Positions 1-64,000 of a stretch of 64,000 nt of DNA are shown here, one piece after another (positions within the stretch are counted from its first letter, which is position 1; every line of letters starts with the position of its first letter). A program made the translations under genes and the position numbers. A model generated the notes under the pieces. It did not search any database. It was not told where the DNA came from and saw only the letters and a list, made by a program, of their open reading frames with translations. The stretch is from Patescibacteria group bacterium (lineage in GTDB: Bacteria; Patescibacteriota; Patescibacteriia; Magasanikbacterales; GWA2-37-8): contig SCQK01000014.1 in the NCBI GenBank assembly GCA_004321885.1, positions 64,001 through 128,000 of the forward strand, in the 5' to 3' direction.

Positions 1-1
1 C

Positions 2-328
2 ATGAAAATCGCCACTTTGGTCTTGCTTCTGCCAATCGCCCTGGCCGTGGAATTGGGAATACTTTTGCTGGCCGCCAAAAATGGCTGGCTGAAAGAAAAA
101 ATCAGCGCTTACGGATATTGGCTCAAAGCAACCAGTTGGAAATTATGGCTGAAAAAACGCGTGGCTCGGCAGGGCGCGCGCAAGGTCAAAGACAAAGATA
201 TTCTGCGCTCGGCCGAGAGTCGTCTGATTTTCGCGGAAAGAAGTTTCCAAAGTCCGCTCCTAAAATATTTTGGCAATCCGATTATGGCCGCCTGCTGGTT
301 TGTGGCGAAGAAGATAATTTTTTGGTAA
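2..328 (+). CDS. hypothetical membrane-associated protein (possibly 5'-truncated at window edge)
   Basis: ORF-track 108 aa ORF. The N-terminus is hydrophobic. I recognise no family motif. Confidence 0.3.
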   Translation: MKIATLVLLLPIALAVELGILLLAAKNGWLKEKISAYGYWLKATSWKLWLKKRVARQGARKVKDKDILRSAESRLIFAERSFQSPLLKYFGNPIMAACWFVAKKIIFW

Positions 329-329
329 T

Positions 330-1418
330 ATGCGCAAGCTCAAAAAAGCGATACTGACCGGCGGCGGACGGGCGACCCGCTTGCGCCCTCTGACCCATAC
401 CATCAACAAGCATCTTTTGCCTTTGGCCAACAAGCCGATGATTTTTTACGCCATAGAAAAAGCGGTTGAGGCCGGGGTGGAGGAAATTTTTATTAATACC
501 AATCCGGGGGAAGACCAAATTAAAAAAGTGGTCGGCGACGGCGGGCATTGGGGCGTGAGTATAACCTACTTTGAACAAGAGGGCGGGCCCCAGGGCATAG
601 CGCACGTGGTAAAGTGCGCCCAGAAGTTCATCGGCGATGAGCCGTTCATGTTTTATTTGTCGGATAATATCGTGCTGGGCAGTTTGCGCCCGCTGTTCGC
701 GAATTTTGAAAAAAATAACGTTGACTGCCAACTGGCTTTCGCCAAAGTGCCGGACCCGCAAAGATTCGGCGTGCCGGTTTTCGGTCCGGCCGGACAACTG
801 ATTGACGTGGTGGAAAAACCGGCCGCGCCGGCTTCTGATTTCGCCGTGACCGGCATTTATTTGTTCGGGCCGAAAGTATTTTTTGACGCCTTTACGCGCA
901 TCAAAAAGAGCGCCCGCGGCGAGTACGAAATAGCGTCTATTTTTTCTTACTTTTTGAAAAACAATTATAAAGTCGGCTACAGCGAAGTCACTGGCTGGTG
1001 GAAAGACACAGGCAAACCCGAAGATCTGATCATGGCCAATCGTTTGCTTTTAGACGAAATGTCTGTTGAAGAATTTAAAATTGAAGGTCAAGCGGATCAG
1101 GGGTCGTTTATCACCGGCAAAGTGCAGGTTGGCATGGGCACCACGATAGACAAGAGCTGTCGTATTGAAGGACCGGTTATAATCGGAGAGAATTGCACGC
1201 TGGAGTCGTGCCAAATTTTACCCTACACCACCATCGGCGCCGGTTCAATCATAAAAAGGGCGCGTATTAGCAACTCCATATTCTTGAACAGCGGTCAGAT
1301 AGATTGCGATTTGACGATAGACGCCAGCATGGTAGGCGCGAACGTGAGTATAATAAAAAACGGTGGAGAGGGTATCCACCGCGTCATTCTGGGAGACAAT
1401 ACGCTGATACAGATTTAG
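330..1418 (+). CDS. sugar-phosphate nucleotidyltransferase (glucose-1-phosphate thymidylyltransferase-like, long form with C-terminal left-handed beta-helix)
   Basis: N-terminal LTGGGRATRLRPLT matches the GxGxR NTP-transferase motif. The C-terminal 120 aa are hexapeptide-repeat-like. 362 aa. Confidence 0.8.
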   Translation: MRKLKKAILTGGGRATRLRPLTHTINKHLLPLANKPMIFYAIEKAVEAGVEEIFINTNPGEDQIKKVVGDGGHWGVSITYFEQEGGPQGIAHVVKCAQKFIGDEPFMFYLSDNIVLGSLRPLFANFEKNNVDCQLAFAKVPDPQRFGVPVFGPAGQLIDVVEKPAAPASDFAVTGIYLFGPKVFFDAFTRIKKSARGEYEIASIFSYFLKNNYKVGYSEVTGWWKDTGKPEDLIMANRLLLDEMSVEEFKIEGQADQGSFITGKVQVGMGTTIDKSCRIEGPVIIGENCTLESCQILPYTTIGAGSIIKRARISNSIFLNSGQIDCDLTIDASMVGANVSIIKNGGEGIHRVILGDNTLIQI

Positions 1419-2017
1419 TCCGCGTGCGCGCCGCGCACGATAACTTCGGCTTTTTTGTCGCGAGCCAGGTAGCCCACCAGGCGCAGAATTTCTTCCTGCG
1501 CTTTTTTGTTGGCAGCCTCCAGCGCCGCGGTGGTGGCCGATGCCAGCTCGGCTTGTTTGGTTAGTTCGGCGATGGCTTTGTTGTAGCCGTCGTCTTTTTC
1601 CAGCAAACGTTTCAAAATTCCCTGTTTGTTTTCCACGTTCACGTCGCCGGCCACGCGCGAGTTAAAAATCTCGGCTTGAGGCATGTATATTGTTATTTTG
1701 TTCGCGGCAACTCGCACATCGTTGGCCGTCATTTTTTTCAAATCCACGCCCACGTTCACTTCCACCACGGCCTGCGCGCGCACTACCTGGCCCCACAAAA
1801 GTTTTTGCCAAAATGTCTGCTCGCCGCTGTCTATTTTCACGCTTTGGTTGATGATATTTGTTTGGGTCACCAAAAACCCGCGCTCGCGCAGGGCTTCCAA
1901 AATTGTTTGGCTGGTGATAGCCGCCGGTTGGCTTTTTTTATTTATTTTCCAACCCAAAAATATACCCAGGCCGAAGATGGCGAGAAAGAGTATTAAAATT
2001 GTGACGAATTTTTTCAT
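1415..2017 (-). CDS. DUF4230-like membrane-anchored protein
   Basis: The ORF-track ORF 1415..2068 runs into the tRNA. The real start is taken as MKKFVTILILF (ATG 2015-2017), a signal/TM anchor. The composition is typical of DUF4230 proteins. Confidence 0.55.
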   Translation of the reverse strand: MKKFVTILILFLAIFGLGIFLGWKINKKSQPAAITSQTILEALRERGFLVTQTNIINQSVKIDSGEQTFWQKLLWGQVVRAQAVVEVNVGVDLKKMTANDVRVAANKITIYMPQAEIFNSRVAGDVNVENKQGILKRLLEKDDGYNKAIAELTKQAELASATTAALEAANKKAQEEILRLVGYLARDKKAEVIVRGAHAD

Positions 2018-2035
2018 GTCAATATTTGTTACGAG

Positions 2036-2110
2036 TCGGGCTGGCGGGACTTGAACCCGCGGCCTCATGGTCCCGAACCATGCGCGCTACCAACTGCGCT
2101 ACAGCCCGAA
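2036..2110 (-). tRNA. tRNA-Pro(CGG)
   Basis: Manual cloverleaf on the minus strand: acceptor CGGGCUG/CAGCCCG, D-arm GCGC-AGUUGGUA-GCGC, anticodon stem CAUGG/CCAUG, loop UUCGGGA (anticodon CGG), T-arm GCGGG-UUCAAGU-CCCGC, discriminator A. Confidence 0.85.
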
Positions 2111-2117
2111 TTATTAC

Positions 2118-2384
2118 TTATTTCGTTTTGATTAGTTTATCATTAATAATTTTTTCAATATAGTCTCTTCTTTTTAATCTTTTAAGTTTGAGTTCAATTC
2201 GTCTCGCTTCCGTCGTTGTTTCGTAGTGCTGTTTAAATTTTATTATCCATGGGCCTTTATTTTTTGTTGAAGGTGTCTCCCCATTATTGTGTTCAATCAG
2301 CCGGTTTTCCGGATTGTTTGAAGACCCTATATAATACATTCCTGATTTAAGACTTTGCAAGATATAAACGTAAAAACCCTCCAT
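2118..2384 (-). CDS. small GIY-YIG nuclease family protein (COG2827/YhbQ-like)
   Basis: Internal ATG of the ORF-track ORF 2118..2528. MEGFYVYILQSLKSGMYYIGSSNNPENRLIEHNNG carries the GIY..YIG..R..HN motif and a downstream conserved Glu (EARRIE). 88 aa. The stop lies 7 nt before the tRNA-Pro 5' end. Confidence 0.75.
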   Translation of the reverse strand: MEGFYVYILQSLKSGMYYIGSSNNPENRLIEHNNGETPSTKNKGPWIIKFKQHYETTTEARRIELKLKRLKRRDYIEKIINDKLIKTK

Positions 2385-2394
2385 AATTGACTTT

Positions 2395-2462
2395 TTAATA
2401 GAACCCGCGGCCTCCCCGACGTACCGTCGGGGCGCGCTACCAACTGCGCTACAGCCCGATTG
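2395..2462 (-). pseudogene. truncated/degenerate tRNA-Pro-like 5' copy (acceptor 5' strand, D-arm, aberrant anticodon hairpin, variable loop and T-stem 5' strand only)
   Basis: The minus strand reads CGGGCUGUAGCGCAGUUGGUAGCGCGC, identical to tRNA-Pro positions 1-26. Then comes CCCGACGGUACGUCGGGG, a hairpin that is not a valid anticodon arm. AGGCCGCGGGUUC follows and matches the variable loop and T-stem. The T-loop 3' half and the acceptor 3' strand are absent. Confidence 0.6.
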
Positions 2463-2464
2463 TA

Positions 2465-2509
2465 TGGATTCCCGCTTTCCCGCCAAAGGCGGGCAGGCGC
2501 GGGAATGAT
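2465..2509. repeat. family-D palindromic element (CTGGATTCC...GGAATGACA termini) with CCGCCAAAGGCGGGCAGG core
   Basis: The same termini recur at 39467, 40680, 41702, 41817, 50601, 59098, 62862 and 63469. Confidence 0.6.
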
Positions 2510-2610
2510 ACCGACAGTAGGGTATCACGTTTTTTTGCGCTTTTCAAGGGGTAAAATTTGTGATAGAATATGCCCTGTCCGCTGGATTACCAGCGACAGA
2601 TAATTTTTAC

Positions 2611-2650
2611 CCCCACCCAACCTCCCCCTTTTAAGGGGGGAGGGGAGGAG
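2611..2650. repeat. family-A palindromic repeat (CCTCCCCCTTTTAAGGGGGGAGG)
   Basis: Perfect inverted repeat just upstream of pilT. Consensus CCTCCCCTTwTAAGGGGAGG recurs at 15 or more sites. Confidence 0.7.
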
Positions 2651-2656
2651 AAACCT

Positions 2657-3688
2657 ATGAACATAGAATCATATTTCAAGGAAGCCATAAAACAGGACGC
2701 GTCGGATTTGCATTTGGTGGGCGGGGAACTGCCGCGCCTGCGCGTGGAAGGCGAGCTCAAAGAGCTTTCCGACAAGCCGCTGAATAATAAAGAACTGGAG
2801 ACCGCGATTTACACTCTCATCTCCAAAGCCCAGCAAGATAGGTATGAGGAAGACAAGGAACTGGACTTTAGCTATTCCGTGGACCAGACCCGCTTCCGCG
2901 TGAACTTGCACCAGCAGGAAGAAAACATCGGCCTGGCCGCCCGCCTGATTCCCAAAACCATTCCCAAACCAGAAGACTTGCACTTTGAACCAACGCTCTC
3001 CGAACTCACCAAACTGATGGACGGTTTGATACTGGTCACCGGTCCCACGGGTTGCGGCAAATCCACCACCATTGCCAGCCTGATTGAAGAGATAAACAAA
3101 AGCCGCCAGGCGCACATTGTGACCGTGGAAGACCCGATAGAATTTTTGTTTGAAGATAAAAAAAGTTTGATAGAACAGCGCGAGGTGGGCACGGACACGA
3201 AATCGTTTGCCAACGCCCTGAAGTATGTGCTGCGCCAGGACCCGAACGTGATATTCGTGGGCGAAATGCGCGACCCCGAGACAATTTCCACGGTGCTGAC
3301 CGCGGCCGAAACCGGCCACCTGGTTTTTTCTACCCTGCACACGCCCAGCGCGGCCGAGGCCGTGGAGCGCATTGTGGACGTGTTTGAGGGCGGCCGGCAA
3401 AAACAGGTTTTGATTCAGCTGTCGTCGGTACTGCGGGCCGTGGTGGCCCAGCAATTACTGCCGGCCAAAGACGGCGGCCGCGTGCCGGCGCGCGAGATTT
3501 TGATAAACAATTCGGCCGTTTCCAACCTCATCCGCGAAAACAATATCAACCAGATAAAATCTTCCATCCAAACCGGCGCCAAAGACGGCATGGTGACCAT
3601 GGAAAATTCCATCAAGCAATTGCTGAAAGAGGGCTGGATTACCGAGGATACAGCCGAGAAAAGAGCGGGCAAGGCGCGGAGGGTGTAA
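2657..3688 (+). CDS. pilT: type IV pilus twitching-motility ATPase PilT
   Basis: Walker A GPTGCGKSTT. PilT/PilU family motifs VEDPIEF and the His box LVFSTLHT are present. About 343 aa from the internal ATG at 2657; the upstream ORF extension is repeat-encoded. Confidence 0.85.
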   Translation: MNIESYFKEAIKQDASDLHLVGGELPRLRVEGELKELSDKPLNNKELETAIYTLISKAQQDRYEEDKELDFSYSVDQTRFRVNLHQQEENIGLAARLIPKTIPKPEDLHFEPTLSELTKLMDGLILVTGPTGCGKSTTIASLIEEINKSRQAHIVTVEDPIEFLFEDKKSLIEQREVGTDTKSFANALKYVLRQDPNVIFVGEMRDPETISTVLTAAETGHLVFSTLHTPSAAEAVERIVDVFEGGRQKQVLIQLSSVLRAVVAQQLLPAKDGGRVPAREILINNSAVSNLIRENNINQIKSSIQTGAKDGMVTMENSIKQLLKEGWITEDTAEKRAGKARRV

Positions 3689-3802
3689 ATGGATATGGAG
3701 ATGGAAATAAGTTACTCGTGAAAATTGTATTTGGGTTTGTATTTTGGTATAATGAAAGCAGAGGGGAGTTTTAATTTACCGCCAGTGGCGGGTAAAAAAT
3801 AT

Positions 3803-4312
3803 ATGCGCTTGAGAGTCATAATTTTGGCGTTGGTTTTGTTGGTCGCGGGGTTGCTGGCGGTTTTCGCTGGTTATGGATGGTTTTGGGAAAAGCAAAAACG
3901 GGTGGCGGCCGGCACGGCGCGGCCCACGTTTCCATACGGCGATTATTCGCTGGAAGAATTGGCGAAATTGTACCCGCAGACCGTGAACGAGAACGTGCCC
4001 ACCAAACAGGCGCCCGAGGAAACGCACGCGAAGTTTGTGTCTGCGTTGAAAGCGGGAAAAATTGATGAGGCAGTGGAGTGTTGTTTTAGGAAAGGGGATT
4101 GGGGGAAGATGAAAGAAGGATTGAAGAGGGTGAGGGATAAAGGCGAAATGGGCCAGATGATTAAGGATTTGGATGCGGCGATTAAACCTGATTTTGTAGG
4201 AGATACAAAGGCGAGTTATACCTATATCGTTTTAGAGAACGGAAAAAAGATTGGTAATGTTATGACTTTTATAAAAAACATTCAGGGTATCTGGTTGATA
4301 GAGTCATTGTAA
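3803..4312 (+). CDS. hypothetical membrane-anchored protein
   Basis: ATG at 3803 (MRLRVIILALVLLVAGLLAV TM anchor). No recognisable domain. Confidence 0.5.
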   Translation: MRLRVIILALVLLVAGLLAVFAGYGWFWEKQKRVAAGTARPTFPYGDYSLEELAKLYPQTVNENVPTKQAPEETHAKFVSALKAGKIDEAVECCFRKGDWGKMKEGLKRVRDKGEMGQMIKDLDAAIKPDFVGDTKASYTYIVLENGKKIGNVMTFIKNIQGIWLIESL

Positions 4313-4327
4313 TTACCCATTCTTAAT

Positions 4328-4348
4328 CCTCCCCTTGTAAAGAGGAGG
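4328..4348. repeat. family-A palindromic repeat (CCTCCCCTTGTAAAGAGGAGG)
   Basis: Inverted repeat in the intergenic region upstream of the large secreted-protein gene. Confidence 0.6.
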
Positions 4349-4361
4349 GTAATACAGCAAT

Positions 4362-7300
4362 ATGCGAAGAGCGAAAATAATATTTTTCATTATTATCTTC
4401 GCCGCGTTCAGCTCGGCCGCCTTTGGCGGTCGTGTTTTGTCTTTTGACACCAATATCGCTCATCCAAACATCGCGACATTGGCCGTAAAGCTTTACAATG
4501 AGAATTTTGACCCGGATTTAACCGAGGAACAGACGCGTTGGATAGAGCAGGGAGCTGTTGCCGAGGACACGCCCAACCGGTGGTACAACCATTTTTACGA
4601 CCCGGTCTACAATCGTGGCATCTGGTTTGGCAAACAACATTTATCAGCCAAAAATTGGGCTGTTAATCCCCGAGCTCAAACTGGTTTTGCCTTGGGCGAC
4701 AAGAGCTGGCAAAGAGCGCTTGATGATTTTAGAAATAGTGATGAGGAAAAGGCATACAGGGCCCTGGGGCATATTATTCACCTTATTTCAGATATGGCTG
4801 TGCCGGCGCATACCCGAGACGACATTCATCCGCTCGGCGATTCGTTTGAGCAATTTGTGAAAAAGAATTGGGCCAGCGCGACAAAGAATTTGCGCTATGG
4901 AATGATATCTGTATCTGATTTAGATTCAGCTTTTGATTCTGTGGCCAATTATTCAAACAATAATTTTTATAGTGATGATACGATTGAAAATAAAAAATAT
5001 CAGAATCCAGATTTGAATCACATTATACTAAAATATGTGGAAGTTGGAAATGGCATTTCTTATAAATTTTTAGTCAATTCAGTTGGTGGTCAAGAAAGTT
5101 TGCTTTGTAGAACTAATAGCAATAAGAATTGGTTAGACACTCTTGGGGATGACATTCTAAAAGAGTGCAAAGTTGGTGATGATCTCGTTCTCACCGACTA
5201 CTCCCGCCACCTGCTCCCAAAAGCCATCGGTTACAGCGCCGGAATTATTAAACTATTTTTTGACCAAGCCAAGAGTGATAAGGAAGTGGGTAATTTGCCC
5301 GGCAAAAGAACTAGTTTTTCCGGATACCTTGATCAATTTCTTGGTTTCGCTGTCTCGGGAGCGGAAAAATTATACAGCGTGATTAAGATAGCGTTAGGAA
5401 TAGAGCCGGCTTATTCCGAGGGAAGCGCGGAGATTGAGGAACAAGCGCCCTCCCTCCCGCCAGAGGCAGGCAAGCATCAAGGGGAGGGAACGACCACAAC
5501 CACACCAACCACGCCAACCACGACCAACGTCGCGCAGACCACGACCAAACCCAAACCCCCCGCCACCATAAAAAAAGCGGTCGGGAGAAAGACCGGGGCG
5601 TCTGGCGCGCCGGTCGCTGGCTCCATAGTCCCCGACTTAGTCGGGGCTGTGGAGCCCAATGCCAGCACCCTGGCTCCACAGCCTCCTGCGGGGGACAATG
5701 GAGCCAGCCAAGAAGGAACGACGACCACGCCTGTGTATTTTCCTCCATCGTCAAGAGACGGGGGAGCGTATCCGCCAAATACCCCTCCCCTAATAGGGGA
5801 GGGAGATGTTGTGCCTACCACCACCCCGACACCCACCACCACCCCGTCTTCTACAACTACCCCTTCGTCCACCACCACCCCAACCCCCTCCCCCACCACC
5901 ACTCCCACCAGCACTCCGGCTCTGCCACCGCCACCGCTCGTCATCAGCGAAATCGCCTGGGCCGGCACCTCGGCCGCCAGGTCCAACAACGAATGGCTGG
6001 AGCTTTACAACAACTCCACCTCGTCAATAGATTTCACCTCGGGCTGGAAAATTTTTGTTTCCGGCGCCCAGCTCAACATCTCCAATTTTGTTAATCCAGT
6101 CATTTTACCAAAAACATATTACCTGTTGGAACGCACCGACGATTTTACGGTCAAAGAAATTTCCGCGGACGCGATTTACACCGGCGCCCTAAACAATAAT
6201 GGCGCGAAAGTGGAACTCGTCAATCCAAGCGGAGAAACCATAGACACCGTGGACGGCTCCTCGGGCTGGTTCGCGGGTCAGGCCAGTCCCAGTTACGCTA
6301 GTATGGAAAGAAAAGACCTCACCGCCAGCGGTACGAGTCCCGGCAACTGGCAATCCAGCATTGGCGGGCGCGCCACTGGCACGAGCGATGAAATGCCGCC
6401 CAAGCCCATCATGGGCTCGCCCAAACGCCCCAATTTCGGCTACATTGTGCTTACTGGTACCCAAGCCCAAACCACCCGCACACTCACCACAGACAACAGT
6501 CCCTATCTTTTGTGGAGTTACACTATTCCAGCCGGCTTTACATTAAACATCAATCCCGGCGTGGTGATAAAAAGTTACACCCAAAGCGCGGTGATGATTG
6601 TAGATGGGACGCTGAATGTTGGCGGGGGAGACAATAAAGTCATCTTCACCTCGGGCAAAGACCAGTCTTTCACCAGTCCCGACCTCAACCTGATAGACAT
6701 CAATTATCTTTGGACAACTCCCGGGCCGGCTGAAAAAGATTGGCAGGGGCTGTGGTTCAAGCCCGGCTCCCAGGGCAACATCGCCAATACAGAAATCAGA
6801 TACGCGGGCAAAGAGTTTTACCCCACCGGAGGCCCGGCCATGTCCCAGGGCATTCGCGCCGAATCCGGGCTTTCCCTATCAAACTCCACCATCGCCAACT
6901 CCGGCTCCGCGCTTATCTTTCTCCAAAATGCTTCTTCCACCATTACTAACACCAACTTCACCGGCTCCGATCTGGCCATAGAAGCCAACAATTCCCGGCT
7001 CACAATCAACGGCGCGCACTTCACGGGCTTTGGCTCACAGGGCCCTTTGCAAATCAAAGACGCCTGGCCCGAATTTTCCAATCTCACCTACACCACCGGC
7101 ACTGTGCCTTATGCCCGTTTGTACATGGTAAAAACCAGCGCCCCGCAGACCACGGCCAAAAAAGAAATCAATTACCTCTTTGACAACATTGAAGTGGCGT
7201 CTTCCACCACCTTAAACATTGAACCCGGCGCCAACGTCAAAATGACCAACAGCTCCATACTCACGGTCAATGGCGTTCTCAATGCCAATGGCACGCCCAC

Positions 7301-7805
7301 CGACCCCGTCAGTATCGGTCAATTTACCCCGGCCATTCCCAATACTTTATGGGGTTCACTCTACTTCACGGGCAATACTTCCACCATCAAATACACCAAC
7401 ATCTCTGGCGGCGGGCACATACCATCGGGCAGTGGCGTATTCGGCGCCATCACGGCGCAAAATGCCGAAGTCATCATTGAAAACAGCGCCATAAAAAACA
7501 CGGAACAGCCGGGCAATGCCATACAATCCGCCAACGCAGTCATTAGAATAAAGAACAGCGAGATTTCCAATGACACCAAGACGCGCGAAGACCCGCCCGC
7601 GGGCCCGTCGCCTTACAATATCGGGGTCAGCATCGGCGGCGGCAGTCTTCACCTGGACAACACCCTGTTCAAAAATCTCAACATCGGCTTGCAGGGAACA
7701 TACATATCTGGTAGTTTGCCACAGGTGGAGCTGGTCAACATGAATACATCCACTGCGTATTTTCAGAATGTGGGGCGGGTGATGAATCCGTTGGTATGGT
7801 TTTAG
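4362..7805 (+). CDS. large secreted multidomain protein: zinc-dependent phospholipase C / S1-P1 nuclease-like N-domain, Thr/Pro-rich linker, lamin-tail domain (LTD), parallel beta-helix repeats
   Basis: Signal peptide MRRAKIIFFIIIFAAFSSAAFG. HFYDPVYNRG...GHIIHLISDMAVPAHTRDD matches the PLC zinc-ligand pattern. TTTTPTTPTTT and PTPTTTPSSTTTPSS form low-complexity linkers. PPLVISEIAWAGTS...EWLELYNNS...SGWKI carries LTD hallmarks. The C-terminal half is NxT/S-rich beta-helix repeats. 1147 aa. Confidence 0.8.
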   Translation: MRRAKIIFFIIIFAAFSSAAFGGRVLSFDTNIAHPNIATLAVKLYNENFDPDLTEEQTRWIEQGAVAEDTPNRWYNHFYDPVYNRGIWFGKQHLSAKNWAVNPRAQTGFALGDKSWQRALDDFRNSDEEKAYRALGHIIHLISDMAVPAHTRDDIHPLGDSFEQFVKKNWASATKNLRYGMISVSDLDSAFDSVANYSNNNFYSDDTIENKKYQNPDLNHIILKYVEVGNGISYKFLVNSVGGQESLLCRTNSNKNWLDTLGDDILKECKVGDDLVLTDYSRHLLPKAIGYSAGIIKLFFDQAKSDKEVGNLPGKRTSFSGYLDQFLGFAVSGAEKLYSVIKIALGIEPAYSEGSAEIEEQAPSLPPEAGKHQGEGTTTTTPTTPTTTNVAQTTTKPKPPATIKKAVGRKTGASGAPVAGSIVPDLVGAVEPNASTLAPQPPAGDNGASQEGTTTTPVYFPPSSRDGGAYPPNTPPLIGEGDVVPTTTPTPTTTPSSTTTPSSTTTPTPSPTTTPTSTPALPPPPLVISEIAWAGTSAARSNNEWLELYNNSTSSIDFTSGWKIFVSGAQLNISNFVNPVILPKTYYLLERTDDFTVKEISADAIYTGALNNNGAKVELVNPSGETIDTVDGSSGWFAGQASPSYASMERKDLTASGTSPGNWQSSIGGRATGTSDEMPPKPIMGSPKRPNFGYIVLTGTQAQTTRTLTTDNSPYLLWSYTIPAGFTLNINPGVVIKSYTQSAVMIVDGTLNVGGGDNKVIFTSGKDQSFTSPDLNLIDINYLWTTPGPAEKDWQGLWFKPGSQGNIANTEIRYAGKEFYPTGGPAMSQGIRAESGLSLSNSTIANSGSALIFLQNASSTITNTNFTGSDLAIEANNSRLTINGAHFTGFGSQGPLQIKDAWPEFSNLTYTTGTVPYARLYMVKTSAPQTTAKKEINYLFDNIEVASSTTLNIEPGANVKMTNSSILTVNGVLNANGTPTDPVSIGQFTPAIPNTLWGSLYFTGNTSTIKYTNISGGGHIPSGSGVFGAITAQNAEVIIENSAIKNTEQPGNAIQSANAVIRIKNSEISNDTKTREDPPAGPSPYNIGVSIGGGSLHLDNTLFKNLNIGLQGTYISGSLPQVELVNMNTSTAYFQNVGRVMNPLVWF
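5619..5656. repeat. family-C palindromic repeat (GGCTCCATAGTCCCCGACTTAGTCGGGGCTGTGGAGCC) inserted in-frame in CDS
   Basis: Encodes SIVPDLVGAVEP inside the 1147-aa protein. The same unit is in guaA (30514..30551), and the core CCCGACTTAGTCGGG is at 40690 and 50611. Confidence 0.7.
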
Positions 7806-9298
7806 ATAAAATTTTCAAAAAAATTCAGGCAGTGGCCCAAAAAAATAAGACCCCGTGCTATGTGGTGGGCGGTTTTGTGCGCGATATGCTGATGGACAAG
7901 GCGCGGGAAAAAGACGTGGATTTTGTGATTTTGGGAAGCGGGCTGGGGTTTGCCAAAAAATTTGACCAGGCCATGAAGCAAGAGGGGAGTTTAATTGAGT
8001 TTCCGGATTTTGACACGGCGCGGTATATTTTGACCCCTTCTAAATCCTCCCCTTATCAAGGGGAGGATAACGAGCAAATCGTGCTGGAGTTCGCGGGCGC
8101 GCGAGGGGAAGAATATGACGAGAAAAGCCGCAAGCCCAGGGTAAAGCCGGCCACGTTAAAACAAGATTTAGAGCGCCGCGATTTTACCATCAACGCGATG
8201 GCCATGAGTATTGACGACTACCCCTCCGGCCGTCCGCCACAGGGCGGACGGCCGCCTCCCCTTATAAAGGGGAGGCTGATAGACCCGTTCGGCGGGCAGG
8301 AAGATTTGAAAAATAAAATTCTGCGCACGCCGCTTGACCCGGACAAAATATTTTCCGAGGACCCTTTGCGCATGATGCGCGCCGCGCGCTTCGCGGGCCA
8401 GCTTGGTTTTGCCATAGACACTTTTGCTTTGCAGGCCATTTACCGCAACCGCGAGCGCCTGAAAATCGTTTCGGCCGAGCGCGTGCAAGAGGAGCTGTTA
8501 AAAATGCTTTCCACGCCCGAGCCATCTATTTGTCTGGCTCTGCTTTTTCAAACCCACCTGTTGGATTTGGTGTTGCCAGAGGTGGCCAAGCTGGACGGGG
8601 TGGAAGAAATTTACGGCCACCAGCACAAAAACAATTTATCACACACCTTTAAAGTGGTGGACAATATCGCCGAGCGCTCGCCCAAAGTCATGTTGCGCTT
8701 TGCCGGCCTGCTGCACGACATCGGCAAGGCGTCCACTAAAAAATTTATTCCGCGTCAGGGCTGGACTTTTTACCAGCACGAGCACATGGGCAAAAAAATG
8801 GTTTATCAAATCGGCAAGCGCCTGCGCTTGTCCACGGACCACACGGATTATTTGGCCAAAATGGTGCGCTGGCACCAGCAGCCGATAAGCCTGATGGACA
8901 AGGGCATCACGGATTCGGCGGTGCGTCGCCTGATTGTGAATTTGGGTGATGAGTTGGAAGATTTGTTGATACTTGGCCGGAGCGACATTACCACGGGCAA
9001 TCCGTTGAAAAAAGAAAAACGCCTGGGCAATTACGACCGACTGGAAAAGCGCATTGCCGAGGTTTTGGAAAAAGATAAATTGCGCGCCTTTCAGTCGCCG
9101 GTGCGCGGGGAAGAAATCATGAAAGAGTGCGGCTTGAAAGCCGGGCCGACAGTGGGAAAAATAAAAGACGCGATAGAGGAGGCCATTCTTGACGGAATCA
9201 TACCAAATGAGTATGATAAAGCGAGGGAGTACTTGTTTGAAATTAAGAATAAGTATCTGGAAAAAGCCCAGGATTGGGAAAGAGTGAAAAATATATGA
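7796..9298 (+). CDS. cca: CCA-adding tRNA nucleotidyltransferase / poly(A) polymerase family with HD domain
   Basis: GGFVRDMLM...DVDFV is the class II nucleotidyltransferase head. The HD motif LLHDIGK is present. 500 aa. Two in-frame palindromic insertions lie at 8044..8068 and 8226..8276. Confidence 0.85.
   Translation: MVLDKIFKKIQAVAQKNKTPCYVVGGFVRDMLMDKAREKDVDFVILGSGLGFAKKFDQAMKQEGSLIEFPDFDTARYILTPSKSSPYQGEDNEQIVLEFAGARGEEYDEKSRKPRVKPATLKQDLERRDFTINAMAMSIDDYPSGRPPQGGRPPPLIKGRLIDPFGGQEDLKNKILRTPLDPDKIFSEDPLRMMRAARFAGQLGFAIDTFALQAIYRNRERLKIVSAERVQEELLKMLSTPEPSICLALLFQTHLLDLVLPEVAKLDGVEEIYGHQHKNNLSHTFKVVDNIAERSPKVMLRFAGLLHDIGKASTKKFIPRQGWTFYQHEHMGKKMVYQIGKRLRLSTDHTDYLAKMVRWHQQPISLMDKGITDSAVRRLIVNLGDELEDLLILGRSDITTGNPLKKEKRLGNYDRLEKRIAEVLEKDKLRAFQSPVRGEEIMKECGLKAGPTVGKIKDAIEEAILDGIIPNEYDKAREYLFEIKNKYLEKAQDWERVKNI
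8226..8276. repeat. composite palindromic insertion (GGCCGTCCGCC..GGCGGACGGCC plus family-A CCTCCCCTTATAAAGGGGAGG) in-frame within cca
   Basis: Encodes PSGRPPQGGRPPPLIKGRL. Two adjacent perfect inverted repeats. Confidence 0.7.
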
Positions 9299-11022
9299 AA
9301 AGAAAATATTGGATTATCGGGGGAATAGTCGTGTTGGCCATCGGCGGCCTGGTTTATCGCGGCTACAAAAAAAGCCATCCGCCGGCGCAATACGAAACAG
9401 TGAAAATTCAGCGCGGGGATTTGAAACAGACCGTGGAGGTAACCGGCAAGGTGGAGGCAAACGATGATTTGTCTTTGCGTTTTGAGGTGCCTGGCACAGT
9501 GGGCAATGTGGCGGTAAAAGAAGGGCAGAAGGTTAAAAAAGGGCAGACACTGGCGTCTTTGCGTCTGGCCGACCTCAACGCGGCCGTGGCCCAGGCCGCG
9601 GCCAATTTGAACCAAAAATTAGCCGGCGCCACGCAGTCGGAACGGGATTATTACAAGGCCGTGATGGAACAGGCCCAGGCCGACTGGGATAAGGCCAAAG
9701 TGGACACGGCCGCCAGTATTGCCACAGCCGAGTCCGCGTACATCACCGCCAAAAATAATCTTAAGCTGGCCGAGGGCGGGGAAAACAGCCTCATTGTAAA
9801 TAACGCCTACGACAACGCCATCATCACGGCTCAAACTTCCCTTTCGGTTTTAGACGACGGCCTCACCCAGGCCGACAATATCTTGGGCATAGACAACACT
9901 CTGGCCAACGACAGTTTTGAAAGTTATTTATCTTTGCTTGACCTAAACAAATTAAATTTAGCAAAATCCTCTTATGCCACTGCCAAAGAAGCCAAGGCCG
10001 CGGCGCGCGCCGCGATTTCGGCTCTGGCCGTAAAAGTTTCCAGTCATAGCGATGTGGACAGCGCGCTCGTCAAAGCCGCCGATGCCGCGACCAGGATGAA
10101 TACCTTGCTTTCGCAGGTCTCGGAAGTTTTATACAACACCGCGCCCATGGGTTCGCTGACACAAGCCTCTTTGGACGCCAAAAAAACTACTATTGAAACC
10201 ACGCGCGCCAGCGTCAATGCCCAGTATAAAAAAATAGTGGAGGCCCAGCAGGCTATCGTGGACGCCAAGAGCAGTTATTCAAACTACCAGGTGGCCTATG
10301 ATAAAGCGGCCAAAGATTTAGCTGATGCCAAAGCCGCCGCCGAGAGCGCCCTTAAAATAAAAGAAGCGCTGTACAACCAGGCGTACGCGAATTGGCAGAA
10401 TAAAACTAGCCCCACCCGCGCCGTGGACGTGGCCGCCTATCGCGCCGCTCTGGCCCAGGCCGCGGCCAACAGAAACAAGGCTATCATCGCCGCGCCCATA
10501 GACGGCCAGGTGGCCAAGATAAACAAAAAAGTCGGCGAGCTGGTAACCTCGGCCGACGTGATGATAAATTTGATATCCCCGCATTTTGTGATAAAGGTGG
10601 ATGTGCCCGAGACCGATGTTTCCAAGCTGACCGTGGGCGACCAGGCGGCGATAACCTTGGACGCCTGGGGCAGTGACACAAAATTTTCCGGCGGGGTAAC
10701 GGCAATAGAATCCAATTCCACCGAGATTCAGGATGTGGTTTATTACAAGGTTAAAATTCGCATCATGCCGGCCAGCGCGCCGGTTAAAGCCGGCATGACC
10801 GCGAATATTACCGTGGACACGGATGCGCGCGCCGGAGTTTTGTTTGTGCCCCTACGCTCGGTGCGCACCGATGTGGAAGACAAGCGCTTTGTGAAGGTGT
10901 TAGAGAACGGCGAAGAGAAAGACGTGTACGTGAGATTGGGTTTGAAAGCGAATGAGGGGAAGGTGGAAATTTTAGAGGGGCTGACCGAGGGGCAGGAAGT
11001 GATTCTCTCCATAAAAAAATAA
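9295..11022 (+). CDS. HlyD-family efflux transporter periplasmic adaptor subunit (MacA-like)
   Basis: N-terminal TM anchor, a long Ala-rich coiled coil and a C-terminal beta-barrel. It sits upstream of the ABC ATPase and two FtsX-type permeases. Confidence 0.8.
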   Translation: MKRKYWIIGGIVVLAIGGLVYRGYKKSHPPAQYETVKIQRGDLKQTVEVTGKVEANDDLSLRFEVPGTVGNVAVKEGQKVKKGQTLASLRLADLNAAVAQAAANLNQKLAGATQSERDYYKAVMEQAQADWDKAKVDTAASIATAESAYITAKNNLKLAEGGENSLIVNNAYDNAIITAQTSLSVLDDGLTQADNILGIDNTLANDSFESYLSLLDLNKLNLAKSSYATAKEAKAAARAAISALAVKVSSHSDVDSALVKAADAATRMNTLLSQVSEVLYNTAPMGSLTQASLDAKKTTIETTRASVNAQYKKIVEAQQAIVDAKSSYSNYQVAYDKAAKDLADAKAAAESALKIKEALYNQAYANWQNKTSPTRAVDVAAYRAALAQAAANRNKAIIAAPIDGQVAKINKKVGELVTSADVMINLISPHFVIKVDVPETDVSKLTVGDQAAITLDAWGSDTKFSGGVTAIESNSTEIQDVVYYKVKIRIMPASAPVKAGMTANITVDTDARAGVLFVPLRSVRTDVEDKRFVKVLENGEEKDVYVRLGLKANEGKVEILEGLTEGQEVILSIKK

Positions 11023-11023
11023 A

Positions 11024-11074
11024 CCCCACCCTGCCACCACACCAAAGATTTTGGTGTGGTGGCAGGGGGAGGGG
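11024..11074. repeat. family-B palindromic repeat (CCACCACACCAAAGATTTTGGTGTGGTGG)
   Basis: Perfect inverted repeat between the adaptor and the ATPase. Relatives are at 26630/26728, 41395 and 58424. Confidence 0.7.
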
Positions 11075-11081
11075 TATTTTT

Positions 11082-11804
11082 ATGTCGCTCATAGATGTTA
11101 AGAATTTGAGCAAAGAATACAGAAACGGAGAAGTGGTAACGCCGGTCTTGCGCGGGCTTAATTTTGCCATCCAAAAAGGCGAGTTCGCGGCCATTATGGG
11201 GCCGAGCGGTTCGGGCAAATCCACCCTAATGCATATCTTGGGGTTTTTGGACACGCTTTCCTCCGGCCAATATATTTTTGACGGCCGCGACGTTAGCACG
11301 CTTTCCGAAGACGAGCTGGCGGAGATGCGCAGCTGCTCGGTTGGTTTTGTTTTTCAATCCTTTAATTTACTGCCGCGCACCACTGTGCTTGATAACGCCA
11401 TTCTGCCTTTGATGTATACCAAAGACAAGCGCCCGGAGTGGTCGGCCAAAGCCAAAGCGGCGCTTGAAAGCGTGGGCCTGGGCCACCGCCTGCACCACAT
11501 GTCCGACCAGCTCTCGGGCGGGGAAAAACAGCGCGTGGCCATCGCGCGGGCGCTGATAAACAAGCCCGAGCTCATTTTTGCCGACGAGCCCACAGGCAAT
11601 CTTGATTCCAAATCCGGCTTGCAGGTCATGAAAATTTTTCAGGACTTGAACGCGCAAGGCCATACTGTAATTCTGGTAACGCACGAAAAATACACGGCCG
11701 AGCACGCCCAGCGCATTTTGCGCCTCAAGGACGGTGCGTTGGTGGGCGATGAGAAGGTGAGAGACCGCCAGCTCGCGGACGGAAACGGCGAATTGAGGAA
11801 ATGA
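11082..11804 (+). CDS. ABC transporter ATP-binding protein (MacB/LolD/FtsE-like)
   Basis: Walker [10 protein letters not shown], signature [15 protein letters not shown], Walker [12 protein letters not shown]. Confidence 0.9.
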
Positions 11805-11823
11805 ATAGTGAAGGGAATACCTT

Positions 11824-13062
11824 ATGCACTACGGCAACAGCATGCATTGTTCGTGGAAAACGCTCGCGGCTAATAAGGCGCGTTCTTTTTTGTCTATGCT
11901 CGGCGTGATTATCGGCGTGATGGTCGTCATTATCATTATTTCCGTGGGCGCGGGCGCGCAAAGCTTGATTTTGAATCAGATCAAGAGTTTGGGCTCAAAT
12001 TTAGTCGGGGTTTTGCCCGGCCAGTCCGAGGAAAAAGGCCCGCCCGTGGCCGCCCTGGGCGTGGTTATCACCACTTTGAAATATGAAGACGGCAAAGCCA
12101 TTGCCCAGTCTGGCAATCCGCATATCATTGGCGTGGCCTCTTATGTGCGCGGCATTGATACGGTTGTTGTTGGAGATAAAAAAACAGATACGAATTTTTT
12201 GGGCACTACGGCCAGCTATATCAATGTGGAAGACGCGAACGTGGAAACCGGCAGATTTTTTACCGAGGAAGAAGAGCGGGCCATGGGCCGGGTGGCGGCG
12301 CTGGGCAGCCAAGTGGCGCAGGATTTGTTTGGCAATGATGACCCGCTCGGCAAACAAATAAAAATTAAGCGCACGCCGTTTACGATTATCGGCGTGATGA
12401 AAGCGCGCGGGGTGAGCGGTTTTCAAAACCAGGATAATCAGATTTTTGTGCCCCTGCCCGCGGCGCAAAAATTACTGCTCGGCATCAATCATGTCAGTTT
12501 TATGCGCGTAAAAGTTGACAGCGGCGAGTATGTGGACAGCGCCATGGATTTCGTGAAACAGATTTTGCGCGCAGAGCACGGCATTACGAACGCGGCTGAC
12601 GATGACTTTACCGTGCGCTCGGCCACCGATGGTTTGGCCGCGCTCACTCAAATTACCAATGCCCTGCGTTTTTTCCTGGCCGCGGTGGCCAGCATCGCGC
12701 TGGTGGTGGGCGGATTTGGCATAATGAATATCATGCTGGCGGCTGTTACCGAGCGCACCCGCGAAATCGGTTTGCGCAAAGCAGTCGGGGCGCGTCACAG
12801 CGATATCACGCGTCAGTTTTTGGTGGAGACCGTTACCATTACTTTGTCCGGCGGCATTATCGGGGCGCTGTTTGGCATTTTGCTCTCGGTAATCGCGGCC
12901 ACGGTGGCGCAAAATTTGGGCTATAAATGGGATTTGGTCGTCACGTTTTCCTCGGTGCTCTTTGCCGGCGCGGTGTCTGTCGCCATCGGACTTATTTTTG
13001 GCATTGTGCCGGCCCGCCGCGCCAGCCGCCTCAATCCGATAGAAGCCTTGCGGTACGAGTAA
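11824..13062 (+). CDS. ABC transporter permease (MacB_PCD plus FtsX domain)
   Basis: N-terminal TM, a large periplasmic domain and a C-terminal FtsX-like four-TM bundle ending PIEALRYE. Confidence 0.85.
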   Translation: MHYGNSMHCSWKTLAANKARSFLSMLGVIIGVMVVIIIISVGAGAQSLILNQIKSLGSNLVGVLPGQSEEKGPPVAALGVVITTLKYEDGKAIAQSGNPHIIGVASYVRGIDTVVVGDKKTDTNFLGTTASYINVEDANVETGRFFTEEEERAMGRVAALGSQVAQDLFGNDDPLGKQIKIKRTPFTIIGVMKARGVSGFQNQDNQIFVPLPAAQKLLLGINHVSFMRVKVDSGEYVDSAMDFVKQILRAEHGITNAADDDFTVRSATDGLAALTQITNALRFFLAAVASIALVVGGFGIMNIMLAAVTERTREIGLRKAVGARHSDITRQFLVETVTITLSGGIIGALFGILLSVIAATVAQNLGYKWDLVVTFSSVLFAGAVSVAIGLIFGIVPARRASRLNPIEALRYE

Positions 13063-13065
13063 CTT

Positions 13066-14310
13066 ATGAATAAAACCATTTTTCAATTAGCCATTACTGC
13101 TTTGCGGCGCCAGAAAACGCGCGCCATTTTAACCATGGTCGCCATCAGCATTGGCATCGCGGCTGTCGTGGTAATGTCTGCGGCCGGCAAGGGGCTGGAA
13201 AAAATGGTCATTAGCGAGCTTGATGTTTTTGGGCCCAATACGATTGAAATAGAAGTAAAGGTGCCGAGCGTGAAAAAAACTTCTAGCGAAAACGCCATGG
13301 GTCTTTCCACGGGCATTACCATTACCACGCTTAAGGACCGCGACATTGATTCGGTGCGCCAGCATCCCAACATTGAATACGCCAACGGCTCGGTGATGGG
13401 GCAGGAATCGGTGAGCTACGGCGGGCAAATAAAAAAAGTGGTGCTGATGGGGCACGGCTGGGAGCAGGCACTGATAGACGACGTGAAATTTGCCAGCGGC
13501 CGTTTTTTTACCAAAGAAGAAGAAGAGTCGCTGAATTCGGTGGCGGTGCTGGGCAACGCGGTCAAGCAAAAAATGTTTGGCGATGACGAGGCAATCGGCA
13601 AAACCATTTACGTGAAAGGCAAGCCTTTCAAGGTGGTGGGCGTGATGGCCAAGCGCGGGGCCGCTTTTTTCTTTGACATAGACAACATGGTTACCCTGCC
13701 CACCAAAACAATGCAAAAAAAACTTTTAGGCATCAATTATGTCATGTACATCATGGCCAAGATGAAAGACCGTACGCAAGCCAAGCAGACCGCGGTCGAG
13801 CTCACGGAAATAATTCGCGCCAATCACGGCATCACGGACCCGGACAAAGATGATTTCGCTGTCAATACCATGGAAGAGGCCAAAGCCATTTTGAAAACCA
13901 TTATCGGCGCGCTGACCCTGCTTCTCATCGCGCTGGTGTGCATTTCGCTGGTGGTGGGCGGGGTGGGTATTATGAATATAATGTATGTGTCCGTGGCCGA
14001 GCGTAAATTTGAAATCGGCCTGCGCAAATCCGTGGGCGCCAGGCGTCAGGATATTTTATGGCAATTTTTGGACGAAGCTGTCATTCTCACCACCGGCGGA
14101 GGAGTGCTGGGAATTGTTTTGGGCGCCCTGCTCGCGTTTGTCATCTACATTGTGGCAATATCCTACGGCTTCAAATGGTCGTATATTTTGCCGTTCTCTT
14201 CCATTTTATTATCCCTCGGCTTCTCGGCCTTTATCGGCATTCTTTTTGGTGTTTACCCGGCCAAAAAAGCCGCCTCACTAAACCCCATTGAGGCCTTGCG
14301 CCGGGAGTAA
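13066..14310 (+). CDS. ABC transporter permease (MacB_PCD plus FtsX domain), paralogue
   Basis: Same architecture as the preceding gene. C-terminus NPIEALRRE. Confidence 0.85.
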   Translation: MNKTIFQLAITALRRQKTRAILTMVAISIGIAAVVVMSAAGKGLEKMVISELDVFGPNTIEIEVKVPSVKKTSSENAMGLSTGITITTLKDRDIDSVRQHPNIEYANGSVMGQESVSYGGQIKKVVLMGHGWEQALIDDVKFASGRFFTKEEEESLNSVAVLGNAVKQKMFGDDEAIGKTIYVKGKPFKVVGVMAKRGAAFFFDIDNMVTLPTKTMQKKLLGINYVMYIMAKMKDRTQAKQTAVELTEIIRANHGITDPDKDDFAVNTMEEAKAILKTIIGALTLLLIALVCISLVVGGVGIMNIMYVSVAERKFEIGLRKSVGARRQDILWQFLDEAVILTTGGGVLGIVLGALLAFVIYIVAISYGFKWSYILPFSSILLSLGFSAFIGILFGVYPAKKAASLNPIEALRRE

Positions 14311-14332
14311 GAGCTTGGTATGCTATGCCCGT

Positions 14333-16147
14333 ATGACCGACACTCAAGCCATCAAAGACCGGCTGGATATTGTGCAAATCATCGGCGAATATCTGCAGTT
14401 GAAAAAAGCCGGGGCCAACTGGAAGGCCAACTGCCCATTTCATCAGGAGAAAACCCCGTCTTTTATGGTGCACCCGGAAAAGCAGATATTTCATTGCTTT
14501 GGCTGCGGCAAAGGCGGGGATGTTTTTACCTTTGTGCAGGAAATGGAAGGGTTTGATTTTCCCGAAGCCCTGAAATTTTTGGCTGACCGCGCCGGGGTGA
14601 AGATAGACACGTATCGCAGTGAAATAGACAAAAGCCAGCGCAACCGGATTTTGGAAATCAACAACAAGGCCGCGTATTTTTTTCATCATTTTTTACTGGA
14701 AATGCCCGGGGCGCAAAAGGCCCGCGATTATTTAACGGAAAGAAAATTAAAACCCGAAACAATAGAAGAATGGCAGGTGGGCTTTGTGCCTGACCAGTGG
14801 GACTTGCTTACGCAATATTTATTAAAAAAAGGATTTGGCATAGATGATTTGGTTTTAGCGGGGTTGACCATAAAAAGAGAAGGGGCCAGCTTGTACTCGG
14901 GCAAGGGTTTTTACGACCGTTTTCGCGGTCGCATCATGTTTCCCATTTGGGACGCGCACGATAATGTCGTCGGTTTTACGGGCAGGATTTTGGTGGAAAC
15001 CGAACATTCCGGCGGCAAGTACGTCAATACTCCCCAAACCCTGGTTTATGATAAGTCACGCGTGCTTTACGGCATAAACAAGGCCAAACAAGAAATAAAA
15101 GCCAAAGATTTGGCTGTGCTAGTGGAAGGACAAATGGACGTCATCGCTTGCCATCAGGCCGGCATGAAAAATGTCTTCGCGGTTTCGGGCACGGCCCTGA
15201 CTGCGGAGCAGATAAAATTAATAAAGCGATACACCAACAACGCGGCCTTTGCTTTTGACGTGGACGCGGCCGGGCAAAACGCGGCCAAGCGAGGGATAGA
15301 CGCGGCCATAGAACAAGGCTTGAACACAAAAATTGTTCAACTACCCGAAGGCGCCGGCAAAGACGCGGATGAGTGTATAAAAGCAAATTCACAAATTTGG
15401 TTCAAGGCTGTGGAACAAGCCAAGGATGTGATGCAATGGCTGTTTGAAAAAAATTTGGCCGGGGTGGATATAGTCGACCCCAAGCAAAAACAGAGAGCCG
15501 GGCACAATTTACTCATAGAAATCAGCCGTTTGCCTTATGCTTTGGAACGCGACCATTGGCTAAAAGTATTGGCTGAGCGCCTGCGTGTGGACGAGGAAGT
15601 ATTGAGAGAAGAAATGAAGAGCGCGGCCAAAGACGCGGCCAAAGAAGACAGGCGCGGCGGTTCCCCTCCCATTGATAAGAAGAGGGATGGGGAGGGGTCT
15701 GTGAACACATTAGTTGTTCAAACCCGCTATGACCTGCTCCTGCAGAATCTGTGGGCTTTGCTTCTTAAATACCCCTCGCTCATTAGCGCGTTTTGGAGCT
15801 CGCTGAAAGAGGACTATTTTTCCGGCACAGGGTTTGGATTGCTTTACGATTTGGCGAAAAAGAGGTATAATACCGGCAGTGTGTCGCCCGAGGATTTGAG
15901 GGCTGATTTTGGCAACCAAGAGCAAAATTTTATTGATGTTTTATTGCTCAAGGCAGACACCATTTATGGCGATTACAAAGAGAGTGAGAGCGCGAAAGAA
16001 ATTGAATTGATTTTGGCCGAGTTAAATAAAAGCTGGGTGAAAAACAAGCGTGAACAGCTGATGGAAAAATTGAAAGAAGCGCAAAAAAACGGGGATTTGG
16101 GCGAGGTTAAAGATATTTTGTATAAAATTATTGAGTTAAACGAATAA
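14333..16147 (+). CDS. dnaG: DNA primase DnaG
   Basis: CHC2 zinc finger CPFHQEKTPSF...HCFGCGKGGD. TOPRIM EGQMDVIA. ATG at 14333. One in-frame family-A insertion at 15663..15697. Confidence 0.9.
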   Translation: MTDTQAIKDRLDIVQIIGEYLQLKKAGANWKANCPFHQEKTPSFMVHPEKQIFHCFGCGKGGDVFTFVQEMEGFDFPEALKFLADRAGVKIDTYRSEIDKSQRNRILEINNKAAYFFHHFLLEMPGAQKARDYLTERKLKPETIEEWQVGFVPDQWDLLTQYLLKKGFGIDDLVLAGLTIKREGASLYSGKGFYDRFRGRIMFPIWDAHDNVVGFTGRILVETEHSGGKYVNTPQTLVYDKSRVLYGINKAKQEIKAKDLAVLVEGQMDVIACHQAGMKNVFAVSGTALTAEQIKLIKRYTNNAAFAFDVDAAGQNAAKRGIDAAIEQGLNTKIVQLPEGAGKDADECIKANSQIWFKAVEQAKDVMQWLFEKNLAGVDIVDPKQKQRAGHNLLIEISRLPYALERDHWLKVLAERLRVDEEVLREEMKSAAKDAAKEDRRGGSPPIDKKRDGEGSVNTLVVQTRYDLLLQNLWALLLKYPSLISAFWSSLKEDYFSGTGFGLLYDLAKKRYNTGSVSPEDLRADFGNQEQNFIDVLLLKADTIYGDYKESESAKEIELILAELNKSWVKNKREQLMEKLKEAQKNGDLGEVKDILYKIIELNE

Positions 16148-16153
16148 CGCGTT

Positions 16154-17482
16154 ATGTCTAGAAAAAGAGGGAAAAAGGTTTTGGCGCGAAAAAAATTGAA
16201 GGTTACGAAGCGCCAAGCGCCAAAGCGCGCCGTAAAAAAAATCAAGCGGGTCAAGAAAAAAGCGCGCGCCTCCAAAGGCCGCAAAATAAAAAAGACGTTT
16301 AGGTCCGCGAAAAAGCCTGCCCATGCGGCAGGCAGGCCTGTTTTTGTTAAAGGTAAAAAATCCATACCGCCGCTGGAAGTTATCGCCGAGCCGACCGGCG
16401 AGCAAATTTGGGCGCTCATTGCCAAGGGGCGCAACCGCGGTTTTATCACCCAGATGGAATTGGAGCAGTTATTCTCTCGTCCCGAGCGCTATTTAGATTT
16501 GTACGAGGGTTTTATAGAAACGTTGGATAAAAACGGGGTCTCGCTGGTAGAGCACGTCGGCGGTCTTTTGGCCGACAAAAAAGACAAGCAGATAGTTTTG
16601 AAACAATTTCAGGGAGAACAACCGGACATGGATTCACCTTTTGATTTAGGGCAAATTTCTTCGGATTCAATTCAGATGTACTTGCGCGAAATCGGCAAGA
16701 TTCCGTTGCTTACCGGCGAGGAAGAAGTGTCTTTAGCCAAGCGTAAAGAGCGCGGCGATAAAGAGGCCGAGCAGAAATTAATTTCGGCCAATTTGCGCCT
16801 GGTGGTTTCTATTGCTAAAAAATTTATCGGCAAATCCCTGTCTTTGCTGGATTTGATTCAGGAAGGCAACATCGGCCTGTTTCGCGCCGTCAAAAAATTT
16901 GACTACCGCAAGGGCTATAAATTTTCCACCTACGCCACCTGGTGGATTCGTCAGGCCATTACCCGCGCCTTGGCGGACCAGAGTCGCACTATCCGCATTC
17001 CGGTGCACATGGTGGAAACCATCAACCGCTTCCAGCAGGTGCAGAGGCGGCTGTTGCAGGATTTGGGGCGCGACCCCACGCCCGAAGAATTGGCCGCCGA
17101 GATGGGCGAAGAGGTGGGCAAGATAAATCACATCATCAAAATTTCGCAGGAGACCGTGTCTTTGGAAATGTCCGTGGGCGACGACGATGACGATGATTCG
17201 TCTTTGCAGGATTTTGTGGAGGACGTGAAAAACTTGTCGCCGGACCGCGTGGCCGGCATGGAGATTTTGCGCGATTATGTCAAAGACGCCATCAAAGACC
17301 TGTCCCCGCGCGAGCAGAAAATTTTGGAAATGCGCTTTGGCCTCACCGACGGCGTAACCCACACCCTGGAAGAAGTGGGCAAGGAATTTGACGTGACCCG
17401 CGAGCGCATCCGCCAGATAGAAGCCAAGGCCCTGGAAAAAATCAAAGCCATGGGCATTATCAGCAAGTTGAGGGATTATTAA
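16154..17482 (+). CDS. rpoD: RNA polymerase sigma factor RpoD (sigma-70) with basic N-terminal extension
   Basis: Regions 2-4 conserved ([29 protein letters not shown]...TRERIRQIE). This is the classic dnaG-rpoD arrangement. Confidence 0.9.
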
Positions 17483-17498
17483 TCACAAACCTGTCAAT

Positions 17499-19106
17499 AT
17501 GGCAGAGAAACCGTCGCCCTTGTATTTACACAAGGAAAGCAGGGCTCTTGAACAACTGAGAGACGCTTCTTTGAGTAAGGAAAAATTAACATCCGAAGAT
17601 GTTAAGGAATATGTTGACGGGGTTTTGGATGAAATAAAAACCGCCACCAGTAAAAGAAAAAAAGAAAGTATTTTGGCGAAGGCTTTGGATAAAGAAATCG
17701 TCTTGCGATATTTAAGTACGGAAGAAAGTATTTTTGATGAACAATCTAAGGATGAAATTGAGGCCAAGGCCGATGTCGACGTCAGGACAATGGTTGCCGA
17801 GCGTCTTTTGAAGGCGATAATGGAAGAATTCCAGAAGAGGGGCGAGCACGATATTAATCTTTATACTCTATTGCATGGCAGAGGGATGATTAGCAGACTG
17901 GAAAGAACAGGGGGCGTTAATAGGATATACAAAGAGCATTTAACCAAGAGAGAAGGCATGCAGGAAGCAGACAAGCAGGCAAAGTATGGCGAAGGCCTGG
18001 AGGCGGCTAAAAAGACCATGCAAAAGTATATGCGCATGCCGAAAAGCGAGCATTTATTGCATGTATTCAAATTTGATCCTGACACCATGGCAGTGATAGT
18101 TCCGGAAATTCCGAATTATACCACTTTGGCGGATGTTGCTGATTTTCCAGAAAGAAATAAGTTAGCGGAGGCGTTGAAGATTTTGCTTGGAGGGATTGAA
18201 GGCGTGGAAGAATTAAGGAGGGCGGGCTTTATCATGCAGGATATCAAGGGGCTCAATATCGTAAAAATAGAGATTGTTAGAGAAGTAGAGGATACAGAGG
18301 GCAAAAAGACAATCATAAAAGAAACAAGCGGCGCGCTTCCCGATCTTGACGGTCTCACCCGAGAAAAAGATATTAAGAAAAATACGCGGTTATTTTTTGG
18401 AACACCGGGGCACGTGCCGCCGGAACTGGGAGAGGAAAAACAAACGCGAACAGCCGAAACCGGGCAGACCGTTTCTTTGGAGAGTCCGCCGATGGCTATA
18501 GCTGATGATGAAAGTGGTCGGGTCGATTCAGGGGATACCGAAATCAATGCCGCGCCGTCGACTACAGCAGAAGACGTCGCTCCCGGCGGTATTGATAAAG
18601 GGCAGGAAAATAAAGATATTTCTCGCGACCGCACGGTATTGGCTCCGACAGCGGCCATTTCTCCGGAAGATAGCAGTCATTTAAGGCCTAAGGTTATTTC
18701 CGAATTTAACCAAGGCGGTTACAAAGAAGAGGTTTTTCAATTAGGGAGATGTCTTGAGGATATCGTGGTTGCTTTACCGCATGAAATGGAAGACAAAAAC
18801 GCGGCTTCTCGCTTAAAGGATAATTATGCGGATCTAAAGGGTTTGCCTGGGAAAGACAGGAGGTCATTTATGGCGGAACTTTCTTCTTTATATCTAAAAA
18901 TGAAACAGAGGGACCCAAAAAAAAGGCCGAATTTAGAAGAGGTTAGCGCGATTTTAAGCGGTCTCATCAGGCGGTTGGAAAGTCGAGGCGCTGATACGCA
19001 GGCAATTGCCGAAATCTCAAGAAGAATTGAAGAGATGACGCCAACTGTTTCTGATACGACGAAGACGGCGATTGTTGACACAAAAATAGTAAAAAAAGCC
19101 GCATGA
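17499..19106 (+). CDS. hypothetical protein with degenerate eukaryotic-like protein kinase fold motifs
   Basis: FIMQDIKGLNIV resembles the HRDxKxxN catalytic loop (D, K, N retained; HR replaced by MQ). LPDLDG is DFG-like. FGTPGHVPPE is GTPxYxAPE-like. Confidence 0.55.
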   Translation: MAEKPSPLYLHKESRALEQLRDASLSKEKLTSEDVKEYVDGVLDEIKTATSKRKKESILAKALDKEIVLRYLSTEESIFDEQSKDEIEAKADVDVRTMVAERLLKAIMEEFQKRGEHDINLYTLLHGRGMISRLERTGGVNRIYKEHLTKREGMQEADKQAKYGEGLEAAKKTMQKYMRMPKSEHLLHVFKFDPDTMAVIVPEIPNYTTLADVADFPERNKLAEALKILLGGIEGVEELRRAGFIMQDIKGLNIVKIEIVREVEDTEGKKTIIKETSGALPDLDGLTREKDIKKNTRLFFGTPGHVPPELGEEKQTRTAETGQTVSLESPPMAIADDESGRVDSGDTEINAAPSTTAEDVAPGGIDKGQENKDISRDRTVLAPTAAISPEDSSHLRPKVISEFNQGGYKEEVFQLGRCLEDIVVALPHEMEDKNAASRLKDNYADLKGLPGKDRRSFMAELSSLYLKMKQRDPKKRPNLEEVSAILSGLIRRLESRGADTQAIAEISRRIEEMTPTVSDTTKTAIVDTKIVKKAA

Positions 19107-19176
19107 AAATATCCAAAGATATTTTCATGATTCGTTCGGAAATAGCCGCTTACAGCGGCTATTTCCCTCACTCATT

Positions 19177-20256
19177 ATGAAAATAATGTTTTCCGGCGGG
19201 GGGACTTTGGGGCCGGTGACGCCGCTTTTGGCGGTGCACGAGATTTATCGCCGCCGCAATCCGGGGGCGAAATTTGTGTGGGTGGGCACAAAGCGCGGCC
19301 CAGAGAAAAAAATTTTGGAAAAATATAACATAGTTTTTTACGCGGTCACATCGTGCAAGTGGCGCCGCTATTTTTCTTTGCGCAACATCATAGACGCGAT
19401 TAAATTCGGCGTTGCTTTTTTCCAGTGTTTGATTTTGCTGTGGATAGAAACGCCCGACCTGCTTGTTTCCGCCGGCGGGTTCGTGAGCGTGCCTTTGCAT
19501 TGGGCCGGCGCCCTGCTGGGCATACCGGCCTGGGTTCATCAGCAAGACCCGAGCGTGGGATTGGCCAACAAATTGAACGCGCGTTTTGCCAAGAAAATTA
19601 CCACGGCCCTGCGCGACACCGCGCGATTTTTTCCCGAGAAAAAAACCGAATGGCTGGGCAACCCGGTGCGCGACCTGACAGTGGGCGATGCGCAAGCGGC
19701 GCGCGGGCGTTTGGGTTTGCCGCTGACCGGCCCGGTTATTTTTGCCTTGGGCGGCGGCACCGGGGCCTCAAAATTAAACGAGCTGGTGTTGCAATCCTTG
19801 GCTTCTCTGCCCAAGGATTGGCAGGTCATTCATCTGCTCGGCGACAGACCCATGGAAATGGCCGAGCGGGCCGCGCAGACATTTACCAATTACCATCCGC
19901 GCCAATTTTTTACTCACGAGATGAAAGACGCCTACGCGGCGGCTGATGTGGTTATCGCGCGCGCCGGTTTTGGCACCATCAGCGAGCTGGCGGCCCTGGG
20001 CAAGGCCGCGGTCATAATTCCTATGCCCGGCTCGCATCAGGAAGAAAACGCGAAATTGCTTTCAGCCAACAAAGCGGCCATCGTGCTCCGCGAAGAAACA
20101 GCTAACGGAATGAAGCTGGCGCATATCGTGGATGAGATTGCGCGCTATCCGGAATTCAAAGATTATCTCGGCAACCGCTTGCGCTCTATTTTACCGCCGG
20201 CTAGGCCCGAGAGGGTCGTGGAAATTATTGAAGAACTTACAGAATCAAAGAAATAA
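19177..20256 (+). CDS. murG: UDP-N-acetylglucosamine--N-acetylmuramyl-(pentapeptide) pyrophosphoryl-undecaprenol N-acetylglucosamine transferase MurG
   Basis: N-terminal FSGGGTLGPVTPLLAV (GT28 G-loop). The C-terminal half is GT-B. 359 aa. Confidence 0.85.
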   Translation: MKIMFSGGGTLGPVTPLLAVHEIYRRRNPGAKFVWVGTKRGPEKKILEKYNIVFYAVTSCKWRRYFSLRNIIDAIKFGVAFFQCLILLWIETPDLLVSAGGFVSVPLHWAGALLGIPAWVHQQDPSVGLANKLNARFAKKITTALRDTARFFPEKKTEWLGNPVRDLTVGDAQAARGRLGLPLTGPVIFALGGGTGASKLNELVLQSLASLPKDWQVIHLLGDRPMEMAERAAQTFTNYHPRQFFTHEMKDAYAAADVVIARAGFGTISELAALGKAAVIIPMPGSHQEENAKLLSANKAAIVLREETANGMKLAHIVDEIARYPEFKDYLGNRLRSILPPARPERVVEIIEELTESKK

Positions 20257-20299
20257 AAATTTGAACGGTGAATCGCTCGGAGAATTTGGGATTCAATGT

Positions 20300-21631
20300 T
20301 CAAATTTTTATTTCTTTGATTTTATTTTGTAAAGTTTGTTTTGATTTTACTCGCACCCGCACAAATTCCGGCGTATATCCCGCGAAGTAGCCGGATTTTT
20401 TTTGTTCAAACAGTACTGGGCGGGTTTTGCCGGTGAATTTGGCCGCGAATTTTTTGGCCTCGGCTTTGGAAATTTTGAGCAGTTTTTTTACGCGTTCGGT
20501 TTTGATTTTGTCCTGCACTTGGTTTGGCATTTTGGCCGCGGCAGTGCCAGGGCGCGGAGAAAAAGGGAAAACGTGTATTTTGGCAAAGCCCCCGCCAAAG
20601 GCGGGTCCGTCTTGGGCGGACATTTTTTTTACAAACGCGCAGGTCTCGGTGAATTCTTTTTCGGTCTCGCCCGGGAAGCCGACGATAATGTCGGTGGTAA
20701 AAGAAAACAGGGGATTGGCCTGGCGCAGTTTTTGAACAATTCCAAGATATTGTTTCGCGTTATATCCGCGCCGCATCCGTTTGAGCATTGTGTCCGAGCC
20801 CGATTGCAAGGACAAATGCCAATGCGGCATCAATCTGTTTTGTCCCCCCTTTTTAAGGGGGGAATAAAAGGGGGGTAAGAATAATTTTATTAATTTTTCC
20901 GAAATCAGCCGCGGGTCCAGCGAACCGAGCCGGATGCGCTCTATTTTTGTTTCTCGTAAAATTTTTTTCAGCAGTTCGGCCAAGTCTCCCCCACTGCCAG
21001 AGGGGGGGACGAAGGGGGGGTGGGAGCTGTCTTTGTATTGGCAAATATTTACTCCGGTCAGTACCGCTTCTTTATAGCCGTCTTTTTCCGCTTCTTTGAT
21101 TTTTTTTATCACCGCCTCGGATGGCACACTTCGCGTTCGGCCGCGGAAAGATGGAATAATACAATAGGCGCAGTTAAAATTACAGCCGGTTTGGATTTTG
21201 ATGAGAGTGCGTGTTCTATCATTGCGTAGCCGAGCGGTCGGATGTGTTCGTAGCGCCTTATGCCGCCGCAGCGGCATGGCCGAGGCCTCGCGGCCGAGGG
21301 AAGCGAGAACACATCCGACCGCTCCTCTGCGAGCTTCGCAATGGCTCACAACTTCCTCATTCCCTCTCGCCACAAAATCAATCTCGGGCAAATCCTTGTT
21401 TTCCAGACAGCCAACCGCGATTACGTACGCCCCGCGCCGTTTGGCCCGCCGAATCATCTCGCGCGTGGTCTGACTGGCGTCCACGGTCACTCCGCAGGCG
21501 CGCACCACGGCTACGTCTTCGTGCGCGCCAAAAAGCACGACAGAAAAACCTCGCTGTACGAGGTCTTTTTTCAGTTCTTCTGTCTCGGCTTGATTCAATT
21601 TGCACCCCAGGGTGTGGAATGAAATTTTCAC
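20300..21631 (-). CDS. radical-SAM tRNA methylthiotransferase (MiaB/MtaB family) with TRAM domain
   Basis: CNFNCAYCIIP is the radical-SAM CxxxCxxC box. The MTTase N-domain and C-terminal TRAM are present. Three in-frame palindromic insertions lie near 20846-20880, 20990-21030 and 21200-21340. Confidence 0.85.
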   Translation of the reverse strand: MKISFHTLGCKLNQAETEELKKDLVQRGFSVVLFGAHEDVAVVRACGVTVDASQTTREMIRRAKRRGAYVIAVGCLENKDLPEIDFVARGNEEVVSHCEARRGAVGCVLASLGREASAMPLRRHKALRTHPTARLRNDRTRTLIKIQTGCNFNCAYCIIPSFRGRTRSVPSEAVIKKIKEAEKDGYKEAVLTGVNICQYKDSSHPPFVPPSGSGGDLAELLKKILRETKIERIRLGSLDPRLISEKLIKLFLPPFYSPLKKGGQNRLMPHWHLSLQSGSDTMLKRMRRGYNAKQYLGIVQKLRQANPLFSFTTDIIVGFPGETEKEFTETCAFVKKMSAQDGPAFGGGFAKIHVFPFSPRPGTAAAKMPNQVQDKIKTERVKKLLKISKAEAKKFAAKFTGKTRPVLFEQKKSGYFAGYTPEFVRVRVKSKQTLQNKIKEIKI

Positions 21632-21632
21632 G

Positions 21633-22277
21633 CTATTCCATTAAAATGTAAGACCGAAAGCCGCCTCCATAACTCGATTCCGCGAATTGTTTTACAAAGT
21701 CATTCATCACCCTTCTGGTTGGTTCGTCTTTGATGTTTTCGTGCTGTTTGATCAGGTTGTTCAGCACGAATTTGTCCCTAAAGTCGCCTTTGCTGTTTAG
21801 GTTGGTATTGCCTATGTTGTAATGTTCAAAGAAAAATTGGTGGTCCATCTGGTCTATTATTCTTGCCACTTTCGTCTCGTCCGAATCCCCGTGTTCAAAT
21901 TCGTTGAACAGTTCCTTGAGTTCGCGTCCATCCGGTTCTTCCAGGTAGCCGGCCAAAAGCTCCATCGCTTTTTCTCCAATTTTGTTTTTATATTCGGTAA
22001 GTTCTGGGTAGCGGCGGTGCAAGGGCGCAGAGATATCACCTCCGAAAAGTTCACCCAAATCATGCACCAAGAGCATGGACATTATTTTTTCGCCGTCAAT
22101 TTTTCCGCCCTCCCTCTTTATTTTTTTCAGTAAAAAATAGGCGATAATGCAGGCGCCATAATGATGCTCGGCCAGGGTTTCAACCTCGTGCAGGCGGATG
22201 CCGCCCAAAAGATAGCCGGTGAGCGGCTGTTCTTTGGTGAGTTGTAAGATGGAAAAAAGTTTGACGAGATTTTGCAT
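21633..22277 (-). CDS. HD-domain phosphohydrolase (YfbR-like 5'-deoxynucleotidase family)
   Basis: H...HD...D motifs (LAEHHYGA, LVHDLGELFGGD). The internal ATG at 22275-22277 lies immediately after the tRNA-Lys 3' remnant. The upstream part of the 270-aa track ORF crosses tRNA-like DNA. Confidence 0.75.
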   Translation of the reverse strand: MQNLVKLFSILQLTKEQPLTGYLLGGIRLHEVETLAEHHYGACIIAYFLLKKIKREGGKIDGEKIMSMLLVHDLGELFGGDISAPLHRRYPELTEYKNKIGEKAMELLAGYLEEPDGRELKELFNEFEHGDSDETKVARIIDQMDHQFFFEHYNIGNTNLNSKGDFRDKFVLNNLIKQHENIKDEPTRRVMNDFVKQFAESSYGGGFRSYILME

Positions 22278-22280
22278 ATT

Positions 22281-22299
22281 TGTGACCCGGCTGGGATTT
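22281..22299 (-). repeat. duplicated 3' end of tRNA-Lys (T-arm 3' strand plus acceptor 3' strand)
   Basis: TGTGACCCGGCTGGGATTT equals bases 22471..22489 at the 3' end of the intact tRNA-Lys, which lies 175 bp away. Confidence 0.6.
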
Positions 22300-22473
22300 G
22301 GCCTCGCCTCTCGCTCGCTTCCGCTCGCTCGGGCTGGCCACCGCCTCGCGGTTTGGCTCGCCCATAAGCTCGCCAAACATCGCTCCGGCGTTCGAATCCC
22401 ACCGCGAGCAAAACTATTTGCTCGCTGCCGGTTCCCAAAATTCAAATCCGCCTAATTGCGGATTTTAATTTTG

Positions 22474-22546
22474 TGACCCGGCTGGGATTCGAACCCAGGA
22501 CCTCTTCCTTAAAAGGGAATTGCTCTACCAACTGAGCTACCGGGCC
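22474..22546 (-). tRNA. tRNA-Lys(UUU)
   Basis: Manual cloverleaf: acceptor GGCCCGG/CCGGGUC, D-arm GCUC-AGUUGGUA-GAGC, anticodon loop CUUUUAA, T-arm CUGGG-UUCGAAU-CCCAG, discriminator A. Confidence 0.85.
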
Positions 22547-22634
22547 GTCACTTCACTTTTAACTTATTAAATGATATACTAAATTCACAAGAAAATCAAG
22601 AGTCTGGCGTCGTTAAGACGCTATATTACGTATT

Positions 22635-23207
22635 ATGCTCAATAAAAAGTATTTTCAAAAAGTCCGGGGAGATTTGTTAAATTATGCCGGCGTGCACCGT
22701 GAGGTGATAAAAATTTGCGGTGATGCCCAGCATTTAGCCAAAAAAGCCATTTTTGCCATGCAAAGAGACGGGGGCAAAGACGCGGACAAGCTTTTGGAGC
22801 AGGCGCGCGCGCTTTTGGCCGGTCTGCAAAAAAAGCACGCCAAAGACAGCCGCGTGTTTGACGAGGGCGCCTACAAAGCGGCTATGGAGGAGTTCGCGGA
22901 AGCGGCGCTGTTTTCGGAATATTTGCGGGGCGAAGAAATGGGTGAAATAAAAAATTTAAACGTCAGTTCGGAAAGTTTCGTCGGCGGTTTGTGTGATGTG
23001 CCGGGCGAACTCTTGCGTTATGCCATCAAGTCGGCCACGGAAAAGGATTTCAAAAAAGTAAAAAAATGTTTTGACGCGGCCGATGCTGTTTTGCGTGAAT
23101 TAATGGACATGGACTTGACCGGATACAACCGCCAGAAATTTGACCAGGCCAAACAGGCCTGGTACAAGCTGGAGCAGGTGGCGTATGAGGTGAGCATGAA
23201 GGGGTGA
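22635..23207 (+). CDS. hypothetical alpha-helical protein
   Basis: 190 aa. No confident family assignment. Confidence 0.5.
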   Translation: MLNKKYFQKVRGDLLNYAGVHREVIKICGDAQHLAKKAIFAMQRDGGKDADKLLEQARALLAGLQKKHAKDSRVFDEGAYKAAMEEFAEAALFSEYLRGEEMGEIKNLNVSSESFVGGLCDVPGELLRYAIKSATEKDFKKVKKCFDAADAVLRELMDMDLTGYNRQKFDQAKQAWYKLEQVAYEVSMKG

Positions 23208-24499
23208 GTATGAAGAGAATGTTTCATTTGTTAATCGCGTGGCTGGCCTATTGGTTTTACGGCCGGCCGGCGAGAAAATTGATTGTGGTGGGCGTTACCG
23301 GCACCAAGGGTAAATCCACCGCCTGCCGGCTCATCGCTTCGGTGATGGAAGCCGGCGGGCACAAAGTCGGTCTGCTTACCACGGTGGAGTTTCAAATAGC
23401 GGACAAGCGCTGGGCCAATGACAAAAAAATGACCATGCTCGGGCGCGGGCAGATTCAAAAAATGCTGGCGGAAATGGTGAAAGCTGGTTGCCGCTATGCC
23501 GTGGTAGAGACATCGTCAGAGGGAATTTTGCAATTTCGGCATTATGGTTTGAATTACGACATCGCCGTGTTCATGAATTTGGGCGAAGAGCACAGCGAAC
23601 GTCACGGCGGATTTGCCAATTTGAAACGTGATAAGGGAAAAATGTTCGCCGGTCTGAACCGGGCGCGCCGCAAAATTATCGGCGGCAAATCAGTGCCTAA
23701 AGTTATCGTGGCAAACGTTGACGATGAAAACGCGAAATACTACATGTCTTTCGCGGCTGATGAAAAATACGAATTTGGAATGCGCGACGCGAACATTACA
23801 AAGAGCGATGAAAGCGGCGTGGAGTTCGCGGCGCAAAATGTAAAATACAAAATAAATTTAGTGGGTGAGTTCAATGTTTATAACGCCTTGGCCGCGATAG
23901 CCGTGGGCAAGTCGCAAGGAATAAGCGAAGCGCAAATCGCGGCCGGATTGGCGAGCGTGAAACTGGTGCCGGGCAGGATGGAGTTTATAAACGAAGGGCA
24001 GGATTTCAAAGTGGTGGTTGACTACGCTCATGAGCCGATGAGTTTGACCGAACTATTCAAAACTTTGCGCCGGCTGATTGGGCCGCAGAACAAAATTATC
24101 GCCGTGGTCGGCTCGGACGGCGGCGGCCGCGACAAAGGCAAGCGCGCTAAAATGGGCGAGATAGCGGGCCGGCTCACCGACCGCGTGGTTATCACTGATG
24201 TAAATTGTTTTGATGAAGATCCCAAGTCCATTGCCGAGATGCTCGCGGCCGGGGCGCGCGCGGCCGGCAAAACAGAGAGCATTGATTTGTTTATAGAGCT
24301 GGACCGTGCCAAGGCGATGGAAAAAGCAATGTCGCTGGCCGGCGCTGGCGACGCCGTGGTTATCACGGCCAAAGGCACCGAGCAGTGGATTGCCGTGGCC
24401 AAGGGCAAGAAAATTCCGTGGGACGACAGAGAAGTGGCGCGAAAAATTTTGAATCAAATACCCAGCCCAAGCAAGTGTATTAGTGTGATTAGTGAATAA
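23204..24499 (+). CDS. Mur ligase family protein (MurE/MurF-like UDP-N-acetylmuramoyl-peptide ligase)
   Basis: Mur ligase P-loop VGVTGTKGKST. Middle and C-terminal Mur ligase domains present. 431 aa. Confidence 0.75.
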   Translation: MSMKRMFHLLIAWLAYWFYGRPARKLIVVGVTGTKGKSTACRLIASVMEAGGHKVGLLTTVEFQIADKRWANDKKMTMLGRGQIQKMLAEMVKAGCRYAVVETSSEGILQFRHYGLNYDIAVFMNLGEEHSERHGGFANLKRDKGKMFAGLNRARRKIIGGKSVPKVIVANVDDENAKYYMSFAADEKYEFGMRDANITKSDESGVEFAAQNVKYKINLVGEFNVYNALAAIAVGKSQGISEAQIAAGLASVKLVPGRMEFINEGQDFKVVVDYAHEPMSLTELFKTLRRLIGPQNKIIAVVGSDGGGRDKGKRAKMGEIAGRLTDRVVITDVNCFDEDPKSIAEMLAAGARAAGKTESIDLFIELDRAKAMEKAMSLAGAGDAVVITAKGTEQWIAVAKGKKIPWDDREVARKILNQIPSPSKCISVISE

Positions 24500-24512
24500 G
24501 ATTAGTGGTTCT

Positions 24513-25151
24513 ATGTCTCTCATTAAAAAAATCCAGCCGCGCGAGGGCGAGCTCGTGGTGCGCGCGGTCTATCGCTACCAGCTGACAAACTGGTGGAAGT
24601 ACATGCTGGGTTTCGCGCTCTTGTTCGCGGCCTCGTTTTTCATGTTTCGGTTTTTTTCCTGGGGGCTTTTCGGTTACGGGCTTTTCGGCGTTTGTGTTCT
24701 TGTCGGTGCCATGTTCATTTTAAGAACATACATATTCAATCGCACGAATTGCCTTGTTATCACCGACCAGAGGGTCGTTGACATCAATCGCGTCAGCATG
24801 TTTGACGAGGTGATTTCTTCGGTCGGGCATCATGATATTTTGGACGTTTCAGCCAGGCGCAACGGCATTTTGGAAAATATTTTCAATTACGGCGGCATCA
24901 GCATTCATACCAAAAACAGCCAGTTCGCGCTGGATATCGTGAAAGTGCGCCGTCCGATTGACGTGCAGGCTGTCATTTTGGAGCTGGGCGACCGCCACTT
25001 GCGCGCCCGCGCCGCGAGCGATTCGGCCGCCGTTTGCCGCGGCTTTATCAAAATAATTCCCGAACTCTCGCAGAAAGACCTTATAGCTATCGGCAATTTG
25101 ATAAATGAACAGATAGATAAGGTTTCGCCTTTCGGAGAGCGTCAAATATGA
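24513..25151 (+). CDS. bacterial PH-domain (DUF304/YdbS-like) membrane protein
   Basis: Two TM helices followed by a bPH_2-like region. Confidence 0.55.
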   Translation: MSLIKKIQPREGELVVRAVYRYQLTNWWKYMLGFALLFAASFFMFRFFSWGLFGYGLFGVCVLVGAMFILRTYIFNRTNCLVITDQRVVDINRVSMFDEVISSVGHHDILDVSARRNGILENIFNYGGISIHTKNSQFALDIVKVRRPIDVQAVILELGDRHLRARAASDSAAVCRGFIKIIPELSQKDLIAIGNLINEQIDKVSPFGERQI

Positions 25152-25570
25152 CGAGACAAGATCGGGGCTGGAAAAAAATTTTTAATTCGCGCTTGTTTTT
25201 GTTCGCTTTGACAGGCGCGGCCGTGTTTGTAATTTTTGTTTACGTCAAAACTTATTATCAGGACTTCTTGGTGCGCCAGGAAATAGCGCGCCTGCAGGAA
25301 AGCGCCGCTGTTTTGCAGGCCAGAAAATTGGAATTGGCCCAGGCCTTGCAATACGCCAAATCCAGCTCTTTTGTGGAGGAAAAAGCGCGCACCGAGCTGA
25401 ATATGGCCAAGCCGGGCGAGCGCGTTTTGATTATCCCGGATGCCGCGGCCGGTCCGGCCGGCGTTAACGGGGAAAGCGGACAAAAAATTTATGGACAAGC
25501 CGGGAAAACTGTGGTACAATCGTCAAACGAATCAAATTTTTACAAGTGGTGGAAATTTTTTACAAGATAA
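25148..25570 (+). CDS. septum formation initiator family protein (FtsB/DivIC-like)
   Basis: Single TM plus a coiled coil (QEIARLQESAAVLQARKLELAQAL). 140 aa. Confidence 0.5.
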   Translation: MTRQDRGWKKIFNSRLFLFALTGAAVFVIFVYVKTYYQDFLVRQEIARLQESAAVLQARKLELAQALQYAKSSSFVEEKARTELNMAKPGERVLIIPDAAAGPAGVNGESGQKIYGQAGKTVVQSSNESNFYKWWKFFTR

Positions 25571-25580
25571 AAATTAAATT

Positions 25581-26594
25581 ATGCAAGAGCAAAACATGTC
25601 AGGAGGAGCGGAAAATTTTAATCAGGAGAAAAAATTTAACGGCAAAATGTTTTTGCTGGGTCTCTTGGGATTTTTGGCTTTGGCTTTGGCCGCGGCGCTG
25701 GCCGTGGGCATTTACCGCGTTTACGCCAAGGCGGCCACAGACGGCTTTACCCTGACCGTGGCCAGGGTTTTACGTTTGCCCGCGTTTAAGGCGGATGACA
25801 AGGCCGTGCTGTACGTGGATTATGCCGATGACCTGCGCGCCATTCGCGCGATGAGAGACTTTGACAAGAAAAATAACGGCGAAAACGCCGAGCTCACGGA
25901 CCAGCAGATGTCGGACCAGGTTTTGTGGCGACTGCTGAATAATGTTTTGCTGGACAAAGCCGCCAAAACATATAATTTGAAAGTGCAGGAAAGCGATTTG
26001 CGCGATTTGAAGCGCCAGGTGATGCAGAATTTCAAGAATGAAGACGAAGCGAATAAGGAAATTAAAGAAAGATACGGCTGGGATTTTGCCACCTATCAAA
26101 AAAAGGTGATGAGCCAGTATGTCTTGCAAAGCAAGCTTGACCAGGAGGTGCAGGGGGATAAAAAATTGCTTGACGAACAGTTTGTTTTGGCGAATAAAGT
26201 ACTGACCGAGGTAAAGGGCGGGGCGGATTTTGCCGAGCTGGCGAAAAAATACGGGCAGGACGGCACGGCCGCGGCCGGGGGCGATTTGGGCTGGTTTGCC
26301 AAAGGCGAAATGGTGCCGGCGTTTGAAACCGCCGCGTTCGCGCTAAAGAAAGGCGAGCTGGCCAAAGACCCGGTAGAAACCGAATTTGGTTTTCATGTTT
26401 TGAAAGTGACTGACAAGAAAACCGAGAAGAAAAAAGACGCCAAGGGCAAGACAACCTCGGTGGCGCAAGTGCGAGCCAGTCATATTCTTTTCCGTCGGCC
26501 CAACGCGTCGCAATATCTGGACAAGCTGGCGCGGCAGGCCAATTTACATTTATATATAGCCGTGCACGACCCGTTTGCCGGGTTGAAGAAATAA
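25581..26594 (+). CDS. peptidyl-prolyl cis-trans isomerase, parvulin type (SurA/PrsA-like)
   Basis: TM anchor. PpiC domain (GGDLGWFAKGEMVPAFETAAF...FGFHVLKV). Confidence 0.75.
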   Translation: MQEQNMSGGAENFNQEKKFNGKMFLLGLLGFLALALAAALAVGIYRVYAKAATDGFTLTVARVLRLPAFKADDKAVLYVDYADDLRAIRAMRDFDKKNNGENAELTDQQMSDQVLWRLLNNVLLDKAAKTYNLKVQESDLRDLKRQVMQNFKNEDEANKEIKERYGWDFATYQKKVMSQYVLQSKLDQEVQGDKKLLDEQFVLANKVLTEVKGGADFAELAKKYGQDGTAAAGGDLGWFAKGEMVPAFETAAFALKKGELAKDPVETEFGFHVLKVTDKKTEKKKDAKGKTTSVAQVRASHILFRRPNASQYLDKLARQANLHLYIAVHDPFAGLKK

Positions 26595-26635
26595 TTGGAG
26601 CGGGATACGAGAATCGAACTCGCATCTCTTGCTTG

Positions 26636-26748
26636 CCCCCACACCAATAATATTGAGCGGACGATGGGAATCGAACCCACGCCTCAACCTTGGGAAGGTC
26701 GCATACTACCATTATACTACGCCCGCGTATCGCACTATTGGTGTGGGG
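26636..26748 (-). mobile_element. palindromic-repeat-bounded insertion carrying a complete tRNA-Gly(CCC), flanked by 5-bp direct repeat CAAGC
   Basis: Terminal inverted repeats GCCCCCACACCAATA / TATTGGTGTGGGGGC (family B). CAAGC is present on both flanks (26631..26635 and 26749..26753). Confidence 0.55.
26656..26726 (-). tRNA. tRNA-Gly(CCC) (inner, intact)
   Basis: Acceptor GCGGGCG/CGUCCGC, anticodon stem CGACC/GGUUG with loop UUCCCAA, T-arm GUGGG-UUCGAUU-CCCAU, discriminator U. Confidence 0.85.
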
Positions 26749-26792
26749 GCTTGGGAAGCAAGCATACTGCCACTGTACTAATCCCGCGATTG

Positions 26793-26865
26793 AGCCGACC
26801 ATGGGACTCGGACCCATAACCTACGGTTTACGATACCGTTGCTCTACCAGTTGAGCTAGGTCGGC
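26793..26865 (-). tRNA. tRNA-Thr(CGU)
   Basis: Acceptor GCCGACC/GGUCGGC, D-arm GCUC-AACUGGUA-GAGC, anticodon stem ACGGU/ACCGU with loop AUCGUAA, T-arm UAUGG-GUCCGAGU-CCCAU... (T-loop variant). Confidence 0.8.
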
Positions 26866-26913
26866 GTTACTGCATACATTTTGCCAGAAAAACTGGCGCG
26901 GGTCAATGACCTG

Positions 26914-26922
26914 TGGTATAAT
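26914..26922 (+). promoter_or_regulatory. extended -10 promoter element (TGgTATAAT) upstream of ftsE
   Basis: TGGTATAAT lies 17 nt upstream of the ftsE ATG at 26939. Confidence 0.4.
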
Positions 26923-26938
26923 ATCGTCATCCCGTCGT

Positions 26939-27619
26939 ATGATTACCATCAGCGGAGTGACAAAAATTTATCCCACCGGCACGCCCGCTTTGCGCAACGT
27001 GAACCTGCATATCAATGCGGGCGATTTTGTTTCTATCGTGGGCCAGAGCGGCACCGGCAAATCCACGCTGGTGAAATTGATGATTGCCGAAGAAAAGCCG
27101 TCCAAGGGCACGATAGACATCGGCGGCTGGGATATCACGCGCATCAGGCGCGGCGACGTGCCGTTTTTCCGCCGGCAAATCGGCGTGGTCTTTCAGGATT
27201 ACAAGCTTCTGCCGAAAAAGACCGCCTACGAAAACATTGCCTTTGCTTTGGAAGTGGCCGGCGAAACTTATCGCCGCATTCACAAAATCATTCCGCAGGT
27301 GCTTGACATCGTTGGTCTCTCGCACAAGCACAACAGCTATCCTTTTCAGCTTTCCGGCGGTGAACAACAGCGCATCGCCATCGCGCGTTCTTTGGTGCAC
27401 CGGCCTAAAATCATCGTGGCCGACGAGCCCACGGGAAATTTAGACGCCATCAACGCGGCCGAGATTGTTTCTATCCTCAAAAAAATAAACGAATTCGGCA
27501 CCACGGTTTTACTGGTCACGCACAACCGCGAAATCGTCAATCATTTGCGCCGCCGCGTCATCACCCTGCACGGCGGAGAAATCGTCAACGACGAACAGGA
27601 AGGAAAATACCGTTTATAG
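26939..27619 (+). CDS. ftsE: cell division ATP-binding protein FtsE
   Basis: Walker A GQSGTGKST, signature LSGGEQQRIAIARSL, Walker [12 protein letters not shown]. Immediately upstream of ftsX. Confidence 0.9.
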   Translation: MITISGVTKIYPTGTPALRNVNLHINAGDFVSIVGQSGTGKSTLVKLMIAEEKPSKGTIDIGGWDITRIRRGDVPFFRRQIGVVFQDYKLLPKKTAYENIAFALEVAGETYRRIHKIIPQVLDIVGLSHKHNSYPFQLSGGEQQRIAIARSLVHRPKIIVADEPTGNLDAINAAEIVSILKKINEFGTTVLLVTHNREIVNHLRRRVITLHGGEIVNDEQEGKYRL

Positions 27620-27620
27620 T

Positions 27621-28529
27621 ATGCTCGCTCTACTGCGCATCATCAAATACGCCCTGCAAGACATTTGGCGCAACATCAGTCTGTCGTTCATGACGGTTTT
27701 TATTTTGGTGCTGATGCTACTTTCGGTAAACACCCTGTGGTCACTGGATGTTTTAACCAAAGAAGCCGTGGGCCTGGTGAAAAAACAGGTTGACGTCAGC
27801 TTTTATTTTTACGCCGGCGCCAATCCCAAAGACGTGGCCGAGATAAAAAAATATCTGGGCTCGTTTCCCGAAGTGGTTTCAGTGGCGGTGCAGTCGCCCG
27901 AGGACGTGCTGAAATCTTTTAAGGAGCGGCACAAAGACGAAAGCGACGTGGAAAACGCTCTGACCGAATTGGGCGAAAATCCGTTCGGTCCCACGCTCAC
28001 CGTGAAAACCAAAGAGCCGAAGGATTACCAGAAAATAATGACGGCGATGAACGTGCCTGAGTACAAAAATTTGATAGAAAAGCGCAGTTTTGAGAATCAC
28101 GAGGCGGCCATAGAACGTTTGCAAAACATTATCAACCGCATAGAAAAAATCGTGCTGGGCCTCACCGCCATGTTCGCCATTATTTCTTTCTTGATTATTT
28201 TCAACACCATCCGCGTGGCCATCAACACCCAGCGCGTGGAAATCAGCATCAAGCGCCTGGTGGGAGCCAGCAATTGGTTTATCCGCGGGCCGTATATAGT
28301 GGAGTCGTTTTTATTTACCTGCCTAAGCGTGGCGGCCACCGTCTTTTTGGTTTTTTTCGCTTTGCAATACCTGGACCCTTATTTGGCCGCTGTTTTGCCC
28401 GCGGGTTCATCCTTGACAAATTACTACAATTCGCATATATTCGTCCTGTTCGGCGTGCAAACAACGGCCGTGCTCCTGCTTACTATCGCTTCCAGCGTTT
28501 TGGCGATGAGGAAGCAGTTGAAGGTGTAA
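27621..28529 (+). CDS. ftsX: cell division permease FtsX
   Basis: TM1, a periplasmic domain and three C-terminal TMs. One-base gap from ftsE. Confidence 0.85.
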   Translation: MLALLRIIKYALQDIWRNISLSFMTVFILVLMLLSVNTLWSLDVLTKEAVGLVKKQVDVSFYFYAGANPKDVAEIKKYLGSFPEVVSVAVQSPEDVLKSFKERHKDESDVENALTELGENPFGPTLTVKTKEPKDYQKIMTAMNVPEYKNLIEKRSFENHEAAIERLQNIINRIEKIVLGLTAMFAIISFLIIFNTIRVAINTQRVEISIKRLVGASNWFIRGPYIVESFLFTCLSVAATVFLVFFALQYLDPYLAAVLPAGSSLTNYYNSHIFVLFGVQTTAVLLLTIASSVLAMRKQLKV

Positions 28530-28530
28530 T

Positions 28531-28601
28531 TCCGGGGTCGTCCAATGGCAAGACAGAGGCCTTTGAAGCCTCTTATCCAGGTCCGAATCCTGGCCCCGGA
28601 A
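28531..28601 (+). tRNA. tRNA-Gln(UUG)
   Basis: Acceptor UCCGGGG/CCCCGGA with the Gln-type U1-A72 pair. Anticodon stem GAGGC/GCCUC, loop CUUUGAA. T-arm CCAGG-UCCGAAU-CCUGG. Short 3-bp D-stem. 71 nt. Confidence 0.65.
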
Positions 28602-28658
28602 CACAGTTAATTGTGCAGTCGCTTTTAAGGCGGCTTTTTGGTATAATGCCAGAATCGT

Positions 28659-29111
28659 ATGGAAATTAATTATTCAAGAGCCAACAGGCGCGATAAGCAA
28701 GATGTTTATGAGCTTAGCTTGTTGTTGAACAAAGGGGACGATACCAAAACAACCAAAGACATAGAAGAATCTGTTAATAGGGCGCTGAAAAATAATTTGG
28801 TGTGGTCGGCGAAAGACGAAGACAGAATCATCGGTTATGTTCTTTGTGAATTGTTTGATGAGACCCAATTGAATTTTCCGAACTCAATTTTTATTTCCGA
28901 ACTTTATGTAGTTGACGCGTTTCGCAAGCAAGGAGTTGGTAAAGAGCTCGTTAAAATGGTGCTATCCAATAAATTTCCAAAAAAGTATTACTATTTTTCC
29001 GTAACACACGATCCTAAGGCGTTTTATTTAACTGATTTTTATAAATCCTGCGGGTTTGAAGAAAAGGGCATAACGAATGCGGGAAATATAAAATTAACGA
29101 GAAAAATATAA
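28659..29111 (+). CDS. GNAT family N-acetyltransferase
   Basis: Acetyl-CoA-binding motif VVDAFRKQGVGKELVKMV (Q/RxxGxG/A). 150 aa. Confidence 0.75.
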   Translation: MEINYSRANRRDKQDVYELSLLLNKGDDTKTTKDIEESVNRALKNNLVWSAKDEDRIIGYVLCELFDETQLNFPNSIFISELYVVDAFRKQGVGKELVKMVLSNKFPKKYYYFSVTHDPKAFYLTDFYKSCGFEEKGITNAGNIKLTRKI

Positions 29112-29128
29112 TTAACATCAAAAATAAT

Positions 29129-29968
29129 ATGGAGAAAACAAAAATCGCAATTTTTAAGGGCAAAAAAGTTCGCAAGATTCTATTTCAAAAAGAGTGGTGG
29201 TTTGTCATAAATGATGTCATTGAAATGTTGACGGATTCAGGTGATCCAGCCCAATACTTTAAGAGATTAAAAGAAAGAGACGAGGAGCTGGCAAAAATCG
29301 TAGACAAAGGGGGGGTACAATTTGTACCACCCCTCATGCTTGTTGTAGAAACTGCCGGTGGCAAGCAAAAAATGTATTGCTGGAATACTGAGGGTATTTT
29401 TCGTCTTGTACAATCAATCCCGTCGCCAAAAGCCGAGCCATTTAAGCGCTGGCTGGCCAGGGTGGGCTATGAGCGTGTGCAGGAAATTGAGAACCCGGAA
29501 TTGGCCACTAAACGAACGCGGATGTTATACAAGTTAAAAGGCTATCCTGATAGTTGGATAGAAAAACGAATGCGCGGCATTGAAGTGCGCGAAACCCTGA
29601 CTGACCAGTGGCAAAAACACGAAGTGAAACTGCAAAAAGAGTACGAAATACTAACCGCCGAAATCGCCCGTGCCACTTTCGGCCTTACTCCAAGCCAGCA
29701 TAAAAAAGTTAAAGGTTTAAAAAGAGAAAATCTGCGCGACCACATGAACGACTTGGAGTTGATTTTTTCCATGCTTGGCGAAGCCGCCACCACGGAAATC
29801 GTCCGCAACGAACATCCGCTTGGATTTGTGAAAAATAAAAAAGTTGCCAAACGCGGCGGCGGCGTGGCCGGTTTGGCCAGAAAGAAGATGGAAATAGAAA
29901 CCGGTAAAAAAGTAGTGAGCAAAGAAAATTATCTGCCGCTGATAAAAAGAAAAAAGCGGTTAAAATAA
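29129..29968 (+). CDS. Bro-N domain-containing protein (phage antirepressor-like)
   Basis: IAIFKGKKVRKILFQKEWWFVINDVIEMLTDSGDPAQYFKRL matches the BRO-N pattern. Confidence 0.6.
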   Translation: MEKTKIAIFKGKKVRKILFQKEWWFVINDVIEMLTDSGDPAQYFKRLKERDEELAKIVDKGGVQFVPPLMLVVETAGGKQKMYCWNTEGIFRLVQSIPSPKAEPFKRWLARVGYERVQEIENPELATKRTRMLYKLKGYPDSWIEKRMRGIEVRETLTDQWQKHEVKLQKEYEILTAEIARATFGLTPSQHKKVKGLKRENLRDHMNDLELIFSMLGEAATTEIVRNEHPLGFVKNKKVAKRGGGVAGLARKKMEIETGKKVVSKENYLPLIKRKKRLK

Positions 29969-29972
29969 TTTT

Positions 29973-31802
29973 TTACTCCCACTCAATAGTTCCGGGTGGT
30001 TTGTTGGTGAGGTCGTAGAAGATGAAGTCCACGGCGTTTAGAGCGTGGATTTTTTTGATGATTTTTTTCAGAGTGGGCGAGGGTATGACGCCAAACGAGA
30101 CGGTCATCGCTTCTTCTGATTCCACGGGTCGCAGGACAATTGATTCGCCGTGCTTGTGCCCAAACGGCACGAGCACCGTGGGCATTTGCCAGATTTTTTG
30201 GCATTGCTTGTCGGTCAAAATGGCGCTGTCGGCGATGTCATCTATTTTTCGCAAAAGGTCCAGCCGTTTTTTGGTAAGATACGCTTTTTTCAGCGTGGCT
30301 TTTGGCAATGATTTTTTGTCGCCGGAAACAAGCAGTAGAACGCGGTTGATGTCTTTGTGGGCGTTGGTGATTTTAGGAGAAAGGGATTGATAATACCCCC
30401 ACCCGGCCTCCCCCTTATAAAGGGGGAGGGGACCTGTGATAACGGCGGGGTGGGCGTAGGAGCGCTCGTCGCCTTGCACGCCCACGGATTTGATGGGGAG
30501 ACGCCAAATTGTTGGCTCCACAGCCCCGACTAAGTCGGGGACTATGGAGCCAGCGTCGTTTGATCCTTCCGAGCACAGACAGCGAATGGCCAGGCCCGGG
30601 CCCGGAAAGGGATGGCGGTTTATCAATTTTTGCGGCAGACCGAGCTTAAGGCCGATGGCGCGCACTTCGTCTTTGTACAAATCCTTAATCGGCTCTATGA
30701 TTTTTCCTTCGGCGATCATTTGTTTTATCCGCGGTACGCGATTGTGATGCGTTTTTATGACGTCGGCGTTTTTGGTGCCGCCCGATTCAATAGTGTCGGG
30801 ATAAATGGTGCCTTGGCCGACCAACCATTTGTCTCCGGTCAATTTTTTTCTACCAGACCCGCCTTTGGCGGGTTCGGCCATTACTTTGTCCACAATATCC
30901 AAAAACAAATCGCCGATGATTTTTCTTTTTTGTTCCGGATCAGACACGCCTTTGAGCGCGGATAAAAATTCTTTTTCGGCGTTATACACCCGCAAGTTGT
31001 CTCCCAGTCGCTTCAGAGCCGCTATGATTTTTTTTGTCTCATCCAACCGCATCAGGCCGCTGTCAATGTGCAAGCCGAAAACCCTTTTTTCGCCAAGCAC
31101 TTTTCGCAATAGGGCGAAACAAACCGTGGAATCAACGCCGCCGGAGACGAGCAAGAAAACATTTTTACCGCCCGCTTCCTTTTTTATATTTTTTTCAATT
31201 TGATCCAGCATTGTCTCTGTCGTCCAGTTTTTTTCCGCCCCGCAAATATTTAAAATAAAATTGGCCAGAATTTTTTTTCCTTCTTTCGTGTGATTTACTT
31301 CCGGATGAAACTGAAAGCCGAAGAACTTTTTTGATAAATTTTGCATGGCCGCCACCGAACGGTTGCCGGTTGAAGCGATTGGCGTAAAACCGAACGGCAG
31401 TTTGTCCACGTGATCGCCGTGGCTCATCCAGACAACGGTATTTTTACTTACGCCCGAAAAAATCGGCGAGGCGCTGACGGATAATTTCGCCAAACCGTAT
31501 TCACGCGCCTTGCCCGATTCAACGCGCCCGCCAAAAAAATCTGCCATCAACTGATGCCCGTAGCACAGACCCAAAATCGGCGCGCTGAGCGTAAAAATTT
31601 TTTTATCAAAAGGCAAACGCGCGTCGCGCACCAGCGAACGCGGACCGCCGGAAAGGATGATTCCACACGCGTTTTTCAATCGTTCGGCTTTGACGTTATT
31701 CGGGTAAATACGTGAAATAACGCCCAGTTCGCGCACGCGACGGGCGATGAGATGGGTGTACTGGGAACCGAAATCAAGGATGGCGATTTCACTTTTTGGC
31801 AT
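29973..31802 (-). CDS. guaA: GMP synthase (glutamine-hydrolysing) GuaA with repeat insertions and internal C-terminal duplication
   Basis: GATase MPKSEIAILDFGSQYT...GLCYGHQL. ATP-PPase SGGVDS. C-terminus KPPGTIEWE. ATG at 31800-31802; the 734-aa track ORF over-extends across the guaB start. Inserts at 30395..30425 and 30514..30551. Confidence 0.9.
   Translation of the reverse strand: MPKSEIAILDFGSQYTHLIARRVRELGVISRIYPNNVKAERLKNACGIILSGGPRSLVRDARLPFDKKIFTLSAPILGLCYGHQLMADFFGGRVESGKAREYGLAKLSVSASPIFSGVSKNTVVWMSHGDHVDKLPFGFTPIASTGNRSVAAMQNLSKKFFGFQFHPEVNHTKEGKKILANFILNICGAEKNWTTETMLDQIEKNIKKEAGGKNVFLLVSGGVDSTVCFALLRKVLGEKRVFGLHIDSGLMRLDETKKIIAALKRLGDNLRVYNAEKEFLSALKGVSDPEQKRKIIGDLFLDIVDKVMAEPAKGGSGRKKLTGDKWLVGQGTIYPDTIESGGTKNADVIKTHHNRVPRIKQMIAEGKIIEPIKDLYKDEVRAIGLKLGLPQKLINRHPFPGPGLAIRCLCSEGSNDAGSIVPDLVGAVEPTIWRLPIKSVGVQGDERSYAHPAVITGPLPLYKGEAGWGYYQSLSPKITNAHKDINRVLLLVSGDKKSLPKATLKKAYLTKKRLDLLRKIDDIADSAILTDKQCQKIWQMPTVLVPFGHKHGESIVLRPVESEEAMTVSFGVIPSPTLKKIIKKIHALNAVDFIFYDLTNKPPGTIEWE
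30514..30551. repeat. family-C palindromic repeat in-frame within guaA (encodes SIVPDLVGAVEP)
   Basis: GGCTCCACAGCCCCGACTAAGTCGGGGACTATGGAGCC is the reverse complement of the copy at 5619..5656. Confidence 0.7.
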
Positions 31803-31857
31803 ACTTGCAATAAAATCGGCTATACTATACCATACAACCAATTTACAGCCAATATTT

Positions 31858-33321
31858 ATGCGTGAAACACTTACATTTGATGATGTTTTGCTGGTGCCGC
31901 AGAAGTCCGACGTTCTGCCCAAAGACGCCCATCTGACCAGTTTTTTAACACACGAAATCAAATTGAATTTGCCGTTTTTGAGCGCGCCCATGGACACGGT
32001 CACCGAACACGGTATGGCTATTGCTTTGGCCCTCTCCGGCGGCCTGGGCATTATCCACAAAAATTTGTCTTTGGAACAGCAGGTAGCCGAGGTGCGTTGC
32101 GTAAAAAGATTTGAAAACGGTTTTATAGAAAATCCGGTTACGGTAAAACCGGATGACAAAATTTTGAAAGTTGACAAAATAAAAAGCGAGCTGGGTTTTA
32201 AGAAAGTGCCGGTCTGCGACGAAGGCGGCCGGCTGGTCGGCCTTATTTCCGACGTGGATTATTATATGCCCGACGACGCCGAGGCGCCGGTGCGGGAAAG
32301 AATGCGCCCGCTTGGCGAACTGAAAATCGCGGTGGGTAAAATTGAACTGGACGAAGCCAACAGATTATTGCGGATGTTTCGCCTCAAAACTTTGTGCGTG
32401 GTGGATGAGAGCGGCAAGTTGGCGAGCATTGTCACGCGCAAGGATTTGGAAAAAAATCAAACCTATCCATTGGCCTGCAAGAACAAGCATAAGCAATTGC
32501 GGGTGGGCGCGGCCATTGGCGCCGGCGAGTTTGCTTTGGCGCGGGCCGACGCCCTGGTGGCGGCCGGCGCCGACGCTCTGGTGATAGACACGGCCCACGG
32601 ACACTCCGAGGGCGTTTTGGAAACCCTGCGCCGGGTCAAGCAAAAATATCCTTATCAGCCGGTGCTCGCCGGCAATATCGCCACCGGCGCCGCGGCCAGG
32701 GATTTGATAGAAGCCGGCGCCGACGCTATAAAAGTTGGTATCGGGCCCGGTTCAATCTGTACCACGCGCGTTGTTTCTGGCGTGGGCATGCCCCAGCTCA
32801 CGGCCATTATGGACGTGGCCGAAACCGTCAGGGCCATGGGCAGCCAAACGCCGCTCATTGCCGACGGAGGCATTAAAAATTCCGGCGATATCGTGAAAGC
32901 CCTGGCCGCCGGCGCCAGCTCGGTGATGATGGGCAATATGTTCGCCGGCACCGACGAAGCCCCGGGCCGCGTGGAATTTTTGAACGGGCGCATGTATAAA
33001 GTCTATCGCGGCATGGGCAGTTTGGAAGCGATGGACAGGGGAAGTAAAGACCGCTATGGCCAATGCGATGTCAGCGAAAAAAATAAGCTCGTGCCCGAAG
33101 GCGTCAGCGGCCGCGTGCCGTACAAGGGCCACGTGGCGCGCATTATTTTTCAGCTGGCCGGCGGGGTAAAAAGCGGCATGGGCTACCTGGGGGCGCGCAC
33201 CATTCCAGCACTTCAGCAAAAAGCCGAATTTATAAAAATTTCTTCGTCAGGCGTGCGCGAAAATCATCCGCACGACCTGCTTTCGTTTGACGCGGCGCCC
33301 AACTACCGCGCCGATGAATAG
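31858..33321 (+). CDS. guaB: IMP dehydrogenase GuaB
   Basis: [18 protein letters not shown]-terminus. CBS pair. Catalytic loop [11 protein letters not shown]. Divergent from guaA with a 55-bp spacer. Confidence 0.9.
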
Positions 33322-33341
33322 CGTTGACAATAATTTTTTAT

Positions 33342-34700
33342 ATGACCGAGCCAATCAATCAAACAGAAACACCAAAGGAACAGCGTAATTTCATCAGGGT
33401 CACAAAAAAAATCGCGGCGATTTTTGTGATACTTTTGCTCATTGGTTTGGGTGCGATGCTTTACGTGGGCGCCCAGGCCGGCCATTGGGCCTATGCTAAT
33501 TTTTTGCATTGGAAAAATAAAAATGCCGGGTCGTTTATTTTTAATCCGGCGCAAAAAATAAAAGACTTGTTTCGGGCGCCGCAAAAAACCGCGCCGGCAG
33601 CCGCGCCGGCGCAAACCGTGCGCGTGGTCAGCGAGGAGTCGGCCGTGATAGATGTGGTAAAAAAAGCCTCGCCGGCCGTGGTCAGCGTCATCGCCAGCGA
33701 GGAAGTGCCCAAATTGGAGCAGTGTTTTGAGGATTACAACAGCGGCTTGCCGCCCCAGTTGCGCGATTTTTTTAATTTTGATTTCCGGGTGCCCGGCTTG
33801 TGCCAGCGCGGCACTGAAATTCAGCGGGTGGGCGCGGCCTCGGGTTTTATCGCTTCCGCCGACGGCTATATTCTGACCAACAAGCACGTGGTGGAAAATG
33901 ATAGGGCCGAGTACACCGTGGTGCTAAACGATGAGAAAAATTTCGGCAAAAAAGTGAAGGCCCTGGTGGTGGCGCGCGACCCCGCTAACGACATTGCCGT
34001 GCTTAAAATAAATTTGAGCGGACTGCCTGAATTGGATTTCGGCGATTCGGATAAATTGCAGGTGGGGCAAACCGCCATTGCCATCGGCTATTCTTTGGGG
34101 CAGTTTGAAAATACCGTGAGCAAGGGAGTGGTTTCTGGCTTGCTTCGCTCCATCACCGCCGCGGGCTCGCGCGCCGGCGCGGAAAGACTGCGCGGCCTGA
34201 TTCAAACCGACGCGGCCATCAATCCGGGCAATTCGGGCGGTCCGCTTTTGGATATCGGGGGCAATGTCATTGGCATGAATGTGGCCGTGGCCGACGCGCA
34301 AAGCATTGGTTTCGCCATTCCGATAAATGCCGTGAAAAAAGTTTACGATGAAGTGAGAACGACCGGCAAAATCAGCGCGGCCAAACAGCCGTTTTTGGGG
34401 GTGCGCTATGTGCCGGTAAATGAAGAACTAAAAAAGAATTATAAATTATCCTACGATTACGGTATGCTTTTGGTGAAAGGCAAAGACGTCAGCGAGCCGG
34501 CTGTGGCGCCGGGTTCTCCGGCCGACCAAGCCGGGCTCAAAGAAGGGGATATTATTTTGGAAGCCGGCGGGAAAAAGTTGGATGAAAGAAATTTGCTTGG
34601 CGATGTGATAGCCGAACGCAAGATTGGCGATGACATTTCACTTTTGGTTTTTAGCGGGGGACAAACCAGAGATATAAAAGTAAAATTGGGAGAAAAATAG
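33342..34700 (+). CDS. HtrA/DegP-family serine protease with PDZ domain
   Basis: Catalytic His (LTNKHVV), Asp (NDIAVL), Ser (GNSGGPL). C-terminal PDZ. Confidence 0.85.
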   Translation: MTEPINQTETPKEQRNFIRVTKKIAAIFVILLLIGLGAMLYVGAQAGHWAYANFLHWKNKNAGSFIFNPAQKIKDLFRAPQKTAPAAAPAQTVRVVSEESAVIDVVKKASPAVVSVIASEEVPKLEQCFEDYNSGLPPQLRDFFNFDFRVPGLCQRGTEIQRVGAASGFIASADGYILTNKHVVENDRAEYTVVLNDEKNFGKKVKALVVARDPANDIAVLKINLSGLPELDFGDSDKLQVGQTAIAIGYSLGQFENTVSKGVVSGLLRSITAAGSRAGAERLRGLIQTDAAINPGNSGGPLLDIGGNVIGMNVAVADAQSIGFAIPINAVKKVYDEVRTTGKISAAKQPFLGVRYVPVNEELKKNYKLSYDYGMLLVKGKDVSEPAVAPGSPADQAGLKEGDIILEAGGKKLDERNLLGDVIAERKIGDDISLLVFSGGQTRDIKVKLGEK

Positions 34701-34726
34701 TCTATTCATTCCGAAGAATTTAAGCT

Positions 34727-35452
34727 GTGAAAATATTTATTCGCGACGACGCGGACCAAAGCGTGTATAACGAAATTTTTAAGCTGGGCGAATATCGCGC
34801 CGCGGACAAAGCCATAAAAAACGCGCGTGAACCCGTTATAGACGTCGGCGCGCACGCCGGCTTTTTTAGTTTGTATTGCCGCGCGCTCAATCCCCAGGTG
34901 AAAATTTTCGCCATTGAACCCGAGCCGGAAAATTTTAAGCAGTTACAAAAACACATCGCGGGCAACAATATTAAGGGCGTGGAGCCGGTGCCAGCCGCTT
35001 TGGCCGGCGAGACCGGGGAGAGGGAGTTGATAATATCCAAAGACAATCATAATCATCGGCTCCGATTACCCCCTCCTCGCCTCCCCCTTATAAAGGGGGA
35101 GGACAATTTCCCTCCCCTTGATAAGGGGAGGGCGAGGGAGGGGTACTGGGTCGCGGCTTTTTCCTTGGGTGATTTTTGCCGGCGTTATAAAATCAAAAAC
35201 GTCGCTTTGCTCAAAATGGACATAGAAGGAGGAGAGGAAGAAACGTTCAAAAGTGCGAGCGCGTCTGATTTGGCTATGGTAAAAAACGTAATTTTGGAGT
35301 ATCATGGTAATAACTTCGCGCCAATAGAACAAAAATTGCGCGAAAACGGTTTTGGAGTACAGAAATTTCCGTCCAAGTTTGATAATAAAATGGGTTTTTT
35401 GTTTGCACGCAATAAAAGGTATGTCTCACCAAGCATGGATAGTGGCGGTTGA
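34727..35452 (+). CDS. FkbM-family methyltransferase (alternative GTG start) carrying tandem in-frame palindromic insertions
   Basis: IDVGAHAGFFS and KMDIEGGE motifs. Insert 35069..35143 encodes PPPRLPLIKGEDNFPPLDKGRAREG. Confidence 0.65.
   Translation: MKIFIRDDADQSVYNEIFKLGEYRAADKAIKNAREPVIDVGAHAGFFSLYCRALNPQVKIFAIEPEPENFKQLQKHIAGNNIKGVEPVPAALAGETGERELIISKDNHNHRLRLPPPRLPLIKGEDNFPPLDKGRAREGYWVAAFSLGDFCRRYKIKNVALLKMDIEGGEEETFKSASASDLAMVKNVILEYHGNNFAPIEQKLRENGFGVQKFPSKFDNKMGFLFARNKRYVSPSMDSGG
35069..35143. repeat. two tandem family-A palindromic repeats in-frame within the FkbM MTase gene
   Basis: CCTCCCCCTTATAAAGGGGGAGG followed by CCCTCCCCTTGATAAGGGGAGGG. Confidence 0.7.
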
Positions 35453-36746
35453 CATGGGCTATGGCCACCAGCGCGCGGCCCACCCTTTGCGCCACTTGTC
35501 GCCCACGGGCAAGGTGATTACGGCCAACAACTACGCGGGCATTCCGGTCAAAGACCAGAAAATCTGGCAGGATTCCGAGACTTTTTACGGGCATGTTTCG
35601 CGTCTGTCCAATCTGCCGCTTATTGGCCATTGGTTATTCGGCCTGTACGATAAATTGCAAAGCATTGCCGAGTTTTATCCGCGCCGCGATTTGTCCAAAC
35701 CCAATTTTCAGCTCAAACAAATGTACCGGCTGATTGGCAGGGGCTGGGGCAAAGATTTGGTGAATTTTTTGAACACGCGGGATGTGCCGCTTATCACCAC
35801 TTTTTTCTTGGTGGCTTTTTTCGCTGAAGAACACGGCTTCAAAAACGATATTTACTGCGTGCTCTGCGACGCCGACATCAGCCGCGCCTGGGTTGGTTTC
35901 AATCCGCCCAAGAGCAGAATCAAATATCTGGCGCCCTGCCGGCGCGTAGTGGAGAGGCTGAAGCTTTACGGCGTGCCCGAGAAAAATATCTATCTCACAG
36001 GCTTTCCCTTGCCCGAAGAAAATCTGGGCGGCGCCCAGCTGCATTCTCTAAAAAGCGATTTGTCCGAGCGCATTATTAATTTGGATCCCCAAAATCGGTA
36101 TCGCCAAAAATATTTCCAGACCGTGAAGCATTTTTTGAAGGACGCGAACAAGGAAGAGGCGCACAGCCATCCGCTCACCCTCACTTTCGCCGTGGGCGGA
36201 GCCGGCGCGCAGAGAAATCTGGCCAAGGACATTTTGCGCAGCTTAAAGAAAAAATTATTGGATGAAGAAATCAATCTGAATCTGGTCGCCGGCAATCGCA
36301 ACGACGTGTATTTGTATTTCCGCGACCATATCGCCGAGACTGGTTTGGGCAAGTTGGCGGGCCGTAATCTGAATATAATTTTTGATGTCAATAAGGAAGA
36401 TTATTTTACCAAGTTTAACAGTTGTTTGCGCAGTACCGATATTTTGTGGACCAAGCCGAGCGAGCTGGTGTTTTACACGGCCCTGGGATTGCCCATTATT
36501 ATGGCGCCGTCTCTGGGGTCGCAGGAGGTTTTCAACCGCACCTGGCTAAAAACCATCGGCGGGGGCATTTCGCAAAACGAGCCGCGCTACACGCGCGAGT
36601 GGCTGATGGACTGGGTGGATTCGGGCTGGCTGGCCGAAGCGGCCATGGCCGGTTTTCTTGACGGCCGGCAGTTCGGGGTGTACAACATTATGGACGTGGT
36701 TTTTAACGGCGTGAGAGAGCCGGCCAAGAGCTATCAGTTGTTGTAG
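35421..36746 (+). CDS. GT28-family glycosyltransferase (MGDG synthase / UgtP-like)
   Basis: N-terminal VAVDMGYGHQRAAHPL matches the GxGHxxxAxAL motif of MGDG-synthase-type GT28. ATG at 35421 overlaps the upstream gene end. Confidence 0.6.
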   Translation: MSHQAWIVAVDMGYGHQRAAHPLRHLSPTGKVITANNYAGIPVKDQKIWQDSETFYGHVSRLSNLPLIGHWLFGLYDKLQSIAEFYPRRDLSKPNFQLKQMYRLIGRGWGKDLVNFLNTRDVPLITTFFLVAFFAEEHGFKNDIYCVLCDADISRAWVGFNPPKSRIKYLAPCRRVVERLKLYGVPEKNIYLTGFPLPEENLGGAQLHSLKSDLSERIINLDPQNRYRQKYFQTVKHFLKDANKEEAHSHPLTLTFAVGGAGAQRNLAKDILRSLKKKLLDEEINLNLVAGNRNDVYLYFRDHIAETGLGKLAGRNLNIIFDVNKEDYFTKFNSCLRSTDILWTKPSELVFYTALGLPIIMAPSLGSQEVFNRTWLKTIGGGISQNEPRYTREWLMDWVDSGWLAEAAMAGFLDGRQFGVYNIMDVVFNGVREPAKSYQLL

Positions 36747-36813
36747 TCGTCAATAGACCCTCTCCTATTAGGAGAGGGATACAGGGTGGGGTTTGTATTA
36801 AATAATTTTTTGA

Positions 36814-38748
36814 TTGCTTATGCCCATAAGACTTTCGCCGGAAGTCAATATACCAGAGCCGAAAATGGAACAAAAGCCAGTCTCGGAATTATCGCGATTG
36901 CGCCATGAGTTGGATTTTGCGGACAAGATAAAAGGTTTTGAGGCCGGAGTGGAAAGTCCGAATGATGGGCGGATAATGGCCGATGTTTTGGAAAGGCGCG
37001 ATTGGGGGCATTTGTTCAGGGAAGCCAAGAAAGGACGAAGAATACTCACGTTCAAGACGCCAAGCGACGAGGTTTATAATTTAAAGAAAATGAATGACAA
37101 GGTTTTGGGCCCGACCAGGGTTGATGAAATCTTTATTTTTCGGCGTAAATTAATGGATGAAGCGGCAAAGAAAATCGGGGCGAAAGTCGTCATCAATCCG
37201 GTTGTCGCCGATGTCATGATTATAGATGAAGCTCGGAAGAATATAACCGAGGATGAATTAACAGAGATTGCGCGGGAAATTAAAGAGAAAATGACAGCCA
37301 AGATTTTGGCCCTGGCCGAGTCGGCGCAAGAGCCGGGCCGTCGCGAGGCGGCCGCGGCCTTTATAAAAGAATTTAAGAAAAGCGGGTATGAAGTCAGGTT
37401 TGGTGTGGCCGATATTGAAGGCGACGACGAAGCGGCTAAAATTTCGGCTGTCAGCCGGTCTTTGCAAGCGTGTAAAATGGCAGCCGAGGGCGAATTTGGA
37501 AGCGTGTACAATCCGGAAAAAATCCTGCAAACCTTAGAGAGGATTTCGGTTTTAACGGAAGAAATTGATAAAGCGGGCAATGAAATTACCGATGCAAATG
37601 GCTTTTCGTATTACATTATGATACAAGGAAGCATAAACATAGATGTTTTGCGCATGGCGCGCAGTTATTCCTTGAAAGTCAAAAAAGGCGACACAGACGG
37701 GGCAAAACAGCTAAGCCGTATTTTGGAGTATCTCAGCTTGATAAATAATTTGGATAATGTCAAACCCTTTACGATGAAAGAGGTTGACGCGGGCGAGACC
37801 AAAAAACGAATAGCCCGCCATGAAGCGTTGGCAGAGAAAGTTAGAAGCGGCGATCTATCGGATGACGAGAGAGCCGAGGCGGCCAAAAGCATTGAGAGAG
37901 ATGAAAAGGACGGCCGCTTCACCGCCAGGAGCATTTTTCACCAAAGGGCTTCCGCGATGAGCCATTGCCATTACATATTGATAGACGTTCGCGATATCGG
38001 AGTTGAGCAGTTAAAAAAATACGAGAGAAGGACTTTGGCTATCGCCCAGTTGAAAGACGACGCCACCAAAGTTGAGGCGTATGAGCAGGCGTCATTGGAG
38101 GCGGACGATGACACTACGGAAAAATTGCGTCGTTTTAGGGATGTCATCGTGGAGACAGTCAGGGAAAAATTTTCTTTGTCCGAGGCGGAAGAAATTTTGG
38201 GTTTTGTGGGCGGGGACGAGCTTAACTTGGCGATTGACGGCGACAAGTTTGGCCAGGAAAAAGTGGATGAATTGATTTTTGCGATAAAAGCCAGGCTGGC
38301 GGCGGGCGGAGTGGAAGCGAGAATCCAGACAGTTGTTTCACAGGCCGAGAAAGACATTGACAGCGCGAGCGGCCAGGAAGAAAAATTACAGGCTCATTTT
38401 GAATCGCTTAAAATGGCCGAAGAAGGCGCGGATATCGCCAAAGCCGTGGAGGATTTGGAGCGGAAATTGAATTACTATTTAATTAGGGGAGAAGAATATC
38501 CGGAGGAAGGAGTGGCGCCGGAGCGGCTGAAGGACTTTTTGGGCGACTTGAATTGGCTTTTTGAATTTCAAAATAAGAAGTTTAAGTGCGTTGATTTTAA
38601 GGTTGAAGCGCTCGGCGATGAACGGGTCAATATTGTGGGCCGCAAATCGTCTTTGCAATATTCCAAAAAGGAAATTAAGGCAAAATTGGAGAGTTTTATA
38701 ACTCCGAACGATGTGGCAAAGATGCCAAAGGAGCTGAAGATGGCGTAA
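36814..38748 (+). CDS. large uncharacterised protein with C-terminal GGDEF-like palm-domain motifs
   Basis: HYILIDVRDIG...FRDVIVETVRE...ILGFVGGDELNLAI parallels llDiDhFK...GDevL...RyGGDEFavll of nucleotidyl cyclases. Otherwise novel. 644 aa. Confidence 0.55.
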   Translation: MLMPIRLSPEVNIPEPKMEQKPVSELSRLRHELDFADKIKGFEAGVESPNDGRIMADVLERRDWGHLFREAKKGRRILTFKTPSDEVYNLKKMNDKVLGPTRVDEIFIFRRKLMDEAAKKIGAKVVINPVVADVMIIDEARKNITEDELTEIAREIKEKMTAKILALAESAQEPGRREAAAAFIKEFKKSGYEVRFGVADIEGDDEAAKISAVSRSLQACKMAAEGEFGSVYNPEKILQTLERISVLTEEIDKAGNEITDANGFSYYIMIQGSINIDVLRMARSYSLKVKKGDTDGAKQLSRILEYLSLINNLDNVKPFTMKEVDAGETKKRIARHEALAEKVRSGDLSDDERAEAAKSIERDEKDGRFTARSIFHQRASAMSHCHYILIDVRDIGVEQLKKYERRTLAIAQLKDDATKVEAYEQASLEADDDTTEKLRRFRDVIVETVREKFSLSEAEEILGFVGGDELNLAIDGDKFGQEKVDELIFAIKARLAAGGVEARIQTVVSQAEKDIDSASGQEEKLQAHFESLKMAEEGADIAKAVEDLERKLNYYLIRGEEYPEEGVAPERLKDFLGDLNWLFEFQNKKFKCVDFKVEALGDERVNIVGRKSSLQYSKKEIKAKLESFITPNDVAKMPKELKMA

Positions 38749-38870
38749 AATACTTAATACAAAAATAGCCTTGAATTTAGGGCTATTTTTTTGCGTTTAG
38801 TTTATCCACAGGCCAGCCCTTGATTTTTTTTCGGCTTTATGCTATGTTGGTTTGTCCCTATAATGGGGAA

Positions 38871-39260
38871 GAGAGGAGACCCTACGGATGTGTGCTCGGC
38901 GATGGTTTTTTAGAATCGCCGGGCTGAAAGTCCGGCGGGTTGCATGGGACCCGCGTTCGCGGGAACTATGCTTGGAGTTTTGTTGCAGTGAGCTTGGAAA
39001 CGGAGTTTCCAGCCCACTGCTTAGCCGCAAGGTCTGGCACGGGATTTTTGGGGATTTGCGCAAGCTTATCCTCAAGCCAGACCACATAGACACGTATACG
39101 TTGAAGCCAGTGTCTATGAGGCCGTTGGTGCCGGGCAGTTTGGCGCCTGATCCCGGGGGCGAAATGCGAGTGAGACTCGTTTTCGCCGTTGGCCCGGGCG
39201 GGGCGAGCACTGACAGGGCCGGTGCGGAAAACGCGGCCGCGTTAATAGAATGGGAGTGGC
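38871..39260 (+). ncRNA. candidate RNase P RNA (rnpB-like) / structured ncRNA
   Basis: TATAAT at 38859..38864 precedes a ~390-nt GC-rich stretch with no convincing ORF. P4-like motifs GAAAGUCCGG (38926..38935) and GACAGGGCCGG (39212..39222) are ~290 nt apart, as in bacterial RNase P RNA. A P3-like hairpin GGCGAUGGUUUUUUAGAAUCGCC is present. Confidence 0.35.
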
Positions 39261-39466
39261 CGCGTTGGTGGCGCAAGATGCTCTTCTTTTTTAAGGGAGA
39301 AGAGCAAGCCATGAGCTTGACGCCCGTGGATGACGTTGCCGCGGACACAATCGCGGCAAACAAATAAAATTACGCCCGACAGAGCATCAGAGCATCGCCG
39401 GGCGAGCACATCAAGGAGAAAGGAGGAAAACCCGGCAGTTCGTCTGACCGGGTTTCGTATTTTTAC

Positions 39467-39516
39467 TGTCATTCCAGCCCGCCTTTAGTCCCAGCGAAAG
39501 CTGGGATGGAATCCAT
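39467..39516. repeat. family-D palindromic element (TGTCATTCC...GGAATCCATTC) with CCAGC..GCTGGG core
   Basis: Termini shared with the other family-D copies. Confidence 0.55.
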
Positions 39517-39523
39517 TCGCTGG

Positions 39524-40678
39524 TCATTTTTTCTCCTGCCCCAGCCAGTAGGCCGCCAGCAAAGTGGCGATGGGCACGGATAGGGCCACGCCGATACTGC
39601 CCACCAGGGTGCGCACGATTTCCGTGGCAATGGTTTCGTTGTTTATGGCTTGGGCCCAAGAGAGCGGCGGGTCGCGTTGAATATGAAACAGCAGTAAAAC
39701 AGGCAAAGACGCTCCGGCGTAGGTTAAAAACAAAGTATTGACCAAGGCGCCCAAATGCGCGTTGCCGATTTTATAGGCTGATGTAAAAACTTGCGCGGGC
39801 GACAGCGACGGATTCGCGTTTTTTATTTCCCGCACTGCTTCAATTTGCCCCACGATTACATCATCAAGCACGCCGATGGCGCCGATAAGTATGCCGGATA
39901 GTAACAGGCCCTGAAAATTTATGGCGCCCTTGTTCGCGCCGATTAAAAACATGGCCTCTTCCTGCCCCAGGCCGGAAAGCCGCGCCAGTTTCGTGAAAAG
40001 CCAAGACAGAAAAAACGTGGCCGCCAGCGAGAGCAAAACACTGACAATGGCCAGGTGGGATTTTTTATTCCAGCCTTCGTTTAAGTAAATAATGATGGCC
40101 AGCACCGCGAAGGCGCCAAACAAGGCGATGGGCAGGGGACTGACGCCTTTCATGAGCAAGGGCACAATTATTTTGATAATTAAAAAAAAGCTGATGGCCA
40201 AGCCGACCAGGGCCAGCAGGCCTTTTTTCTTGCCCACCAAAAGAACCACGAGCGCGAAAATGAGAGTCAGCCACAACAGGGGAGTCTGGCGCACGTAATC
40301 TACTGCGTAAAAATTTTCCGTGCCATCGCTGCGCTTGACATAATTTACCAAAACCTTGTCGTTGACTTTATAAACTCCGGACGAGAGCACATCCAAATCG
40401 GAAATGCCGCTCACATTAAATTCTTTGTCTTCCCATTTTCCCTCCAGCCCGCGCAGAAGCAGATTTTGTTGGACGGCTTGGCGGCCGTCCGGGCGCGTCG
40501 TTTCTTTTTGTTCCAGTATTTTTATTACTTTGGCTTTGAAAACCGCTTCTGTTTCATTGGCCGCATACGTACCGGCTGGCAGAAACAAAATAAAAAACAG
40601 CGTCAAAATAAAAATAATGAATCGTTTACGTCCCTCCCTTAGGGGGAGGATAGAAGGGGTATGCATGATGTTATACAA
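39524..40678 (-). CDS. YibE/F family membrane protein
   Basis: N-terminal periplasmic domain plus a ~7-TM C-terminal region. The N-terminal codons are repeat-derived (PLREGRK from CCTCCCTAAGGGGGAGG). Confidence 0.7.
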   Translation of the reverse strand: MYNIMHTPSILPLREGRKRFIIFILTLFFILFLPAGTYAANETEAVFKAKVIKILEQKETTRPDGRQAVQQNLLLRGLEGKWEDKEFNVSGISDLDVLSSGVYKVNDKVLVNYVKRSDGTENFYAVDYVRQTPLLWLTLIFALVVLLVGKKKGLLALVGLAISFFLIIKIIVPLLMKGVSPLPIALFGAFAVLAIIIYLNEGWNKKSHLAIVSVLLSLAATFFLSWLFTKLARLSGLGQEEAMFLIGANKGAINFQGLLLSGILIGAIGVLDDVIVGQIEAVREIKNANPSLSPAQVFTSAYKIGNAHLGALVNTLFLTYAGASLPVLLLFHIQRDPPLSWAQAINNETIATEIVRTLVGSIGVALSVPIATLLAAYWLGQEKK

Positions 40679-40679
40679 C

Positions 40680-40712
40680 AGTCATTCCCCCGACTTAGTC
40701 GGGGGAATCCAG
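40680..40712. repeat. family-D element with family-C core (GTCATTCCCCCGACTTAGTCGGGGGAATCCAG)
   Basis: Shows the modular relationship between families C and D. A mirror copy is at 50601..50633. Confidence 0.65.
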
Positions 40713-40719
40713 TCGTCAA

Positions 40720-41358
40720 CTAAAACAATATCGCCGCATGCGGCATTCTCGCTTTCAAAGTCCTAATCGCGCTCTTGGGAATGGGATTGCCGATAAGGTT
40801 CAGCTCGGTCAGATTTTTTAATCCGGCGATGCCGGCGGGAACGGACGTTAATTTGTTGTAAGAAAAATCCAAAATTTGCAGTGATTTAATTTCTAAAATT
40901 TTTGCCGGGATTGAGCGGTAGGTATTTTTGGCCAGAGATAAATGTGTGAGTTTTTTCAGGTTGGCGATTTCATCGGGCATGGTGTCAATTTTGTTTTCGC
41001 CGTAGTTTAGGGTTTCCAGGTTGCCGAGCTGGCCGATTTCGGCCGGGATGCCGGTCATATTATTATTGCTCGCGTCCAAGAATTTCAAATTTTGCAAATG
41101 GCGGATTTCGGCCGGCAAGGCGCCGGTGAGATTGTTGCCGGACAAGTCCAAAATTTCCAGCGCGGTTTTGCTAAAAATATCCATGGGTACTTTGGATAAG
41201 CCGCGCTCGCTAAGGTCAAGCTGGGTCTGGCTTTGCGGTATGCGCGGCGCGAAAGTTTTCAGCGCCCCATCCCGCGATTTGGCAAAGTATAAAATACCGG
41301 CCGCGGCCACAACGAGCAAAGCAATAATCGCTCCAAGCGTTACTTTTTTTTGAGGCAT
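40720..41358 (-). CDS. leucine-rich repeat (LRR) protein, membrane-anchored
   Basis: Repeated LxxLxLxxNxL units (LEILDLSGNNLTG..., LKFLDASNNNMTG...). ATG at 41356-41358. The upstream extension is repeat-encoded (HQNFWCG). Confidence 0.7.
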   Translation of the reverse strand: MPQKKVTLGAIIALLVVAAAGILYFAKSRDGALKTFAPRIPQSQTQLDLSERGLSKVPMDIFSKTALEILDLSGNNLTGALPAEIRHLQNLKFLDASNNNMTGIPAEIGQLGNLETLNYGENKIDTMPDEIANLKKLTHLSLAKNTYRSIPAKILEIKSLQILDFSYNKLTSVPAGIAGLKNLTELNLIGNPIPKSAIRTLKARMPHAAILF

Positions 41359-41370
41359 ATATTTGTGGTT

Positions 41371-41440
41371 CCTCTCCCCTTTACAAGGGGGAGGCTTGTC
41401 ACCACACCAAAAATTTTGGTGTGGTGACAGAGAGGGGGTA
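41371..41440. repeat. composite family-A plus family-B palindromic repeats
   Basis: CCTCTCCCCTTTACAAGGGGGAGG followed by CTTGTCACCACACCAAAAATTTTGGTGTGGTGACAGAG. Confidence 0.7.
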
Positions 41441-41446
41441 ATCCTC

Positions 41447-41695
41447 TCACATTTCAATATCTTTTCTCATTTCCGCGAATTGCGCTTTGGTTATTTCGCC
41501 TTTGACGTATCTCTCTTTGAGAATGGCGAGCGCGTCGGCGCGCGTTGGGCTAGTTCTGGGCGGTTCGTGGTCGCGGCGCTCGCGCGAACCCTGCACCAGT
41601 GAAACAATACCCCATATCAGCGCCATCCAAAAAAGCAGCATAAACACCGGGCCGATAATTCCGTATCCTCCCCAGTTGGTAAATGGGAACATCAT
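41447..41695 (-). CDS. SHOCT domain-containing small membrane protein
   Basis: TM helix plus C-terminal ILKERYVKGEITKAQFAEMRKDI (SHOCT signature). Confidence 0.6.
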   Translation of the reverse strand: MMFPFTNWGGYGIIGPVFMLLFWMALIWGIVSLVQGSRERRDHEPPRTSPTRADALAILKERYVKGEITKAQFAEMRKDIEM

Positions 41696-41701
41696 AAATT
41701 A

Positions 41702-41736
41702 TTGTCATTCCGGTCGCCTGCGGCGGCCGGAATCCA
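41702..41736. repeat. family-D palindromic element (TGTCATTCCGGTCGCCTGCGGCGGCCGGAATCCAG)
   Basis: Near-identical inverted copy at 59098..59132. Confidence 0.7.
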
Positions 41737-41861
41737 GTTAATTAGCTCATTCTATCTTAACAGATTATAATTTTTTGTCCATAATTGACATTTTCGCTAT
41801 TTTTTTCTATAATAGTTGTCATTCCGGACTTGATCCGGAATCCAGCTCCTTTGAAAATAAA

Positions 41862-41905
41862 TTCCGGGGTAGCGCTCCGCCAGCCGGCGGAGGTAGCGCA
41901 GTTGG
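41862..41905 (+). pseudogene. truncated tRNA-Asn-like 5' fragment with 17-nt hairpin insertion
   Basis: UCCGGGGUAGCGC equals tRNA-Asn positions 1-13. Then the hairpin UCCGCCAGCCGGCGGAG. Then GUAGCGCAG, which matches tRNA-Asn 17-25, before the sequence diverges into the GIY-YIG ORF. Confidence 0.5.
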
Positions 41906-42156
41906 CTGTGTATACTGTTTACGCTATTTACAATCAAAAAAACGATAAAATTTATATTGGACAAACAAAAGACATGGCCGAACGATTAAGGTTGCATAAT
42001 GAAAAAATCCTTCTTGGTTATACTTATAGATTTGATGGAAATTGGAAATTAATTTATAGTGTACAGATCGAGAATAGACAAAAAGCTTTACAAAGAGAGA
42101 GACAACTTAAAAGTTTTAGAGGCAGAGAATTTATAAAACAATTTATTCCGGGGTAG
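41902..42156 (+). CDS. small GIY-YIG nuclease family protein (COG2827/YhbQ-like), TTG/GTG start
   Basis: VYTVYAIYNQKNDKIYIGQTKDMAERLRLHNE (GIY-YIG..R..HN) and a downstream Glu (RERQLK). GGAGGT Shine-Dalgarno sits 7 nt before the TTG at 41902. The stop TAG lies inside the first 10 nt of tRNA-Asn. Confidence 0.65.
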   Translation: MAVYTVYAIYNQKNDKIYIGQTKDMAERLRLHNEKILLGYTYRFDGNWKLIYSVQIENRQKALQRERQLKSFRGREFIKQFIPG

Positions 42157-42218
42157 CGCAGCGGTAGCGCAGAGGACTGTTAATCCTTTGGTCGTGGGTT
42201 CGAATCCCACCCCCGGAG
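42147..42218 (+). tRNA. tRNA-Asn(GUU)
   Basis: Acceptor UCCGGGG/CCCCGGA, D-arm GCGC-AGCGGUA-GCGC, anticodon stem GAGGA/UCCUU with loop CUGUUAA, T-arm GUGGG-UUCGAAU-CCCAC, discriminator G. Confidence 0.85.
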
Positions 42219-42220
42219 CA

Positions 42221-42350
42221 AAAACAAAAATACTGGTAATATCCAGTATTTTTGCTTTTGCTCGGAATACACGAAAAAATACGAACGGATTTGGGCGAAT
42301 TTTAGGGCGCGGGCGAAATTCCCTCCCCACACCCCTTCCTTTCGCCCGCG
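42221..42350. repeat. left ~130-bp inverted repeat (includes tRNA terminator hairpin AAAAATACTGGTAATATCCAGTATTTTT)
   Basis: About 88% identical to the reverse complement of 47421..47550. Confidence 0.7.
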
Positions 42351-42528
42351 AAGCGAAACGGGGGCTCTGGTGGACAAAAACTGCCAAAGAACCCGTAAAA
42401 AATGTCGGCCGAACTTTATGTTGGCCAAAAGCAAACTTTTCTCTTTGATATTGAATTACGATTGTTAAAGTGATATAATCAAGTCAATGAGCGTCCCATT
42501 CTTGCTATCTTATGTATACTATCATACT

Positions 42529-42735
42529 ATGGAAGAAAAGAAAACAATCGGCGAAAAAATAAAAAAATGGAGAGCGAAGAAAGATTTGACACAAGACGCC
42601 TTGGCAAAAAAGGCGGATATTCCATATAGCACGATTGCTAAAATTGAATCAGATGTTATTACGAGGCCAACAATACAGACAGTGCAAAAGCTGGCCGTTG
42701 GTTTGGGTATAACACTTGATGAATTATTAAAATAG
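42529..42735 (+). CDS. XRE-family HTH transcriptional regulator (candidate RM controller C-protein)
   Basis: KIKKWRAKKDLTQDALAKKADIPYSTIAKIE is an HTH_XRE. 68 aa. Directly upstream of the MTase. Confidence 0.7.
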   Translation: MEEKKTIGEKIKKWRAKKDLTQDALAKKADIPYSTIAKIESDVITRPTIQTVQKLAVGLGITLDELLK

Positions 42736-42736
42736 T

Positions 42737-43618
42737 ATGGTTAAAGGTCACAAAGTGAAAAATGAAAAAATCGATAAAAAAATAGCTTTTGGTTGGTATG
42801 GCGGTAAGTTTAGTCATCTTGACTGGCTTTTGCCGCTGTTGCCGGAAACCGATCATTTTTGTGAGCCGTTTGGTGGCTCTGCTGCCGTTATCATAAACAG
42901 AAATCCTTCTTTAATCGAAACATATAATGATTTAGATGGCGAGGTAGTTAATTTCTTCAGAGTATTAAGGGAACATCCTAACGATCTTATAAGACAAATT
43001 GGGCTTACTCCATTTTCGAGGGAAGAATTCAAATATGCTATTGAACACGAAGATGATAAAAATCTTTCAGATATTGAGAGGGCTAGGTCTTTTTTTATCC
43101 GCGCAAGGCAGGTTAGGACTGGACTTGCTCAAAAAGCTACTTCTGGTAGATGGGCAAATTGTAAATTAACTTCCAGAGCCGGAATGTCAGGTGCGGTCTC
43201 GAGGTGGTTGGGAAGTGTTGACGGGCTAACAGAGATTGCGGAAAGGCTTTTACGAATACAAATTGAAAATGCTCCTGCAATTGAAGTTGTAAGGCGATAT
43301 GATAGCCCACAGACCTTATTTTACTGTGATCCTCCGTATACACATGATTCTCGAGGTGATATAAATGCCTATAAATTTGAAATGGACAGGGATGCGCATG
43401 TCGAACTGGCCGAAACACTAAAACAGGTTAAGGGGTTAGTCGCTATATCGGGTTACGACTCTCCCCTAATGAACGAGCTGTATCAAGGATGGAAAAAAAT
43501 CGCTGGGCCAGTAAAAAATGCAAATTCTATACAACAACCTAGACAAGAAATTTTATGGGTTAATTATAATATTAATGATAAATCTTTATGGAAAAAGCAG
43601 CAAAGATCCTTGATATAA
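42737..43618 (+). CDS. DNA adenine methyltransferase, Dam/D12-class (N6-adenine)
   Basis: Motif I FCEPFGGSAAV. Motif IV FYCDPPYT (DPPY). Confidence 0.85.
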   Translation: MVKGHKVKNEKIDKKIAFGWYGGKFSHLDWLLPLLPETDHFCEPFGGSAAVIINRNPSLIETYNDLDGEVVNFFRVLREHPNDLIRQIGLTPFSREEFKYAIEHEDDKNLSDIERARSFFIRARQVRTGLAQKATSGRWANCKLTSRAGMSGAVSRWLGSVDGLTEIAERLLRIQIENAPAIEVVRRYDSPQTLFYCDPPYTHDSRGDINAYKFEMDRDAHVELAETLKQVKGLVAISGYDSPLMNELYQGWKKIAGPVKNANSIQQPRQEILWVNYNINDKSLWKKQQRSLI

Positions 43619-44709
43619 TTTTGAAAAAAACTAATGGGCATCTAGAAAAACCTTTTATAAAAAATAGGGAGATTTTGCGGAAAATAGAATTTATTTCTCA
43701 TAATATTCAAAATCGAGCCGGCGTCCGCCTTATTATGTCTTGCTTACTGGCGAAACTTGACGATCCAAAAGTTGATGTAAGAAAACCTTATACGGAGATT
43801 GGCAGTCGTGATAGTTTTTCGGGCAGAACATATGACGAGGCCTATGTCGGCAGTTTTATCACTAAACATCACTTGCCGTGTAATCCAACAACAGCGTTTT
43901 TGACGCCAGCTCTACGTAATAGAAATATTGTACTTACGCCAAAAGTAAATTTAGTCGGCAGGCCACCAGAAATTTATCAATACGTTCTCGACCTCCTAGA
44001 ATTAGTATTTAAAGGATTTCTTGCCCCAGCCATTCTGCTTGCGGAAATAATGCGACAACTTGTTCTTTTACGAGATGAAAATCAAAAACGTATAAAATCT
44101 TTGTTAAAGAATCTCGGGAAAAATGGTAGTGTGCCTCTTTCGGGTGAAGACATAATAAAACTTATTGAGCAACATTTAAATTGCAAAGGAGCCAGCAGAC
44201 TTCCCGTACTTATCGTGGCCGCTGCTTACAACACTATTGGAAATTTCATCCAAGAAAAAGTATTACCTATCTTTTCTCACAATTCTGCAGATAAACAAAC
44301 TGGTGCGCTCGGCGATATACAAATTACGTTAATTAATGACGAGAATGTAGTAACTAGTTATGAGATGAAGATGAAGAAGGTCACAAAGGACGACATTGAT
44401 ATCGCTCTGCAAAAAATTTCGGGAGTTAAGTACAAAATAGATAATTATATTTTTATAACGACGGATATAATAGATGATTCGGTAAAAGAATATGCGAAAT
44501 CACTTTATGAGCAAACCGGCGGAATAGAGATAGTTGTCTTAGATTGTATTAGTTTTCTTAGGCATTTTATTCATTTATTCCACCGCTTCAGATTGCCATA
44601 TCTTGAAGAGTATCAAAAGTTGGTGATGGGTGAAGCAGACAGCGCGGTCAGTCAGCCCCTTAAAGAGGCATTTCTTGCTCTTCGACAGGCAACAGAAAGC
44701 GCGAATTAA
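43588..44709 (+). CDS. putative type II restriction endonuclease (PD-(D/E)xK-like)
   Basis: Overlaps the MTase 3' end. Candidate GD...(17 aa)...EMK motif (ALGDIQITLINDENVVTSYEMKMK). Confidence 0.45.
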   Translation: MEKAAKILDIILKKTNGHLEKPFIKNREILRKIEFISHNIQNRAGVRLIMSCLLAKLDDPKVDVRKPYTEIGSRDSFSGRTYDEAYVGSFITKHHLPCNPTTAFLTPALRNRNIVLTPKVNLVGRPPEIYQYVLDLLELVFKGFLAPAILLAEIMRQLVLLRDENQKRIKSLLKNLGKNGSVPLSGEDIIKLIEQHLNCKGASRLPVLIVAAAYNTIGNFIQEKVLPIFSHNSADKQTGALGDIQITLINDENVVTSYEMKMKKVTKDDIDIALQKISGVKYKIDNYIFITTDIIDDSVKEYAKSLYEQTGGIEIVVLDCISFLRHFIHLFHRFRLPYLEEYQKLVMGEADSAVSQPLKEAFLALRQATESAN

Positions 44710-44802
44710 TGCAATAAAATAGTAAAAATGCAACCTTTTTCGGTGTGCGACGTTATATTATTGGGAGCTAAATATGACGATTATTAAAAAGTGTTTATCT
44801 TT

Positions 44803-45447
44803 ATGGATATTGAAGCCGAAAAAGAACAAATCGTGAAGGCCCAAAGTAATATCAAGGAGTTTGCGCCTTTATTTGATGAATATTACCCCCAAATACTTAA
44901 ATATTTAATAGGGCGTATCCGCAGTGTGGAAATTGCCCAGGATATTGCATCTGTTACATTCTTGAAAGCCTTAGAGAATATAAAAAAATTTAACTGTCGG
45001 GGGATTAGCATATCATCGTGGCTGTACCGAATAGCTACGAACGAGGTCACTACATATTTTAGAAAAAATAAAACCCTTTCACTCGATGAGATAAGGGCAT
45101 GTGAAAATTTTGATCCGCCCGCTATCGGCAACCCGTACATTGAAATTGTCCAGGCGCAGGAAAAAATTGAAAATGATAAAAAATTTTTGAATCTACAAAA
45201 TGAGATTCTAAAATTACATATAAATTATCAAGAAGTCATAATGTTGCGATATTTCGAGAAAAAACAAATAAATGAGATAGCAGAAATTTTAAATAAAAGC
45301 GAGGGGACGATTAAATCTCTCCTCCATCGAGGTTTGAAAAAATTAAAAAAAAATTTTCAACTACACAACAGTGACGCCAGAACGCAACCTTTTCAAAATA
45401 AAAACGTTCTAAATATAGAACAGGTACTAGTACCCATAAAATTATGA
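44803..45447 (+). CDS. ECF-type RNA polymerase sigma-70 family factor
   Basis: Region 2 (WLYRIATNEVTTYFRK) and region 4 HTH (EVIMLRYFEKKQINEIAEILNKSEGTIKSLLHRGLKKLK). Confidence 0.75.
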   Translation: MDIEAEKEQIVKAQSNIKEFAPLFDEYYPQILKYLIGRIRSVEIAQDIASVTFLKALENIKKFNCRGISISSWLYRIATNEVTTYFRKNKTLSLDEIRACENFDPPAIGNPYIEIVQAQEKIENDKKFLNLQNEILKLHINYQEVIMLRYFEKKQINEIAEILNKSEGTIKSLLHRGLKKLKKNFQLHNSDARTQPFQNKNVLNIEQVLVPIKL

Positions 45448-45686
45448 ATGACCTACAGGAGTTAGAAAAAATGTTAGAGGAGATCGAGGTTCCGTCTGTG
45501 GACTTAAATATAAATAAGGAGTTGTTGAAGAGTTACCTATTTAGAAATGAGCGGGTTGAATTTGAGAGCAGCAAACAAGATAACTCCATATTTGCCCCGC
45601 AGTTTGAATTTTTACCTTGTCCGTCATTTACGTATGATTATTTAATTAATGATTTTAATTCAACTACATATGTCCTTAGTTATTAA
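45444..45686 (+). CDS. small hypothetical protein, translationally coupled to ECF sigma (candidate anti-sigma/partner)
   Basis: ATGA start/stop overlap with the sigma gene. 80 aa. Confidence 0.4.
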   Translation: MNDLQELEKMLEEIEVPSVDLNINKELLKSYLFRNERVEFESSKQDNSIFAPQFEFLPCPSFTYDYLINDFNSTTYVLSY

Positions 45687-46632
45687 TGTAACCACACCCG
45701 AAGGAATTGTGTTAGCAGCTGATAGTCGTCAAAGCTACCGCAACCAAAAAGGCGCAGCCCGTATAGGCAGCGATAACGCTTCGAAACTGTTTAAATTAAA
45801 CGACCGGATAGCTGTTGCAGCTACAGGCATGGCCTTTTTACCTGAAAAAGGAATGCTTAAAAATATAAGTAAATTTATAGAACAATTTAAAAAAATTGAA
45901 ATTGAAAAAATAGAAAATATATCAGTTAAGGAAACGGCAGAAAAAATTCATGAATATTTCAAAAGTATATACAAAGTAGAAGACCAGATAAGGGCAATTG
46001 AGCAGCAAATTACAAATGATATCGCAAAAAACGGGGGTAAAATATTGAGAACAGACGCTAAAAAAAATATAGTTATTGTAGAGTTTGAAGATGCAAATGG
46101 GAAAAAAGGTGTTGCCAACGTAGTTCTGGAGCCCTTGAATTTCATGGTGGCTGGTTTTAATAGCAATTTCGATTCGCACGAGGTTTACACGTGTAGAATA
46201 CCGGGGGGGATAGAATTAAAAAGAAATAGTAGCGTGGATAATAAAGAGTATGGCGCCTCGTGGGAAGGGCAAAATGATGTGGTAGCGCGAATTGTCTTGG
46301 GTTTTGATCCTAGGATAGGGAATATAAAATTTGTACAAGAAGCAGCGGAAAAAATTGGGAAGGATCAAATTAATGAACAGCTTAGAAATTTAGAATACGC
46401 AATACAATGGGGCACCATGACTTTGCAAGATGCTATCGACTTTTGTGTGTTAATTATAAAAACAACCTCAGCCATTCAAAGATTTTCGGATGGCATTAAA
46501 GCTGATCCTGGTGCAATCCCTGGCGTGGGCGGCTCCATCGATGTGGTGGTCATCAGACCAGAAGAGGGGTTTAATTGGGTAAGTAAAAAGAAGTTATCTA
46601 TCAATGAAAATTGTTCAGAAATAAATTTTTAA
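45670..46632 (+). CDS. proteasome beta-subunit/HslV-like Ntn-hydrolase family protein with C-terminal extension
   Basis: MSLVINV-TTPEGIVLAADSRQS...SKLFKLNDRIAVAATGMA aligns with the 20S-beta TTIVG..GVVLAAEKR...RKIFQIDDHIGCAMSGLA (Thr1, Asp/Glu17, Lys33). Confidence 0.5.
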   Translation: MSLVINVTTPEGIVLAADSRQSYRNQKGAARIGSDNASKLFKLNDRIAVAATGMAFLPEKGMLKNISKFIEQFKKIEIEKIENISVKETAEKIHEYFKSIYKVEDQIRAIEQQITNDIAKNGGKILRTDAKKNIVIVEFEDANGKKGVANVVLEPLNFMVAGFNSNFDSHEVYTCRIPGGIELKRNSSVDNKEYGASWEGQNDVVARIVLGFDPRIGNIKFVQEAAEKIGKDQINEQLRNLEYAIQWGTMTLQDAIDFCVLIIKTTSAIQRFSDGIKADPGAIPGVGGSIDVVVIRPEEGFNWVSKKKLSINENCSEINF

Positions 46633-46656
46633 TAAATTATTTTTAACTAATAGTTT

Positions 46657-47301
46657 ATGAAAAAACCTCTTTATATAATGCTCCATCACTCGGCTGTTTC
46701 ATACGACAAAAATCCAGATCAATTTGATGCAAATAATAATTACCATAAAGCACAGTGGAATTTTAAAGGTTCCCTTGGTTTTTATCTTGGTTACAATTAC
46801 GAAATATCTAAAACCGGCCTGACACGACAAGCCCGAGCAGACGGTGAAGTTACGGCAGCATGCTATCAAAAAGATATGAACGATGGTAGGTGTATACATA
46901 TTTGTATGGATGGCCACTTCGATCAAGAAAAACCAACGCCAGAACAAATAGAGGCGTTAAGAAAATTGCTAAAACAAAAATTCGAGGAGCACAATATCAA
47001 AAGAGAGAACTTAATTTTTCATAGGGATTACGCCCCTAAAACCTGTCCGGGGTCTAATTTAGACATAAAAAATATTCGCGATCTTGCCACACCGGAAGGC
47101 AATGAATTGTACGCAGCCGCATTGACGCTTATGAAAGAGAATAATTCACCAGCTATTTACTTTTTCGGTTTTGATAATATGTGGCACGGACTTGGGGATA
47201 TGGATATTTTAAAATCATTAAAAGGAAACTATAATCCAGTAGAAATAATGAAAGTAGAAAATCTCCCTGATAATATTTCATTTTCAATAGGCAAACAATA
47301 A
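46657..47301 (+). CDS. N-acetylmuramoyl-L-alanine amidase, Amidase_2/PGRP (phage T7 lysozyme-like)
   Basis: Zn-ligand pattern LHHSA...HRDYAPKTCPG. 214 aa. Confidence 0.75.
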   Translation: MKKPLYIMLHHSAVSYDKNPDQFDANNNYHKAQWNFKGSLGFYLGYNYEISKTGLTRQARADGEVTAACYQKDMNDGRCIHICMDGHFDQEKPTPEQIEALRKLLKQKFEEHNIKRENLIFHRDYAPKTCPGSNLDIKNIRDLATPEGNELYAAALTLMKENNSPAIYFFGFDNMWHGLGDMDILKSLKGNYNPVEIMKVENLPDNISFSIGKQ

Positions 47302-47420
47302 AAAGCTGCGTTTCCGCCAAAGCCGAGCGAAGCTCGGTATCCCGCCGCAACAAGTAGCGTCGGGATGAAAAACTGGAAATCGTCATTCGTCGGAGATCCC
47401 TCCGCCCAAGGCGGGCAGGC

Positions 47421-47550
47421 ACCGCGGGCGGAAGGAAGGGGTGTGGGGAGGGAATTCCGCCCGCGCCCTAAAATTCGCCCAAATCCGTTCGTATCTTTTC
47501 ATAAGTCCCGAGCAAAAGTAAAAATACTGGTAATATCCAGTATTTTTTGT
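47421..47550. repeat. right ~130-bp inverted repeat (inverted copy of 42221..42350)
   Basis: CCGCGCCCTAAAATTCGCCCAAATCCGTTCGTAT...AAAAATACTGGTAATATCCAGTATTTTTT. The hairpin loop is retained in the same plus-strand orientation. Confidence 0.7.
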
Positions 47551-47573
47551 TACTATGTTAGTAAATAAAATTT

Positions 47574-48197
47574 ATGCTTGGCCTGACAAAATCCGAACTG
47601 AAAATTTTAAAAAGACTCAACACGCCCATAAAAATTCAGAATTTTTTGGATACCTTTCCGATAAATTGGGAAAAGAAAGGCGAGACATACATGTCGCCCG
47701 GCCGGTCGCTTGGCGCGCGCAAGATACATTGTTTTGAGGGCGCGCTTTTGGCGGCCGCGGCTTTGTGGATAAACGGCGAACAGCCGTTGCTTTTAGACCT
47801 AAAAGCCAAAGGCGACTTTGACCATGTGGTGGCGCTGTACAAACGAAACGGCTATTGGGGGGCGATAAGCAAAACCAATCACGCCACTCTGCGTTGGCGC
47901 GACCCGGTGTATAAAACCCTGCGTGAGCTGGCCGTGTCGTATTTCCACGAATACTTTGACAACAAGTTTTACAAAAAACGCCTGGTCAGTTTTTCCCGGC
48001 CGTTTAACTTAAAAAAATACGGCGCCAAGTGGATGGCGGCCGAAGAAGACCTGCACGAGCTGGTGGATGCTTTGGACCACTGCCCGCACGAAAAAATCTG
48101 CCCGCCCAAAAACGCGAAATATATCCGCCGGGCGGACAAAATGGAGCGTCGCGCCGGCCGGCTGATTGAGTGGAAAAAATCTCATCCGCGTACTTGA
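47574..48197 (+). CDS. hypothetical protein (possible Cys-His hydrolase fold, weak)
   Basis: 207 aa. HCFEGALLAAAAL...DHVVALY motifs. No confident family. Confidence 0.45.
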   Translation: MLGLTKSELKILKRLNTPIKIQNFLDTFPINWEKKGETYMSPGRSLGARKIHCFEGALLAAAALWINGEQPLLLDLKAKGDFDHVVALYKRNGYWGAISKTNHATLRWRDPVYKTLRELAVSYFHEYFDNKFYKKRLVSFSRPFNLKKYGAKWMAAEEDLHELVDALDHCPHEKICPPKNAKYIRRADKMERRAGRLIEWKKSHPRT

Positions 48198-48353
48198 CGT
48201 TAGTAGGCGCGTCTCCGATATGGGGCGCGCTGTTTGCGCGGAGTAAGATTTTTTGCTATAATGGAAATGAGCGAAAATAATAAATTGCTTGCAGTTTACT
48301 ATTGAGCGAATGACATTATATGTGGCCGTAGGCCACCTATACTAATTTCATTT

Positions 48354-49274
48354 ATGCAAGCCCAAAGCTATCTGTTAATCGTATTCGCCGGTATTATTAT
48401 CGGTTTTTTGATATTTGACCTGGGTTTTCTAAATCGTCAAAGCCACAAAATTGAATTCAAGCCCGCTTTACTTCAGTCCATTTTTTGGATCGCGGTCGCC
48501 CTTATTTTCGGGCTTTTGATTTTAAGATTCATGGACCAAACCCTGGCCGCGGAATTTTTCAGCGCCTATGTCACCGAAAAAATGCTGTCCGTGGACAATC
48601 TGTTCGTGATGATGCTCATATTCAGCTATTTCGGTCTGGAAGAAAAGTACCACCACAAGGCGCTGTTTTGGGGAATAATGGGAGCCATCATTTTTCGCGG
48701 CATTTTTATCAGCGCCGGCTCTTTCATCGTCGGCCAGTTTCATTGGGTGCTTTACATTTTTGGCGCGATTTTAATTTACACGGCCTTCAAAATTTTGAAA
48801 GACAAAAAAGAAGAGCATATTGATTTCAGCCGCAACAAAGTTATCAGGCTGGCGCGCAAATATCTGCCCTTCACCGCCAGCCATCACGGGGGCAAATTTT
48901 TCTTCAGAGAAAAAGGCAAATTTTTCTTCACCTCGCTGTTTTTGGTGGTACTGCTCGTGGAAGCCACCGACATAATTTTCGCCGTTGATTCCATTCCGGC
49001 CGTGTTCGCCATATCGCAAAATTTATTCATCGTGTTCACCTCCAACATTTTCGCCATCATGGGTTTGCGCGCCCTTTTCTTCCTCATAGAAAACGTCTTG
49101 CACCAATTTCACCACCTGCAAAAGGGACTGTCCTTTATTTTATTTTTCATCGGCGCTAAAATGCTTTCCGGCATTTTCGGTCTGCACATCTCTTCGCTTA
49201 TCTCTTTTGGCATAATCATGTTAGCCCTCGCTTTATCCATAATTCTCTCGGTTGTGTTCCCGAAAAAGATTTGA
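48354..49274 (+). CDS. TerC-family integral membrane protein
   Basis: Multiple TMs with the conserved TerC segment EKMLSVDNLFVMMLIF. 306 aa. Confidence 0.8.
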   Translation: MQAQSYLLIVFAGIIIGFLIFDLGFLNRQSHKIEFKPALLQSIFWIAVALIFGLLILRFMDQTLAAEFFSAYVTEKMLSVDNLFVMMLIFSYFGLEEKYHHKALFWGIMGAIIFRGIFISAGSFIVGQFHWVLYIFGAILIYTAFKILKDKKEEHIDFSRNKVIRLARKYLPFTASHHGGKFFFREKGKFFFTSLFLVVLLVEATDIIFAVDSIPAVFAISQNLFIVFTSNIFAIMGLRALFFLIENVLHQFHHLQKGLSFILFFIGAKMLSGIFGLHISSLISFGIIMLALALSIILSVVFPKKI

Positions 49275-49382
49275 CCGCCCCGGCTTGATTATTTCGCCCT
49301 TTTGTGGTATACTGTTGGCATACCTTAATAGAAATGTCGTCAATTTCTGTTCGGTATATTTTATTCACCAGAGAACATTTCT

Positions 49383-49583
49383 ATGAAAGGCACCATCAAG
49401 ACCATCATTGCCGAGAAGAATTTTGGCTTTATCACGCCCGAAGACGGCGCCAAAGACATCTTCTTTCACGCCACTTCTTTAAGCGGCGTTGAATTCAGCC
49501 AGTTAAAGACCGGCGATGCCGTAAACTTTGATGTGGAAGAATCGGAAAAAGGCCCGCGCGCGGCCAATGTCACGTTAGCTTAA
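49383..49583 (+). CDS. cspA: cold-shock protein (CspA family)
   Basis: MKGTIKTIIAEKNFGFITPEDGAKDIFFH is the RNP1/RNP2 cold-shock domain. 66 aa. Confidence 0.9.
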   Translation: MKGTIKTIIAEKNFGFITPEDGAKDIFFHATSLSGVEFSQLKTGDAVNFDVEESEKGPRAANVTLA

Positions 49584-49595
49584 CATCAAAAAAAA

Positions 49596-49636
49596 CAAAC
49601 CCTGCGCCGACAAAGCGCGGGGTTTTGTTTTTTTGA
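49596..49636 (+). terminator. intrinsic terminator after cspA
   Basis: Hairpin CCCTGCGCCGACAAAGCGCGGGG followed by TTTTGTTTTTTT. Confidence 0.7.
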
Positions 49637-49733
49637 AAAATTGTGCTATACTATTTAGGGCCTGTCGCCGGATACGCTTTCGTGACGAAATGGTATTCGG
49701 CGACAGGCCCATTTATGAAGAAGAATCATTTGT

Positions 49734-50573
49734 ATGAAAAAAATCATTGTCTCTTTGCTCGTGCTGGGAATCGCGGTTTTGGGTTTTGTGTTGTTCAGGG
49801 AATTTAGAAAAAATTTCGGGCGCGTGGCCGGGCCCGCGGGACAGACCGGCGAAACCGCCGGGCCCGAGGCAGGGGCCTACAAAATTTCCGACGCCGCGCT
49901 TAAAGAAGACAGCGCGCGTTATGTTATCATCGCCAAGTATCCGCGCCTCTTGGGCTTGTCGCCTGCGGCCGACAAAAATTTCAATGACGCGATGTTGGCC
50001 TTAATCAATCAGAATGTCAGCGATTTTAAGAAAAATGTGGCCGAAACGCCCGACACGCAGGTAAACAGCAGTCTGGAAACCAACTTTGACATCGTGGAAG
50101 AAAATGAAAATTTTGTCAGCATTCTTTTGATTGTTGATTCGTACGTGGCAGGCGCGGCTCATCCCGCGCGCCGTCTGGCCAGCTTTAATTTTGATTTGGA
50201 AAAAGGCGCGGTGTTTGGGCTCAAAGATGTTTTCAAATCCGGCGCGCCATATTTGGAACGGCTGTCGCAATTCGCGCGCGCCGAGCTTTTAGAGTCCAAC
50301 AAACAGGAGCCGTTTACCGACGAAGCCACCATCAACGCCGGCACCGAGCCGAAAGAGGAAAACTTTCAGGTGATAAATTTTTCCGCGGCTGGCATTGCGA
50401 TAGTTTTTAATGAATATCAGGTGGCGGCCTACGCGGCCGGGCCGCAAATGGTGGAGATTGATTACGAAAGCGTGAAGGATATTTTGAACGAAGAAGGCCC
50501 GCTGGCGCTGTTTTTAGCCAAGACCGAGGAGGAAGCGGAGCCGTCGCTGGATTCAGGGTCAAGCCCGGAATGA
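49734..50573 (+). CDS. DUF4163/DUF3298 (RsiV-like) membrane-anchored protein
   Basis: TM anchor. YVIIAKYPRLLGL is DUF4163-like. VAGAAHPARRLASFNFDL matches the DUF3298 GGAHG hallmark. Confidence 0.5.
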   Translation: MKKIIVSLLVLGIAVLGFVLFREFRKNFGRVAGPAGQTGETAGPEAGAYKISDAALKEDSARYVIIAKYPRLLGLSPAADKNFNDAMLALINQNVSDFKKNVAETPDTQVNSSLETNFDIVEENENFVSILLIVDSYVAGAAHPARRLASFNFDLEKGAVFGLKDVFKSGAPYLERLSQFARAELLESNKQEPFTDEATINAGTEPKEENFQVINFSAAGIAIVFNEYQVAAYAAGPQMVEIDYESVKDILNEEGPLALFLAKTEEEAEPSLDSGSSPE

Positions 50574-50638
50574 CAATAAAAATATTTTTTAATAAATAAA
50601 CTGGATTTTCCCGACTTAGTCGGGGGAATGACAAGTGT

Positions 50639-53515
50639 ATGCCTAAGAGAAAAAAGAGGGATAGACGCGTAAGGTACGCGTTTTTGGCGATAGTTTTGTG
50701 TTTGGCCGCGGGCGGTGCCGGCGCGGCCGTGTATTTAACATCAAAGGCCAGTTCGGCGAATTTTAGCGCGCAAATTTACGGCGCGGTTTCGCCGCGATTA
50801 AACGTTATAGACGTGGATTTTTTGCGCGACAATAATTTGAAGTTCACGCAGGACAAAAAAACCAATTTCGTGCGCTCGCTTTCGGCCCTGGGCCAGCCCA
50901 TTCCTTTAAGCAAAGGAAATTTGGTCAGCGACTTGGCGGTCAGCAATCAATTTTTGAAAGACTACGCGCGCTTTTTCGGAGTGGGCGACAGCAAACAACT
51001 CATACTGCATTCGTCCAAGAAAGACGAGCTGGGGCTAAGTCACATAAAATACCAGCAAAAAATCGGCGGGGTGCCGGTGTTTGGCGCACAGATGCTGGTG
51101 CACGTAAAAGAGGACCTGTCCGTCAATTCAGCGGCCGGCAAACTATTGGCCAATGTTTCCATCAATACCAATCCCAAAATCACGGGGCGCGCGGCCGGCG
51201 ACGCGGTGAAGCGTTCGTGGCAAAAGAGCGACAAGGCGCCCAAAGTTTCGGCGGGCAAGCTGTATATTTTCAACAAGAACCTTTTGGACGCTCGGTTTGA
51301 AAATAAAAATCATCTAACCTGGGAGATAAAGGCCGTGGACGCGGATTCGGGCTTTTCCGAAACCTATTACATAGACGCAACCAGCGGAGCAATTTTGCAG
51401 AAAATTTCCAATGTCAAACAGATTAGCCGTCGGATTTTTAATTGCGGCAACAATCGCAACCGTACTACCTGCCGAAACATGCTGGGCGCCGCGGCCAGCC
51501 GGGCGCAAAACGACCGGGCCGAGGGCTGGGCCGCCGCGGGCGTGGCCGAGGTTGACAACGTCTATCAAATGATGAACCAGGCGCATAATTATTTTCAAAA
51601 CACCTTTGGCATAGACGGCGCCAACGGCCGCGACGGCATTGGCGACAACACCGACGGCCATCCGCGCACCTCCACCGACGTTTATGCTGATTGGCTTATC
51701 CCCGCCAGCTGGGGTTTTAATTGTCCCAATTCTTTCTTTTTCGAAAACAAGCTGATGTTCTGCAACAACACGGTCAATCTGCCGGTGGTGGGACACGAAT
51801 ACATGCACGGCGTGGCGCACTTCAACGGCCCGCCCCTCACTTACGCCTACGAGTCCGGCGCCATTGAAGAGGCCAATGCCGACATCTTTGGCCAGGCCCT
51901 GGAAAATGCCGTGACCGGCTCTTCCAGCTGGCGCATCGGCCCCACTGGCGGAAATCTGTGGCGCAATATCGTCAATCCCGCTTCGCTCAATGACCCGGAC
52001 CGGTTTTACAGCAACAATTTTTATTGCGGAGATAATGACGAGGGCGGGGTGCACAACAATTCCAATGTCATTTCACACGCCGCGTATTTGCTTGCCACCG
52101 GCGGCAGTTTCAACGGCTGTTCCATAGACAGCATCGGCCAAAACAGAATGGAAAGAATTTTCTACCGCGCCCTGACAGTTTACCTCACGGCCAGTTCGGA
52201 TTTCAATGATTTGTACGACGCGCTGGACAATGCCTGCGGCGACCTGTATTCCGACGCGATTTGCGCGCAAGTGCGCCGCGCCTTGCAGGCCGCGGAAATA
52301 GACCAGCCCGGGCGATGCAGCGGCACAGCGGCCGCGCCCAAGCCAACCTGTTTTCCGCCGTATATTCTTTCGGTGTCGGCGAATGCCGGGCATTATCGGG
52401 CCAATCAAAGTATTACATTGAGGTTTAAGTTTTCCAAGCCCGTGCGCACGGCCGGCGCCGTGGATGTGTTCGCGGTCTTAAACGGCCGCACGGCCGAAAA
52501 AATTTGCTCCCTTGATTTGAGCTCGCGCGCCGACGACGTGTCATGCTCGTTTAAGGTAAATGACGGCGACAGCGGCCGTCTGCGCGTGGACAGAATTGAG
52601 TGGGATGTCAAGAGGCCGATTTTGGACGCTGATTCAAGCGAGCTTACCGATATGGTGCCGGCCGAGCAGTTTCCCAAGGGCGACGTGATTATAGACACCG
52701 CCAAGCCAACCGGAAGCGTTACCATCAATAGCGGGGCTAAAACCACGGCCAGCCATATAGTGGAGCTGGCGCTAAGTTCAAACGACGACAAAGCCGGGTT
52801 GCTATACCGCGTTTCCAACAACGGCGTCAGTTACAGCCGTTGGGATGATTTTGCGGCAACGACGTCGTGGAATTTGTACAACGCGGACGCGGGCGGCGGG
52901 GTGTTTCCCACCACCAACAGTGGATATCCGCGCACGGTTTATGTTCAGTTCAAAGACCAGGCCGGCAATGTTTCCGACACGTATTCGGCCAATATCACCT
53001 TTAGCCGGCTGACGATTTTAATAGAAGAGCCGGCGCAACTTGCGGTTCCAACTTCATCACAGCCGAATGGCGCGAATCTCCTACTCAATATTCCCCCCAG
53101 CGCCCTGACCATCCCCGGCGTCAATGTTACAGTTACGCAGACAAGCGCGGTGGTTCTGCCGCAGATTTCCACGACCACTGTCAATTTGAATCCGGCGATT
53201 TCTTCTTCGCTTATTGATGTTGTCAGTGTTCCGGATTTCACGATTTCCGTAAAGCAGGGCGGGCTGACAACATATTTGAGCGGCGCCATAAATTATTGGG
53301 GCAAGGGGGCAAAATGCGAGGGCCCGCGAACTTATGACGCGGTAGTAGCGAACTGGGGCGATGGCGCATCAGCCAAGCCCGCGCGCAAGGATAAAACATT
53401 CTATGCTTCGCATACTTACGCCAAGACCTTTGGCTCGTACAAGATTTTGGTAAAGGTTTACAACAGTTGCGGTGGCAGCGCGAGCAAATCTTTGTACGTA
53501 AAGCCGCAGATATAA
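50639..53515 (+). CDS. M4 family (thermolysin-like) zinc metalloprotease with N-terminal propeptide and C-terminal extension domains
   Basis: HEXXH VVGHEYMHGVAH plus downstream GAIEEANADIFG (third Zn ligand Glu). Signal anchor. 958 aa. Confidence 0.85.
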   Translation: MPKRKKRDRRVRYAFLAIVLCLAAGGAGAAVYLTSKASSANFSAQIYGAVSPRLNVIDVDFLRDNNLKFTQDKKTNFVRSLSALGQPIPLSKGNLVSDLAVSNQFLKDYARFFGVGDSKQLILHSSKKDELGLSHIKYQQKIGGVPVFGAQMLVHVKEDLSVNSAAGKLLANVSINTNPKITGRAAGDAVKRSWQKSDKAPKVSAGKLYIFNKNLLDARFENKNHLTWEIKAVDADSGFSETYYIDATSGAILQKISNVKQISRRIFNCGNNRNRTTCRNMLGAAASRAQNDRAEGWAAAGVAEVDNVYQMMNQAHNYFQNTFGIDGANGRDGIGDNTDGHPRTSTDVYADWLIPASWGFNCPNSFFFENKLMFCNNTVNLPVVGHEYMHGVAHFNGPPLTYAYESGAIEEANADIFGQALENAVTGSSSWRIGPTGGNLWRNIVNPASLNDPDRFYSNNFYCGDNDEGGVHNNSNVISHAAYLLATGGSFNGCSIDSIGQNRMERIFYRALTVYLTASSDFNDLYDALDNACGDLYSDAICAQVRRALQAAEIDQPGRCSGTAAAPKPTCFPPYILSVSANAGHYRANQSITLRFKFSKPVRTAGAVDVFAVLNGRTAEKICSLDLSSRADDVSCSFKVNDGDSGRLRVDRIEWDVKRPILDADSSELTDMVPAEQFPKGDVIIDTAKPTGSVTINSGAKTTASHIVELALSSNDDKAGLLYRVSNNGVSYSRWDDFAATTSWNLYNADAGGGVFPTTNSGYPRTVYVQFKDQAGNVSDTYSANITFSRLTILIEEPAQLAVPTSSQPNGANLLLNIPPSALTIPGVNVTVTQTSAVVLPQISTTTVNLNPAISSSLIDVVSVPDFTISVKQGGLTTYLSGAINYWGKGAKCEGPRTYDAVVANWGDGASAKPARKDKTFYASHTYAKTFGSYKILVKVYNSCGGSASKSLYVKPQI

Positions 53516-53626
53516 CGAGTAAAAAAACAAGGCCTTGGGATAATCCCCAAGGCCTTTTGGTTGTGCCTGCCCGTGGCAGGCAGGGGCCGCCCCGCGTGAA
53601 GAAGCGGGGCGGCCATGAGGCGCTGG
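53516..53626. terminator. bidirectional terminator hairpin cluster between convergent genes
   Basis: AAGGCCTTGGGATAATCCCCAAGGCCTTTT, GCCTGCCCGTGGCAGGCAGG and GGCCGCCCCGCGTGAAGAAGCGGGGCGGCC. Confidence 0.55.
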
Positions 53627-54319
53627 TCAGGTACAACCCGGGATCGGGTTGTTTTTGCACCCGATGCTGGGAATGCACTCGTTGGTGGTGCAGGCATTCC
53701 CATCATCGCAGAAGTCCGGACAAGAGCCGCAACTTCCGGCGATACTGGTCCAGGTGCAAAATCCGTTGACGCACCCGACTTGGGTACACCCCACGTAGTA
53801 GTTGACGCATGGGGTCGTCGGGAGCGAACAAGCGACCTTGGCGCAAGCGCCTGACACACAGTGCAGCCCCTTGTTACAGAAGCTGTTGTTGCCGCTACAC
53901 TTGCCGCTGGGCAGGCAGTTGTAGCACCGCGCGCCCTCGGAGCCCTGGGCCGGCTGGACATCGGGCTTGACCACGATGCTGTCCGGCGGCGGTTTCTTGT
54001 CTGGCGCCGGCTTGTCCGGCAGTGGCTTAGTGTCGTGCGTCGGCTTGGTGTCTGGCGTGCCCTTGTCCGGGCCAAGGTCCGCGCCCAGCTCGCGGCCTGC
54101 TTCACGCTTCGGCGTGAACGCGTCAGCCGCCATGTCGGGCATGCCGCCCTCCACGCTGGCTGCGCTGTCTTGCCAGCTGTCAGCGACAGCGGCGTCAATG
54201 CCGCTGTCCAGCCGGTTCTTGTCGGCCTGGGCGTCCACCGACGCCGCCGGGTTGTAGCCAAAGAGCAGGTGGCACCCGCCGGCGCCCAGCGCCAGCATTG
54301 CGATGAAAAGAGCCTTCAT
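53627..54319 (-). CDS. cysteine-rich secreted lipoprotein (Cys-rich repeat modules), GC-rich
   Basis: Lipobox MLALGAGGC. Pro/Asp/Lys-rich linker. Repeated CxxCxxGxC / DGNACTTNEC modules. Local GC is markedly higher than the flanks. Confidence 0.55.
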   Translation of the reverse strand: MKALFIAMLALGAGGCHLLFGYNPAASVDAQADKNRLDSGIDAAVADSWQDSAASVEGGMPDMAADAFTPKREAGRELGADLGPDKGTPDTKPTHDTKPLPDKPAPDKKPPPDSIVVKPDVQPAQGSEGARCYNCLPSGKCSGNNSFCNKGLHCVSGACAKVACSLPTTPCVNYYVGCTQVGCVNGFCTWTSIAGSCGSCPDFCDDGNACTTNECIPSIGCKNNPIPGCT

Positions 54320-54490
54320 GTTCTCTCCTTTTCTTGAAGCGCCCTATCCATAAGGACGCTTGTTTGTTTTTGTCAAGTTTTGCCTATTTTGGCCAAAACT
54401 CGGGCGTATCATATCTTGCGCCTGGCCAAAAAACAAGCAGAACCTATTATTTAATACACAAAAAGCGAGAGTTGTCAACCTTGCGCCAAT

Positions 54491-55093
54491 ATGGTAAATA
54501 TGGTAAAATTGTTGGCGATGGATTCCGGCTCGGGGGCCGGAATGACACGACTGGTTATGTTTGAAAAAATTGTTCAGTTGGATAAATATCTAAATCAGGA
54601 GTTCGTCGGTTCCGGCGGAAAATTTTTGCAGGGATTGGGAATTTTTATTGATTCGGCTTCGGGCATGGTTGTTTTTGGCGTCATCGGCCTAATCGCGGCG
54701 CTGTATTTTTGCAAAACAAAAAAATGGCGCGAGCTGGCCTTGTTTTTCGCGGCCGGGGCCGGCGCGGTTTTTTGGGAATTATTTTTGAAATGGGTTTTTG
54801 GCCGGCCGCGCCCGGGCGCGCTGTCGCCGACCGATGGTTTTAGTTTCCCCAGCGGGCACGCGACTGTTTCCCTGGCTGTCTTTGGCGCTATAATATATTT
54901 GTTTGCTCCGCGCATAAAAAATAAAAATTGGCGCAAGATTTTTATCGGCGCTTGCGCTCTGTTTATTCTTCTCATCGGCGTCAGCCGCGTGTATCTGGGG
55001 GTGCATTGGTTTAGCGATGTAGTGGCCGGCTTTGCTCTCGGTTTAGTTTGGCTTTGGCTGGTAATTTTTGGCTTCAAACGATTTTGGCGATAG
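54491..55093 (+). CDS. PAP2-family phosphatase (undecaprenyl-diphosphatase / phosphatidic acid phosphatase type 2)
   Basis: PAP2 motifs KWVFGRPRP, PSGHAT, SRVYLGVHWFSDVVAG. Confidence 0.75.
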   Translation: MVNMVKLLAMDSGSGAGMTRLVMFEKIVQLDKYLNQEFVGSGGKFLQGLGIFIDSASGMVVFGVIGLIAALYFCKTKKWRELALFFAAGAGAVFWELFLKWVFGRPRPGALSPTDGFSFPSGHATVSLAVFGAIIYLFAPRIKNKNWRKIFIGACALFILLIGVSRVYLGVHWFSDVVAGFALGLVWLWLVIFGFKRFWR

Positions 55094-55098
55094 TGATA

Positions 55099-55144
55099 CC
55101 CCTCCCTTTAACCCTCCCCTTAATAAGGGGAGGGAGGGGTGGGG
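55099..55144. repeat. family-A palindromic repeats (tandem), intergenic
   Basis: CCCCTCCCTTTAACCCTCCCCTTAATAAGGGGAGGGAGGGGTGGGG. Confidence 0.65.
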
Positions 55145-55182
55145 TTTGCTTTTTTAGGTTCGCGAGTATATTATAAAAATGT

Positions 55183-56292
55183 ATGGACGAGCAATTTTCC
55201 TACAAATTTTTTAATACCACCAGGACGGCCTGGGACGCGATGTACGCCGCCATTTCCCGCGCCCAAAAATCCATTTATTGGGAGGTGTATATTTTTGTTG
55301 ACGATGCTTCGGGCGCGCGCTTCGTGGATTTGCTTTGCGAAAAAGCCCGGGCCGGTCTGGACGTAAAAATCGTGGTGGACGCGCTGGGTAGCAAAGGGCT
55401 TTCCAACTCGGGCATCAAGCGCCTGAAATCCAGCGGCGCGAAAGTGCTGGCGTTTCACCGCCTGGCGCCGGATTTTAATTTGCGCGGCTGGTGGAACGAT
55501 GTCTGGCGCCGCACCCACCGCAAGGTGCTTATCATAGACAGCGCCGAGGCGTTTATCGGCGGGGTGAACGTGGAGCACGGCTCGGCCGAATGGGACGACC
55601 TGCTCTTGGAGCTGTCCGGAGAAAAAATCATCCGGCCGCTGGCGCGCGGATTCGCCAAAAGTTATTTGCGTTCGGGCGGGGAGCGCAAAGACGTGCGCGA
55701 ACTGCTGCACCCCAAAATCACGCGCGGCCTGGAAGAGTGGCGCGAGAAAATAAATTTTATTTTGCACTCGCCGGTAAAAGTAACGCGCCATTCGCCCCTG
55801 CAGAATTTTTACGCCAAGGCCCTGGGGGTGGCCAAAGAAAGTTTTAATTTGCTCACGCCCTACTACGCGCCGGACCGGAATTTTTTGGAGCTGGTGTCGC
55901 GCGCGCGCAAGCGGGGAGTGAAAGTAAATATCATTATGCCCTGGCGCACCGACGTGAAGCTGATGGAATATATGGCGCGCGCCCTGTATGGGGTTTCGGA
56001 AAAAGCCGGCGCCGCCTTTCATTTTTTGCGCAAAATGAATCACGGCAAGGCTGTTAGTGTTGACAGCGCCCTGGGCATGGTAGGCAGCGCCAATCTCACC
56101 CCGCGCAGTTTATTTATGAACCAGGAAGCGGGCGTGGTTTTTTCCGATGCCAAAATGGTGGACGAACTCAACCATATTTTGGACGACTGGAAAAGCCAGG
56201 CCGACCCGCTTTTGGAAGTGGGTTTCAAAAAGCGCGGCTGGGCCAAGCGGTTTAAGGATTGGTGGGTAAAAAGATTACGCGATTATGTCTAA
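55183..56292 (+). CDS. phospholipase D / cardiolipin synthase family protein
   Basis: Two HKD motifs: HRKVLIIDSAEAFIGGVN and HGKAVSVDSALGMVGSANL. Confidence 0.85.
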   Translation: MDEQFSYKFFNTTRTAWDAMYAAISRAQKSIYWEVYIFVDDASGARFVDLLCEKARAGLDVKIVVDALGSKGLSNSGIKRLKSSGAKVLAFHRLAPDFNLRGWWNDVWRRTHRKVLIIDSAEAFIGGVNVEHGSAEWDDLLLELSGEKIIRPLARGFAKSYLRSGGERKDVRELLHPKITRGLEEWREKINFILHSPVKVTRHSPLQNFYAKALGVAKESFNLLTPYYAPDRNFLELVSRARKRGVKVNIIMPWRTDVKLMEYMARALYGVSEKAGAAFHFLRKMNHGKAVSVDSALGMVGSANLTPRSLFMNQEAGVVFSDAKMVDELNHILDDWKSQADPLLEVGFKKRGWAKRFKDWWVKRLRDYV

Positions 56293-57502
56293 CGCGCCTT
56301 TGGCCGACCGCCTGCGCCCGCGCGATTTTTCCGAATTCGCGGGACAGTCGGAAATCGTCGGCCCGGACAAATTACTGCGCAAGCTGATAGAAAACGACGA
56401 GCTGTCGTCAATTATTTTTTGGGGCCCGCCGGGCACGGGCAAGACCACGTTGGCGCGCATTATCGCCGGCGAAACCGCGGCGCGATTTGAAATGCTCTCG
56501 GCTGTGATGAGCGGCAAAGAGGAACTGCGCCGGATAATCGCCGAGGCGAAAAAATTGCTGGAGCAGGAAAAGCGCACCGTGCTGTTTGTGGATGAAATCC
56601 ATCGTTGGAACAAGGCCCAGCAGGACGCGCTGCTGCCTTTCGTGGAAAACGGCACGATTATTTTAATCGGCGCCACGACCGAAAATCCGTCTTTTGAAAT
56701 CATCGGCGCCCTCTTGTCGCGCTCGCGCGTTTTTATTTTGAAACATTTAAGTCGAGGGGATATAATAAAGATAATTGAACGGGCTCTAACCGACGAAGAC
56801 AGGGGATTGGGTAGATTAAAAATAAAAATGCCGGACGAGACGAAGGAATTACTGGCCGAGCTGTCGGGCGGCGATGCGCGCGTGGCCCTAAACGGTTTGG
56901 AGCTGGCGGCCAAGGCGATGGGGAATAAAAAATCCATTCTCGGCGAGGACATCAAAGAAGCCCTGCAACGCACGCATCTCATTTTTGACAAAAGGGGAGA
57001 GGAGTTTTACAATTTAATATCAGCCCTGCACAAATCCATGCGCGGGTCTGACGCCAACGCGGCGTTGTACTGGCTGGCGCGCATGCTGGAAGGCGGGGCC
57101 GATCCGCTCTACGTGGCGCGCCGGGTACTACGTTTTGCCAGCGAAGACATTGGCATGGCCAACAGCGAAGCCCTGGTGCAGGCCAATGCGGCCTATGACG
57201 CCTGCCACAAAATCGGCATGCCAGAGTGCGCGGTGCATCTGGCCCAGGCCGTTGTTTATTGCGCCAAGTCCACAAAATCAAATTTGCTCTATGTCGGTTA
57301 CGGACGGGCGGCGTCTGACGCGCGCCAGACATCGCATTTGGGCGTGCCCCTGCACTTGCGCAACGCCCCCACTGATTTTATGAAAGATATCGGTTACGGC
57401 AAGGATTATAAATATTCCCCCGAATTCGACTATAAAGAAAAGCAGGAGTATATGCCGAAAGAATTAAAGGGGAGAAATTATTTAAAATTCAATTCCCAAT
57501 GA
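56285..57502 (+). CDS. rarA: replication-associated recombination protein A (AAA+ ATPase RarA/MgsA)
   Basis: Walker [10 protein letters not shown], Walker B LFVDEIHR, and the C-terminal MgsA helical domain. Confidence 0.9.
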
Positions 57503-57580
57503 CCAATGTCCAATCAATTTCCAAGTTTCAATGTTCAAAACGGACATTGGAAATTGTGATTTGGAAATTTAAAAAATTTT

Positions 57581-58132
57581 ATGTCAATAAAATTTTTATT
57601 ACATGCCTGCTGCGCGCCGTGCAGTATCGCGGTGATAGATGAGCTGAAATCAAAGTTCGTTTTGACCGTGTTTTTTTACAATCCCAACATCCATCCGGAA
57701 GAAGAATACAAAAAAAGAAAAGCCGAATTGGTGAAAGTTTGTAAAGAATGGGGCGTGCCGATGGTGGACATGGATTACGACGCAGACCGGTGGCACAAGA
57801 TCGTGGGTGAAGGCCTGTCTGCCGAGGGCGAGGGCGGCACGCGCTGTTTCTTGTGTTTCAAATTTCGTTTAGCCAAGGTGGCCGATTATGCCGCCAAAAA
57901 CTGTTTTCAGTATTTCGGCACCTCGCTTTCCAGCGGCCGCAATAAAAACGCCGAGGTAATAAACGACGTTGGCCGGTCTTTCGCGGCGCATTATAAAATA
58001 AAATACTACGCCGCTGATTGGAAAAAAGGCGGACGGCAGGAAAAGGCGCGCCAGATGGCGGCCGAGCGGGGGATTTACCGCCAGGATTATTGCGGCTGTG
58101 TTTATTCTTTTCGCGACAAGCGCGAGGAATAG
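57581..58132 (+). CDS. queH: epoxyqueuosine reductase QueH (DUF208)
   Basis: LLHACCAPCS N-terminal motif and downstream Cys cluster (CFLCFKFR...CGC). Confidence 0.8.
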   Translation: MSIKFLLHACCAPCSIAVIDELKSKFVLTVFFYNPNIHPEEEYKKRKAELVKVCKEWGVPMVDMDYDADRWHKIVGEGLSAEGEGGTRCFLCFKFRLAKVADYAAKNCFQYFGTSLSSGRNKNAEVINDVGRSFAAHYKIKYYAADWKKGGRQEKARQMAAERGIYRQDYCGCVYSFRDKREE

Positions 58133-58153
58133 GCGTGCGCCCTCCTCCCCCTT

Positions 58154-58708
58154 TTAGAGCCTGTCCCGAACTTGTTTCGGGAGGGAGGATAGAGGAGGGA
58201 GTATGTGTATTTTTCTCTTGTTCCCTCCCGCGTATTCAATTCTGACGGTTATTATTTTCGGCCCTTGGCCGATATTTTTCAAAAGCTCTTTTATTTTCTC
58301 CGGCCACTCAATCGCGCAAATCGTATCCGGCCTGCCCAAATAATCCAGCGCGCCGATTTCCACAAGTTCGTGCTCATTTTTTAGCCGGTAGGTATCTATA
58401 TGGACGAATTTTTGTGTCCCCCTGCCCCCACACCAAAATTTTTGGTGTGGGGGCCTGCCCGAGGGGGACTTTGAGGGGGGTGGGAGCAAGTACACATTCA
58501 TCAACGCGAACGTCGGACTGGTAATTTTTTCTTTGACGCCCAAGCCGGCGGCAATGCCTTTCACCAATGCAGTTTTGCCCGCGCCCAGTTCGCCGTAAAG
58601 CAATAAAATATCGCCGCCGCGCAATTTTCGCGCCAAAGCCGCGCCAAACGCAAATGTTTCTTTTTCGTTTTTCGTGATAATTTTTTGATTGTTTTGACGG
58701 GTTGACAT
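58154..58708 (-). CDS. tsaE: tRNA threonylcarbamoyladenosine biosynthesis protein TsaE
   Basis: P-loop GELGAGKT and SPTF motif. ATG at 58706-58708. Contains a ~35-aa in-frame repeat-encoded insert (58415..58485). Confidence 0.8.
   Translation of the reverse strand: MSTRQNNQKIITKNEKETFAFGAALARKLRGGDILLLYGELGAGKTALVKGIAAGLGVKEKITSPTFALMNVYLLPPPSKSPSGRPPHQKFWCGGRGTQKFVHIDTYRLKNEHELVEIGALDYLGRPDTICAIEWPEKIKELLKNIGQGPKIITVRIEYAGGNKRKIHILPPLSSLPKQVRDRL
58424..58454. repeat. family-B palindromic repeat in-frame within tsaE (GCCCCCACACCAAAATTTTTGGTGTGGGGGC)
   Basis: Encodes PPHQKFWCGG within TsaE. Perfect 14-bp arms. Confidence 0.7.
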
Positions 58709-58982
58709 AGAAAAGCGATTACCTGTAATATATAGATGGTGGGCGCGGAGCGGCGGAAAAAATGTTCTACAACTTTTTTTCATAGGTTCGCCAATATCTG
58801 TTTGGCCCTTGGGTCAAACGTGCGGCTTACCACCTACTATCACGGGACACGTGACGCCGCTTGCGCGCTTAACCCTTTTTTGATTTTACAGTAAAACTGA
58901 AAAAAAGCAACGGGTTATACTGCGTATAGCCCGTTCTCGCTCGGAAACGCAAAATTAAAATTTTGCGTTTCGCTCGCTCGAA

Positions 58983-59055
58983 CGGGCTATAGCGAAGTTG
59001 GTATCGCGCATGCATGGGGTGCATGAGACCGTGGGTTCAAGTCCCACTAGCCCGA
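58983..59055 (+). tRNA. tRNA-Pro(GGG)
   Basis: Acceptor CGGGCUA/UAGCCCG, D-arm GCG-AAGUUGGUA-UCGC, anticodon stem CAUGC/GCAUG with loop AUGGGGU, T-arm GUGGG-UUCAAGU-CCCAC, discriminator A. Confidence 0.8.
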
Positions 59056-59062
59056 CTAACAC

Positions 59063-59094
59063 AAACTACTCCGCCCGGGCGGAGTAGTTTTTTG
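59063..59094 (+). terminator. intrinsic terminator after tRNA-Pro(GGG)
   Basis: AAACTACTCCGCCCGGGCGGAGTAGTTTTTT. Confidence 0.65.
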
Positions 59095-59097
59095 CTA

Positions 59098-59132
59098 CTG
59101 GATTCCGGTCGCCTGCGACGACCGGAATGACA
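59098..59132. repeat. family-D palindromic element (inverted orientation)
   Basis: CTGGATTCCGGTCGCCTGCGACGACCGGAATGACA. Confidence 0.7.
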
Positions 59133-59136
59133 ATTT

Positions 59137-59667
59137 TTACTCAATGCAACAGTCAATCGCTTTTTTGACCAGCGTGCGCAAACGGCCCATCAGCCCGGCC
59201 TTTTCCTCGTCGTGCCGGTTGAGAGCGTTGTCGTCTATCTTTTTAATGTCGTCGGTTTTTATCAATTTCATGTTCACGCCCCAAAACAGCGAATACAAAT
59301 CATAAGCCTTTTGAAACAAATCGCGCGCCTCGTCTTTTTTGCCCATGCCCATTTGCTTGGCGCCCACTTCCATCAGGCGCATGCTGGCGGCCAGCAAATG
59401 TTTGGAAATGCACCAGACTTCGCCTTCGTATTCTTTTATAATTTTTCGCAAAAGTTCTCCCCTTATCTGCCGCACTTCTTGAAGCAAATCATAATATTCG
59501 GGCTTGCCGGTTTTGGCGCCGGTAAAGAAAAAATGCTCTTCAATGCTAATCAGGTTCATGATGGCGATGGACAAATCCTGGTCCGAAGACAAATCCAGCT
59601 TGTCCTGTTTTTTCATGCCGTCAACTTTTTTGACGAGCTCGTCCAAATTTTGAATGGGATTGTCCAT
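59137..59667 (-). CDS. hypothetical protein
   Basis: 176 aa, alpha-helical. No recognised motif. Confidence 0.45.
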   Translation of the reverse strand: MDNPIQNLDELVKKVDGMKKQDKLDLSSDQDLSIAIMNLISIEEHFFFTGAKTGKPEYYDLLQEVRQIRGELLRKIIKEYEGEVWCISKHLLAASMRLMEVGAKQMGMGKKDEARDLFQKAYDLYSLFWGVNMKLIKTDDIKKIDDNALNRHDEEKAGLMGRLRTLVKKAIDCCIE

Positions 59668-59670
59668 AAT

Positions 59671-60177
59671 TTAACGTGTTATAAAATAAAACAGCGCGCT
59701 GAGGGCGACCAGCGGCCCCACGGACAGCGCTATTTTTTCAAAGGGAAAATGCGCGTGCCCGTTGTTTTTAGTTTTGAGATAAAAATATAAATTGGCGCCG
59801 GCGTAAAATACCACACTGCCGATGATGATGCCGAGCAGTAGTTTGTCCATGCCCCACAGGGTATTGTATGGATGTCCTATGACATTCATCCAGAACAGGG
59901 GAACAATGGTGAGGCCATAATAAACAATCGCGAAAACAATGCCGCTTAATTTGAAGTTTTTGCCTTTTTTGATAAGCCAGTTTTTTGTCCACATTGTCAG
60001 CGCGGCCAGCAGGCCGCCCACCCACAAGCCGGTAATGGCATCATCCACGCCCAGCCAGCGCGACAGCCCCACGCCCGCCCCCACGGCCACGGCGCAGACA
60101 GGGCACACTGCTTTGGCCGGAGCCGCGGCGGCAAGAATGACGAGGATACTAATTAGCGACGTTTTTTTGTTTAACAT
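59671..60177 (-). CDS. hypothetical polytopic membrane protein with N-terminal CPVC motif
   Basis: Four or five predicted TMs. CPVCAV lies in the first TM. Confidence 0.45.
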   Translation of the reverse strand: MLNKKTSLISILVILAAAAPAKAVCPVCAVAVGAGVGLSRWLGVDDAITGLWVGGLLAALTMWTKNWLIKKGKNFKLSGIVFAIVYYGLTIVPLFWMNVIGHPYNTLWGMDKLLLGIIIGSVVFYAGANLYFYLKTKNNGHAHFPFEKIALSVGPLVALSALFYFITR

Positions 60178-60520
60178 ACTGAAATAAATAATCTCTCACC
60201 TGGTCTTCTCCGACGTGGCAAGAAGCGCCGTCTGACAAAAACGGCACCCCCACCTGCCCGCCCGGCAGACCGCATTTTTTGGCGGCCCTGGCCATGTCCA
60301 GGGCATTGCCCTGGTCGTGATAAACTTCTTTGCGGTTGATGGTTATTTTTTCGTCCAGCTTGTTGCTTTGAATGAAAGCGTCTATGTTGGCGCAGTGCGG
60401 GCATTCGCGACCGTAATATAAAACAATCTCTCCGGCCGCGGCTGGTTTTTCGCGGAAAAGAAAAATTACGCCGGCGATGGCCGCGAGAGAAATGATGACA
60501 AGCAGGGTTGTTTTTTTCAT
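60149..60520 (-). CDS. membrane-anchored thioredoxin-fold protein (CPHC active site)
   Basis: ATG at 60518-60520. TM anchor, then YYGRECPHCANI. Confidence 0.6.
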   Translation of the reverse strand: MKKTTLLVIISLAAIAGVIFLFREKPAAAGEIVLYYGRECPHCANIDAFIQSNKLDEKITINRKEVYHDQGNALDMARAAKKCGLPGGQVGVPFLSDGASCHVGEDQVRDYLFQYVKQKNVAN

Positions 60521-60528
60521 GTTAATCC

Positions 60529-60705
60529 TTAGGCCGCCTTTTTGGCCAGAGTGCGCCGGCAGGTGGAGCAGACGCGCGCGGAAACGCCGTCCAGCTTTAT
60601 CATCTGCAAGTTCGGCTTTTGGCGCCGCGGCGTTTTGATGTTGGAGTGGCTGACGCTGTTGGCGCGGGCCGCTTTTTTTCCGCACAAGTCGCAGGTTCGG
60701 GACAT
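60529..60705 (-). CDS. rpmB: 50S ribosomal protein L28
   Basis: MSRTCDLCGKK...RVCSTCRRT (L28 zinc-ribbon). 58 aa. Confidence 0.85.
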   Translation of the reverse strand: MSRTCDLCGKKAARANSVSHSNIKTPRRQKPNLQMIKLDGVSARVCSTCRRTLAKKAA

Positions 60706-60790
60706 AGTGAGCAAATTATACTAAACTTGGCATTTACTGTCAAGTATGGTATTATGAAGACAATTCATTTTTTTCATATTTTGCGTTTGT

Positions 60791-62038
60791 ATGCCGTCAA
60801 AAATTCAAAAAGAAGGGCCGTTTGAAGGGGCGCTGAAACAACTGGAAAAAACGCGCAAGCTCATCAGCCTGGAAGAAAATATTTACGCTCAGCTCAAAGC
60901 GCCGAAGCGGTTTTTGCAAGTGTCCATTCCGGTGCGCATGGACAATGGCTCGGTGCGGGTCTTTACCGGCTATCGTTCGCAGTATAACGACAGCCGCGGG
61001 CCGTACAAGGGCGGTATTCGTTTTCATCCGGATGTGAACGAAAGTGAAGTCAAGGCCTTGAGTATGTGGATGACTTGGAAGTGCGCCGTGGTCGGCATTC
61101 CTTTGGGCGGCGGCAAGGGCGGGGTGATTGTCAATCCCCGCGAGCTGTCGGTCGGCGAGCTGGAGCGCCTGTCGCGCGGCTATATTCAGGCCGTGTTTGC
61201 GTTTTTGGGTCCGCAACTGGATGTGCCGGCCCCGGATGTTTACACTGACCCGAAAATCATGGGCTGGATGCTGGATGAATACGAAAAATTGCTGGGTCAT
61301 CACGCGCCCGGAGTAATTACCGGCAAGCCCCTTTCTATCGGCGGTTCAGCGGCGCGCGGCTACAGCACGGCCCAGGGCGGGGTTTATGTTTTAAGCAATG
61401 CCGCGGCCAAATTAAAATTAAGCAAAGACGCCAAGGTGGCTATCCAGGGTTTTGGCAACGCCGGTTCCAATATGGCTGATTTGCTGGCCAAAAAAGGATA
61501 CAAAATTGTGGCTGTGAGCGATTCCAAGGGCGCTATTTACAAGGCCAAGGGATTGGACGTGGCGGCTTTAGCGGCGCACAAACAAAAAACCGGCGGGGTG
61601 GCCAATTTTGCCGGTGCGCAAAAATTGGAAGACATCATCGGCTGTGATTGCGATATTTTGGTTTTGGCGGCTTTGGAAAATTCCGTCACTTTGGAAAATG
61701 CGAAAAGCATCAAAGCGAAATTGGTGTTTGAGCTGGCCAATGGGCCGGTTTCGCCCGGGGCCGATGAGGTTTTGGCAGGCGACGGAGTTTCGATAATACC
61801 GGATATTTTGGCCAACGCCGGCGGAGTGGCCGTGAGCTATTTTGAACAGGCGCAAAATGCGAGCAATTATTATTGGACCGAAGCAGAGGTTTTGCAAAAA
61901 CTGGAAAAGCTGATGAACGATGCTTTTGACGCGGTATGGGAAAGAAAAGAAAAATATAAAACGACCTTGCGCCTGGGCGCGCATATTTTGGCCGTGGAGC
62001 GCGTGGCCCAGGCGATGAGGGATAGGGGATTGAATTAA
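60791..62038 (+). CDS. gdhA: Glu/Leu/Phe/Val-family glutamate dehydrogenase
   Basis: Catalytic region KGGIRFHP and GGGKGG. C-terminal Rossmann GFGNAGS. Confidence 0.9.
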   Translation: MPSKIQKEGPFEGALKQLEKTRKLISLEENIYAQLKAPKRFLQVSIPVRMDNGSVRVFTGYRSQYNDSRGPYKGGIRFHPDVNESEVKALSMWMTWKCAVVGIPLGGGKGGVIVNPRELSVGELERLSRGYIQAVFAFLGPQLDVPAPDVYTDPKIMGWMLDEYEKLLGHHAPGVITGKPLSIGGSAARGYSTAQGGVYVLSNAAAKLKLSKDAKVAIQGFGNAGSNMADLLAKKGYKIVAVSDSKGAIYKAKGLDVAALAAHKQKTGGVANFAGAQKLEDIIGCDCDILVLAALENSVTLENAKSIKAKLVFELANGPVSPGADEVLAGDGVSIIPDILANAGGVAVSYFEQAQNASNYYWTEAEVLQKLEKLMNDAFDAVWERKEKYKTTLRLGAHILAVERVAQAMRDRGLN

Positions 62039-62159
62039 AATGACCAATTTCAAATTACAAATGTCAAATTAATGTCAAAATTACAATGTCCAATTTGATA
62101 TTAAAATTAGTCATTGGACATTGATTGGAAATTGGAAATTTGGATTTTGAAATTTTCGT

Positions 62160-62855
62160 ATGCTGTCTTACATCTGGTTCACTTTCCTGTATCAGCCGCT
62201 GTTTAATGCCTTGGTTTGGCTTTACGTAAACGTGGCGCATCAAAATTTGGGCTGGGCTGTGGTTTGGCTGACAATTTTTTTGCGCGTTCTGCTTTTGCCG
62301 TTCACAATAATTTCTTACCGCGACGTTGGGCGCCAGGAAAAAGCCCAGCTGGAGGCCTTAAAAGCGGCGCGGGCGTACCAGGGCGATTTAGTGGCGCAGA
62401 AAGAAATTATCCGCGATATCATGAGGAAAAACCGCATTTCGCCCTGGGCCAAGGTTTTGACTTTGGGCGTTCAGCTTTTGGTTTTGGTCCTGCTCTATCA
62501 GGTTTTCGTGCGCGGCATTACCGGCGAGAAGGTCATTAAAATTCTTTACCCGAGCATTGATTTTCCGGGCAAAATCAACACTGAATTTTACGGTTTTGAC
62601 ATCGGCGCTAGGCATGATTTTATCTGGGCCGGCGCGGCCGCGCTCTATTTGTTTATTTCCATAATGTTCGCCAGCCGGCATCGCAAGCATTGGGACGGCG
62701 CTTCGGCCGTCTATGTGGTGCTTTTTCCGCTGGCCACTTTTTTCGCGCTTTGGCTTTTGCCTATGGTTAAATCGCTCTTCATTTTGACAACCATGATTTT
62801 TTCTGATACAATATCCGTGTTAAAAGCGCTTTTATTCCCCGCTAAAAAAACCTAG
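62160..62855 (+). CDS. yidC: YidC/Oxa1-family membrane protein insertase (short form)
   Basis: About 5 TMs with the conserved LLLPFTI segment. 231 aa. Confidence 0.7.
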   Translation: MLSYIWFTFLYQPLFNALVWLYVNVAHQNLGWAVVWLTIFLRVLLLPFTIISYRDVGRQEKAQLEALKAARAYQGDLVAQKEIIRDIMRKNRISPWAKVLTLGVQLLVLVLLYQVFVRGITGEKVIKILYPSIDFPGKINTEFYGFDIGARHDFIWAGAAALYLFISIMFASRHRKHWDGASAVYVVLFPLATFFALWLLPMVKSLFILTTMIFSDTISVLKALLFPAKKT

Positions 62856-62861
62856 TATAAT

Positions 62862-62889
62862 TGTCATTCCCGCGAAAGCGGGAATCCAG
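62862..62889. repeat. family-D palindromic element (TGTCATTCCCGCGAAAGCGGGAATCCAG)
   Basis: Minimal form of family D. Intergenic. Confidence 0.7.
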
Positions 62890-62894
62890 CAAAT

Positions 62895-63467
62895 ATGTCC
62901 GCCGACTCATTGGACAAACTGATGTATTCGTTCGTGATGGAGGATGTTTTGAAAGGCATTTTTATCACAGTGCCGCCCGGGTATGTGGCGTGCGTTTACG
63001 ATTACGGCCGGGGAGTGCTGAAAAAAGTTTTGACTCCGGGTTTGCATTTGAAAATTCCGTTTTGGCAGAAGGCCAAATTGTTTAACACACAGACCTTGGA
63101 ATACAGCATTTCGCGCAACTTTAATCCCGAGCACGAAAAGTCTTTGGGCGATATTCCCATCGCGGCCGTAACCAAAGACAGCCAGCGCGTGGGCGTGGAA
63201 GGCACAATTTTACTTCGCCTGGACGTGCACCAGATTCCCAGCATTTGGCAGACCATTGGCGAGGATTTTGTGGTCAAGATAGTGCGGCCCAGCATACGTA
63301 GCCGCATCCGCATGGTCTTTTCGCACTATGATTTTCAGGAAATTATCACGGTGAAGCGCGACGCCGTGGAAATGGAACTAAAAAACGAGCTTGAGCGCAT
63401 CTTTTACGCGCGCGGCATTTACGTGGAGAATGTATTGCTCTCCGAGATTTCACAGATAAGGCAGTAA
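62895..63467 (+). CDS. SPFH/Band-7 domain protein
   Basis: The prohibitin-homology core fits the PGYVACVYDYGRGV...LKIPFWQKAKLF pattern. Confidence 0.65.
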   Translation: MSADSLDKLMYSFVMEDVLKGIFITVPPGYVACVYDYGRGVLKKVLTPGLHLKIPFWQKAKLFNTQTLEYSISRNFNPEHEKSLGDIPIAAVTKDSQRVGVEGTILLRLDVHQIPSIWQTIGEDFVVKIVRPSIRSRIRMVFSHYDFQEIITVKRDAVEMELKNELERIFYARGIYVENVLLSEISQIRQ

Positions 63468-63468
63468 T

Positions 63469-63499
63469 GTCATTCTGGCTCGGGAGCCAGAATCCATCA
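63469..63499. repeat. family-D variant palindromic element (TGTCATTCTGGCTCGGGAGCCAGAATCCATC)
   Basis: Same outer termini with a different palindromic core. Confidence 0.6.
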
Positions 63500-63647
63500 T
63501 TCAATTCAAACCGGCAGTATCACTGCCGGTTTTTATTATTGACTTTTTTATGTTAGTGGTATATTATAATGGGTCTTTTCGGATTCACGTCCGAGGGATA
63601 GTTTGAAAACCAGCCGCTTGCAAGCGGCACAACGATGGAGGGAAATC

Positions 63648-64000
63648 ATGATCGCTCTTTTTATCGTGCTGACGCTCTGTGCCTTGGCAGGCAAGGTGTA
63701 CCTCACCTTCTTCAAAGAGGAGGAATGGTGGGGGAATGTTTGTCTGTTATTCGGGCTGGTCTTTAGTGTGGTCATCGCGACGTTTCTGGCGTATAATGAC
63801 CAGAAACGTGACTGGGAGAAAAAAGTGGCAAATGCTAAAACTGTTACAGGAATCGTGCAAAGAGTGTCGGTGGAGGTTGCTACTCCAAGTAACTTCGCCA
63901 CCTTCTATATCTACTTGCGCGGCGACTCTAAGCTCTATCGTTTGTCGAGGAATATTTCCGACGAGCTGCCGTCCACACGTGAAGGCGACAGGGTGCGTGT
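63648..64000 (+). CDS. hypothetical membrane protein (3'-truncated at window end)
   Basis: ATG at 63648 preceded by GGAGGG. Open to the window end (MIALFIVLTLCALAGKVYL...). Not in the ORF track because no stop lies within the window. Confidence 0.45.
   Translation, partial: MIALFIVLTLCALAGKVYLTFFKEEEWWGNVCLLFGLVFSVVIATFLAYNDQKRDWEKKVANAKTVTGIVQRVSVEVATPSNFATFYIYLRGDSKLYRLSRNISDELPSTREGDRVR

What the first reader, a model, noticed from the sequence alone, without database searches (positions are those of the whole stretch)
2036..2462. GIY-YIG nuclease gene wedged between a truncated tRNA-Pro copy and an intact tRNA-Pro(CGG)
On the minus strand the order is as follows. (1) A 68-nt tRNA-Pro-like 5' fragment, identical to positions 1-26 of the real tRNA, then an aberrant hairpin instead of the anticodon arm, then variable loop plus T-stem 5' strand, with no T-loop 3' half and no acceptor 3' strand. 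(2) 10 nt. (3) An 88-aa COG2827-type GIY-YIG ORF. (4) 7 nt. (5) A complete tRNA-Pro(CGG). The same architecture recurs at tRNA-Asn (41862..42218). This looks like the footprint of a GIY-YIG-encoding element that integrates into or next to tRNA genes and partially duplicates them.
Basis: seen in the sequence. Interest (0 to 1): 0.7.

Follow-up and report, generated by a model that had tools for sequence, protein, structure and literature searches.

The report
Hairpin-linked nuclease cassette nested in tRNA genes
A tiny nuclease gene with its own DNA hairpin sits inside a broken copy of a tRNA gene, just ahead of an intact replacement tRNA, and this layout recurs at many tRNA genes across Patescibacteria without being described in the papers searched.

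Summary
On the minus strand lie a tRNA-Pro 5' copy (2458-2401) whose anticodon arm is replaced by a GC hairpin, an 88-aa GIY-YIG ORF (2384-2118), a 9-nt gap, and intact tRNA-Pro(CGG) (2108-2036). The tRNA-Asn locus has the same design with a different hairpin and a protein only about 26% identical.

The design is widespread. Of 80 homologous loci, 66 have a same-strand tRNA a median of 10.5 nt after the ORF (about 0.6 expected). Seventy-five carry CCGAY..RTCGG hairpins, and 38 carry an exact copy of the tRNA 5' end upstream. Hairpin type tracks protein family.

Related genomes with the same pilT-tRNA-Pro synteny include clean empty sites and hairpin-bearing versions without the ORF. In several loci the ORF plus the intact tRNA is nested between the 5' and 3' remnants of a different tRNA with the same anticodon.

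Best reading: a selfish cassette resembling the Ssn family (single-domain GIY-YIG ssDNA nucleases tied to hairpin repeats; Chenal 2025). It disrupts a tRNA gene but supplies an intact copy. Mobility is supported; the enzymology and the insertion mechanism are inferred. I rate it a new variant of a known kind, interest about 0.68.

The parts
2466..2506 (-). NTS-like hairpin (ATTCCCGCG..GCGGGAATCC) with a nested CCCGCC-TTT-GGCGGG hairpin, 7 nt upstream of the partial tRNA copy
   Evidence: Regex hit, context, ssDNA fold. It matches the NTS consensus given by Chenal et al. 2025.
2401..2458 (-). Truncated tRNA-Pro(CGG) copy: positions 1-27 and 44-56 are identical to the real gene, the anticodon arm is replaced by a hairpin, and nothing 3' of T-loop TTC is present
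   Evidence: Not called as a tRNA by ARAGORN or by Rfam at E <= 10.
2414..2431 (-). Family-1 cognate hairpin CCCGACG-GTA-CGTCGGG(G). With the flanking C and G it forms an 8-bp stem.
   Evidence: Fold. The same CCGAY..RTCGG motif is present in 75/80 homologous loci and enriched 19-fold next to the ORF. Stem covariation.
2118..2384 (-). 88-aa single-domain GIY-YIG nuclease gene (family 1)
   Evidence: PF01541, E = 1.9e-15. The conserved GIY-YIG positions Y18, G20, R28 and E64 are invariant in 35 homologues. The profile matches the UPF0213 structures 1zg2 and 1ywl.
2036..2108 (-). Intact tRNA-Pro(CGG), 9 nt after the ORF stop codon
   Evidence: ARAGORN; Rfam RF00005, 72.6 bits.
41707..41735 (+). 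NTS-like hairpin upstream of the Asn cassette
41821..41843 (+). Second NTS-like hairpin, preceded by TATAAT and lying 20 nt upstream of the partial tRNA-Asn
41863..41913 (+). Truncated tRNA-Asn copy: positions 1-13, then a hairpin in the D-loop, then GGTAGCGCAG..CTGT. It overlaps the ORF start.
   Evidence: No tRNA match at E <= 10.
41876..41891 (+). Family-2 cognate hairpin TCCGCC-AGCC-GGCGGA
   Evidence: A CCGCC-type hairpin lies upstream of all 15 family-2 loci examined and of 4/80 family-1 loci.
41908..42156 (+). 82-aa single-domain GIY-YIG nuclease gene (family 2) with a GTG start. Its last 10 nt overlap tRNA-Asn.
   Evidence: PF01541, E = 3.3e-16. 518 homologues found; every source name shown among the best 120 is a Patescibacteria/CPR lineage or unclassified.
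42147..42219 (+). Intact tRNA-Asn(GTT)
   Evidence: ARAGORN; Rfam, 73.4 bits.

Best explanation
The locus is one copy of a compact selfish cassette that lives inside tRNA transcription units of Patescibacteria.

The full unit has four parts: one or two GC hairpins, an 80-90-aa single-domain GIY-YIG nuclease gene, an intact tRNA gene, and hairpin(s) again. The unit is nested inside a resident tRNA gene of the same anticodon. That resident gene is left as a 5' remnant upstream and a 3' remnant downstream. The hairpins sit in or replace tRNA arms of the remnants: the D-loop, the anticodon arm or the T-arm.

Because an intact tRNA lies immediately after the ORF, the insertion costs the host nothing.

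The window's tRNA-Pro copy is the common shortened form. It keeps the 5' remnant with its hairpin, the ORF and the intact tRNA. The right end is missing. It was most simply lost by recombination between the cargo tRNA and the 3' remnant.

What is shown:
- the anatomy;
- its recurrence at many isoacceptors;
- the pairing of hairpin type with protein family;
- presence/absence at an orthologous site;
- derivatives without the ORF;
- nested split tRNAs whose sequence differs from the intact tRNA.

What is inferred:
- The nuclease works like the Ssn family: it binds its hairpin in single-stranded DNA and nicks beside it, at the junction between tRNA and cassette.
- That nick stimulates recombination, and the flanking tRNA pieces serve as conserved homology arms. 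This could happen at replication forks or on DNA taken up by transformation.
- The ORF is read from the tRNA's own promoter, and RNase P cleavage at the downstream tRNA releases the message.
For: Anatomy.

tRNA linkage: 66/80 homologous loci have a same-strand tRNA a median of 10.5 nt after the ORF, against about 0.6 expected. All 15 family-2 loci sit at tRNA-Asn.

tRNA 5' copies: 38 loci carry an exact 9-nt copy of the tRNA 5' end within 200 nt upstream of the ORF (about 0.05 expected). Many copies are 100% identical to the tRNA apart from the hairpin.

Hairpins: CCGAY..RTCGG occurs at 3.4/kb next to the ORF against 0.18/kb elsewhere, and in 75/80 loci. The stem covaries: inner pair C-G 172, T-A 21, mismatched 9; closing pair Watson-Crick in 182/202. 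Nested hairpins are seen. Hairpin type follows protein family: 64/80 versus 4/80 in family 1, 0/15 versus 15/15 in family 2.

Insertion and deletion: empty sites L152, L147 and L113 share the pilT-tRNA-Pro synteny with the occupied window, L005 and L009. Only 4 of 109 similar tRNA-Pro(CGG) loci carry the ORF. Hairpin-bearing copies without the ORF are L094, L092, L197 and L115.

Nesting and cargo: deleting the cassette in silico restores a second tRNA in L011, L034, L063 and L073. The intact and the split tRNA share only 50/74, 63/76 and 55/74 positions but have the same anticodon. 3' remnants lie downstream in L001, L003, L005, L006 and L009. The 5' remnant of L055 matches L075's tRNA, not its own neighbour.

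Precedent: Ssn nucleases are about 94-aa single-domain GIY-YIG proteins flanked by hairpin repeats, and they cut ssDNA next to the hairpin (PMC11893778). The window itself holds eight NTS-like hairpins, one of which matches the published NTS consensus at 27 of its 28 positions.
Against: - No biochemistry. ssDNA specificity and hairpin binding are borrowed from Ssn, and I could not test membership of the Ssn clade (CDD cd10448): neither an SsnA sequence nor CDD was available.
- The window copy has no 3' remnant and no right-hand hairpin. For this locus the cargo model is therefore an extrapolation; a local duplication would look the same.
- The CCGAY hairpins are not dispersed through the genome as NTS repeats are.
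- No recent transposition was seen. The two window proteins are only about 26% identical, no close relatives of this species are in the databases, and no copy was found on viral contigs or plasmids.
- Protein clades partly follow the tRNA isoacceptor, which is also compatible with long vertical residence.
- A hydrolytic GIY-YIG nuclease has no known strand-transfer activity, so the insertion chemistry is unexplained.
Confidence: 0.6

Rival explanations
1. Classical 'intronless homing' by a free-standing dsDNA homing endonuclease, like T4 SegB in its tRNA cluster. The nuclease cuts the uninterrupted tRNA gene as duplex DNA and is copied in during repair. The hairpins are incidental, for example mRNA-stabilising or immunity-conferring changes in the dead copy.
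For: The protein has the GIY-YIG fold. The element is present or absent at a conserved site. Protein clades partly follow the isoacceptor. SegB is a precedent for a GIY-YIG gene in a tRNA cluster (PMC2330249, listed).
Against: The protein is only the catalytic domain: 82-88 aa with no NUMOD/HTH DNA-binding extension. This makes a long duplex target hard to specify. The occupied locus keeps an intact, presumably cleavable tRNA. The hairpins are conserved, covary and are specific to each protein family, which is not expected of incidental sequence.
Confidence: 0.12
2. Local target duplication rather than cargo. The ORF with its hairpin inserted into the resident tRNA-Pro with widely staggered breaks, or by slipped repair. 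That duplicated positions 1-56, so the downstream tRNA is the original gene and nothing was imported.
For: In the window and in most short-form loci the 5' copy is identical to the adjacent tRNA, and no 3' remnant is present.
Against: This does not explain loci where the intact tRNA lies between the 5' and 3' remnants of a different allele (L011, L034, L063, L009). It does not explain a 5' copy that matches another genome's tRNA (L055 versus L075). The hairpin lies inside the duplicated segment, not at its edge.
Confidence: 0.15
3. A domesticated, non-mobile operon. The truncated tRNA plus hairpin is a structured 5' leader, acting in regulation or stability, for a host-beneficial nuclease co-expressed with the tRNA. 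Its identity to the tRNA is kept by selection or gene conversion.
For: The packing is tight (median 10.5-nt ORF-tRNA gap). A -10-like box lies just before the partial copy in several loci. The 5' copies stay identical to the tRNA despite roughly 50% protein divergence.
Against: Distribution at orthologous sites is patchy, and only 4 of 109 similar tRNA-Pro loci carry the ORF. Derivatives without the ORF, nested hairpins and mosaic remnants look like decay and turnover. SsnA does not bind RNA.
Confidence: 0.1
4. An att-site scar of an integrase-mediated island, or an assembly artefact.
For: tRNA genes are classical integration sites. Serine-recombinase elements do sit 3' of the same tRNA-Asn in L210 and L212.
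Against: There is no integrase in the roughly 420-nt unit. The duplicated part is the 5' end of the tRNA, not the 3' end. The same design is found in more than 90 independent assemblies from different projects.
Confidence: 0.02

Closest known systems
Ssn family of site-specific ssDNA nucleases with NTS/SRM hairpin repeats (Chenal et al., Nat Commun 2025, PMC11893778)
   Same: Both are single-domain GIY-YIG proteins of about 90 aa. In both, the gene is flanked by cognate hairpin repeats in an IS-like layout of hairpin, gene, hairpin. Different homologues are paired with different hairpin variants. The window even contains NTS-like hairpins next to both genes, and a separate copy at 62863-62890 that matches the NTS consensus at 27 of 28 positions.
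   Different: Here the hairpins are CCGAY..RTCGG or CCGCC..GGCGG rather than ATTCCC..GGGAAT. They are concentrated at the cassette rather than dispersed in hundreds of copies. They are embedded in truncated tRNA gene copies, and the gene abuts an intact tRNA. The paper mentions neither tRNA nor Patescibacteria. Clade membership (cd10448) and ssDNA activity were not tested here.
Free-standing GIY-YIG homing endonucleases, e.g. phage T4 SegB in the tRNA gene cluster (PMC2330249)
   Same: Both are GIY-YIG nuclease genes lodged among or next to tRNA genes, with presence/absence polymorphism and probable selfish inheritance.
   Different: Seg proteins carry a C-terminal DNA-binding domain and cut duplex DNA. 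They do not split or duplicate tRNA genes and have no cognate hairpin.
REP/BIME-RAYT and IS200/IS605 (hairpin-guided HUH enzymes acting on ssDNA)
   Same: A small nuclease gene is associated with short GC hairpins. Hairpins occur singly, in pairs and nested. Copies without the ORF outnumber those with it.
   Different: The enzyme superfamily is different (GIY-YIG hydrolase rather than HUH with a covalent intermediate). REP elements have no tRNA targeting.
Integrase-borne genomic islands and prophages that integrate into tRNA genes
   Same: Both disrupt a tRNA gene but restore function by supplying a replacement segment, leaving a direct repeat of tRNA sequence.
   Different: Those elements use tyrosine or serine recombinases, duplicate the tRNA 3' end, and are kilobases long. 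This unit is about 0.4 kb, has no recombinase, keeps a 5' remnant and can carry a whole tRNA.
Group I introns in Patescibacteria tRNA genes (PMC13011429)
   Same: Same host phylum and the same genes (tRNA-Asn). In the window, and in L214/L215 where the downstream tRNA-Asn carries the intron, the partial copy ends at ..CTGT in the anticodon loop; in L214/L215 that is where the intron interrupts the gene (35/36 is a reported intron site).
   Different: There is no ribozyme (no Rfam hit). The ORF is not inside the functional tRNA. The endonuclease family differs: that paper reports HNH enzymes in the Asn introns.

Membership tests
Ssn (single-stranded site-specific GIY-YIG nucleases, CDD cd10448) | Single-domain GIY-YIG protein of about 90-100 aa with the conserved GIY-YIG motif residues | tested here: met
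   88 aa and 82 aa. PF01541 covers nearly the whole protein. Y18, G20, R28 and E64 are invariant in 35 homologues.
Ssn (single-stranded site-specific GIY-YIG nucleases, CDD cd10448) | Placement in the cd10448 clade, i.e. significant homology to N. meningitidis SsnA | not testable with these tools
   No CDD and no SsnA sequence were available; the paper's supplements are not held. The nearest solved relatives are UPF0213 proteins 1zg2 and 1ywl.
Ssn (single-stranded site-specific GIY-YIG nucleases, CDD cd10448) | Gene flanked by cognate hairpin repeats (SRM), with different homologues paired with different variants | tested here: met
   75/80 loci have CCGAY-type hairpins within 250 nt of the ORF. 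Family 2 has CCGCC-type hairpins in 15/15 loci. NTS-like hairpins lie upstream of both window genes.
Ssn (single-stranded site-specific GIY-YIG nucleases, CDD cd10448) | The repeat is dispersed in many copies around the genome | tested here: inconclusive
   CCGAY hairpins are concentrated at the cassette (3.4/kb versus 0.18/kb). NTS-like hairpins occur 8 times in this 64-kb window. The whole genome was not available.
Ssn (single-stranded site-specific GIY-YIG nucleases, CDD cd10448) | Cuts ssDNA, but not dsDNA or RNA, a few nt from the hairpin | not testable with these tools
   This needs purified protein and oligonucleotide assays.
Free-standing GIY-YIG homing endonucleases (Seg/I-Tev type) | N-terminal GIY-YIG domain plus a linker and a C-terminal DNA-binding domain that recognises a long duplex site | tested here: not met
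   Only the catalytic domain is present. TIGR01453 matches residues 6-40 at 20 bits against a cut-off of 56. I-TevI is a weak match (1mk0, E = 8.5e-4).
Free-standing GIY-YIG homing endonucleases (Seg/I-Tev type) | Presence/absence polymorphism at a conserved target gene | tested here: met
   Empty, occupied and ORF-less states occur at pilT-tRNA-Pro(CGG).
tRNA-integrating islands/prophages | Integrase gene, and a direct repeat of the tRNA 3' end bounding the element | tested here: not met
   There is no recombinase between 2036 and 2510. The repeat is of tRNA positions 1-27 and 44-56. No 3' repeat exists in the window.
IS200/IS605 and REP-RAYT | HUH (Y1) transposase | tested here: not met
   The only Pfam hits are GIY-YIG and T5orf172.
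Group I intron with homing endonuclease gene in a tRNA | Ribozyme core interrupting the functional tRNA | tested here: not met
   No Rfam intron hit at the gathering threshold in the window, and none at E <= 10 in the two upstream stretches 2380-2530 and 41690-41930. The downstream tRNAs are uninterrupted.

The most novel reading that the evidence does not exclude
These cassettes are a tRNA-gene replacement drive. A hairpin-guided ssDNA nuclease travels with its own tRNA gene, knocks out the resident gene of the same anticodon by lodging its hairpins in that gene's arms, and uses the universally conserved tRNA sequence as portable homology arms. It spreads between divergent Patescibacteria, probably on DNA taken up by transformation. 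tRNA genes in this phylum would then be exchanged horizontally as cargo of a selfish element. A still bolder variant, not excluded by the evidence, is that the hairpin-bearing tRNA-like transcript itself serves as a cofactor or guide for the nuclease.
Probability: 0.25. Interest if true: 0.85.

Novelty: new variant of a known kind. Interest (0 to 1): 0.68.

Why it matters
- It would add a tRNA-embedded lifestyle to the newly recognised Ssn-type hairpin/nuclease systems, whose biology outside Neisseria is unknown.
- It would give a mechanism for turnover and horizontal replacement of tRNA genes in the reduced genomes of Patescibacteria. The profile finds 2,614 protein clusters at E <= 1e-10.
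- It offers a natural library of matched nuclease-hairpin pairs, at least two types in this window alone. That is useful for sequence-specific ssDNA cutting tools.
- It may explain practical nuisances. About 30 of the 80 fetched loci stop at a contig end close to the cassette, though I did not test whether the cassette causes the break. Gene callers produce spurious N-terminally extended 'GIY-YIG' ORFs, such as the 136-aa ORF 2118-2528 here. Truncated tRNA-like pieces add further confusion.

Tried and rejected
- Exact look-up of the neighbouring 200-aa protein gave nothing on record. P0001 is found on only one further 4-kb contig, so no population data exist for this species.
- The exact 52-nt tRNA-Pro pattern had 0 hits in the metagenome collection. 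A degenerate pattern then worked.
- No relatives were found on IMG/VR viral contigs, so there is no sign of phage carriage. tblastn against PLSDB plasmids gave no match.
- NCBIfam gave only a sub-threshold TIGR01453 hit.
- The supplements of the Ssn paper are not held, so I could not obtain the SsnA sequence.
- Rfam at E <= 10 on both partial copies returned only spurious miRNA/snoRNA matches.
- I first read L111 and L124 as decayed cassettes and then withdrew this. They belong to a different, conserved tRNA-Pro leader, in which the 5' copy pairs with its own complement.
- I rejected the split, permuted or intron-containing tRNA reading, because the downstream tRNA is complete.
- I rejected palindromic addition at opened DNA-hairpin ends (as in V(D)J-type joining) as the hairpin's origin, because the hairpin sequence is conserved rather than derived from its flanks.
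- -10 boxes before the partial copies were found in only 20/38 loci in AT-rich sequence, which is not decisive.
Full report
**1. The observation**

On the minus strand the sequence reads as follows. An NTS-like hairpin lies at 2506-2466. Seven nt further on is a 58-nt copy of tRNA-Pro(CGG) at 2458-2401. In this copy, positions 1-27 and 44-56 are identical to the real gene, and the anticodon arm is replaced by CCCGACGGTACGTCGGGG (2431-2414). Then come 16 nt, an 88-aa ORF (2384-2118), 9 nt, and the intact tRNA-Pro(CGG) at 2108-2036.

ARAGORN and Rfam call only the downstream gene. Even at E <= 10, no tRNA model matches the partial copy. The ORF matches Pfam GIY-YIG at 1.9e-15. As ssDNA, the partial copy folds into a D-arm plus an 8-bp GC hairpin.

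The tRNA-Asn locus has the same design. It has tRNA-Asn positions 1-13, the hairpin TCCGCCAGCCGGCGGA in the D-loop, and the rest of the D-arm running on to ..CTGT. An 82-aa GIY-YIG ORF (GTG 41908 to 42156) follows, and its stop codon lies inside tRNA-Asn (42147-42219). The two proteins are only about 26% identical.

**2. It is a widespread, conserved architecture**

The window comes from a Patescibacteria MAG. A scan of one genome per species returned 80 loci encoding relatives of the Pro-locus protein.
- In 66 of them a same-strand tRNA starts within -30 to +120 nt of the ORF end, with a median gap of 10.5 nt. The background tRNA density predicts about 0.6 such loci.
- The tRNAs are Pro, His, Ala, Val, Thr, Ile, Asn, Arg, Phe, Asp and Gly.
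- In 38 loci an exact copy of the first 9 nt of that tRNA lies within 200 nt upstream of the ORF (about 0.05 expected).
- Gapped alignment shows many copies that are 100% identical to the tRNA apart from an inserted hairpin block. Examples are L001 46/46, L058 24/24 and L075 26/26.
- Eight loci show the mirror image: intact tRNA, ORF, hairpins, then a 3' copy. Examples are L037 67/67 and L043 71/71.

The Asn-locus protein belongs to a second, larger family with 518 hits. All 15 loci I fetched, from seven different proteins, sit at tRNA-Asn(GTT) with the same layout.

A profile search finds 2,614 representative clusters at E <= 1e-10.

**3. The 'aberrant hairpin' is the conserved partner of the protein**

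Hairpins of the form (C/T/G)CCGA(C/T)-loop-(G/A)TCGG(G/A/C) occur in 75/80 family-1 loci. Their density is 3.4/kb within 250 nt of the ORF, against 0.18/kb elsewhere.

The stem covaries. The inner pair is C-G 172 times, T-A 21 times and mismatched 9 times. The closing pair is C-G 97, T-A 64 and G-C 20 times, Watson-Crick in 182/202 cases. Loops are free in sequence, and hairpins are sometimes nested inside other hairpins' loops.

Family 2 instead has (C)TCCGCC-NNNN-GGCGGA(G). CCGCC-type hairpins lie upstream of 15/15 family-2 loci and 4/80 family-1 loci. CCGAY-type hairpins lie upstream of 0/15 and 64/80 respectively.

Hairpin placement also tracks protein clades:
- replacement of the anticodon arm in a Pro/Ala/Asp/Gly/Arg clade;
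- a hairpin pair in the D-loop in a Thr/Val/Arg/Asn/Phe/Ile clade;
- a hairpin pair ahead of the fragment in the His clade.

**4. Link to known biology**

Chenal et al. 2025 (PMC11893778) describe Ssn. These are about 94-aa single-domain GIY-YIG enzymes. They bind a hairpin repeat (NTS, CGTCATTCCCGCGMAVGCGGGAATCYRG, or variants called SRM) in single-stranded DNA and cut a few nt away. They do not act on dsDNA or RNA. Their genes are typically flanked by the repeats, and different homologues prefer their own variants. The paper does not mention tRNA or Patescibacteria.

The window contains eight NTS-like hairpins, including one upstream of each cassette. A separate copy at 62863-62890 matches the consensus at 27 of 28 positions.

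I could not test clade membership because no CDD or SsnA sequence was available. The nearest solved structures are UPF0213 proteins, then SLX1. The protein lacks the DNA-binding extension of Seg/I-Tev homing enzymes.

Four literature searches found no description of the tRNA-nested arrangement. The paper on group I introns in Patescibacteria tRNAs does not mention GIY-YIG, hairpins or duplications.

**5. Evidence that it is an insertion that comes and goes**

A degenerate tRNA-Pro(CGG) pattern retrieved 120 metagenome loci. Only 4 of the 109 with enough upstream sequence carry the ORF.

The divergent pilT-like gene next to the window's cassette is also the neighbour of tRNA-Pro(CGG) in other loci (50-77% aa identity). 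Among these, L152, L147 and L113 are clean empty sites, with a promoter-like box followed about 10 nt later by the tRNA. The window, L005/L144 and L009 are occupied.

In L005 and L009 a -10-like box precedes the partial copy by 9-15 nt. The partial copy therefore stands where the tRNA start stands in empty sites. Across all loci this signal is weak, at 20/38.

Hairpin-bearing copies without the ORF also occur. L094 has the window's design: the anticodon arm is replaced by a hairpin, followed by AGGCCGC and an A-rich spacer, but the tRNA follows directly. L092, L197, L115 and L201 are similar.

**6. Nesting and cargo**

In L011, L034, L063 and L073, I deleted everything from the upstream hairpin to the hairpin downstream of the intact tRNA. 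This restores a second tRNA that ARAGORN recognises. In the first three, the intact and the split tRNAs have the same anticodon but share only 50/74, 63/76 and 55/74 positions, with different stems.

Pro-class loci also have 3' remnants downstream of the intact tRNA:
- L005/L144 have two copies with the same hairpin.
- L009 has a remnant with a different T-arm.
- L001 and L003 have remnants as well.
- L006 has a remnant that starts at position 57, while its upstream copy ends at 56-58.

The 5' fragment of L055 matches L075's tRNA-Thr rather than its own neighbour. L216 has hairpin-bearing copies on both sides of the ORF.

The most economical description is a unit of hairpin(s), ORF, intact tRNA and hairpin(s), nested in a disrupted resident tRNA.

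The window's copy has no 3' remnant; the next gene starts 18 nt after the tRNA. It is therefore the shortened form. That form would arise if the cargo tRNA and the 3' remnant recombined. Such recombination is only viable when the two are near-identical. This would explain why short forms show identical copies while diverged pairs stay in the full form. This last step is inference.

**7. Mechanism and confidence**

Shown: the anatomy, its recurrence, hairpin-protein co-variation, insertion/deletion polymorphism, and nesting.

Inferred, by analogy with Ssn: the nuclease binds its hairpin in ssDNA and nicks at the junction between tRNA and cassette. This promotes recombination that uses the flanking tRNA pieces as homology. 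The ORF is expressed from the tRNA promoter.

Unexplained:
- how hairpins come to replace whole tRNA arms;
- how a hydrolytic nuclease achieves insertion;
- why the intact downstream tRNA is not a target.

Rivals are dsDNA homing, local target duplication, and a domesticated leader. They are scored in their own section. Overall confidence in the selfish hairpin-guided cassette reading is 0.6.

**8. Verdict**

It is a new variant of a known kind: Ssn-like hairpin/GIY-YIG systems and homing-type selfish nuclease genes. It has an undescribed tRNA-nested, tRNA-restoring architecture that is common in Patescibacteria.

Noticed in passing
window 2466-2506(-), 40684-40708(+), 41707-41735(+), 41821-41843(+), 50606-50640(-), 54520-54543(-), 59100-59128(-), 62866-62887(+): Eight hairpins of the Neisseria NTS type (TGTCATTCC[CG]G..C[CG]GGAATCCAG). 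The copy at 62863-62890 matches the published consensus at 27 of 28 positions. Most start 1-4 nt after a TATAAT-like box, just upstream of genes, so they would sit at the 5' end of the transcripts. Two of them (40684, 50606) have a CCGACTTAGTCGG core, which joins the two hairpin types.
   Followed up: partly
window 5619-5657 and 30514-30551: Two copies of a 38-nt palindrome, GGCTCCA(T/C)AG(T)CCCCGACT(T/A)AGTCGGGG(A)CT(G/A)TGGAGCC. They lie inside long ORFs (4362-7805 on +, 29973-32177 on -). They look like in-frame palindromic insertions in coding sequence, similar to Rickettsia palindromic elements.
   Followed up: no
window 22282-22546(-); also L006 3366-3510: The last 17 nt of tRNA-Lys (AATCCCAGCCGGGTCAC) are repeated 175 nt downstream. 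The insert holds a terminator and a piece that resembles a tRNA T-arm on the opposite strand. A similar ~110-nt insert (GGxGGAyTyGAACGyCGGAGCGAT..CGCGAGrCGGTGGyCAG) lies between tRNA-Pro and its 3' remnant in L006. This may be a second small element that targets tRNA 3' ends.
   Followed up: partly
L082, L104, L111, L121, L124, L130, L140, L145, L154, L157, L167 (70-90 nt upstream of tRNA-Pro(CGG); about 30 nt in L167): A conserved leader. A copy of the tRNA 5' end (CGGGCTATAT) pairs with a following ATATAGCCC. Then come CTCTTCGCTCGG, a second hairpin and CTCGCTCAT. Counting every class of upstream 5' copy, 22 of 105 ORF-less loci carry a copy of the tRNA's first 9 nt, against about 0.2 expected. 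Function unknown; this leader is distinct from the GIY-YIG cassette.
   Followed up: partly
L089/L173 and L158/L198: A copy of tRNA-Pro positions 1-19 is followed by 150-210 nt of GC-rich, apparently structured sequence that ends in a second tRNA piece (..ggaagcgcgcttc), upstream of the intact tRNA. Unexplained.
   Followed up: no
L210, L212 (and one JGI contig without DNA), immediately 3' of tRNA-Asn: In some strains a large serine recombinase gene (Resolvase/Recombinase/Zn_ribbon) lies just downstream of the same tRNA-Asn that carries the GIY-YIG cassette on its 5' side. Other strains of the same species have different genes there. The tRNA is therefore used from both sides by different mobile elements.
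   Followed up: no
L012, L024, L067, L214-L216; window 41905-41913: The tRNA-Asn downstream of several cassettes is interrupted in its anticodon loop by what looks like the group I intron reported in Patescibacteria tRNA-Asn, so ARAGORN misses it. In L214/L215 and in the window, the partial tRNA-Asn copy ends at ..CTGT; in L214/L215 that is exactly where the downstream gene is interrupted. This hints at a shared breakpoint (35/36 is a reported intron site).
   Followed up: partly
L037 2770-2890: A CCCCGCCG..CGGCGGGG hairpin is followed by a copy of the 3' end of tRNA-Met, about 100 nt after the intact tRNA-Met, with no ORF. This is an ORF-less version of the mirror-image arrangement.
   Followed up: no
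L005 3259-3380 / L144 6702-6820: The intact tRNA-Pro inside the cassette is bracketed by a 19-bp inverted repeat (agttttgttcgtcttgttta ... taaacaagacgaacaaaa). This could be a processing stem or the boundary of the cargo.
   Followed up: no
window 2118-2528(-) and 41785-42156(+): The longest ORFs here (136 aa and 123 aa) run upstream through the partial tRNA and the hairpins. Many database homologues carry such 20-60-aa N-terminal extensions, which are probably annotation artefacts.
   Followed up: partly

Follow-up and report, generated by a model that had tools for sequence, protein, structure and literature searches.

Classical Rickettsia palindromic elements (RPEs) are about 100-150 bp long and add 30-50 residues to a protein. 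The small dispersed repeats and nested mini-elements of cyanobacteria are palindromes of about 20-30 nt that are nested and occasionally lie in genes, and to our knowledge they have no association with tRNA or GIY-YIG genes. RPEs and the protein-coding palindromic repeats of Wolbachia are cited together with the CGTC-type REPs, which include the Neisseria dRS3 (CGTC-1) and the Rickettsia conorii RPE-6 and RPE-4 (Di Nocera et al., 2013, PMC3733652). CGTC REPs are without an evident dedicated transposase, and REPs have also been reported within genes (PMC3733652). Among GIY-YIG enzymes, SegB of phage T4 is a free-standing homing endonuclease in a tRNA gene cluster (PMC2330249), and a survey from 2006 described the minimal Slx1-like/UPF0213 family as vertically inherited repair proteins that are not mobile (PMC1564403).

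In this study, we observed at least six families of miniature palindromes in a stretch of 64 kb (the window), and we consider it likely that they reflect a lineage-specific expansion of elements of the REP/RPE kind in a genome related to Ca. Magasanikbacteria. The elements would be DNA-level insertions that are copied between places, and selection would then purge the harmful ones. Survivors would be found between genes (in 5' UTRs, at gene ends and at terminator-like positions) and in a few tolerant protein loops, which would take 6-40 extra residues, always in-frame and stop-free. The elements may be actively mobile, and they may target hairpin tips; preferential insertion into the tips of other hairpins would lead to nested, modular forms. 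C-rich arms encode Pro and G-rich arms encode Gly, Glu or Arg, residues that fit surface loops.

As in RPEs and the Wolbachia repeats, conserved housekeeping genes harbor palindromes that keep the reading frame and supply lineage-specific peptides where these are tolerated, and non-coding DNA contains palindromes as well. The likeness to RPEs proposed by the first-pass annotation is thus supported, and for family D it goes beyond analogy. However, most elements of the window measure 17-45 nt and add 6-14 residues, so that only one element of about 115 nt in an MtaB linker is RPE-sized, and apart from the CGTC-REP anatomy of family D there is no sequence relationship to RPEs. The host also differs from RPE hosts, as it is not an obligate intracellular alphaproteobacterium; it is an uncultivated, ultra-small bacterium of the Patescibacteria. 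With GTAG-type REPs and REPINs the elements share that they are short, imperfect, abundant and mostly extragenic palindromes that form DNA/RNA hairpins, and a proposed arrangement, both here and in GTAG REP/RAYT systems, places an enzyme gene between hairpins of its own. They lack the GTAG head, many copies are intragenic, and the only hairpin-linked nuclease of the window is a GIY-YIG protein, unlike the Y1 transposase of RAYT systems. No transposase, RAYT, IS110 or IS200/IS605 gene was found among the 57 window ORFs scanned. The cyanobacterial repeats are similarly tiny and nested, but differ in sequence and phylum.

The window contains 54 GC-rich perfect hairpins, whereas 20 dinucleotide shuffles yielded 12.7 on average (range 7-20). 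In the closest sampled relative, 2 hairpins were counted in 21.8 kb, which suggests that the burst is recent. GuaA of the nearest relative is only about 72% identical. As 23 of the 54 hairpins fall into the non-coding DNA, which makes up 10% of the window, the density is about 7-fold higher between genes; this suggests a selection filter. Families A to D, as first described, are all present within about 15 nt of the positions given for them, and they far exceed chance expectation. The families counted at first were real, but the count was too low, as it missed a family E, a module of outer arms surrounding C, a third insert in guaA and a fourth in MtaB. The description as modular holds: C cores in both orientations and E cores lie within D arms, and two A hairpins lie within outer arms. 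Assembly or binning artefacts of the metagenome-assembled genome have next to no chance of explaining the repeats. Homologous GIY-YIG cassettes (see below) often sit on very short contigs or contig ends, and thus repeats do disturb assemblies, but the copies described here are interior to a 159-kb contig, so that an artefact of contig ends is dismissed; furthermore, reading frames are preserved in seven genes and independently assembled orthologues carry equivalent inserts.

Family D (GTCATTCY-N6-36-RGAATCCA) has 8 exact matches in the window against 0.00 expected, and degenerate copies at 2465 and 50601. All copies are intergenic. They are located at 2462..2512 (minus strand, a short distance upstream of GIY-YIG cassette 1, with a family E core at 2480-2498), 39467..39516 (plus, with a long composite core), 40680..40712 (plus, with a family C core), 41702..41738 (plus, upstream of the promoter of cassette 2), 41817..41845 (plus, directly 3' of a TTGACA-17-TATAAT promoter-like site ahead of cassette 2), 50601..50633 (minus, degenerate arms around a C core in the opposite orientation), 54518..54547 (minus, at the PAP2 5' end; this copy was absent from the earlier list), 59098..59132 (minus, past tRNA-Pro(ggg), with a core that is the inverse of the 41702 core), 62862..62889 (plus, GTCATTCCCGCGAAAGCGGGAATCCAG, with a core identical to a Neisseria dRS3 sequence) and 63468..63497 (plus, followed by a terminator-like hairpin). 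In family D, as in CGTC REPs, the head and the tail are unpaired, with GTC as the end of the head and CCA as the tail; the stem starts with AT (ATTCC..GGAAT) and its loop is short, and no dedicated transposase is evident. In contrast to CGTC REPs, 8 of 10 copies have TGTC as their head, loops and cores vary in length and often contain another palindrome, and copies are single and not head-to-head dimers. Patescibacteria are also outside the five phyla listed for CGTC REPs in 2013 (PMC3733652). The sequence anatomy supports family D as a putative TGTC-headed relative that fits the CGTC-type superfamily.

Alternatively, GC-rich sites might generate palindromes locally, through template switching during replication or through quasi-palindrome correction, without any copying between loci. 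Many hairpins are indeed singletons with unique stems, for example in the cluster 53527-53652, and the core inversions in D arms are expected of hairpin-mediated strand switching. However, local hairpin formation would not yield the conserved asymmetric flanks of family D (GTC and CCAG), and stems, and often 36-42 nt that take in non-palindromic flanks, are identical across unrelated loci. Together with clean insertions with defined ends, of 24 nt and of 118 nt, and sequence families sharing non-palindromic flanks elsewhere in the genome, which are already partly seen, this makes an origin in place improbable.

Family A was first given as a literal consensus, which has no match at up to 2 mismatches because the loop length varies; its arms do recur. 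CTCCCC-N3-9-GGGGAG matches 9 times (0.02 expected) and CCCCTTNNNAAGGGG 11 times (0.29 expected), and degenerate copies were found at 4328, 15663, 20985 and 40631. Several copies lie at gene borders. In the pilT 5' UTR, a long form (TACCCCCACCCnnCCTCCCCC..GGGGGAGG, 2608..2645) carries its 3' arm with GGAGGAG 7 nt ahead of the ATG at 2658, and in the 5' UTR of the gene for a 1147-aa LTD protein the 3' arm AGAGGAGGG of a degenerate copy (4328..4350) is 12 nt ahead of the ATG at 4362. At 41371..41429, in what is probably the 5' UTR of the LRR gene, a family A copy adjoins a family B copy. This region had been read as an N-terminal extension of the LRR protein, but a 5' UTR is more likely: the A 3' arm (GGGGAGAGG) is the probable Shine-Dalgarno sequence 12 nt ahead of an ATG at 41358. 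For the A-like copy at the YibE/F 5' end (40631..40649), the N-terminal extension proposed earlier is ambiguous. Intergenic copies lie past a stop codon at 36758..36778 (with the common 3' flank GGGTGGGGTTTG) and downstream of PAP2 at 55111..55134 (followed by GGGTGGGGTTTGCTTTTTT, terminator-like), and a composite palindrome with arms CCCTCCTC..GAGGAGGG and an inner hairpin TCCCGAAC..TTTCGGGA spans the convergent QueH/TsaE ends (58128..58211).

Such positions could mean that the hairpins are selected functional cis-elements (terminators, mRNA-stabilising stem-loops or partners in SD/anti-SD pairing) and not (formerly) selfish insertions. In line with this, the GGGGAGG arm stands 7-12 nt ahead of a start codon in three family A copies, two others lie past stop codons with a T-rich tail, hairpins are denser between genes, many metagenomic copies of the family C core are terminator-like with A-run and T-run flanks, and every element tested folds stably (z-scores -3.6 to -6.6). 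Nevertheless, we regard this explanation as unlikely. About 17-19 copies are within unrelated housekeeping coding sequences, where such roles are senseless; only about half of the family D copies share the orientation of the gene downstream; the closest relative is without these hairpins; and one B element lies within a tRNA gene, which it interrupts. Under the expansion of mobile palindromes, some copies would have been co-opted, such as the GGGGAGG arm of family A as a Shine-Dalgarno sequence.

The element that interrupts this tRNA gene belongs to family B, which has three solitary loci and a pair of arms around a tRNA-Gly, with 0 expected. An outer tRNA-Gly(CCC) on the minus strand (26596..26787) is interrupted in the anticodon loop by an insert of 118 nt, in which B arms (26635-26649 and 26736-26750) enclose an intact inner tRNA-Gly(CCC) (26655-26726). 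These 118 nt comprise the B arms, a 4-nt CAAG repeat and the inner tRNA-Gly; when they are excised in silico, a canonical 74-nt tRNA-Gly is regained. Long forms of family B are located between HlyD-like and ABC genes (11015..11081, with AAACCCCACCC module flanks) and in tsaE (58400..58470, minus strand), where an in-frame insert of 23 residues (RPPHQKFWCGGRG) separates conserved motifs. We propose that family B is a terminal inverted repeat pair that may carry a tRNA gene as cargo. This resembles MITEs (such as Correia/NEMIS, RUP and Nezha): in one copy the repeats enclose cargo, the tRNA-Gly, and a possible 4-nt duplication flanks this copy; target-site duplications could be assessed at one site only. 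Solitary copies resemble MITE inverted repeats alone; however, at 31-43 nt they are shorter than usual MITEs (70-300 bp), and family B is without a known parent insertion sequence.

Family C was found at four loci (0 expected). Its core lies in outer 'G' arms in the LTD protein gene (5616..5708, plus strand, in-frame, AGSIVPDLVGAVEP), where the next element also has G arms but another core, and in a variable loop of guaA (30512..30552, minus strand, in-frame, AGSIVPDLVGAVEP). The two copies are identical over 42 nt and read in the same frame. In many metagenomes the 17-nt C core is an ordinary terminator-like hairpin, often between A-runs and T-runs, and its matches are near chance expectation. 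Family E (CCGCCAAAGGCGGGCAGGC) is a fifth family. It is present in MtaB (20590..20625, minus strand, CCCGCCTTTGGCGGG, in-frame, SAQDGPAFGG, unique among 30 orthologues), in guaA (30850..30880, minus strand, PAKGGSGR) and between genes (47402..47420, 95% identity to the copy at 2480). As its CCGCC/GGCGG stem is common among GC-rich hairpins (54 in the background), a link of family E to cassette 2 is weak.

A codon-by-codon check of cca, dnaG, guaA, MtaB, FkbM, tsaE and the gene for the 1147-aa protein showed that the copies are in-frame, as had been claimed; instead of at least 12 copies, these seven genes hold about 17-19. Further family A copies lie in the LTD protein gene (5782..5804, TPPLIGEG), in cca (8044..8068, SSPYQGED; 8227..8275, GRPPQGGRPPPLIKGR, abutting an E-like palindrome GTCCGCC..GGCGGAC), in the dnaG C-terminal linker (15663..15685, degenerate and A-like), on the minus strand in MtaB (20843..20875, a CCCCCC..GGGGGG variant, PPFYSPLKKGG; 20984..21010, degenerate and A-like, VPPSGSGGD) and guaA (30394..30431, a long form, PLPLYKGEA), and on the plus strand in the FkbM methyltransferase gene, where two A hairpins in outer arms form a composite (35062..35150, PPPRLPLIKGEDNFPPLDKGRARE). 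The MtaB interdomain linker harbors the nested palindrome of about 115 nt (21215..21341, minus strand), left out of the earlier list, which adds about 40 residues in-frame and has 25-nt arms (21225-21249 and 21307-21331) with outer CATTGCG..CGCAATG.

In alignments with 29 orthologues each, GuaA has three inserts and MtaB four; the FkbM composite insert makes the protein about 13-17 residues longer than its orthologues (22 representatives). The family E insert of guaA (24 nt, 8 residues) lies in a region otherwise of fixed length and has no counterpart in any of the 29 orthologues; on this comparison it is the cleanest lineage-specific insertion. In an AlphaFold model, the GuaA inserts are coil of lowered confidence (block pLDDT about 62), and the coil of the family A insert has a strand on one side and a helix on the other. 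Solved structures of TsaE, CCA and MiaB-type proteins show gaps exactly at the repeats, with a 9-residue gap at the 8044 copy and further gaps at 8227..8275 in CCA/PAP homologues. Together with the alignments, this bears out the claim that the peptides of these proteins are lineage-specific. It could be argued that they are ancestral or convergent low-complexity loops that were never inserted, as many orthologues differ in the length of the loops concerned. Since none of the 29 GuaA and none of the 29 MtaB orthologues has the peptides, and the encoding DNA is a palindrome that recurs at other places, some of them non-coding, this has very little probability and was rejected. The MtaB loops at 20843 and 20984 are hot-spots in other lineages. 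More generally, other Patescibacteria carry different repeat-derived peptides (for example VILSLSKDP, VIPTEVEGSL, ILRSAQNDK and VIPVKTGIQ) in the loops that hold inserts here, which therefore are permissive hot-spots.

Two GIY-YIG cassettes sit on tRNA genes. Cassette 1 (2035..2458, minus strand) consists of a tRNA-Pro 5' copy (2458-2401), in which a C-type hairpin CCCCGACGGTACGTCGGGG replaces the anticodon arm, an ORF of 88 aa (2384-2118) and an intact tRNA-Pro(cgg) (2108-2035). In cassette 2 (41863..42219, plus strand), a tRNA-Asn 5' copy (41863-41901) with a D-loop hairpin TCCGCCAGCCGGCGGA precedes an ORF (41908-42156) whose stop codon is the TAG at tRNA positions 8-10 of an intact tRNA-Asn (42147-42219). 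In its fold, the nuclease most resembles Slx1 and the UPF0213 protein BH0048. At loci of homologues, a tRNA stands at the ORF end in 61 of 80, and at these 61 the TAG stop falls on tRNA positions 8-10 in 25 and an upstream copy of the tRNA 5' end is present in at least 31. Of these 31 copies, 28 begin no more than 4 nt from tRNA position +1. CCGAC and GTCGG occur within 170 nt upstream of 57 of 79 loci, compared to 2.1% of background windows. In the literature, we found no description of a 5' tRNA copy combined with CCGAC..GTCGG hairpins. This Slx1-like cassette on tRNA genes is widespread and apparently undescribed.

Like SegB in T4, the GIY-YIG gene is lodged among tRNA genes, and like free-standing GIY-YIG homing endonucleases the cassette shows signs of duplicative spread, which differs from the vertical inheritance described for the Slx1-like family in 2006 (PMC1564403). 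Whereas Seg/Tev enzymes have DNA-binding domains, the 88-aa protein is the catalytic domain alone. The family C stem matches that of the signature hairpin of the cassette. It is tempting to speculate that the nuclease nicks extruded hairpins or cloverleaves and drives the spread of at least family C, a possibility that we put forward only tentatively. Loci with the GIY-YIG gene have 0 to 18 hairpins per 10 kb, so that the nuclease is insufficient for a burst. Families A, B and D showed no GIY-YIG association, and D-type copies in 80 other loci were not near a cassette. The double hairpin of the cassette also occurs in-frame within RuvX of another genome.

The window has a G+C content of about 50%, carries seven tRNA genes and encodes a housekeeping set typical of Patescibacteria (PilT, CCA-adding enzyme, DnaG, RpoD, MurG, the methylthiotransferase MtaB, translin, GuaA, GuaB, HtrA, YidC, Gdh, QueH, TsaE, YibE/F, an LRR protein and an FkbM-type methyltransferase). 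The next relatives of its GuaA, from Ca. Magasanikbacteria and other MAGs, are about 72% identical. A first-pass annotation had described four families of short palindromic repeats (A to D) that resemble Rickettsia palindromic elements (RPEs) in entering genes in-frame; our analysis confirmed this finding and supports its interpretation. The repeats are palindromic elements of the REP/RPE type, here in a new phylum, and are unusual for their small size, their modularity and their frequency inside genes. A family-blind census (stem of at least 7, loop of up to 9) yielded 54 GC-rich perfect hairpins, whereas 20 dinucleotide shuffles averaged 12.7 and did not exceed 20, and representative elements fold stably as single strands (z-scores -3.6 to -6.6). 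The literal consensus first given for family A had no match at up to two mismatches because the loop length varies; counted by stem-based patterns instead, its stems recur in the window far above chance (CTCCCC-N3-9-GGGGAG, 9 matches vs 0.02 expected; CCCCTTNNNAAGGGG, 11 vs 0.29). Families B (three solitary loci) and C (four loci) were both present against an expectation of 0. Family D is an oriented element, (T)GTC-ATTCC..GGAAT-CCA(G/T), with 8 exact matches vs 0.00 expected and two degenerate copies; its earlier listing was real, but had overlooked a copy at 54518. Direct-repeat analysis added a fifth family, E (CCGCCAAAGGCGGGCAGGC; 2480, 5457, 20592 and 47402, plus 30857), a long form of family A (TACCCCCACCCnnCCTCCCCC...), and the outer arms GGCTCCAYAG..CTRTGGAGCC that surround the family C core in a composite C/G element. 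Among longer-range inverted repeats, a nested palindrome of about 115 nt was found in the MtaB linker (arms 21225-21249 and 21307-21331), with a DNA folding energy of -43 kcal/mol (z = -6).

The hairpins are unevenly distributed: 23 of the 54 lie in the non-coding 10% of window bases, a bias that is the expected product of a selection filter on random insertion. In the closest relative with DNA available (GuaA identity 71% by BLASTP, 74% by alignment), only 2 hairpins occur in 21.8 kb, about one-ninth of the window density, and elsewhere in Patescibacteria individual loci have 0 to 18 per 10 kb. This genome has undergone a lineage-specific burst. A metagenome scan with the 39-nt C/G element gave no matches. 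For the 17-nt C core, the count among the matches listed was near chance expectation, and these matches were taken for their contexts only, which include an ordinary terminator-like hairpin. Directly 3' of the M4 peptidase stop codon, four strong hairpins with differing unique stems stand back to back (53527-53652), reminiscent of mosaic intergenic repeat arrays.

About 17-19 elements lie inside seven genes, and a codon-level view showed an uninterrupted reading frame across each intragenic copy, as had been claimed. In GuaA, MtaB, FkbM, TsaE and the CCA-adding enzyme the repeat peptides are lineage-specific and absent from orthologues. Aligned with 29 orthologues, GuaA carries the C/G element peptide AGSIVPDLVGAVEP and the family A peptide PLPLYKGEA in two variable loops; both copies had been noted, whereas a third, of family E, had been overlooked. 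The latter is a clean 8-residue (24-nt) insertion, PAKGGSGR, missing from 29/29 orthologues, and the region around it does not otherwise vary in length. In an AlphaFold model of GuaA (mean pLDDT 83), the C and A inserts lie in coil with a block confidence of about 62. MtaB shows four insertion regions relative to 29 orthologues (443 aa vs about 398 typical), and the solved structure of MiaB has gaps of 6, 10 and 10 residues exactly at the repeats. Likewise, solved homologues of the CCA-adding enzyme have two 9-residue gaps exactly at the repeats, and those of TsaE have a gap exactly where a 23-residue insert separates conserved motifs. In FkbM, a composite double-A element adds about 13-17 residues relative to 22 representatives; a solved FkbM homologue was sought and none was found. 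DnaG and the 1147-aa lamin-tail-domain (LTD) protein contain the same repeat sequences in-frame. The loops entered in GuaA, MtaB and FkbM are hot spots: other lineages carry different repeat-derived peptides at the same places (VILSLSKDP, VIPTEVEGSL, HCERSEAIP, FPLLRGNDT, SPLPRGEG, ILRSAQNDK, LPLGKGE and VIPVKTGIQ). Therefore, the insertions are independent and the phenomenon is widespread in Patescibacteria. Adjoining the palindromic inserts of the LTD protein, its Pro/Thr-rich stretch shows an 18-nt tandem periodicity (5815-5922).

Patescibacteria genomes are among the smallest and most streamlined in bacteria, yet hairpin DNA called selfish has entered essential genes, namely those for GMP synthase, the tRNA-modification enzymes MtaB and TsaE, the CCA-adding enzyme and primase. 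The inserts flag permissive loops of conserved enzymes and are a warning for annotators and structure predictors. The repeats account for a large class of odd peptides in metagenome protein catalogues (VIPAKAGIQ, VILSLSKD, RGND-type and PLxKGE-type) and also for false N-terminal extensions there. Several long N-terminal 'extensions' that cross repeats or tRNA fragments in the window (GIY-YIG, HD domain protein, PAP2 and LRR) are probably not translated. Three intergenic A copies place their 3' arm, GGGGAGG, 7-12 nt 5' of the pilT, LTD and LRR start codons, a position that we class as exaptation. The LRR protein had been thought to be extended at its N-terminus by a repeat; since the arm precedes the start codon, that segment is a probable 5' UTR. 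Two other A copies lie 3' of stop codons with a common flank, GGGTGGGGTTTG. Separately, the mechanical guaA (29973-32177, minus strand) and guaB (31747-33321, plus strand) ORFs share 430 nt; judged from alignments, guaA really begins at 31802, and a later start is probable for guaB as well.

The modularity proposed earlier, with family C as a core of family D, is borne out at two loci, where C cores lie within D arms in opposite orientations (40680 and 50601). Family E lies within D arms at 2465, two A hairpins lie within outer arms in FkbM, and the MtaB element is nested to a depth of three levels. From these nested forms we infer that hairpin tips are preferred insertion points. The cores of the D copies 41702 and 59098 are mutually inverted. 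When 41704-41736 is compared with 59099-59131, and 40681-40711 with 50601-50633, the asymmetric flanks are alike and the cores reverse-complemented. Such inverted cores arose either by insertion in both orientations or by a flip through hairpin-mediated inversion. Family D as an invariable marker of transcript 5' ends was considered and rejected, as only about half of the copies are co-oriented with the downstream gene.

RPEs are about 100-150 bp long and encode 30-50 residues. The window repeats are like them in their in-frame insertion into conserved genes and absence from orthologues (GuaA, MtaB, FkbM, TsaE and CCA-adding enzyme), but most do not reach RPE length: the elements measure mostly 17-45 nt and only that of the MtaB linker, at about 115 nt, is comparable. 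RPE-4 and RPE-6 were compared with family D by CGTC-REP anatomy only. CGTC REPs are defined by a CGTC head, an 8-9-bp stem opening with A-T pairs, a 4-5-nt loop and a CCA tail, and include Neisseria dRS3 (CGTC-1) and the R. conorii elements RPE-6 (CGTC-1) and RPE-4 (CGTC-4) (PMC3733652). All D copies start with ATTC(C/T) and end with (A/G)GAAT on stems of 8-12 bp that open with A-T pairs, and the tail is CCAG or CCAT in 10/10 copies. The head contains GTC in 9/10 copies, but as TGTC (8) or AGTC (1), with TATC in one and CGTC in none. Simple D copies have loops of 3-7 nt, and four copies hold a second palindrome (C, E or other). CGTC REPs occur mainly as head-to-head dimers, whereas D copies are single; the sole close pair (41702/41817) is in direct orientation, 115 nt apart. 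Family D thus matches CGTC REPs in stem start, tail and general form, so that the comparison with RPEs is one of behaviour for the other families and partly one of membership for D. The core of the D copy at 62862 is identical to a Neisseria sequence, the sole literature match for that string. Patescibacteria were not among the five phyla listed for CGTC REPs in 2013 (PMC3733652), and our literature search on these repeats in Patescibacteria, or on their peptide or DNA strings, found nothing specific; REP/RPE biology is here extended to a phylum for which no description was found. The GTAG head of REPs mobilised by RAYT (REPINs) occurs in none of the window's families, and a Pfam scan of the 57 window ORFs detected no transposase, RAYT (Y1 transposase) or IS110 gene.

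Beyond these known kinds of element, two leads emerged, a tRNA-carrying B element and a cassette that combines an Slx1-like GIY-YIG nuclease with tRNA genes and has a stem in common with family C. At the first, a tRNA-Gly(CCC) gene (26655-26726, ARAGORN) lies between perfect 15-nt family B arms, outside which are the two halves of a second tRNA-Gly(CCC). This split gene (26596-26787, minus strand) is interrupted in its anticodon loop by the B arms and the intact inner tRNA; ARAGORN and Rfam report the inner gene and not the outer one. When 118 nt (one CAAG, the arms and the inner tRNA) are removed in silico, the two halves join into a canonical 74-nt tRNA-Gly. As read from this emptied site, family B appears to be an insertion element, which at tRNA-Gly would bring a replacement for the tRNA gene that it interrupts. 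The terminal inverted repeats of MITEs are 15-30 bp long; family B has 15-nt perfect arms at tRNA-Gly and 15-19-nt arms in the solitary copies. The lone filled site is compatible with a 4-nt CAAG target-site duplication, although CAAGCAAG is present in the target itself; the window yielded neither a cognate transposase nor a parent insertion sequence whose inverted repeats match. In other Patescibacteria, tRNAs between terminal inverted repeats recur, with 19-20-nt arms at two of the loci examined (L045 and L055), and one such flanked tRNA lies directly 3' of a GIY-YIG ORF.

The second lead occurs twice. Cassette 1 (2035-2458, minus strand) has an ORF of 88 aa between a 5' tRNA-Pro copy and the intact tRNA, and cassette 2 (41863-42219, plus strand) one of 82 aa between a 5' tRNA-Asn copy and the intact tRNA. 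In cassette 1, the anticodon arm of the tRNA copy is replaced by CCCCGACGGTACGTCGGGG, whose stem is that of family C; in cassette 2, the D-loop of the copy holds TCCGCCAGCCGGCGGA and the TAG stop of the ORF is formed by tRNA positions 8-10. GIY-YIG homologues were found mainly on very short contigs, and eight sampled contexts had the same architecture, tandem cassettes included. A scan of one genome per species gave 80 loci in many Patescibacteria classes and in Omnitrophota, Planctomycetota, Elusimicrobia and others. A same-strand tRNA, of at least 11 identities overall, lies -15 to +60 nt from the ORF stop codon in 61 of the 80; among these 61 tRNA-adjacent loci, tRNA positions 8-10 form the TAG stop in 25 and in at least 31 the tRNA 5' end is duplicated exactly on the upstream side of the ORF, in a copy that starts no more than 4 nt from position +1 in 28 of 31. 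CCGAC and GTCGG both occur within 170 nt upstream in 57 of 79 loci vs 2.1% of background windows. CCGAC..GTCGG hairpins, GIY-YIG ORFs and tRNA genes are statistically linked. Outside cassettes, the double-hairpin module is found in-frame in the RuvX of a different genome, at a point where the structure from B. subtilis shows a 9-residue gap. A metagenomic contig holds a complete tRNA-like gene with the exact C core as its anticodon arm, and the T-loop of that gene is split by a GIY-YIG ORF and a tRNA-Arg, with a 43-nt duplication. Solitary CCGAC hairpins are modestly enriched (30 vs 5-20 for stems of similar composition), and CCGCC stems are commoner; for this reason, the tie of family E to cassette 2 is treated as weak. 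Family D was rejected as a part of the cassette, since D-type copies in the 80 other loci are not near it. Tandem cassettes and frequent contig breaks (loci L001-L088, L211 and the window) suggest duplicative spread. At one locus (L054, 4600-5120), CCGAC..GTCGG hairpins are densely packed in a stretch of about 500 nt that lacks a long ORF, lies upstream of a MurJ-like gene and is separated by more than 4 kb from the nearest tRNA or GIY-YIG gene; this stretch may represent a structured RNA gene that the same hairpins have invaded.

Both cassette ORFs match Pfam PF01541, and Y18, G20, R28 and E64 are invariant in 36 sequences. Judged by sequence and an AlphaFold2 model (pLDDT 93.5), they resemble the minimal Slx1-like/UPF0213 nucleases, with the predicted fold, the catalytic Tyr, Arg and Glu, and no auxiliary domain. 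The closest structures are those of Slx1, a structure-specific endonuclease (7cq3, 4xlg), and of the UPF0213 protein BH0048 (1zg2), with probability 1.00; UvrC and I-TevI rank behind them. Seg-like free-standing homing endonucleases join the nuclease to a sequence-reading DNA-binding domain, whereas the cassette ORFs (82-88 aa) consist of the catalytic domain only and score far under the cutoff of the NCBIfam group I intron endonuclease model. A 2006 survey presented the Slx1-like proteins of prokaryotes as minimal stand-alone proteins whose role was unknown, and recorded a fusion to the tRNA D-loop methyltransferase TrmH without mentioning tRNA-gene cassettes (PMC1564403); we found no description of the GIY-YIG/tRNA cassette in the searchable literature.

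For CGTC-type REPs, no mobilising enzyme has been identified, and the 88-residue Slx1-like nuclease is a candidate for the spread of transposase-less palindromic repeats, with CCCCGAC-loop-GTCGGGG and tRNA-gene cloverleaves as candidate substrates. We infer that the elements are now or were recently mobile, that they enter at hairpin or cloverleaf tips and, with low confidence, that the nuclease supplies the nicks for at least family C. A fuller proposal, speculative and in our estimate rather improbable, is that an Slx1-like GIY-YIG nuclease mobilises REP/RPE-like hairpins, and that these and the tRNA-carrying elements would make up a new structure-targeting class of bacterial mobile element able to repair the tRNA gene into which it inserts. 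Such a nuclease would recognise extruded DNA hairpins and the cloverleaf of a single-stranded tRNA gene, with cuts at the acceptor-stem base and in the D, anticodon or T loop. This scheme would account for three observations: 5' tRNA copies that start at +1 and end in a loop, tandem cassettes, and the seeding of CCGAC..GTCGG hairpins into the tips of other hairpins and into protein-coding genes. A relative that carries cargo would be the tRNA-in-tRNA element with family B arms. Against the nuclease driving this spread, families A, B and D show no link to GIY-YIG, cassette-bearing loci can be hairpin-poor, the stem of family E is a common GC-rich one, and the C core is also met with as an ordinary terminator-like hairpin.

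A 41-nt direct repeat, 93% identical (42213-42253 and 47507-47547), starts within the final 7 nt of tRNA-Asn and encloses a low-GC island of 5.3 kb (38-43% G+C). The island carries genes for a SacI-like restriction enzyme and a Dam-type methyltransferase, as well as for an ECF sigma factor, a proteasome-like protein and an amidase, and has the look of an element integrated at tRNA-Asn. The 17-nt 3' end of tRNA-Lys (AATCCCAGCCGGGTCAC, tRNA strand) is repeated about 190 nt downstream (22281-22297 and 22473-22489), and the copies resemble attachment-site repeats around a 173-nt insert, which holds a fragment like a tRNA 3' end (TTCGAATCCCACCGCGAGCA) on the opposite strand (22384-22412). Between tRNA-Lys and a Mur ligase gene, 22635-23207 encodes a protein of the translin family (Pfam E = 8e-17), which is mostly eukaryotic and archaeal.

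Follow-up and report, generated by a model that had tools for sequence, protein, structure and literature searches.

A tRNA-Gly(CCC) gene nested inside a cognate tRNA-Gly(CCC) gene by a palindromic insert in a Patescibacteria genome

The window analysed here (the whole stretch of 64,000 nucleotides) belongs to a metagenome-assembled genome (MAG) of an ultra-small bacterium of the Patescibacteria (CPR) and contains a tRNA-Gly(CCC) gene that is interrupted by a second, complete tRNA-Gly(CCC) gene. The insert is best read as a palindromic cassette resembling Rickettsia palindromic elements (RPEs) or MITEs, which compensates for the gene that it breaks. It is likely that this self-compensating cassette, with a xenologous tRNA as its cargo, was inserted in sense orientation into the resident gene, and that the outer gene is now a pseudogene. 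The inner tRNA very probably replaces the outer one. As read from the sequences, the arrangement recurs over many tRNA genes, with both copies in the same orientation, with cognate partners in every nest whose outer gene is reconstructable, and with outer genes at all stages of decay.

Anatomy of the nest

An insert of 113 nt breaks the outer tRNA-Gly(CCC) gene within the anticodon arm, on its 3' side. The features of the nest and of the region upstream of it are listed below in the order of the minus strand.

26878..26906, minus: sigma-70-like promoter TTGACC-17-(TG)CAAAAT upstream of tRNA-Thr, a match to the consensus only
26793..26865, minus: tRNA-Thr(CGT), co-directional with the outer tRNA-Gly and separated from its 5' end by 5 nt
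26787..26749, minus: 5' half of the outer tRNA-Gly(CCC), GCGGGATTAGTACAGTGGCAGTATGCTTGCTTCCCAAGC; acceptor 5' strand, D arm, anticodon stem 5' strand, anticodon loop and the two first bases of the 3' strand, ending with CAAGC copy 1 (26749-26753)
26750..26736, minus: left arm of the inverted repeat, GCCCCCACACCAATA; family ..CCCCCACACCAAWA; perfect in 15/15 positions (entry I17)
26735..26727, minus: leader of 9 nt from the left arm to the inner tRNA, GTGCGATAC
26726..26656, minus: inner tRNA-Gly(CCC), called by ARAGORN; Rfam tRNA 63 bits, E=2.7e-11
26655..26650, minus: trailer from the inner tRNA to the right arm, CAATAT
26649..26635, minus: right arm of the inverted repeat, TATTGGTGTGGGGGC (entry I17)
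26635..26596, minus: 3' half of the outer tRNA-Gly(CCC), CAAGCAAGAG...ATCCCGCTCCA; CAAGC copy 2 (26631-26635), remaining anticodon stem, variable loop, T arm, acceptor 3' strand, U73 and an encoded CCA

Without the insert and one copy of CAAGC, the two halves join to a 74-nt sequence that ARAGORN calls as a tRNA-Gly(ccc) with a full cloverleaf. It contains the invariant bases U8, A14, G18G19, U33, T54T55C56, A58, U73 and the CCA end, and it was on the ARAGORN call and the inspection of these positions that the joined halves were judged to be a tRNA. An earlier note on this DNA had described an outer gene with an encoded CCA that is split by 113 nt, and this description is exact to the base. 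In the empty-site form, the junction would read ...TTCCCAAGCAAGAG.... The outer gene in the window has no defect other than the insert, which fits a recent insertion and would also fit a maintained function. A gap of 2 nt separates its 3' end from the stop codon of a PPIase gene on the opposite strand.

The inner copy, which the earlier note had also recognized as an intact second tRNA-Gly(CCC) with the acceptor GCGGGCG, is recovered by both ARAGORN and Rfam. The acceptor stem is GCGGGCG/CGTCCGC, the discriminator is U and the CCA is not encoded, while the cloverleaf and the invariant bases are present on direct reading. Judged from its bases, the Gly identity set (G1:C72, C2:G71, G3:C70, U73, C35C36) appears to be complete.

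The insert contains no ORF, and its flanks consist of the inverted arms and a direct repeat of only 4-5 nt. The perfect 15-bp inverted repeats were noticed correctly at the outset: no perfect 15-nt arm pair was obtained in 2000 shuffles of the flanks, where the longest pair was 10 nt, and the arm sequence occurs five times in the window against an expected 0.09. A chance origin of the arm pair is excluded. The direct repeat overlaps the arms and is readable as 4 nt (CAAG, with the element CCCCC...GGGGG) or as 5 nt (CAAGC). Of the previously claimed 5-bp target duplication, the CAAGC repeat is present, but the 4-nt reading is also possible.

The insert is two-layered. Once the leader, the inner tRNA and the sequence CAATA are taken away, what is left is GCCCCCACACCAATA-T-TATTGGTGTGGGGGC, which is the same tight hairpin as in a solo copy at 58424-58454. 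The CAATA of the trailer is identical to the final 5 nt of the left arm and, from its sequence, looks like a duplicated hairpin apex; analogous apex duplications are present in the nests L090, L110 and L115. Leaders of 5-9 nt, comparable to GTGCGATAC, are found in the other nests with CCACACC-type arms.

The tRNA-Thr(CGT) is probably the first gene of a transcript shared with the outer tRNA-Gly, and no promoter-like site was seen on the minus strand inside the 113-nt insert. We propose that a hairpin with 15-nt arms and a complete foreign tRNA-Gly(CCC) at its apex entered the resident single-copy gene in sense orientation. Transcription of the locus would start at the promoter that precedes tRNA-Thr, and the arms would pair over 15 bp into a helix, by which the inner pre-tRNA would be kept separate. 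The inner tRNA would then be freed by RNase P, 3' processing and CCA addition, and would take over the function, while the outer halves would stay unjoined as a very young pseudogene. Since the cassette brings a substitute, it could occupy an essential single-copy gene.

Recurrence of the nests and origin of the two copies

Including tRNA-Gly in the window, ten independent nests were identified, and eight other tRNAs are affected in related bacteria. The tRNA and the state of the outer gene, where it was assessed, are given for each nest.

Window: Gly(CCC); outer gene intact
L173/L174: Thr(CGT); outer gene intact in L173
L010: Thr(CGT); T arm or anticodon arm missing
L085: Arg(GCG); T-loop damaged
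L090/L123: Val(CAC)
L110: Pro(UGG); stems mismatched
L115/L140: Pro(CGG); T arm or anticodon arm missing in L115
L115/L140: Ala(CGC); U33C change in L115
L153: Ile(GAU); outer gene intact
L022: Asp(GUC); bare remnant only

The inner and outer genes are on the same strand in 10/10 nests, and their anticodons are identical in all six nests with a reconstructable outer gene. In the Ala nest of L115, G3:U70 has been retained in both copies. The inner tRNA scores 62-72 bits in every nest. The insert positions differ among the nests and include the D loop or stem, the anticodon loop and the T loop. All ten tRNAs that are flanked by arms of at least 10 bp are nested. Other copies of the tRNA-bearing element, which the earlier note had raised, were thus found in the form of nine further nests, but no free-standing arm-tRNA-arm cassette was seen among the tRNAs with such arms.

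The target duplication varies from 0 to 5 nt, with 4-5 nt in the window and none in L173, L153 and the Ala nest of L115. A further nested insert in L115 has a 4-nt duplication, CGAT. The arms are of the CCACACC type in five nests (by ascertainment), related to it in one and unrelated in four, and given these differences, a single mobile family may not exist.

The outer tRNA-Gly in the window is 93%, 92% and 90% identical to uninterrupted orthologues in L182, L005 and L006, respectively, which sit at the matching PPIase-Gly-Thr-ftsEX locus. A comparison with related loci had been proposed in the earlier note, and the empty site was indeed found in 15 other lineages, all of which have one uninterrupted tRNA-Gly without flanking arms at this locus. 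The contigs were searched with a PPIase alignment, in which relatives made up about 10 of 80 loci and a generic rotamase motif dominated the matches. The inner tRNA-Gly is 72% identical to the outer copy and has its nearest matches in alleles of other lineages, with 85% identity to the tRNA-Gly of L173 and 83% to that of L004. The comparison of these genes identifies the outer copy as the resident orthologue and the inner copy as a xenologue, that is, an allele of a different lineage. L004 additionally has an identical copy of the 3' end of its own tRNA-Gly close by.

The arm family and alternative explanations

Arms of this family, which is frequent among the Patescibacteria, were found in 89 metagenomic stretches with diverse cargo (consensus TTTACCCCCACACCAAWA). 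Only the arms are conserved, while the interior ranges from 1 nt to more than 100 nt. There are four family copies in the 64-kb window, and their interiors are unrelated to each other (1 nt, 3 nt or a tRNA). Besides the nest, these are:

58421..58489, minus: solo hairpin in tsaE; core 58424-58454; arms 14/15 identical to the nest arms
11015..11081, no strand assigned: solo hairpin with arms ..TGCCACCACACCAAA; in the intergenic space that separates a HlyD-like gene from an ABC ATPase gene (entry I2)
41397..41429, no strand assigned: solo hairpin TGTCACCACACCAAAA-N-TTTTGGTGTGGTGACA; 5' end of an LRR-protein ORF (entry I11)

The copy in tsaE is in frame and adds 23 residues (LLPPPSKSPSGRPPHQKFWCGGR, residues 99-121). 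Consistently, the solved TsaE structure PDB 6NAK_D aligns with residues 17-98 and 122-197 of the tsaE product and leaves out residues 99-121 as an insert. In the gene for the N-subunit of a split transketolase in L136, L097 and L122, the cargo is a replacement C-terminal tail, the displaced tail is located after the right arm, and the arm is translated as PPTPKE. The arms translated in tsaE, together with the replacement tail in transketolase, imply that the phenomenon is not tRNA-specific. L088 contains an ectopic copy of the transketolase-tail cassette, which means that cassettes are able to land at non-cognate sites. The homology between cargo and flank is significant solely in the copies that interrupt genes, and none of about 75 non-tRNA cargoes interrupts a tRNA (0/~75). 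A search of the cargo classes against Rfam, the conserved structured 'aaattcCCACACC' class included, identified tRNA as the sole family. Among viral contigs, there was one chance match to an arm pair, without a tRNA, in a giant-virus MAG.

Several other roles for the hairpins were considered and rejected. An invertible segment (inverton) does not agree with the near-identical locus pairs, which are whole reverse complements and never show inversion of the cargo alone. The hairpins are not terminators, as a U-tract is absent and one copy is placed within a coding region. Nor are the arms native leader and trailer stems, as the inverted repeats around un-nested tRNAs do not exceed the control level. 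The predicted pair probability of the inner fold in the window nest was 0.87, compared with 0.70 with shuffled arms; a function of the arms as a general folding insulator was rejected, as the effect held for the window nest only and not for three others.

The earlier note had suggested a MITE-like element carrying a replacement tRNA into its cognate gene. The inverted-repeat element, the resident outer gene, the empty sites and the decay of the outer genes bear out this suggestion, but the term MITE exceeds the evidence, as a transposase partner was not found in the loci searched, only the arms are conserved, the duplications vary from 0 to 5 nt and some nests have unrelated arms. An ordinary MITE would have captured a tRNA-Gly, been moved by a transposase and inserted at random, so that the cognate match in sense orientation would reflect survivorship, all other insertions being lethal. 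In its favour are the terminal inverted repeats of the nest, which match perfectly over 15 bp, its direct repeat of 4-5 bp, and the recurrence of the arms with varied cargo in the window and in many metagenomes. The ectopic cassette in L088 also speaks for it, and selection would in any case remove non-complementing insertions. However, random insertion predicts mostly intergenic tRNA cassettes rather than hits on a 75-bp cognate target, whereas the arm-flanked tRNAs are all inside tRNA genes and never free-standing. Neither a consistent target repeat nor a fixed TA or TTAA target was present across 41 family members, in which the apparent TTAA repeats are due to the palindromic TTTA/TAAA ends. 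Furthermore, the 64-kb window and 583 kb of arm-carrying loci contained no arms placed 0.3-4 kb apart around an ORF, as in an autonomous element, and no partner with a transposase. The copies are few per genome, and four nests have arms of other kinds. Random transposition cannot account for the perfect tie of tRNA cargo to a cognate tRNA target, and we consider an ordinary MITE unlikely.

The association of nested to free-standing tRNA cassettes (10:0) instead suggests that the cargo was directed to its target by the homology of the two, for example if incoming foreign DNA pairs with the resident gene, and that it did not arrive by random transposition with subsequent selection. This is a tentative suggestion, which we hold somewhat short of probable. 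The cassettes may quite possibly, if just short of an even case, represent an undescribed class in the Patescibacteria, of about 100 nt and bounded by hairpins, with a xenologous version of the interrupted tRNA gene or protein C-terminus as cargo and with a homology-guided and transposase-independent delivery to the cognate target. A possible route would be that an incoming single strand folds as a panhandle, that its loop pairs with the resident gene, and that the strand is then ligated into a nick in one of the loops of the resident gene.

A second alternative is that the insert is an unusual intron, or that the outer gene is a split tRNA, such that the insert is removed and the two outer halves become ligated or stay in contact, with both copies being functional. 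The flawless outer halves in the window with their encoded CCA agree with this, as does a predicted fold in which the acceptor, D and T arms of the outer tRNA would remain, with the arm helix stacked on the anticodon stem. The insert positions resemble those of non-canonical archaeal introns, and tRNA introns are abundant in Patescibacteria (PMC13011429). While the Intron_gpI model of Rfam does match in L110, it has no match in 22000-29000, whether at the gathering threshold or at E<=1, and there is no group I or II match at the nest. With a tRNA of 71 nt, an insert of 113 nt leaves no room for a ribozyme core. The junction is a 7-nt/2-nt internal loop (a 5-nt bulge in the MFE structure) followed by a helix of 15-18 bp, and not a bulge-helix-bulge. 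Moreover, the reading frames of tsaE and transketolase continue through the element, which is hence not removed from the RNA, the outer genes in other nests lack loops, stems or entire arms, and release of the inner tRNA by RNase P/Z would leave two unligated pieces. The non-canonical intron that the earlier note had offered as its second option is therefore very unlikely.

The resident tRNA-Gly may also have been copied into itself in situ, for example by replication slippage on the cloverleaf or hairpin, and then have diverged. The blocks of 43 nt in L085 and 27 nt in L110 that are identical between the inner and outer copies would suit such an event, and so would the extra tRNA-Gly 3' end in L004. 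Yet the inner copy in the window has only 72% identity to an outer copy that matches orthologues of other genera at up to 93%, and it is set apart from the outer copy and its orthologues in the present small sample. In L085, base pairs of the acceptor and T stems have changed in a compensatory manner between the inner and outer copies, which argues that each has evolved as a working tRNA, and the inner Thr of L173 is 97% identical to the ordinary Thr of L004, another lineage, but only 70% to its own outer gene. The arm family is also present elsewhere in the genome. Duplication in situ is on these grounds highly improbable.

Barely credible, finally, is an assembly or amplification artefact in which the tRNA-Gly genes of two strains were joined as a chimera in the MAG: the source is metagenome-assembled, tRNA words are common to other CPR genomes in the sample, and the nest in this genome is supported by a single assembly, with contigs that stop at 26624 and 26820 in the sole independent one (the Logan assembly of the source run SRR8426592), but a chimera needs shared k-mers, and the words of at most 8-9 nt that are shared between the inner and outer copies and the 15-nt arms are too short for a k-mer assembler to have made such a join. 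The exact symmetry, the direct repeat, the exactly restorable outer gene and the in-frame arms in tsaE also stand against it, and the architecture is reproduced in three analogous nests by two independent assemblies each (L090/L123, L115/L140 and L173/L174).

Relation to known systems

The proposed self-compensating cassette is similar to the RPEs in that these are short palindromes that spread in a reduced genome and that are tolerated in genes as in-frame peptide inserts and also in an RNA gene. The host phylum is different, so that a sequence relationship between the two would not be expected, and the resemblance is functional only. To our knowledge, RPEs do not carry a functional gene or segment that replaces the one interrupted. 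With bacterial MITEs, the cassette shares the terminal inverted repeats, the small size, the lack of transposase coding and a short direct repeat at the nest. It differs from them in that no matching autonomous element was found in the window or the arm-carrying loci, that its target duplication is not of a fixed length and its interior is not conserved, that the copy number is low, that the cargo is a gene cognate to the target, and that the arms vary between nests.

Phages and islands that integrate into tRNA genes also break a gene yet carry a substitute for it, and the displaced segment stays and decays. The transketolase case is an exact mirror of the 3'-end replacement by such integrative elements. 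However, these are kilobases in size, encode an integrase and replace only the 3' part by way of a direct-repeat att core, whereas the cassette is about 100 nt long, has inverted repeats and nests a complete tRNA in the old one. The non-canonical introns and the split or permuted tRNAs of archaea (Thermoproteales, Nanoarchaeum) are alike in their varied positions and in the complementary sequences beside the break. They depend on a bulge-helix-bulge, a splicing endonuclease and a ligase, and the interrupted gene is functional. The cassette, in contrast, has a bacterial host and no bulge-helix-bulge, and it is the interrupted gene that decays, while the presumed working tRNA is in the insert.

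Group I introns in the tRNAs of Patescibacteria (PMC13011429) occur in the same phylum, target the anticodon region and, like the nests, are overlooked by standard annotation. They exceed 200 nt and splice themselves as ribozymes, unlike the insert, which has no ribozyme core and no Rfam intron match. Hairpin, palindromic or nested tRNA inserts are not mentioned in that study (PMC13011429), and no description of cognate tRNA-in-tRNA nests was found in the searchable literature.

As tRNA finders report the inner gene only, the nests and the pseudogene halves are missed. Inserts that carry their own spare part have previously been known as large, integrase-encoding elements and not as hairpins of 100 nt. 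Minimal sets of single-copy tRNAs are nonetheless replaced in place by foreign alleles, and their strict pairing with cognate genes implies that some principle of targeting is at work. Since the outer halves decay, the nests leave datable scars. If the proposed cassette is confirmed, it would represent a new selfish element, which destroys an essential gene, takes its place and so cannot be lost, as well as a new route of horizontal tRNA replacement. In some lineages, roughly a tenth of the tRNA genes may be affected. In an unbiased sample at a single syntenic locus, nests accounted for 3 of the 28 tRNA genes.

The split tRNA-Gly gene and its locus

At 26596-26787, a tRNA-Gly(CCC) gene (the outer gene) is split by an insert that is bounded by inverted repeats (the arms) and carries a complete tRNA-Gly(CCC) gene (the inner gene) as cargo. 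The parts of this nest are listed in the direction of the gene.

Outer tRNA-Gly(CCC), 5' part; within 26787..26596, minus strand; GCGGGATTAGTACAGTGGCAGTATGCTTGCTTCCCAAGC
Left arm; minus strand; GCCCCCACACCAATA
Leader from left arm to inner tRNA; minus strand; GTGCGATAC
Inner tRNA-Gly(CCC), 71 nt; 26655/6-26726, minus strand; called by ARAGORN and Rfam (63 bits)
Trailer 3' of the inner tRNA; minus strand; CAATAT
Right arm; minus strand; TATTGGTGTGGGGGC
Outer tRNA-Gly(CCC), 3' part; within 26787..26596, minus strand; CAAGCAAGAGATGCGAGTTCGATTCTCGTATCCCGCTCCA

ARAGORN and Rfam call only the inner tRNA-Gly and the adjoining tRNA-Thr(CGT) at this site, and leave the outer gene unreported. The earlier note described a split canonical outer tRNA, an intact inner tRNA, 15-nt arms and a CAAGC direct repeat. 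This description is accurate, since the arms match perfectly (15/15), 2000 shuffles of the flanks gave no perfect inverted repeat longer than 10 nt, and in-silico excision of the 113-nt insert with one CAAGC restores a 74-nt canonical tRNA-Gly(CCC) that keeps all invariant positions and has an encoded CCA. The direct repeat overlaps the arms, and the target duplication can therefore be counted as 4 or 5 nt. The insert has two layers: when the leader, the tRNA and CAATA are taken out, GCCCCCACACCAATA-T-TATTGGTGTGGGGGC remains, the same tight hairpin as at 58424-58454. The predicted fold keeps all three cloverleaves, and the long arm helix stacks on the outer anticodon stem. The host tRNA transcript presumably includes the inner gene, because a sequence match to a sigma-70-like promoter was seen on the same strand upstream of tRNA-Thr but not inside the insert.

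The genes flanking the nest are bacterial housekeeping genes, encoding a SurA-like PPIase, FtsE/FtsX, a Mur ligase, GuaA and a MiaB-like enzyme. A protein of a Patescibacteria group bacterium MAG (EPN28_04215) is identical to the PPIase, whose nearest relatives are from Candidatus Magasanikbacteria, at no more than 60% identity. The gene order PPIase - tRNA-Gly(CCC) - tRNA-Thr(CGT) - ftsEX - tRNA-Gln is conserved. Comparison of orthologous loci, as proposed in the earlier note, revealed a single, uninterrupted tRNA-Gly gene without flanking inverted repeats in 15 other lineages. The joined outer gene is 93%, 92% and 90% identical to its orthologs in L182, L005 and L006 (L-numbers denote loci or contigs from other assemblies), and the GCGGGAT acceptor is common to all. 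The inner gene shares 72% identity with the outer one and is closest to alleles of other lineages (L173, 85%; L004, 83%). These identities show that the outer gene is the resident, that the relatives represent the empty site and that the inner gene is a xenolog.

Both tRNA genes (26596-26865) are on the minus strand, yet the Gly-then-Thr order after the PPIase gene is kept. In the relatives compared (L003-L007, L173, L176, L178-L182), both are mostly on the plus strand, and L009/L011 show a simple block inversion. The arrangement in the window would need two inversions or a swap, so rearrangement of the locus goes beyond the insertion. Beside the Mur ligase gene, 22635-23207 encodes a translin-family protein (Pfam 8e-17), which is kept in L176. 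Translin is unusual in bacteria, and in eukaryotes it is linked to RNA/tRNA processing. At the 5' end of an HD-domain ORF, some 80 nt away from tRNA-Lys(UUU), an 18-nt T-arm-like sequence occurs inverted (22384-22401 vs 22483-22500); a search of this site at E ≤ 1 detected no tRNA remnant.

Recurrence of the arms and of the nests

Three solo tight hairpins in the window (11015-11081, 41397-41429 and 58424-58454) have the arm sequence. When public metagenomes were scanned for the two arms with a gap of 71-101 nt between them, 89 stretches were recovered, against a handful expected by chance, and many of them come from 0.1-µm groundwater fractions. The dominant arm class has the 18-nt terminal consensus TTTACCCCCACACCAAWA and very diverse interiors. 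Among the elements of the arm family, no consistent target duplication was seen, the window and 583 kb of arm-carrying loci contained no ORF-bearing copy, there was no Rfam match to the cargo other than tRNA, and no enzyme partner of the cassettes was identified.

Five metagenomic elements carry tRNA cargo, flanked each time by pieces of the cognate tRNA. A generic search for any tRNA with flanking inverted repeats, followed by in-silico excision, added five nests with arms that are not of the CCACACCAA type; the arm in L010 is related, and the other four are unrelated.

Nests with their tRNA, position or arms, and state of the outer gene (paired L-numbers: same nest in two independent assemblies)
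Window; Gly(CCC); outer intact
L085; Arg(GCG); split at T loop; outer T loop without T55C56
L090/L123; Val(CAC); split in D loop
L110; Pro(UGG); split in anticodon loop; outer acceptor and anticodon stems mismatched
L115/L140; Pro(CGG); split in anticodon loop; outer T arm or anticodon arm lost
L173/L174; Thr(CGT); nearest relative of window genome, neighboring gene at same locus; outer intact (L173)
L010; Thr(CGT); same locus, third lineage; outer T arm or anticodon arm lost
L153; Ile(GAU); unrelated arms; outer intact
L115/L140; Ala(CGC); unrelated arms; outer with U33C change
L022; Asp(GUC); unrelated arms; outer barely recognizable

The inner and outer genes are co-oriented in 10/10 nests, and all six outer genes that could be reconstructed by hand were called as the same tRNA as the inner gene: Gly(ccc), Thr(cgt), Ile(gat), Ala(cgc), Arg(gcg) and Val(cac). 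Flanking arms of at least 10 bp occur at nests only (91 tRNAs, all loci), and none of the arm elements with non-tRNA cargo interrupts a tRNA. At the sole locus sampled regardless of arms, 3 of 28 Gly/Thr genes are nests.

That the nests are artefacts is argued against by the recurrence of three of them in independent assemblies (L090/L123, L115/L140 and L173/L174). For the nest in the window, the sole second assembly (Logan, SRR8426592) breaks at tRNA words on both sides, with contig L002 ending at 26624, inside the 3' half of the outer tRNA-Gly, and L001 at 26820, inside tRNA-Thr. The break at 26624 implies a second sequence in the sample, perhaps from a related strain or an alternative allele, that matches the outer T arm and acceptor over at least 30 nt before diverging.

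The Ala and Pro nests of L115 both fall within 600 nt. The left arm of its Ala(CGC) nest (~208-330, same in L140) is split by a 44-nt insert bounded by inverted repeats (CGATCATT...AATGATCG) and flanked by the 4-nt direct repeat CGAT, which represents a third nesting level. In L004 (5071-5182), a second identical copy of the tRNA-Gly(CCC) 3' end (GGTTCG...GATTCCCTTCACTCGCTC) lies downstream of the intact gene, and its T loop is interrupted by a structured insert of 66 nt; an older replacement may have left this copy behind.

Elements in protein-coding genes and arm variants

The hairpin at 58424-58454 is located inside tsaE (58154-58783, minus strand), where an in-frame palindromic block of 69 nt (58421-58489) encodes 23 extra residues, LLPPPSKSPSGRPPHQKFWCGGR, that separate the conserved motifs SPTFALMNVY and HIDTYRL. 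At exactly this place, solved TsaE proteins have a single residue. Such in-gene read-through has been described for Rickettsia palindromic elements (PMC1458961).

Three elements (L136, 2330-2430; L097, 2083-2175; L122, 1940-2041) are placed near the 3' end of the gene for the N-terminal subunit of a split transketolase (Pfam 2e-59; PDB 6YAK_A 2e-70). Translation of the left arm gives PPTPKE, and the cargo encodes ...MALRELRTLGGKIKSEHE*, which can be aligned with the C-terminal helix of the native protein. The original tail, displaced to the 3' side of the right arm, is intact in L136 (...MALNELRTLEGKIKSEHQ*) and L122 (...MALKELRTLGGSIREE*) and has been deleted in L097. In L088 (7897-7996), a copy of this cassette that is ectopic and decayed occupies the apex of a hairpin from another family (CCCCGTTAGAGAA...TTCTCTAACGGGG). 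Homology between cargo and flanks is significant in gene-interrupting copies only, and none was found in the intergenic elements, which make up about 60 of the 71. As a rule, an element that interrupts a gene carries a substitute for the disrupted part.

In L108 (~390-470), L160 (2694-2866) and L159 (5266-5362, ~5554-5640), the CCA end of an intact tRNA (Phe, Leu) forms the start of the arm, in the layout ...CCTCGGCA-CCA-CACCAA-cargo-TTGGTGTGG-T-GCCGAGG-CAC, and the 3' acceptor strand of the tRNA itself is thus present as an inverted copy within the inverted repeat. In L159, a right arm is also directly adjacent to tRNA-Cys, at the 5' end of this gene. A tRNA 3' end may have been the source of the conserved arm core. 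A distinct class (L094, L105, L106, L118, L120, L127, L130, L131, L133 and L134) has AAATTC before the arms and a conserved, GC-rich and highly structured cargo of ~75 nt (CCCCACCGCAAGCGGTGGGG...), which could be an undescribed small RNA since it has no Rfam match.

Function, targeting and known systems

The earlier note offered as an alternative a non-canonical intron, in which the insert is removed and the outer tRNA is functional. This explanation fails: the nest has no group I match, although the same model does find one in L110, and no bulge-helix-bulge; the element is translated rather than removed in the tsaE and transketolase genes; the outer genes decay in other nests; and freeing the inner tRNA would leave two unligated pieces.

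The other proposal, an element with a replacement tRNA inserted into its cognate gene, holds for the insertion of an inverted-repeat-bounded segment into a resident gene. Sequence comparisons also mark the cargo as foreign, since the inner Thr of L173 is 97% identical to the ordinary Thr of L004 and the inner and outer genes of L085 differ by compensatory pairs. For the replacement itself, we infer that the inner copy is expressed and the outer one discarded. The inner genes all score 62-72 bits, and the graded decay of the outer genes is as expected if these are dead from the insertion onward and the inner gene takes over. The intact outer gene in the window would then mean that this nest is young.

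The insertion points are in, or at the edge of, cloverleaf loops, with target duplications of 0-5 nt across nests, and the hairpin apex holds the tRNA, accompanied by short duplications of the apex (CAATA, AAATTTT, AAAAA). A thermodynamic test of whether the arms insulate the inner fold was positive for the window's nest only. No free-standing arm-flanked tRNA was found: 10/10 are within tRNA genes, cognate wherever the outer gene can be rebuilt. Random insertion followed by selection would be insufficient to explain this, because insertions between genes should be far more numerous than hits on a target of 75 bp, and some homology-dependent step in reaching the cognate target is likely.

The closest known systems are Rickettsia palindromic elements, which are alike in their tolerated in-gene palindromes, MITEs, which have similar terminal repeats, integrase-encoding elements, which also restore interrupted tRNA or protein 3' ends, and archaeal non-canonical introns and split tRNAs. 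None of the four combines a hairpin of ~100 nt with a complete cognate replacement gene. No description of such nests was found in the literature searched, and a 2026 survey of tRNA introns in Patescibacteria reports group I introns only and mentions no such inserts (PMC13011429). We rate the nest as a palindromic insertion element with compensating cargo, and there is a substantial chance that its targeting mechanism is new in kind.

The group I intron in L110 (2876-3205, Rfam 62 bits) is on the same contig as the Pro(UGG) nest and fits a Patescibacteria origin of that contig. Group I introns are frequent in the tRNA-Asn genes of Patescibacteria (PMC13011429). The tRNA-Asn(GUU) gene of the window (42147-42219) is uninterrupted, and an ORF with a GIY-YIG nuclease domain (41785-42156), which may be a free-standing homing-endonuclease-like gene, ends on its start.
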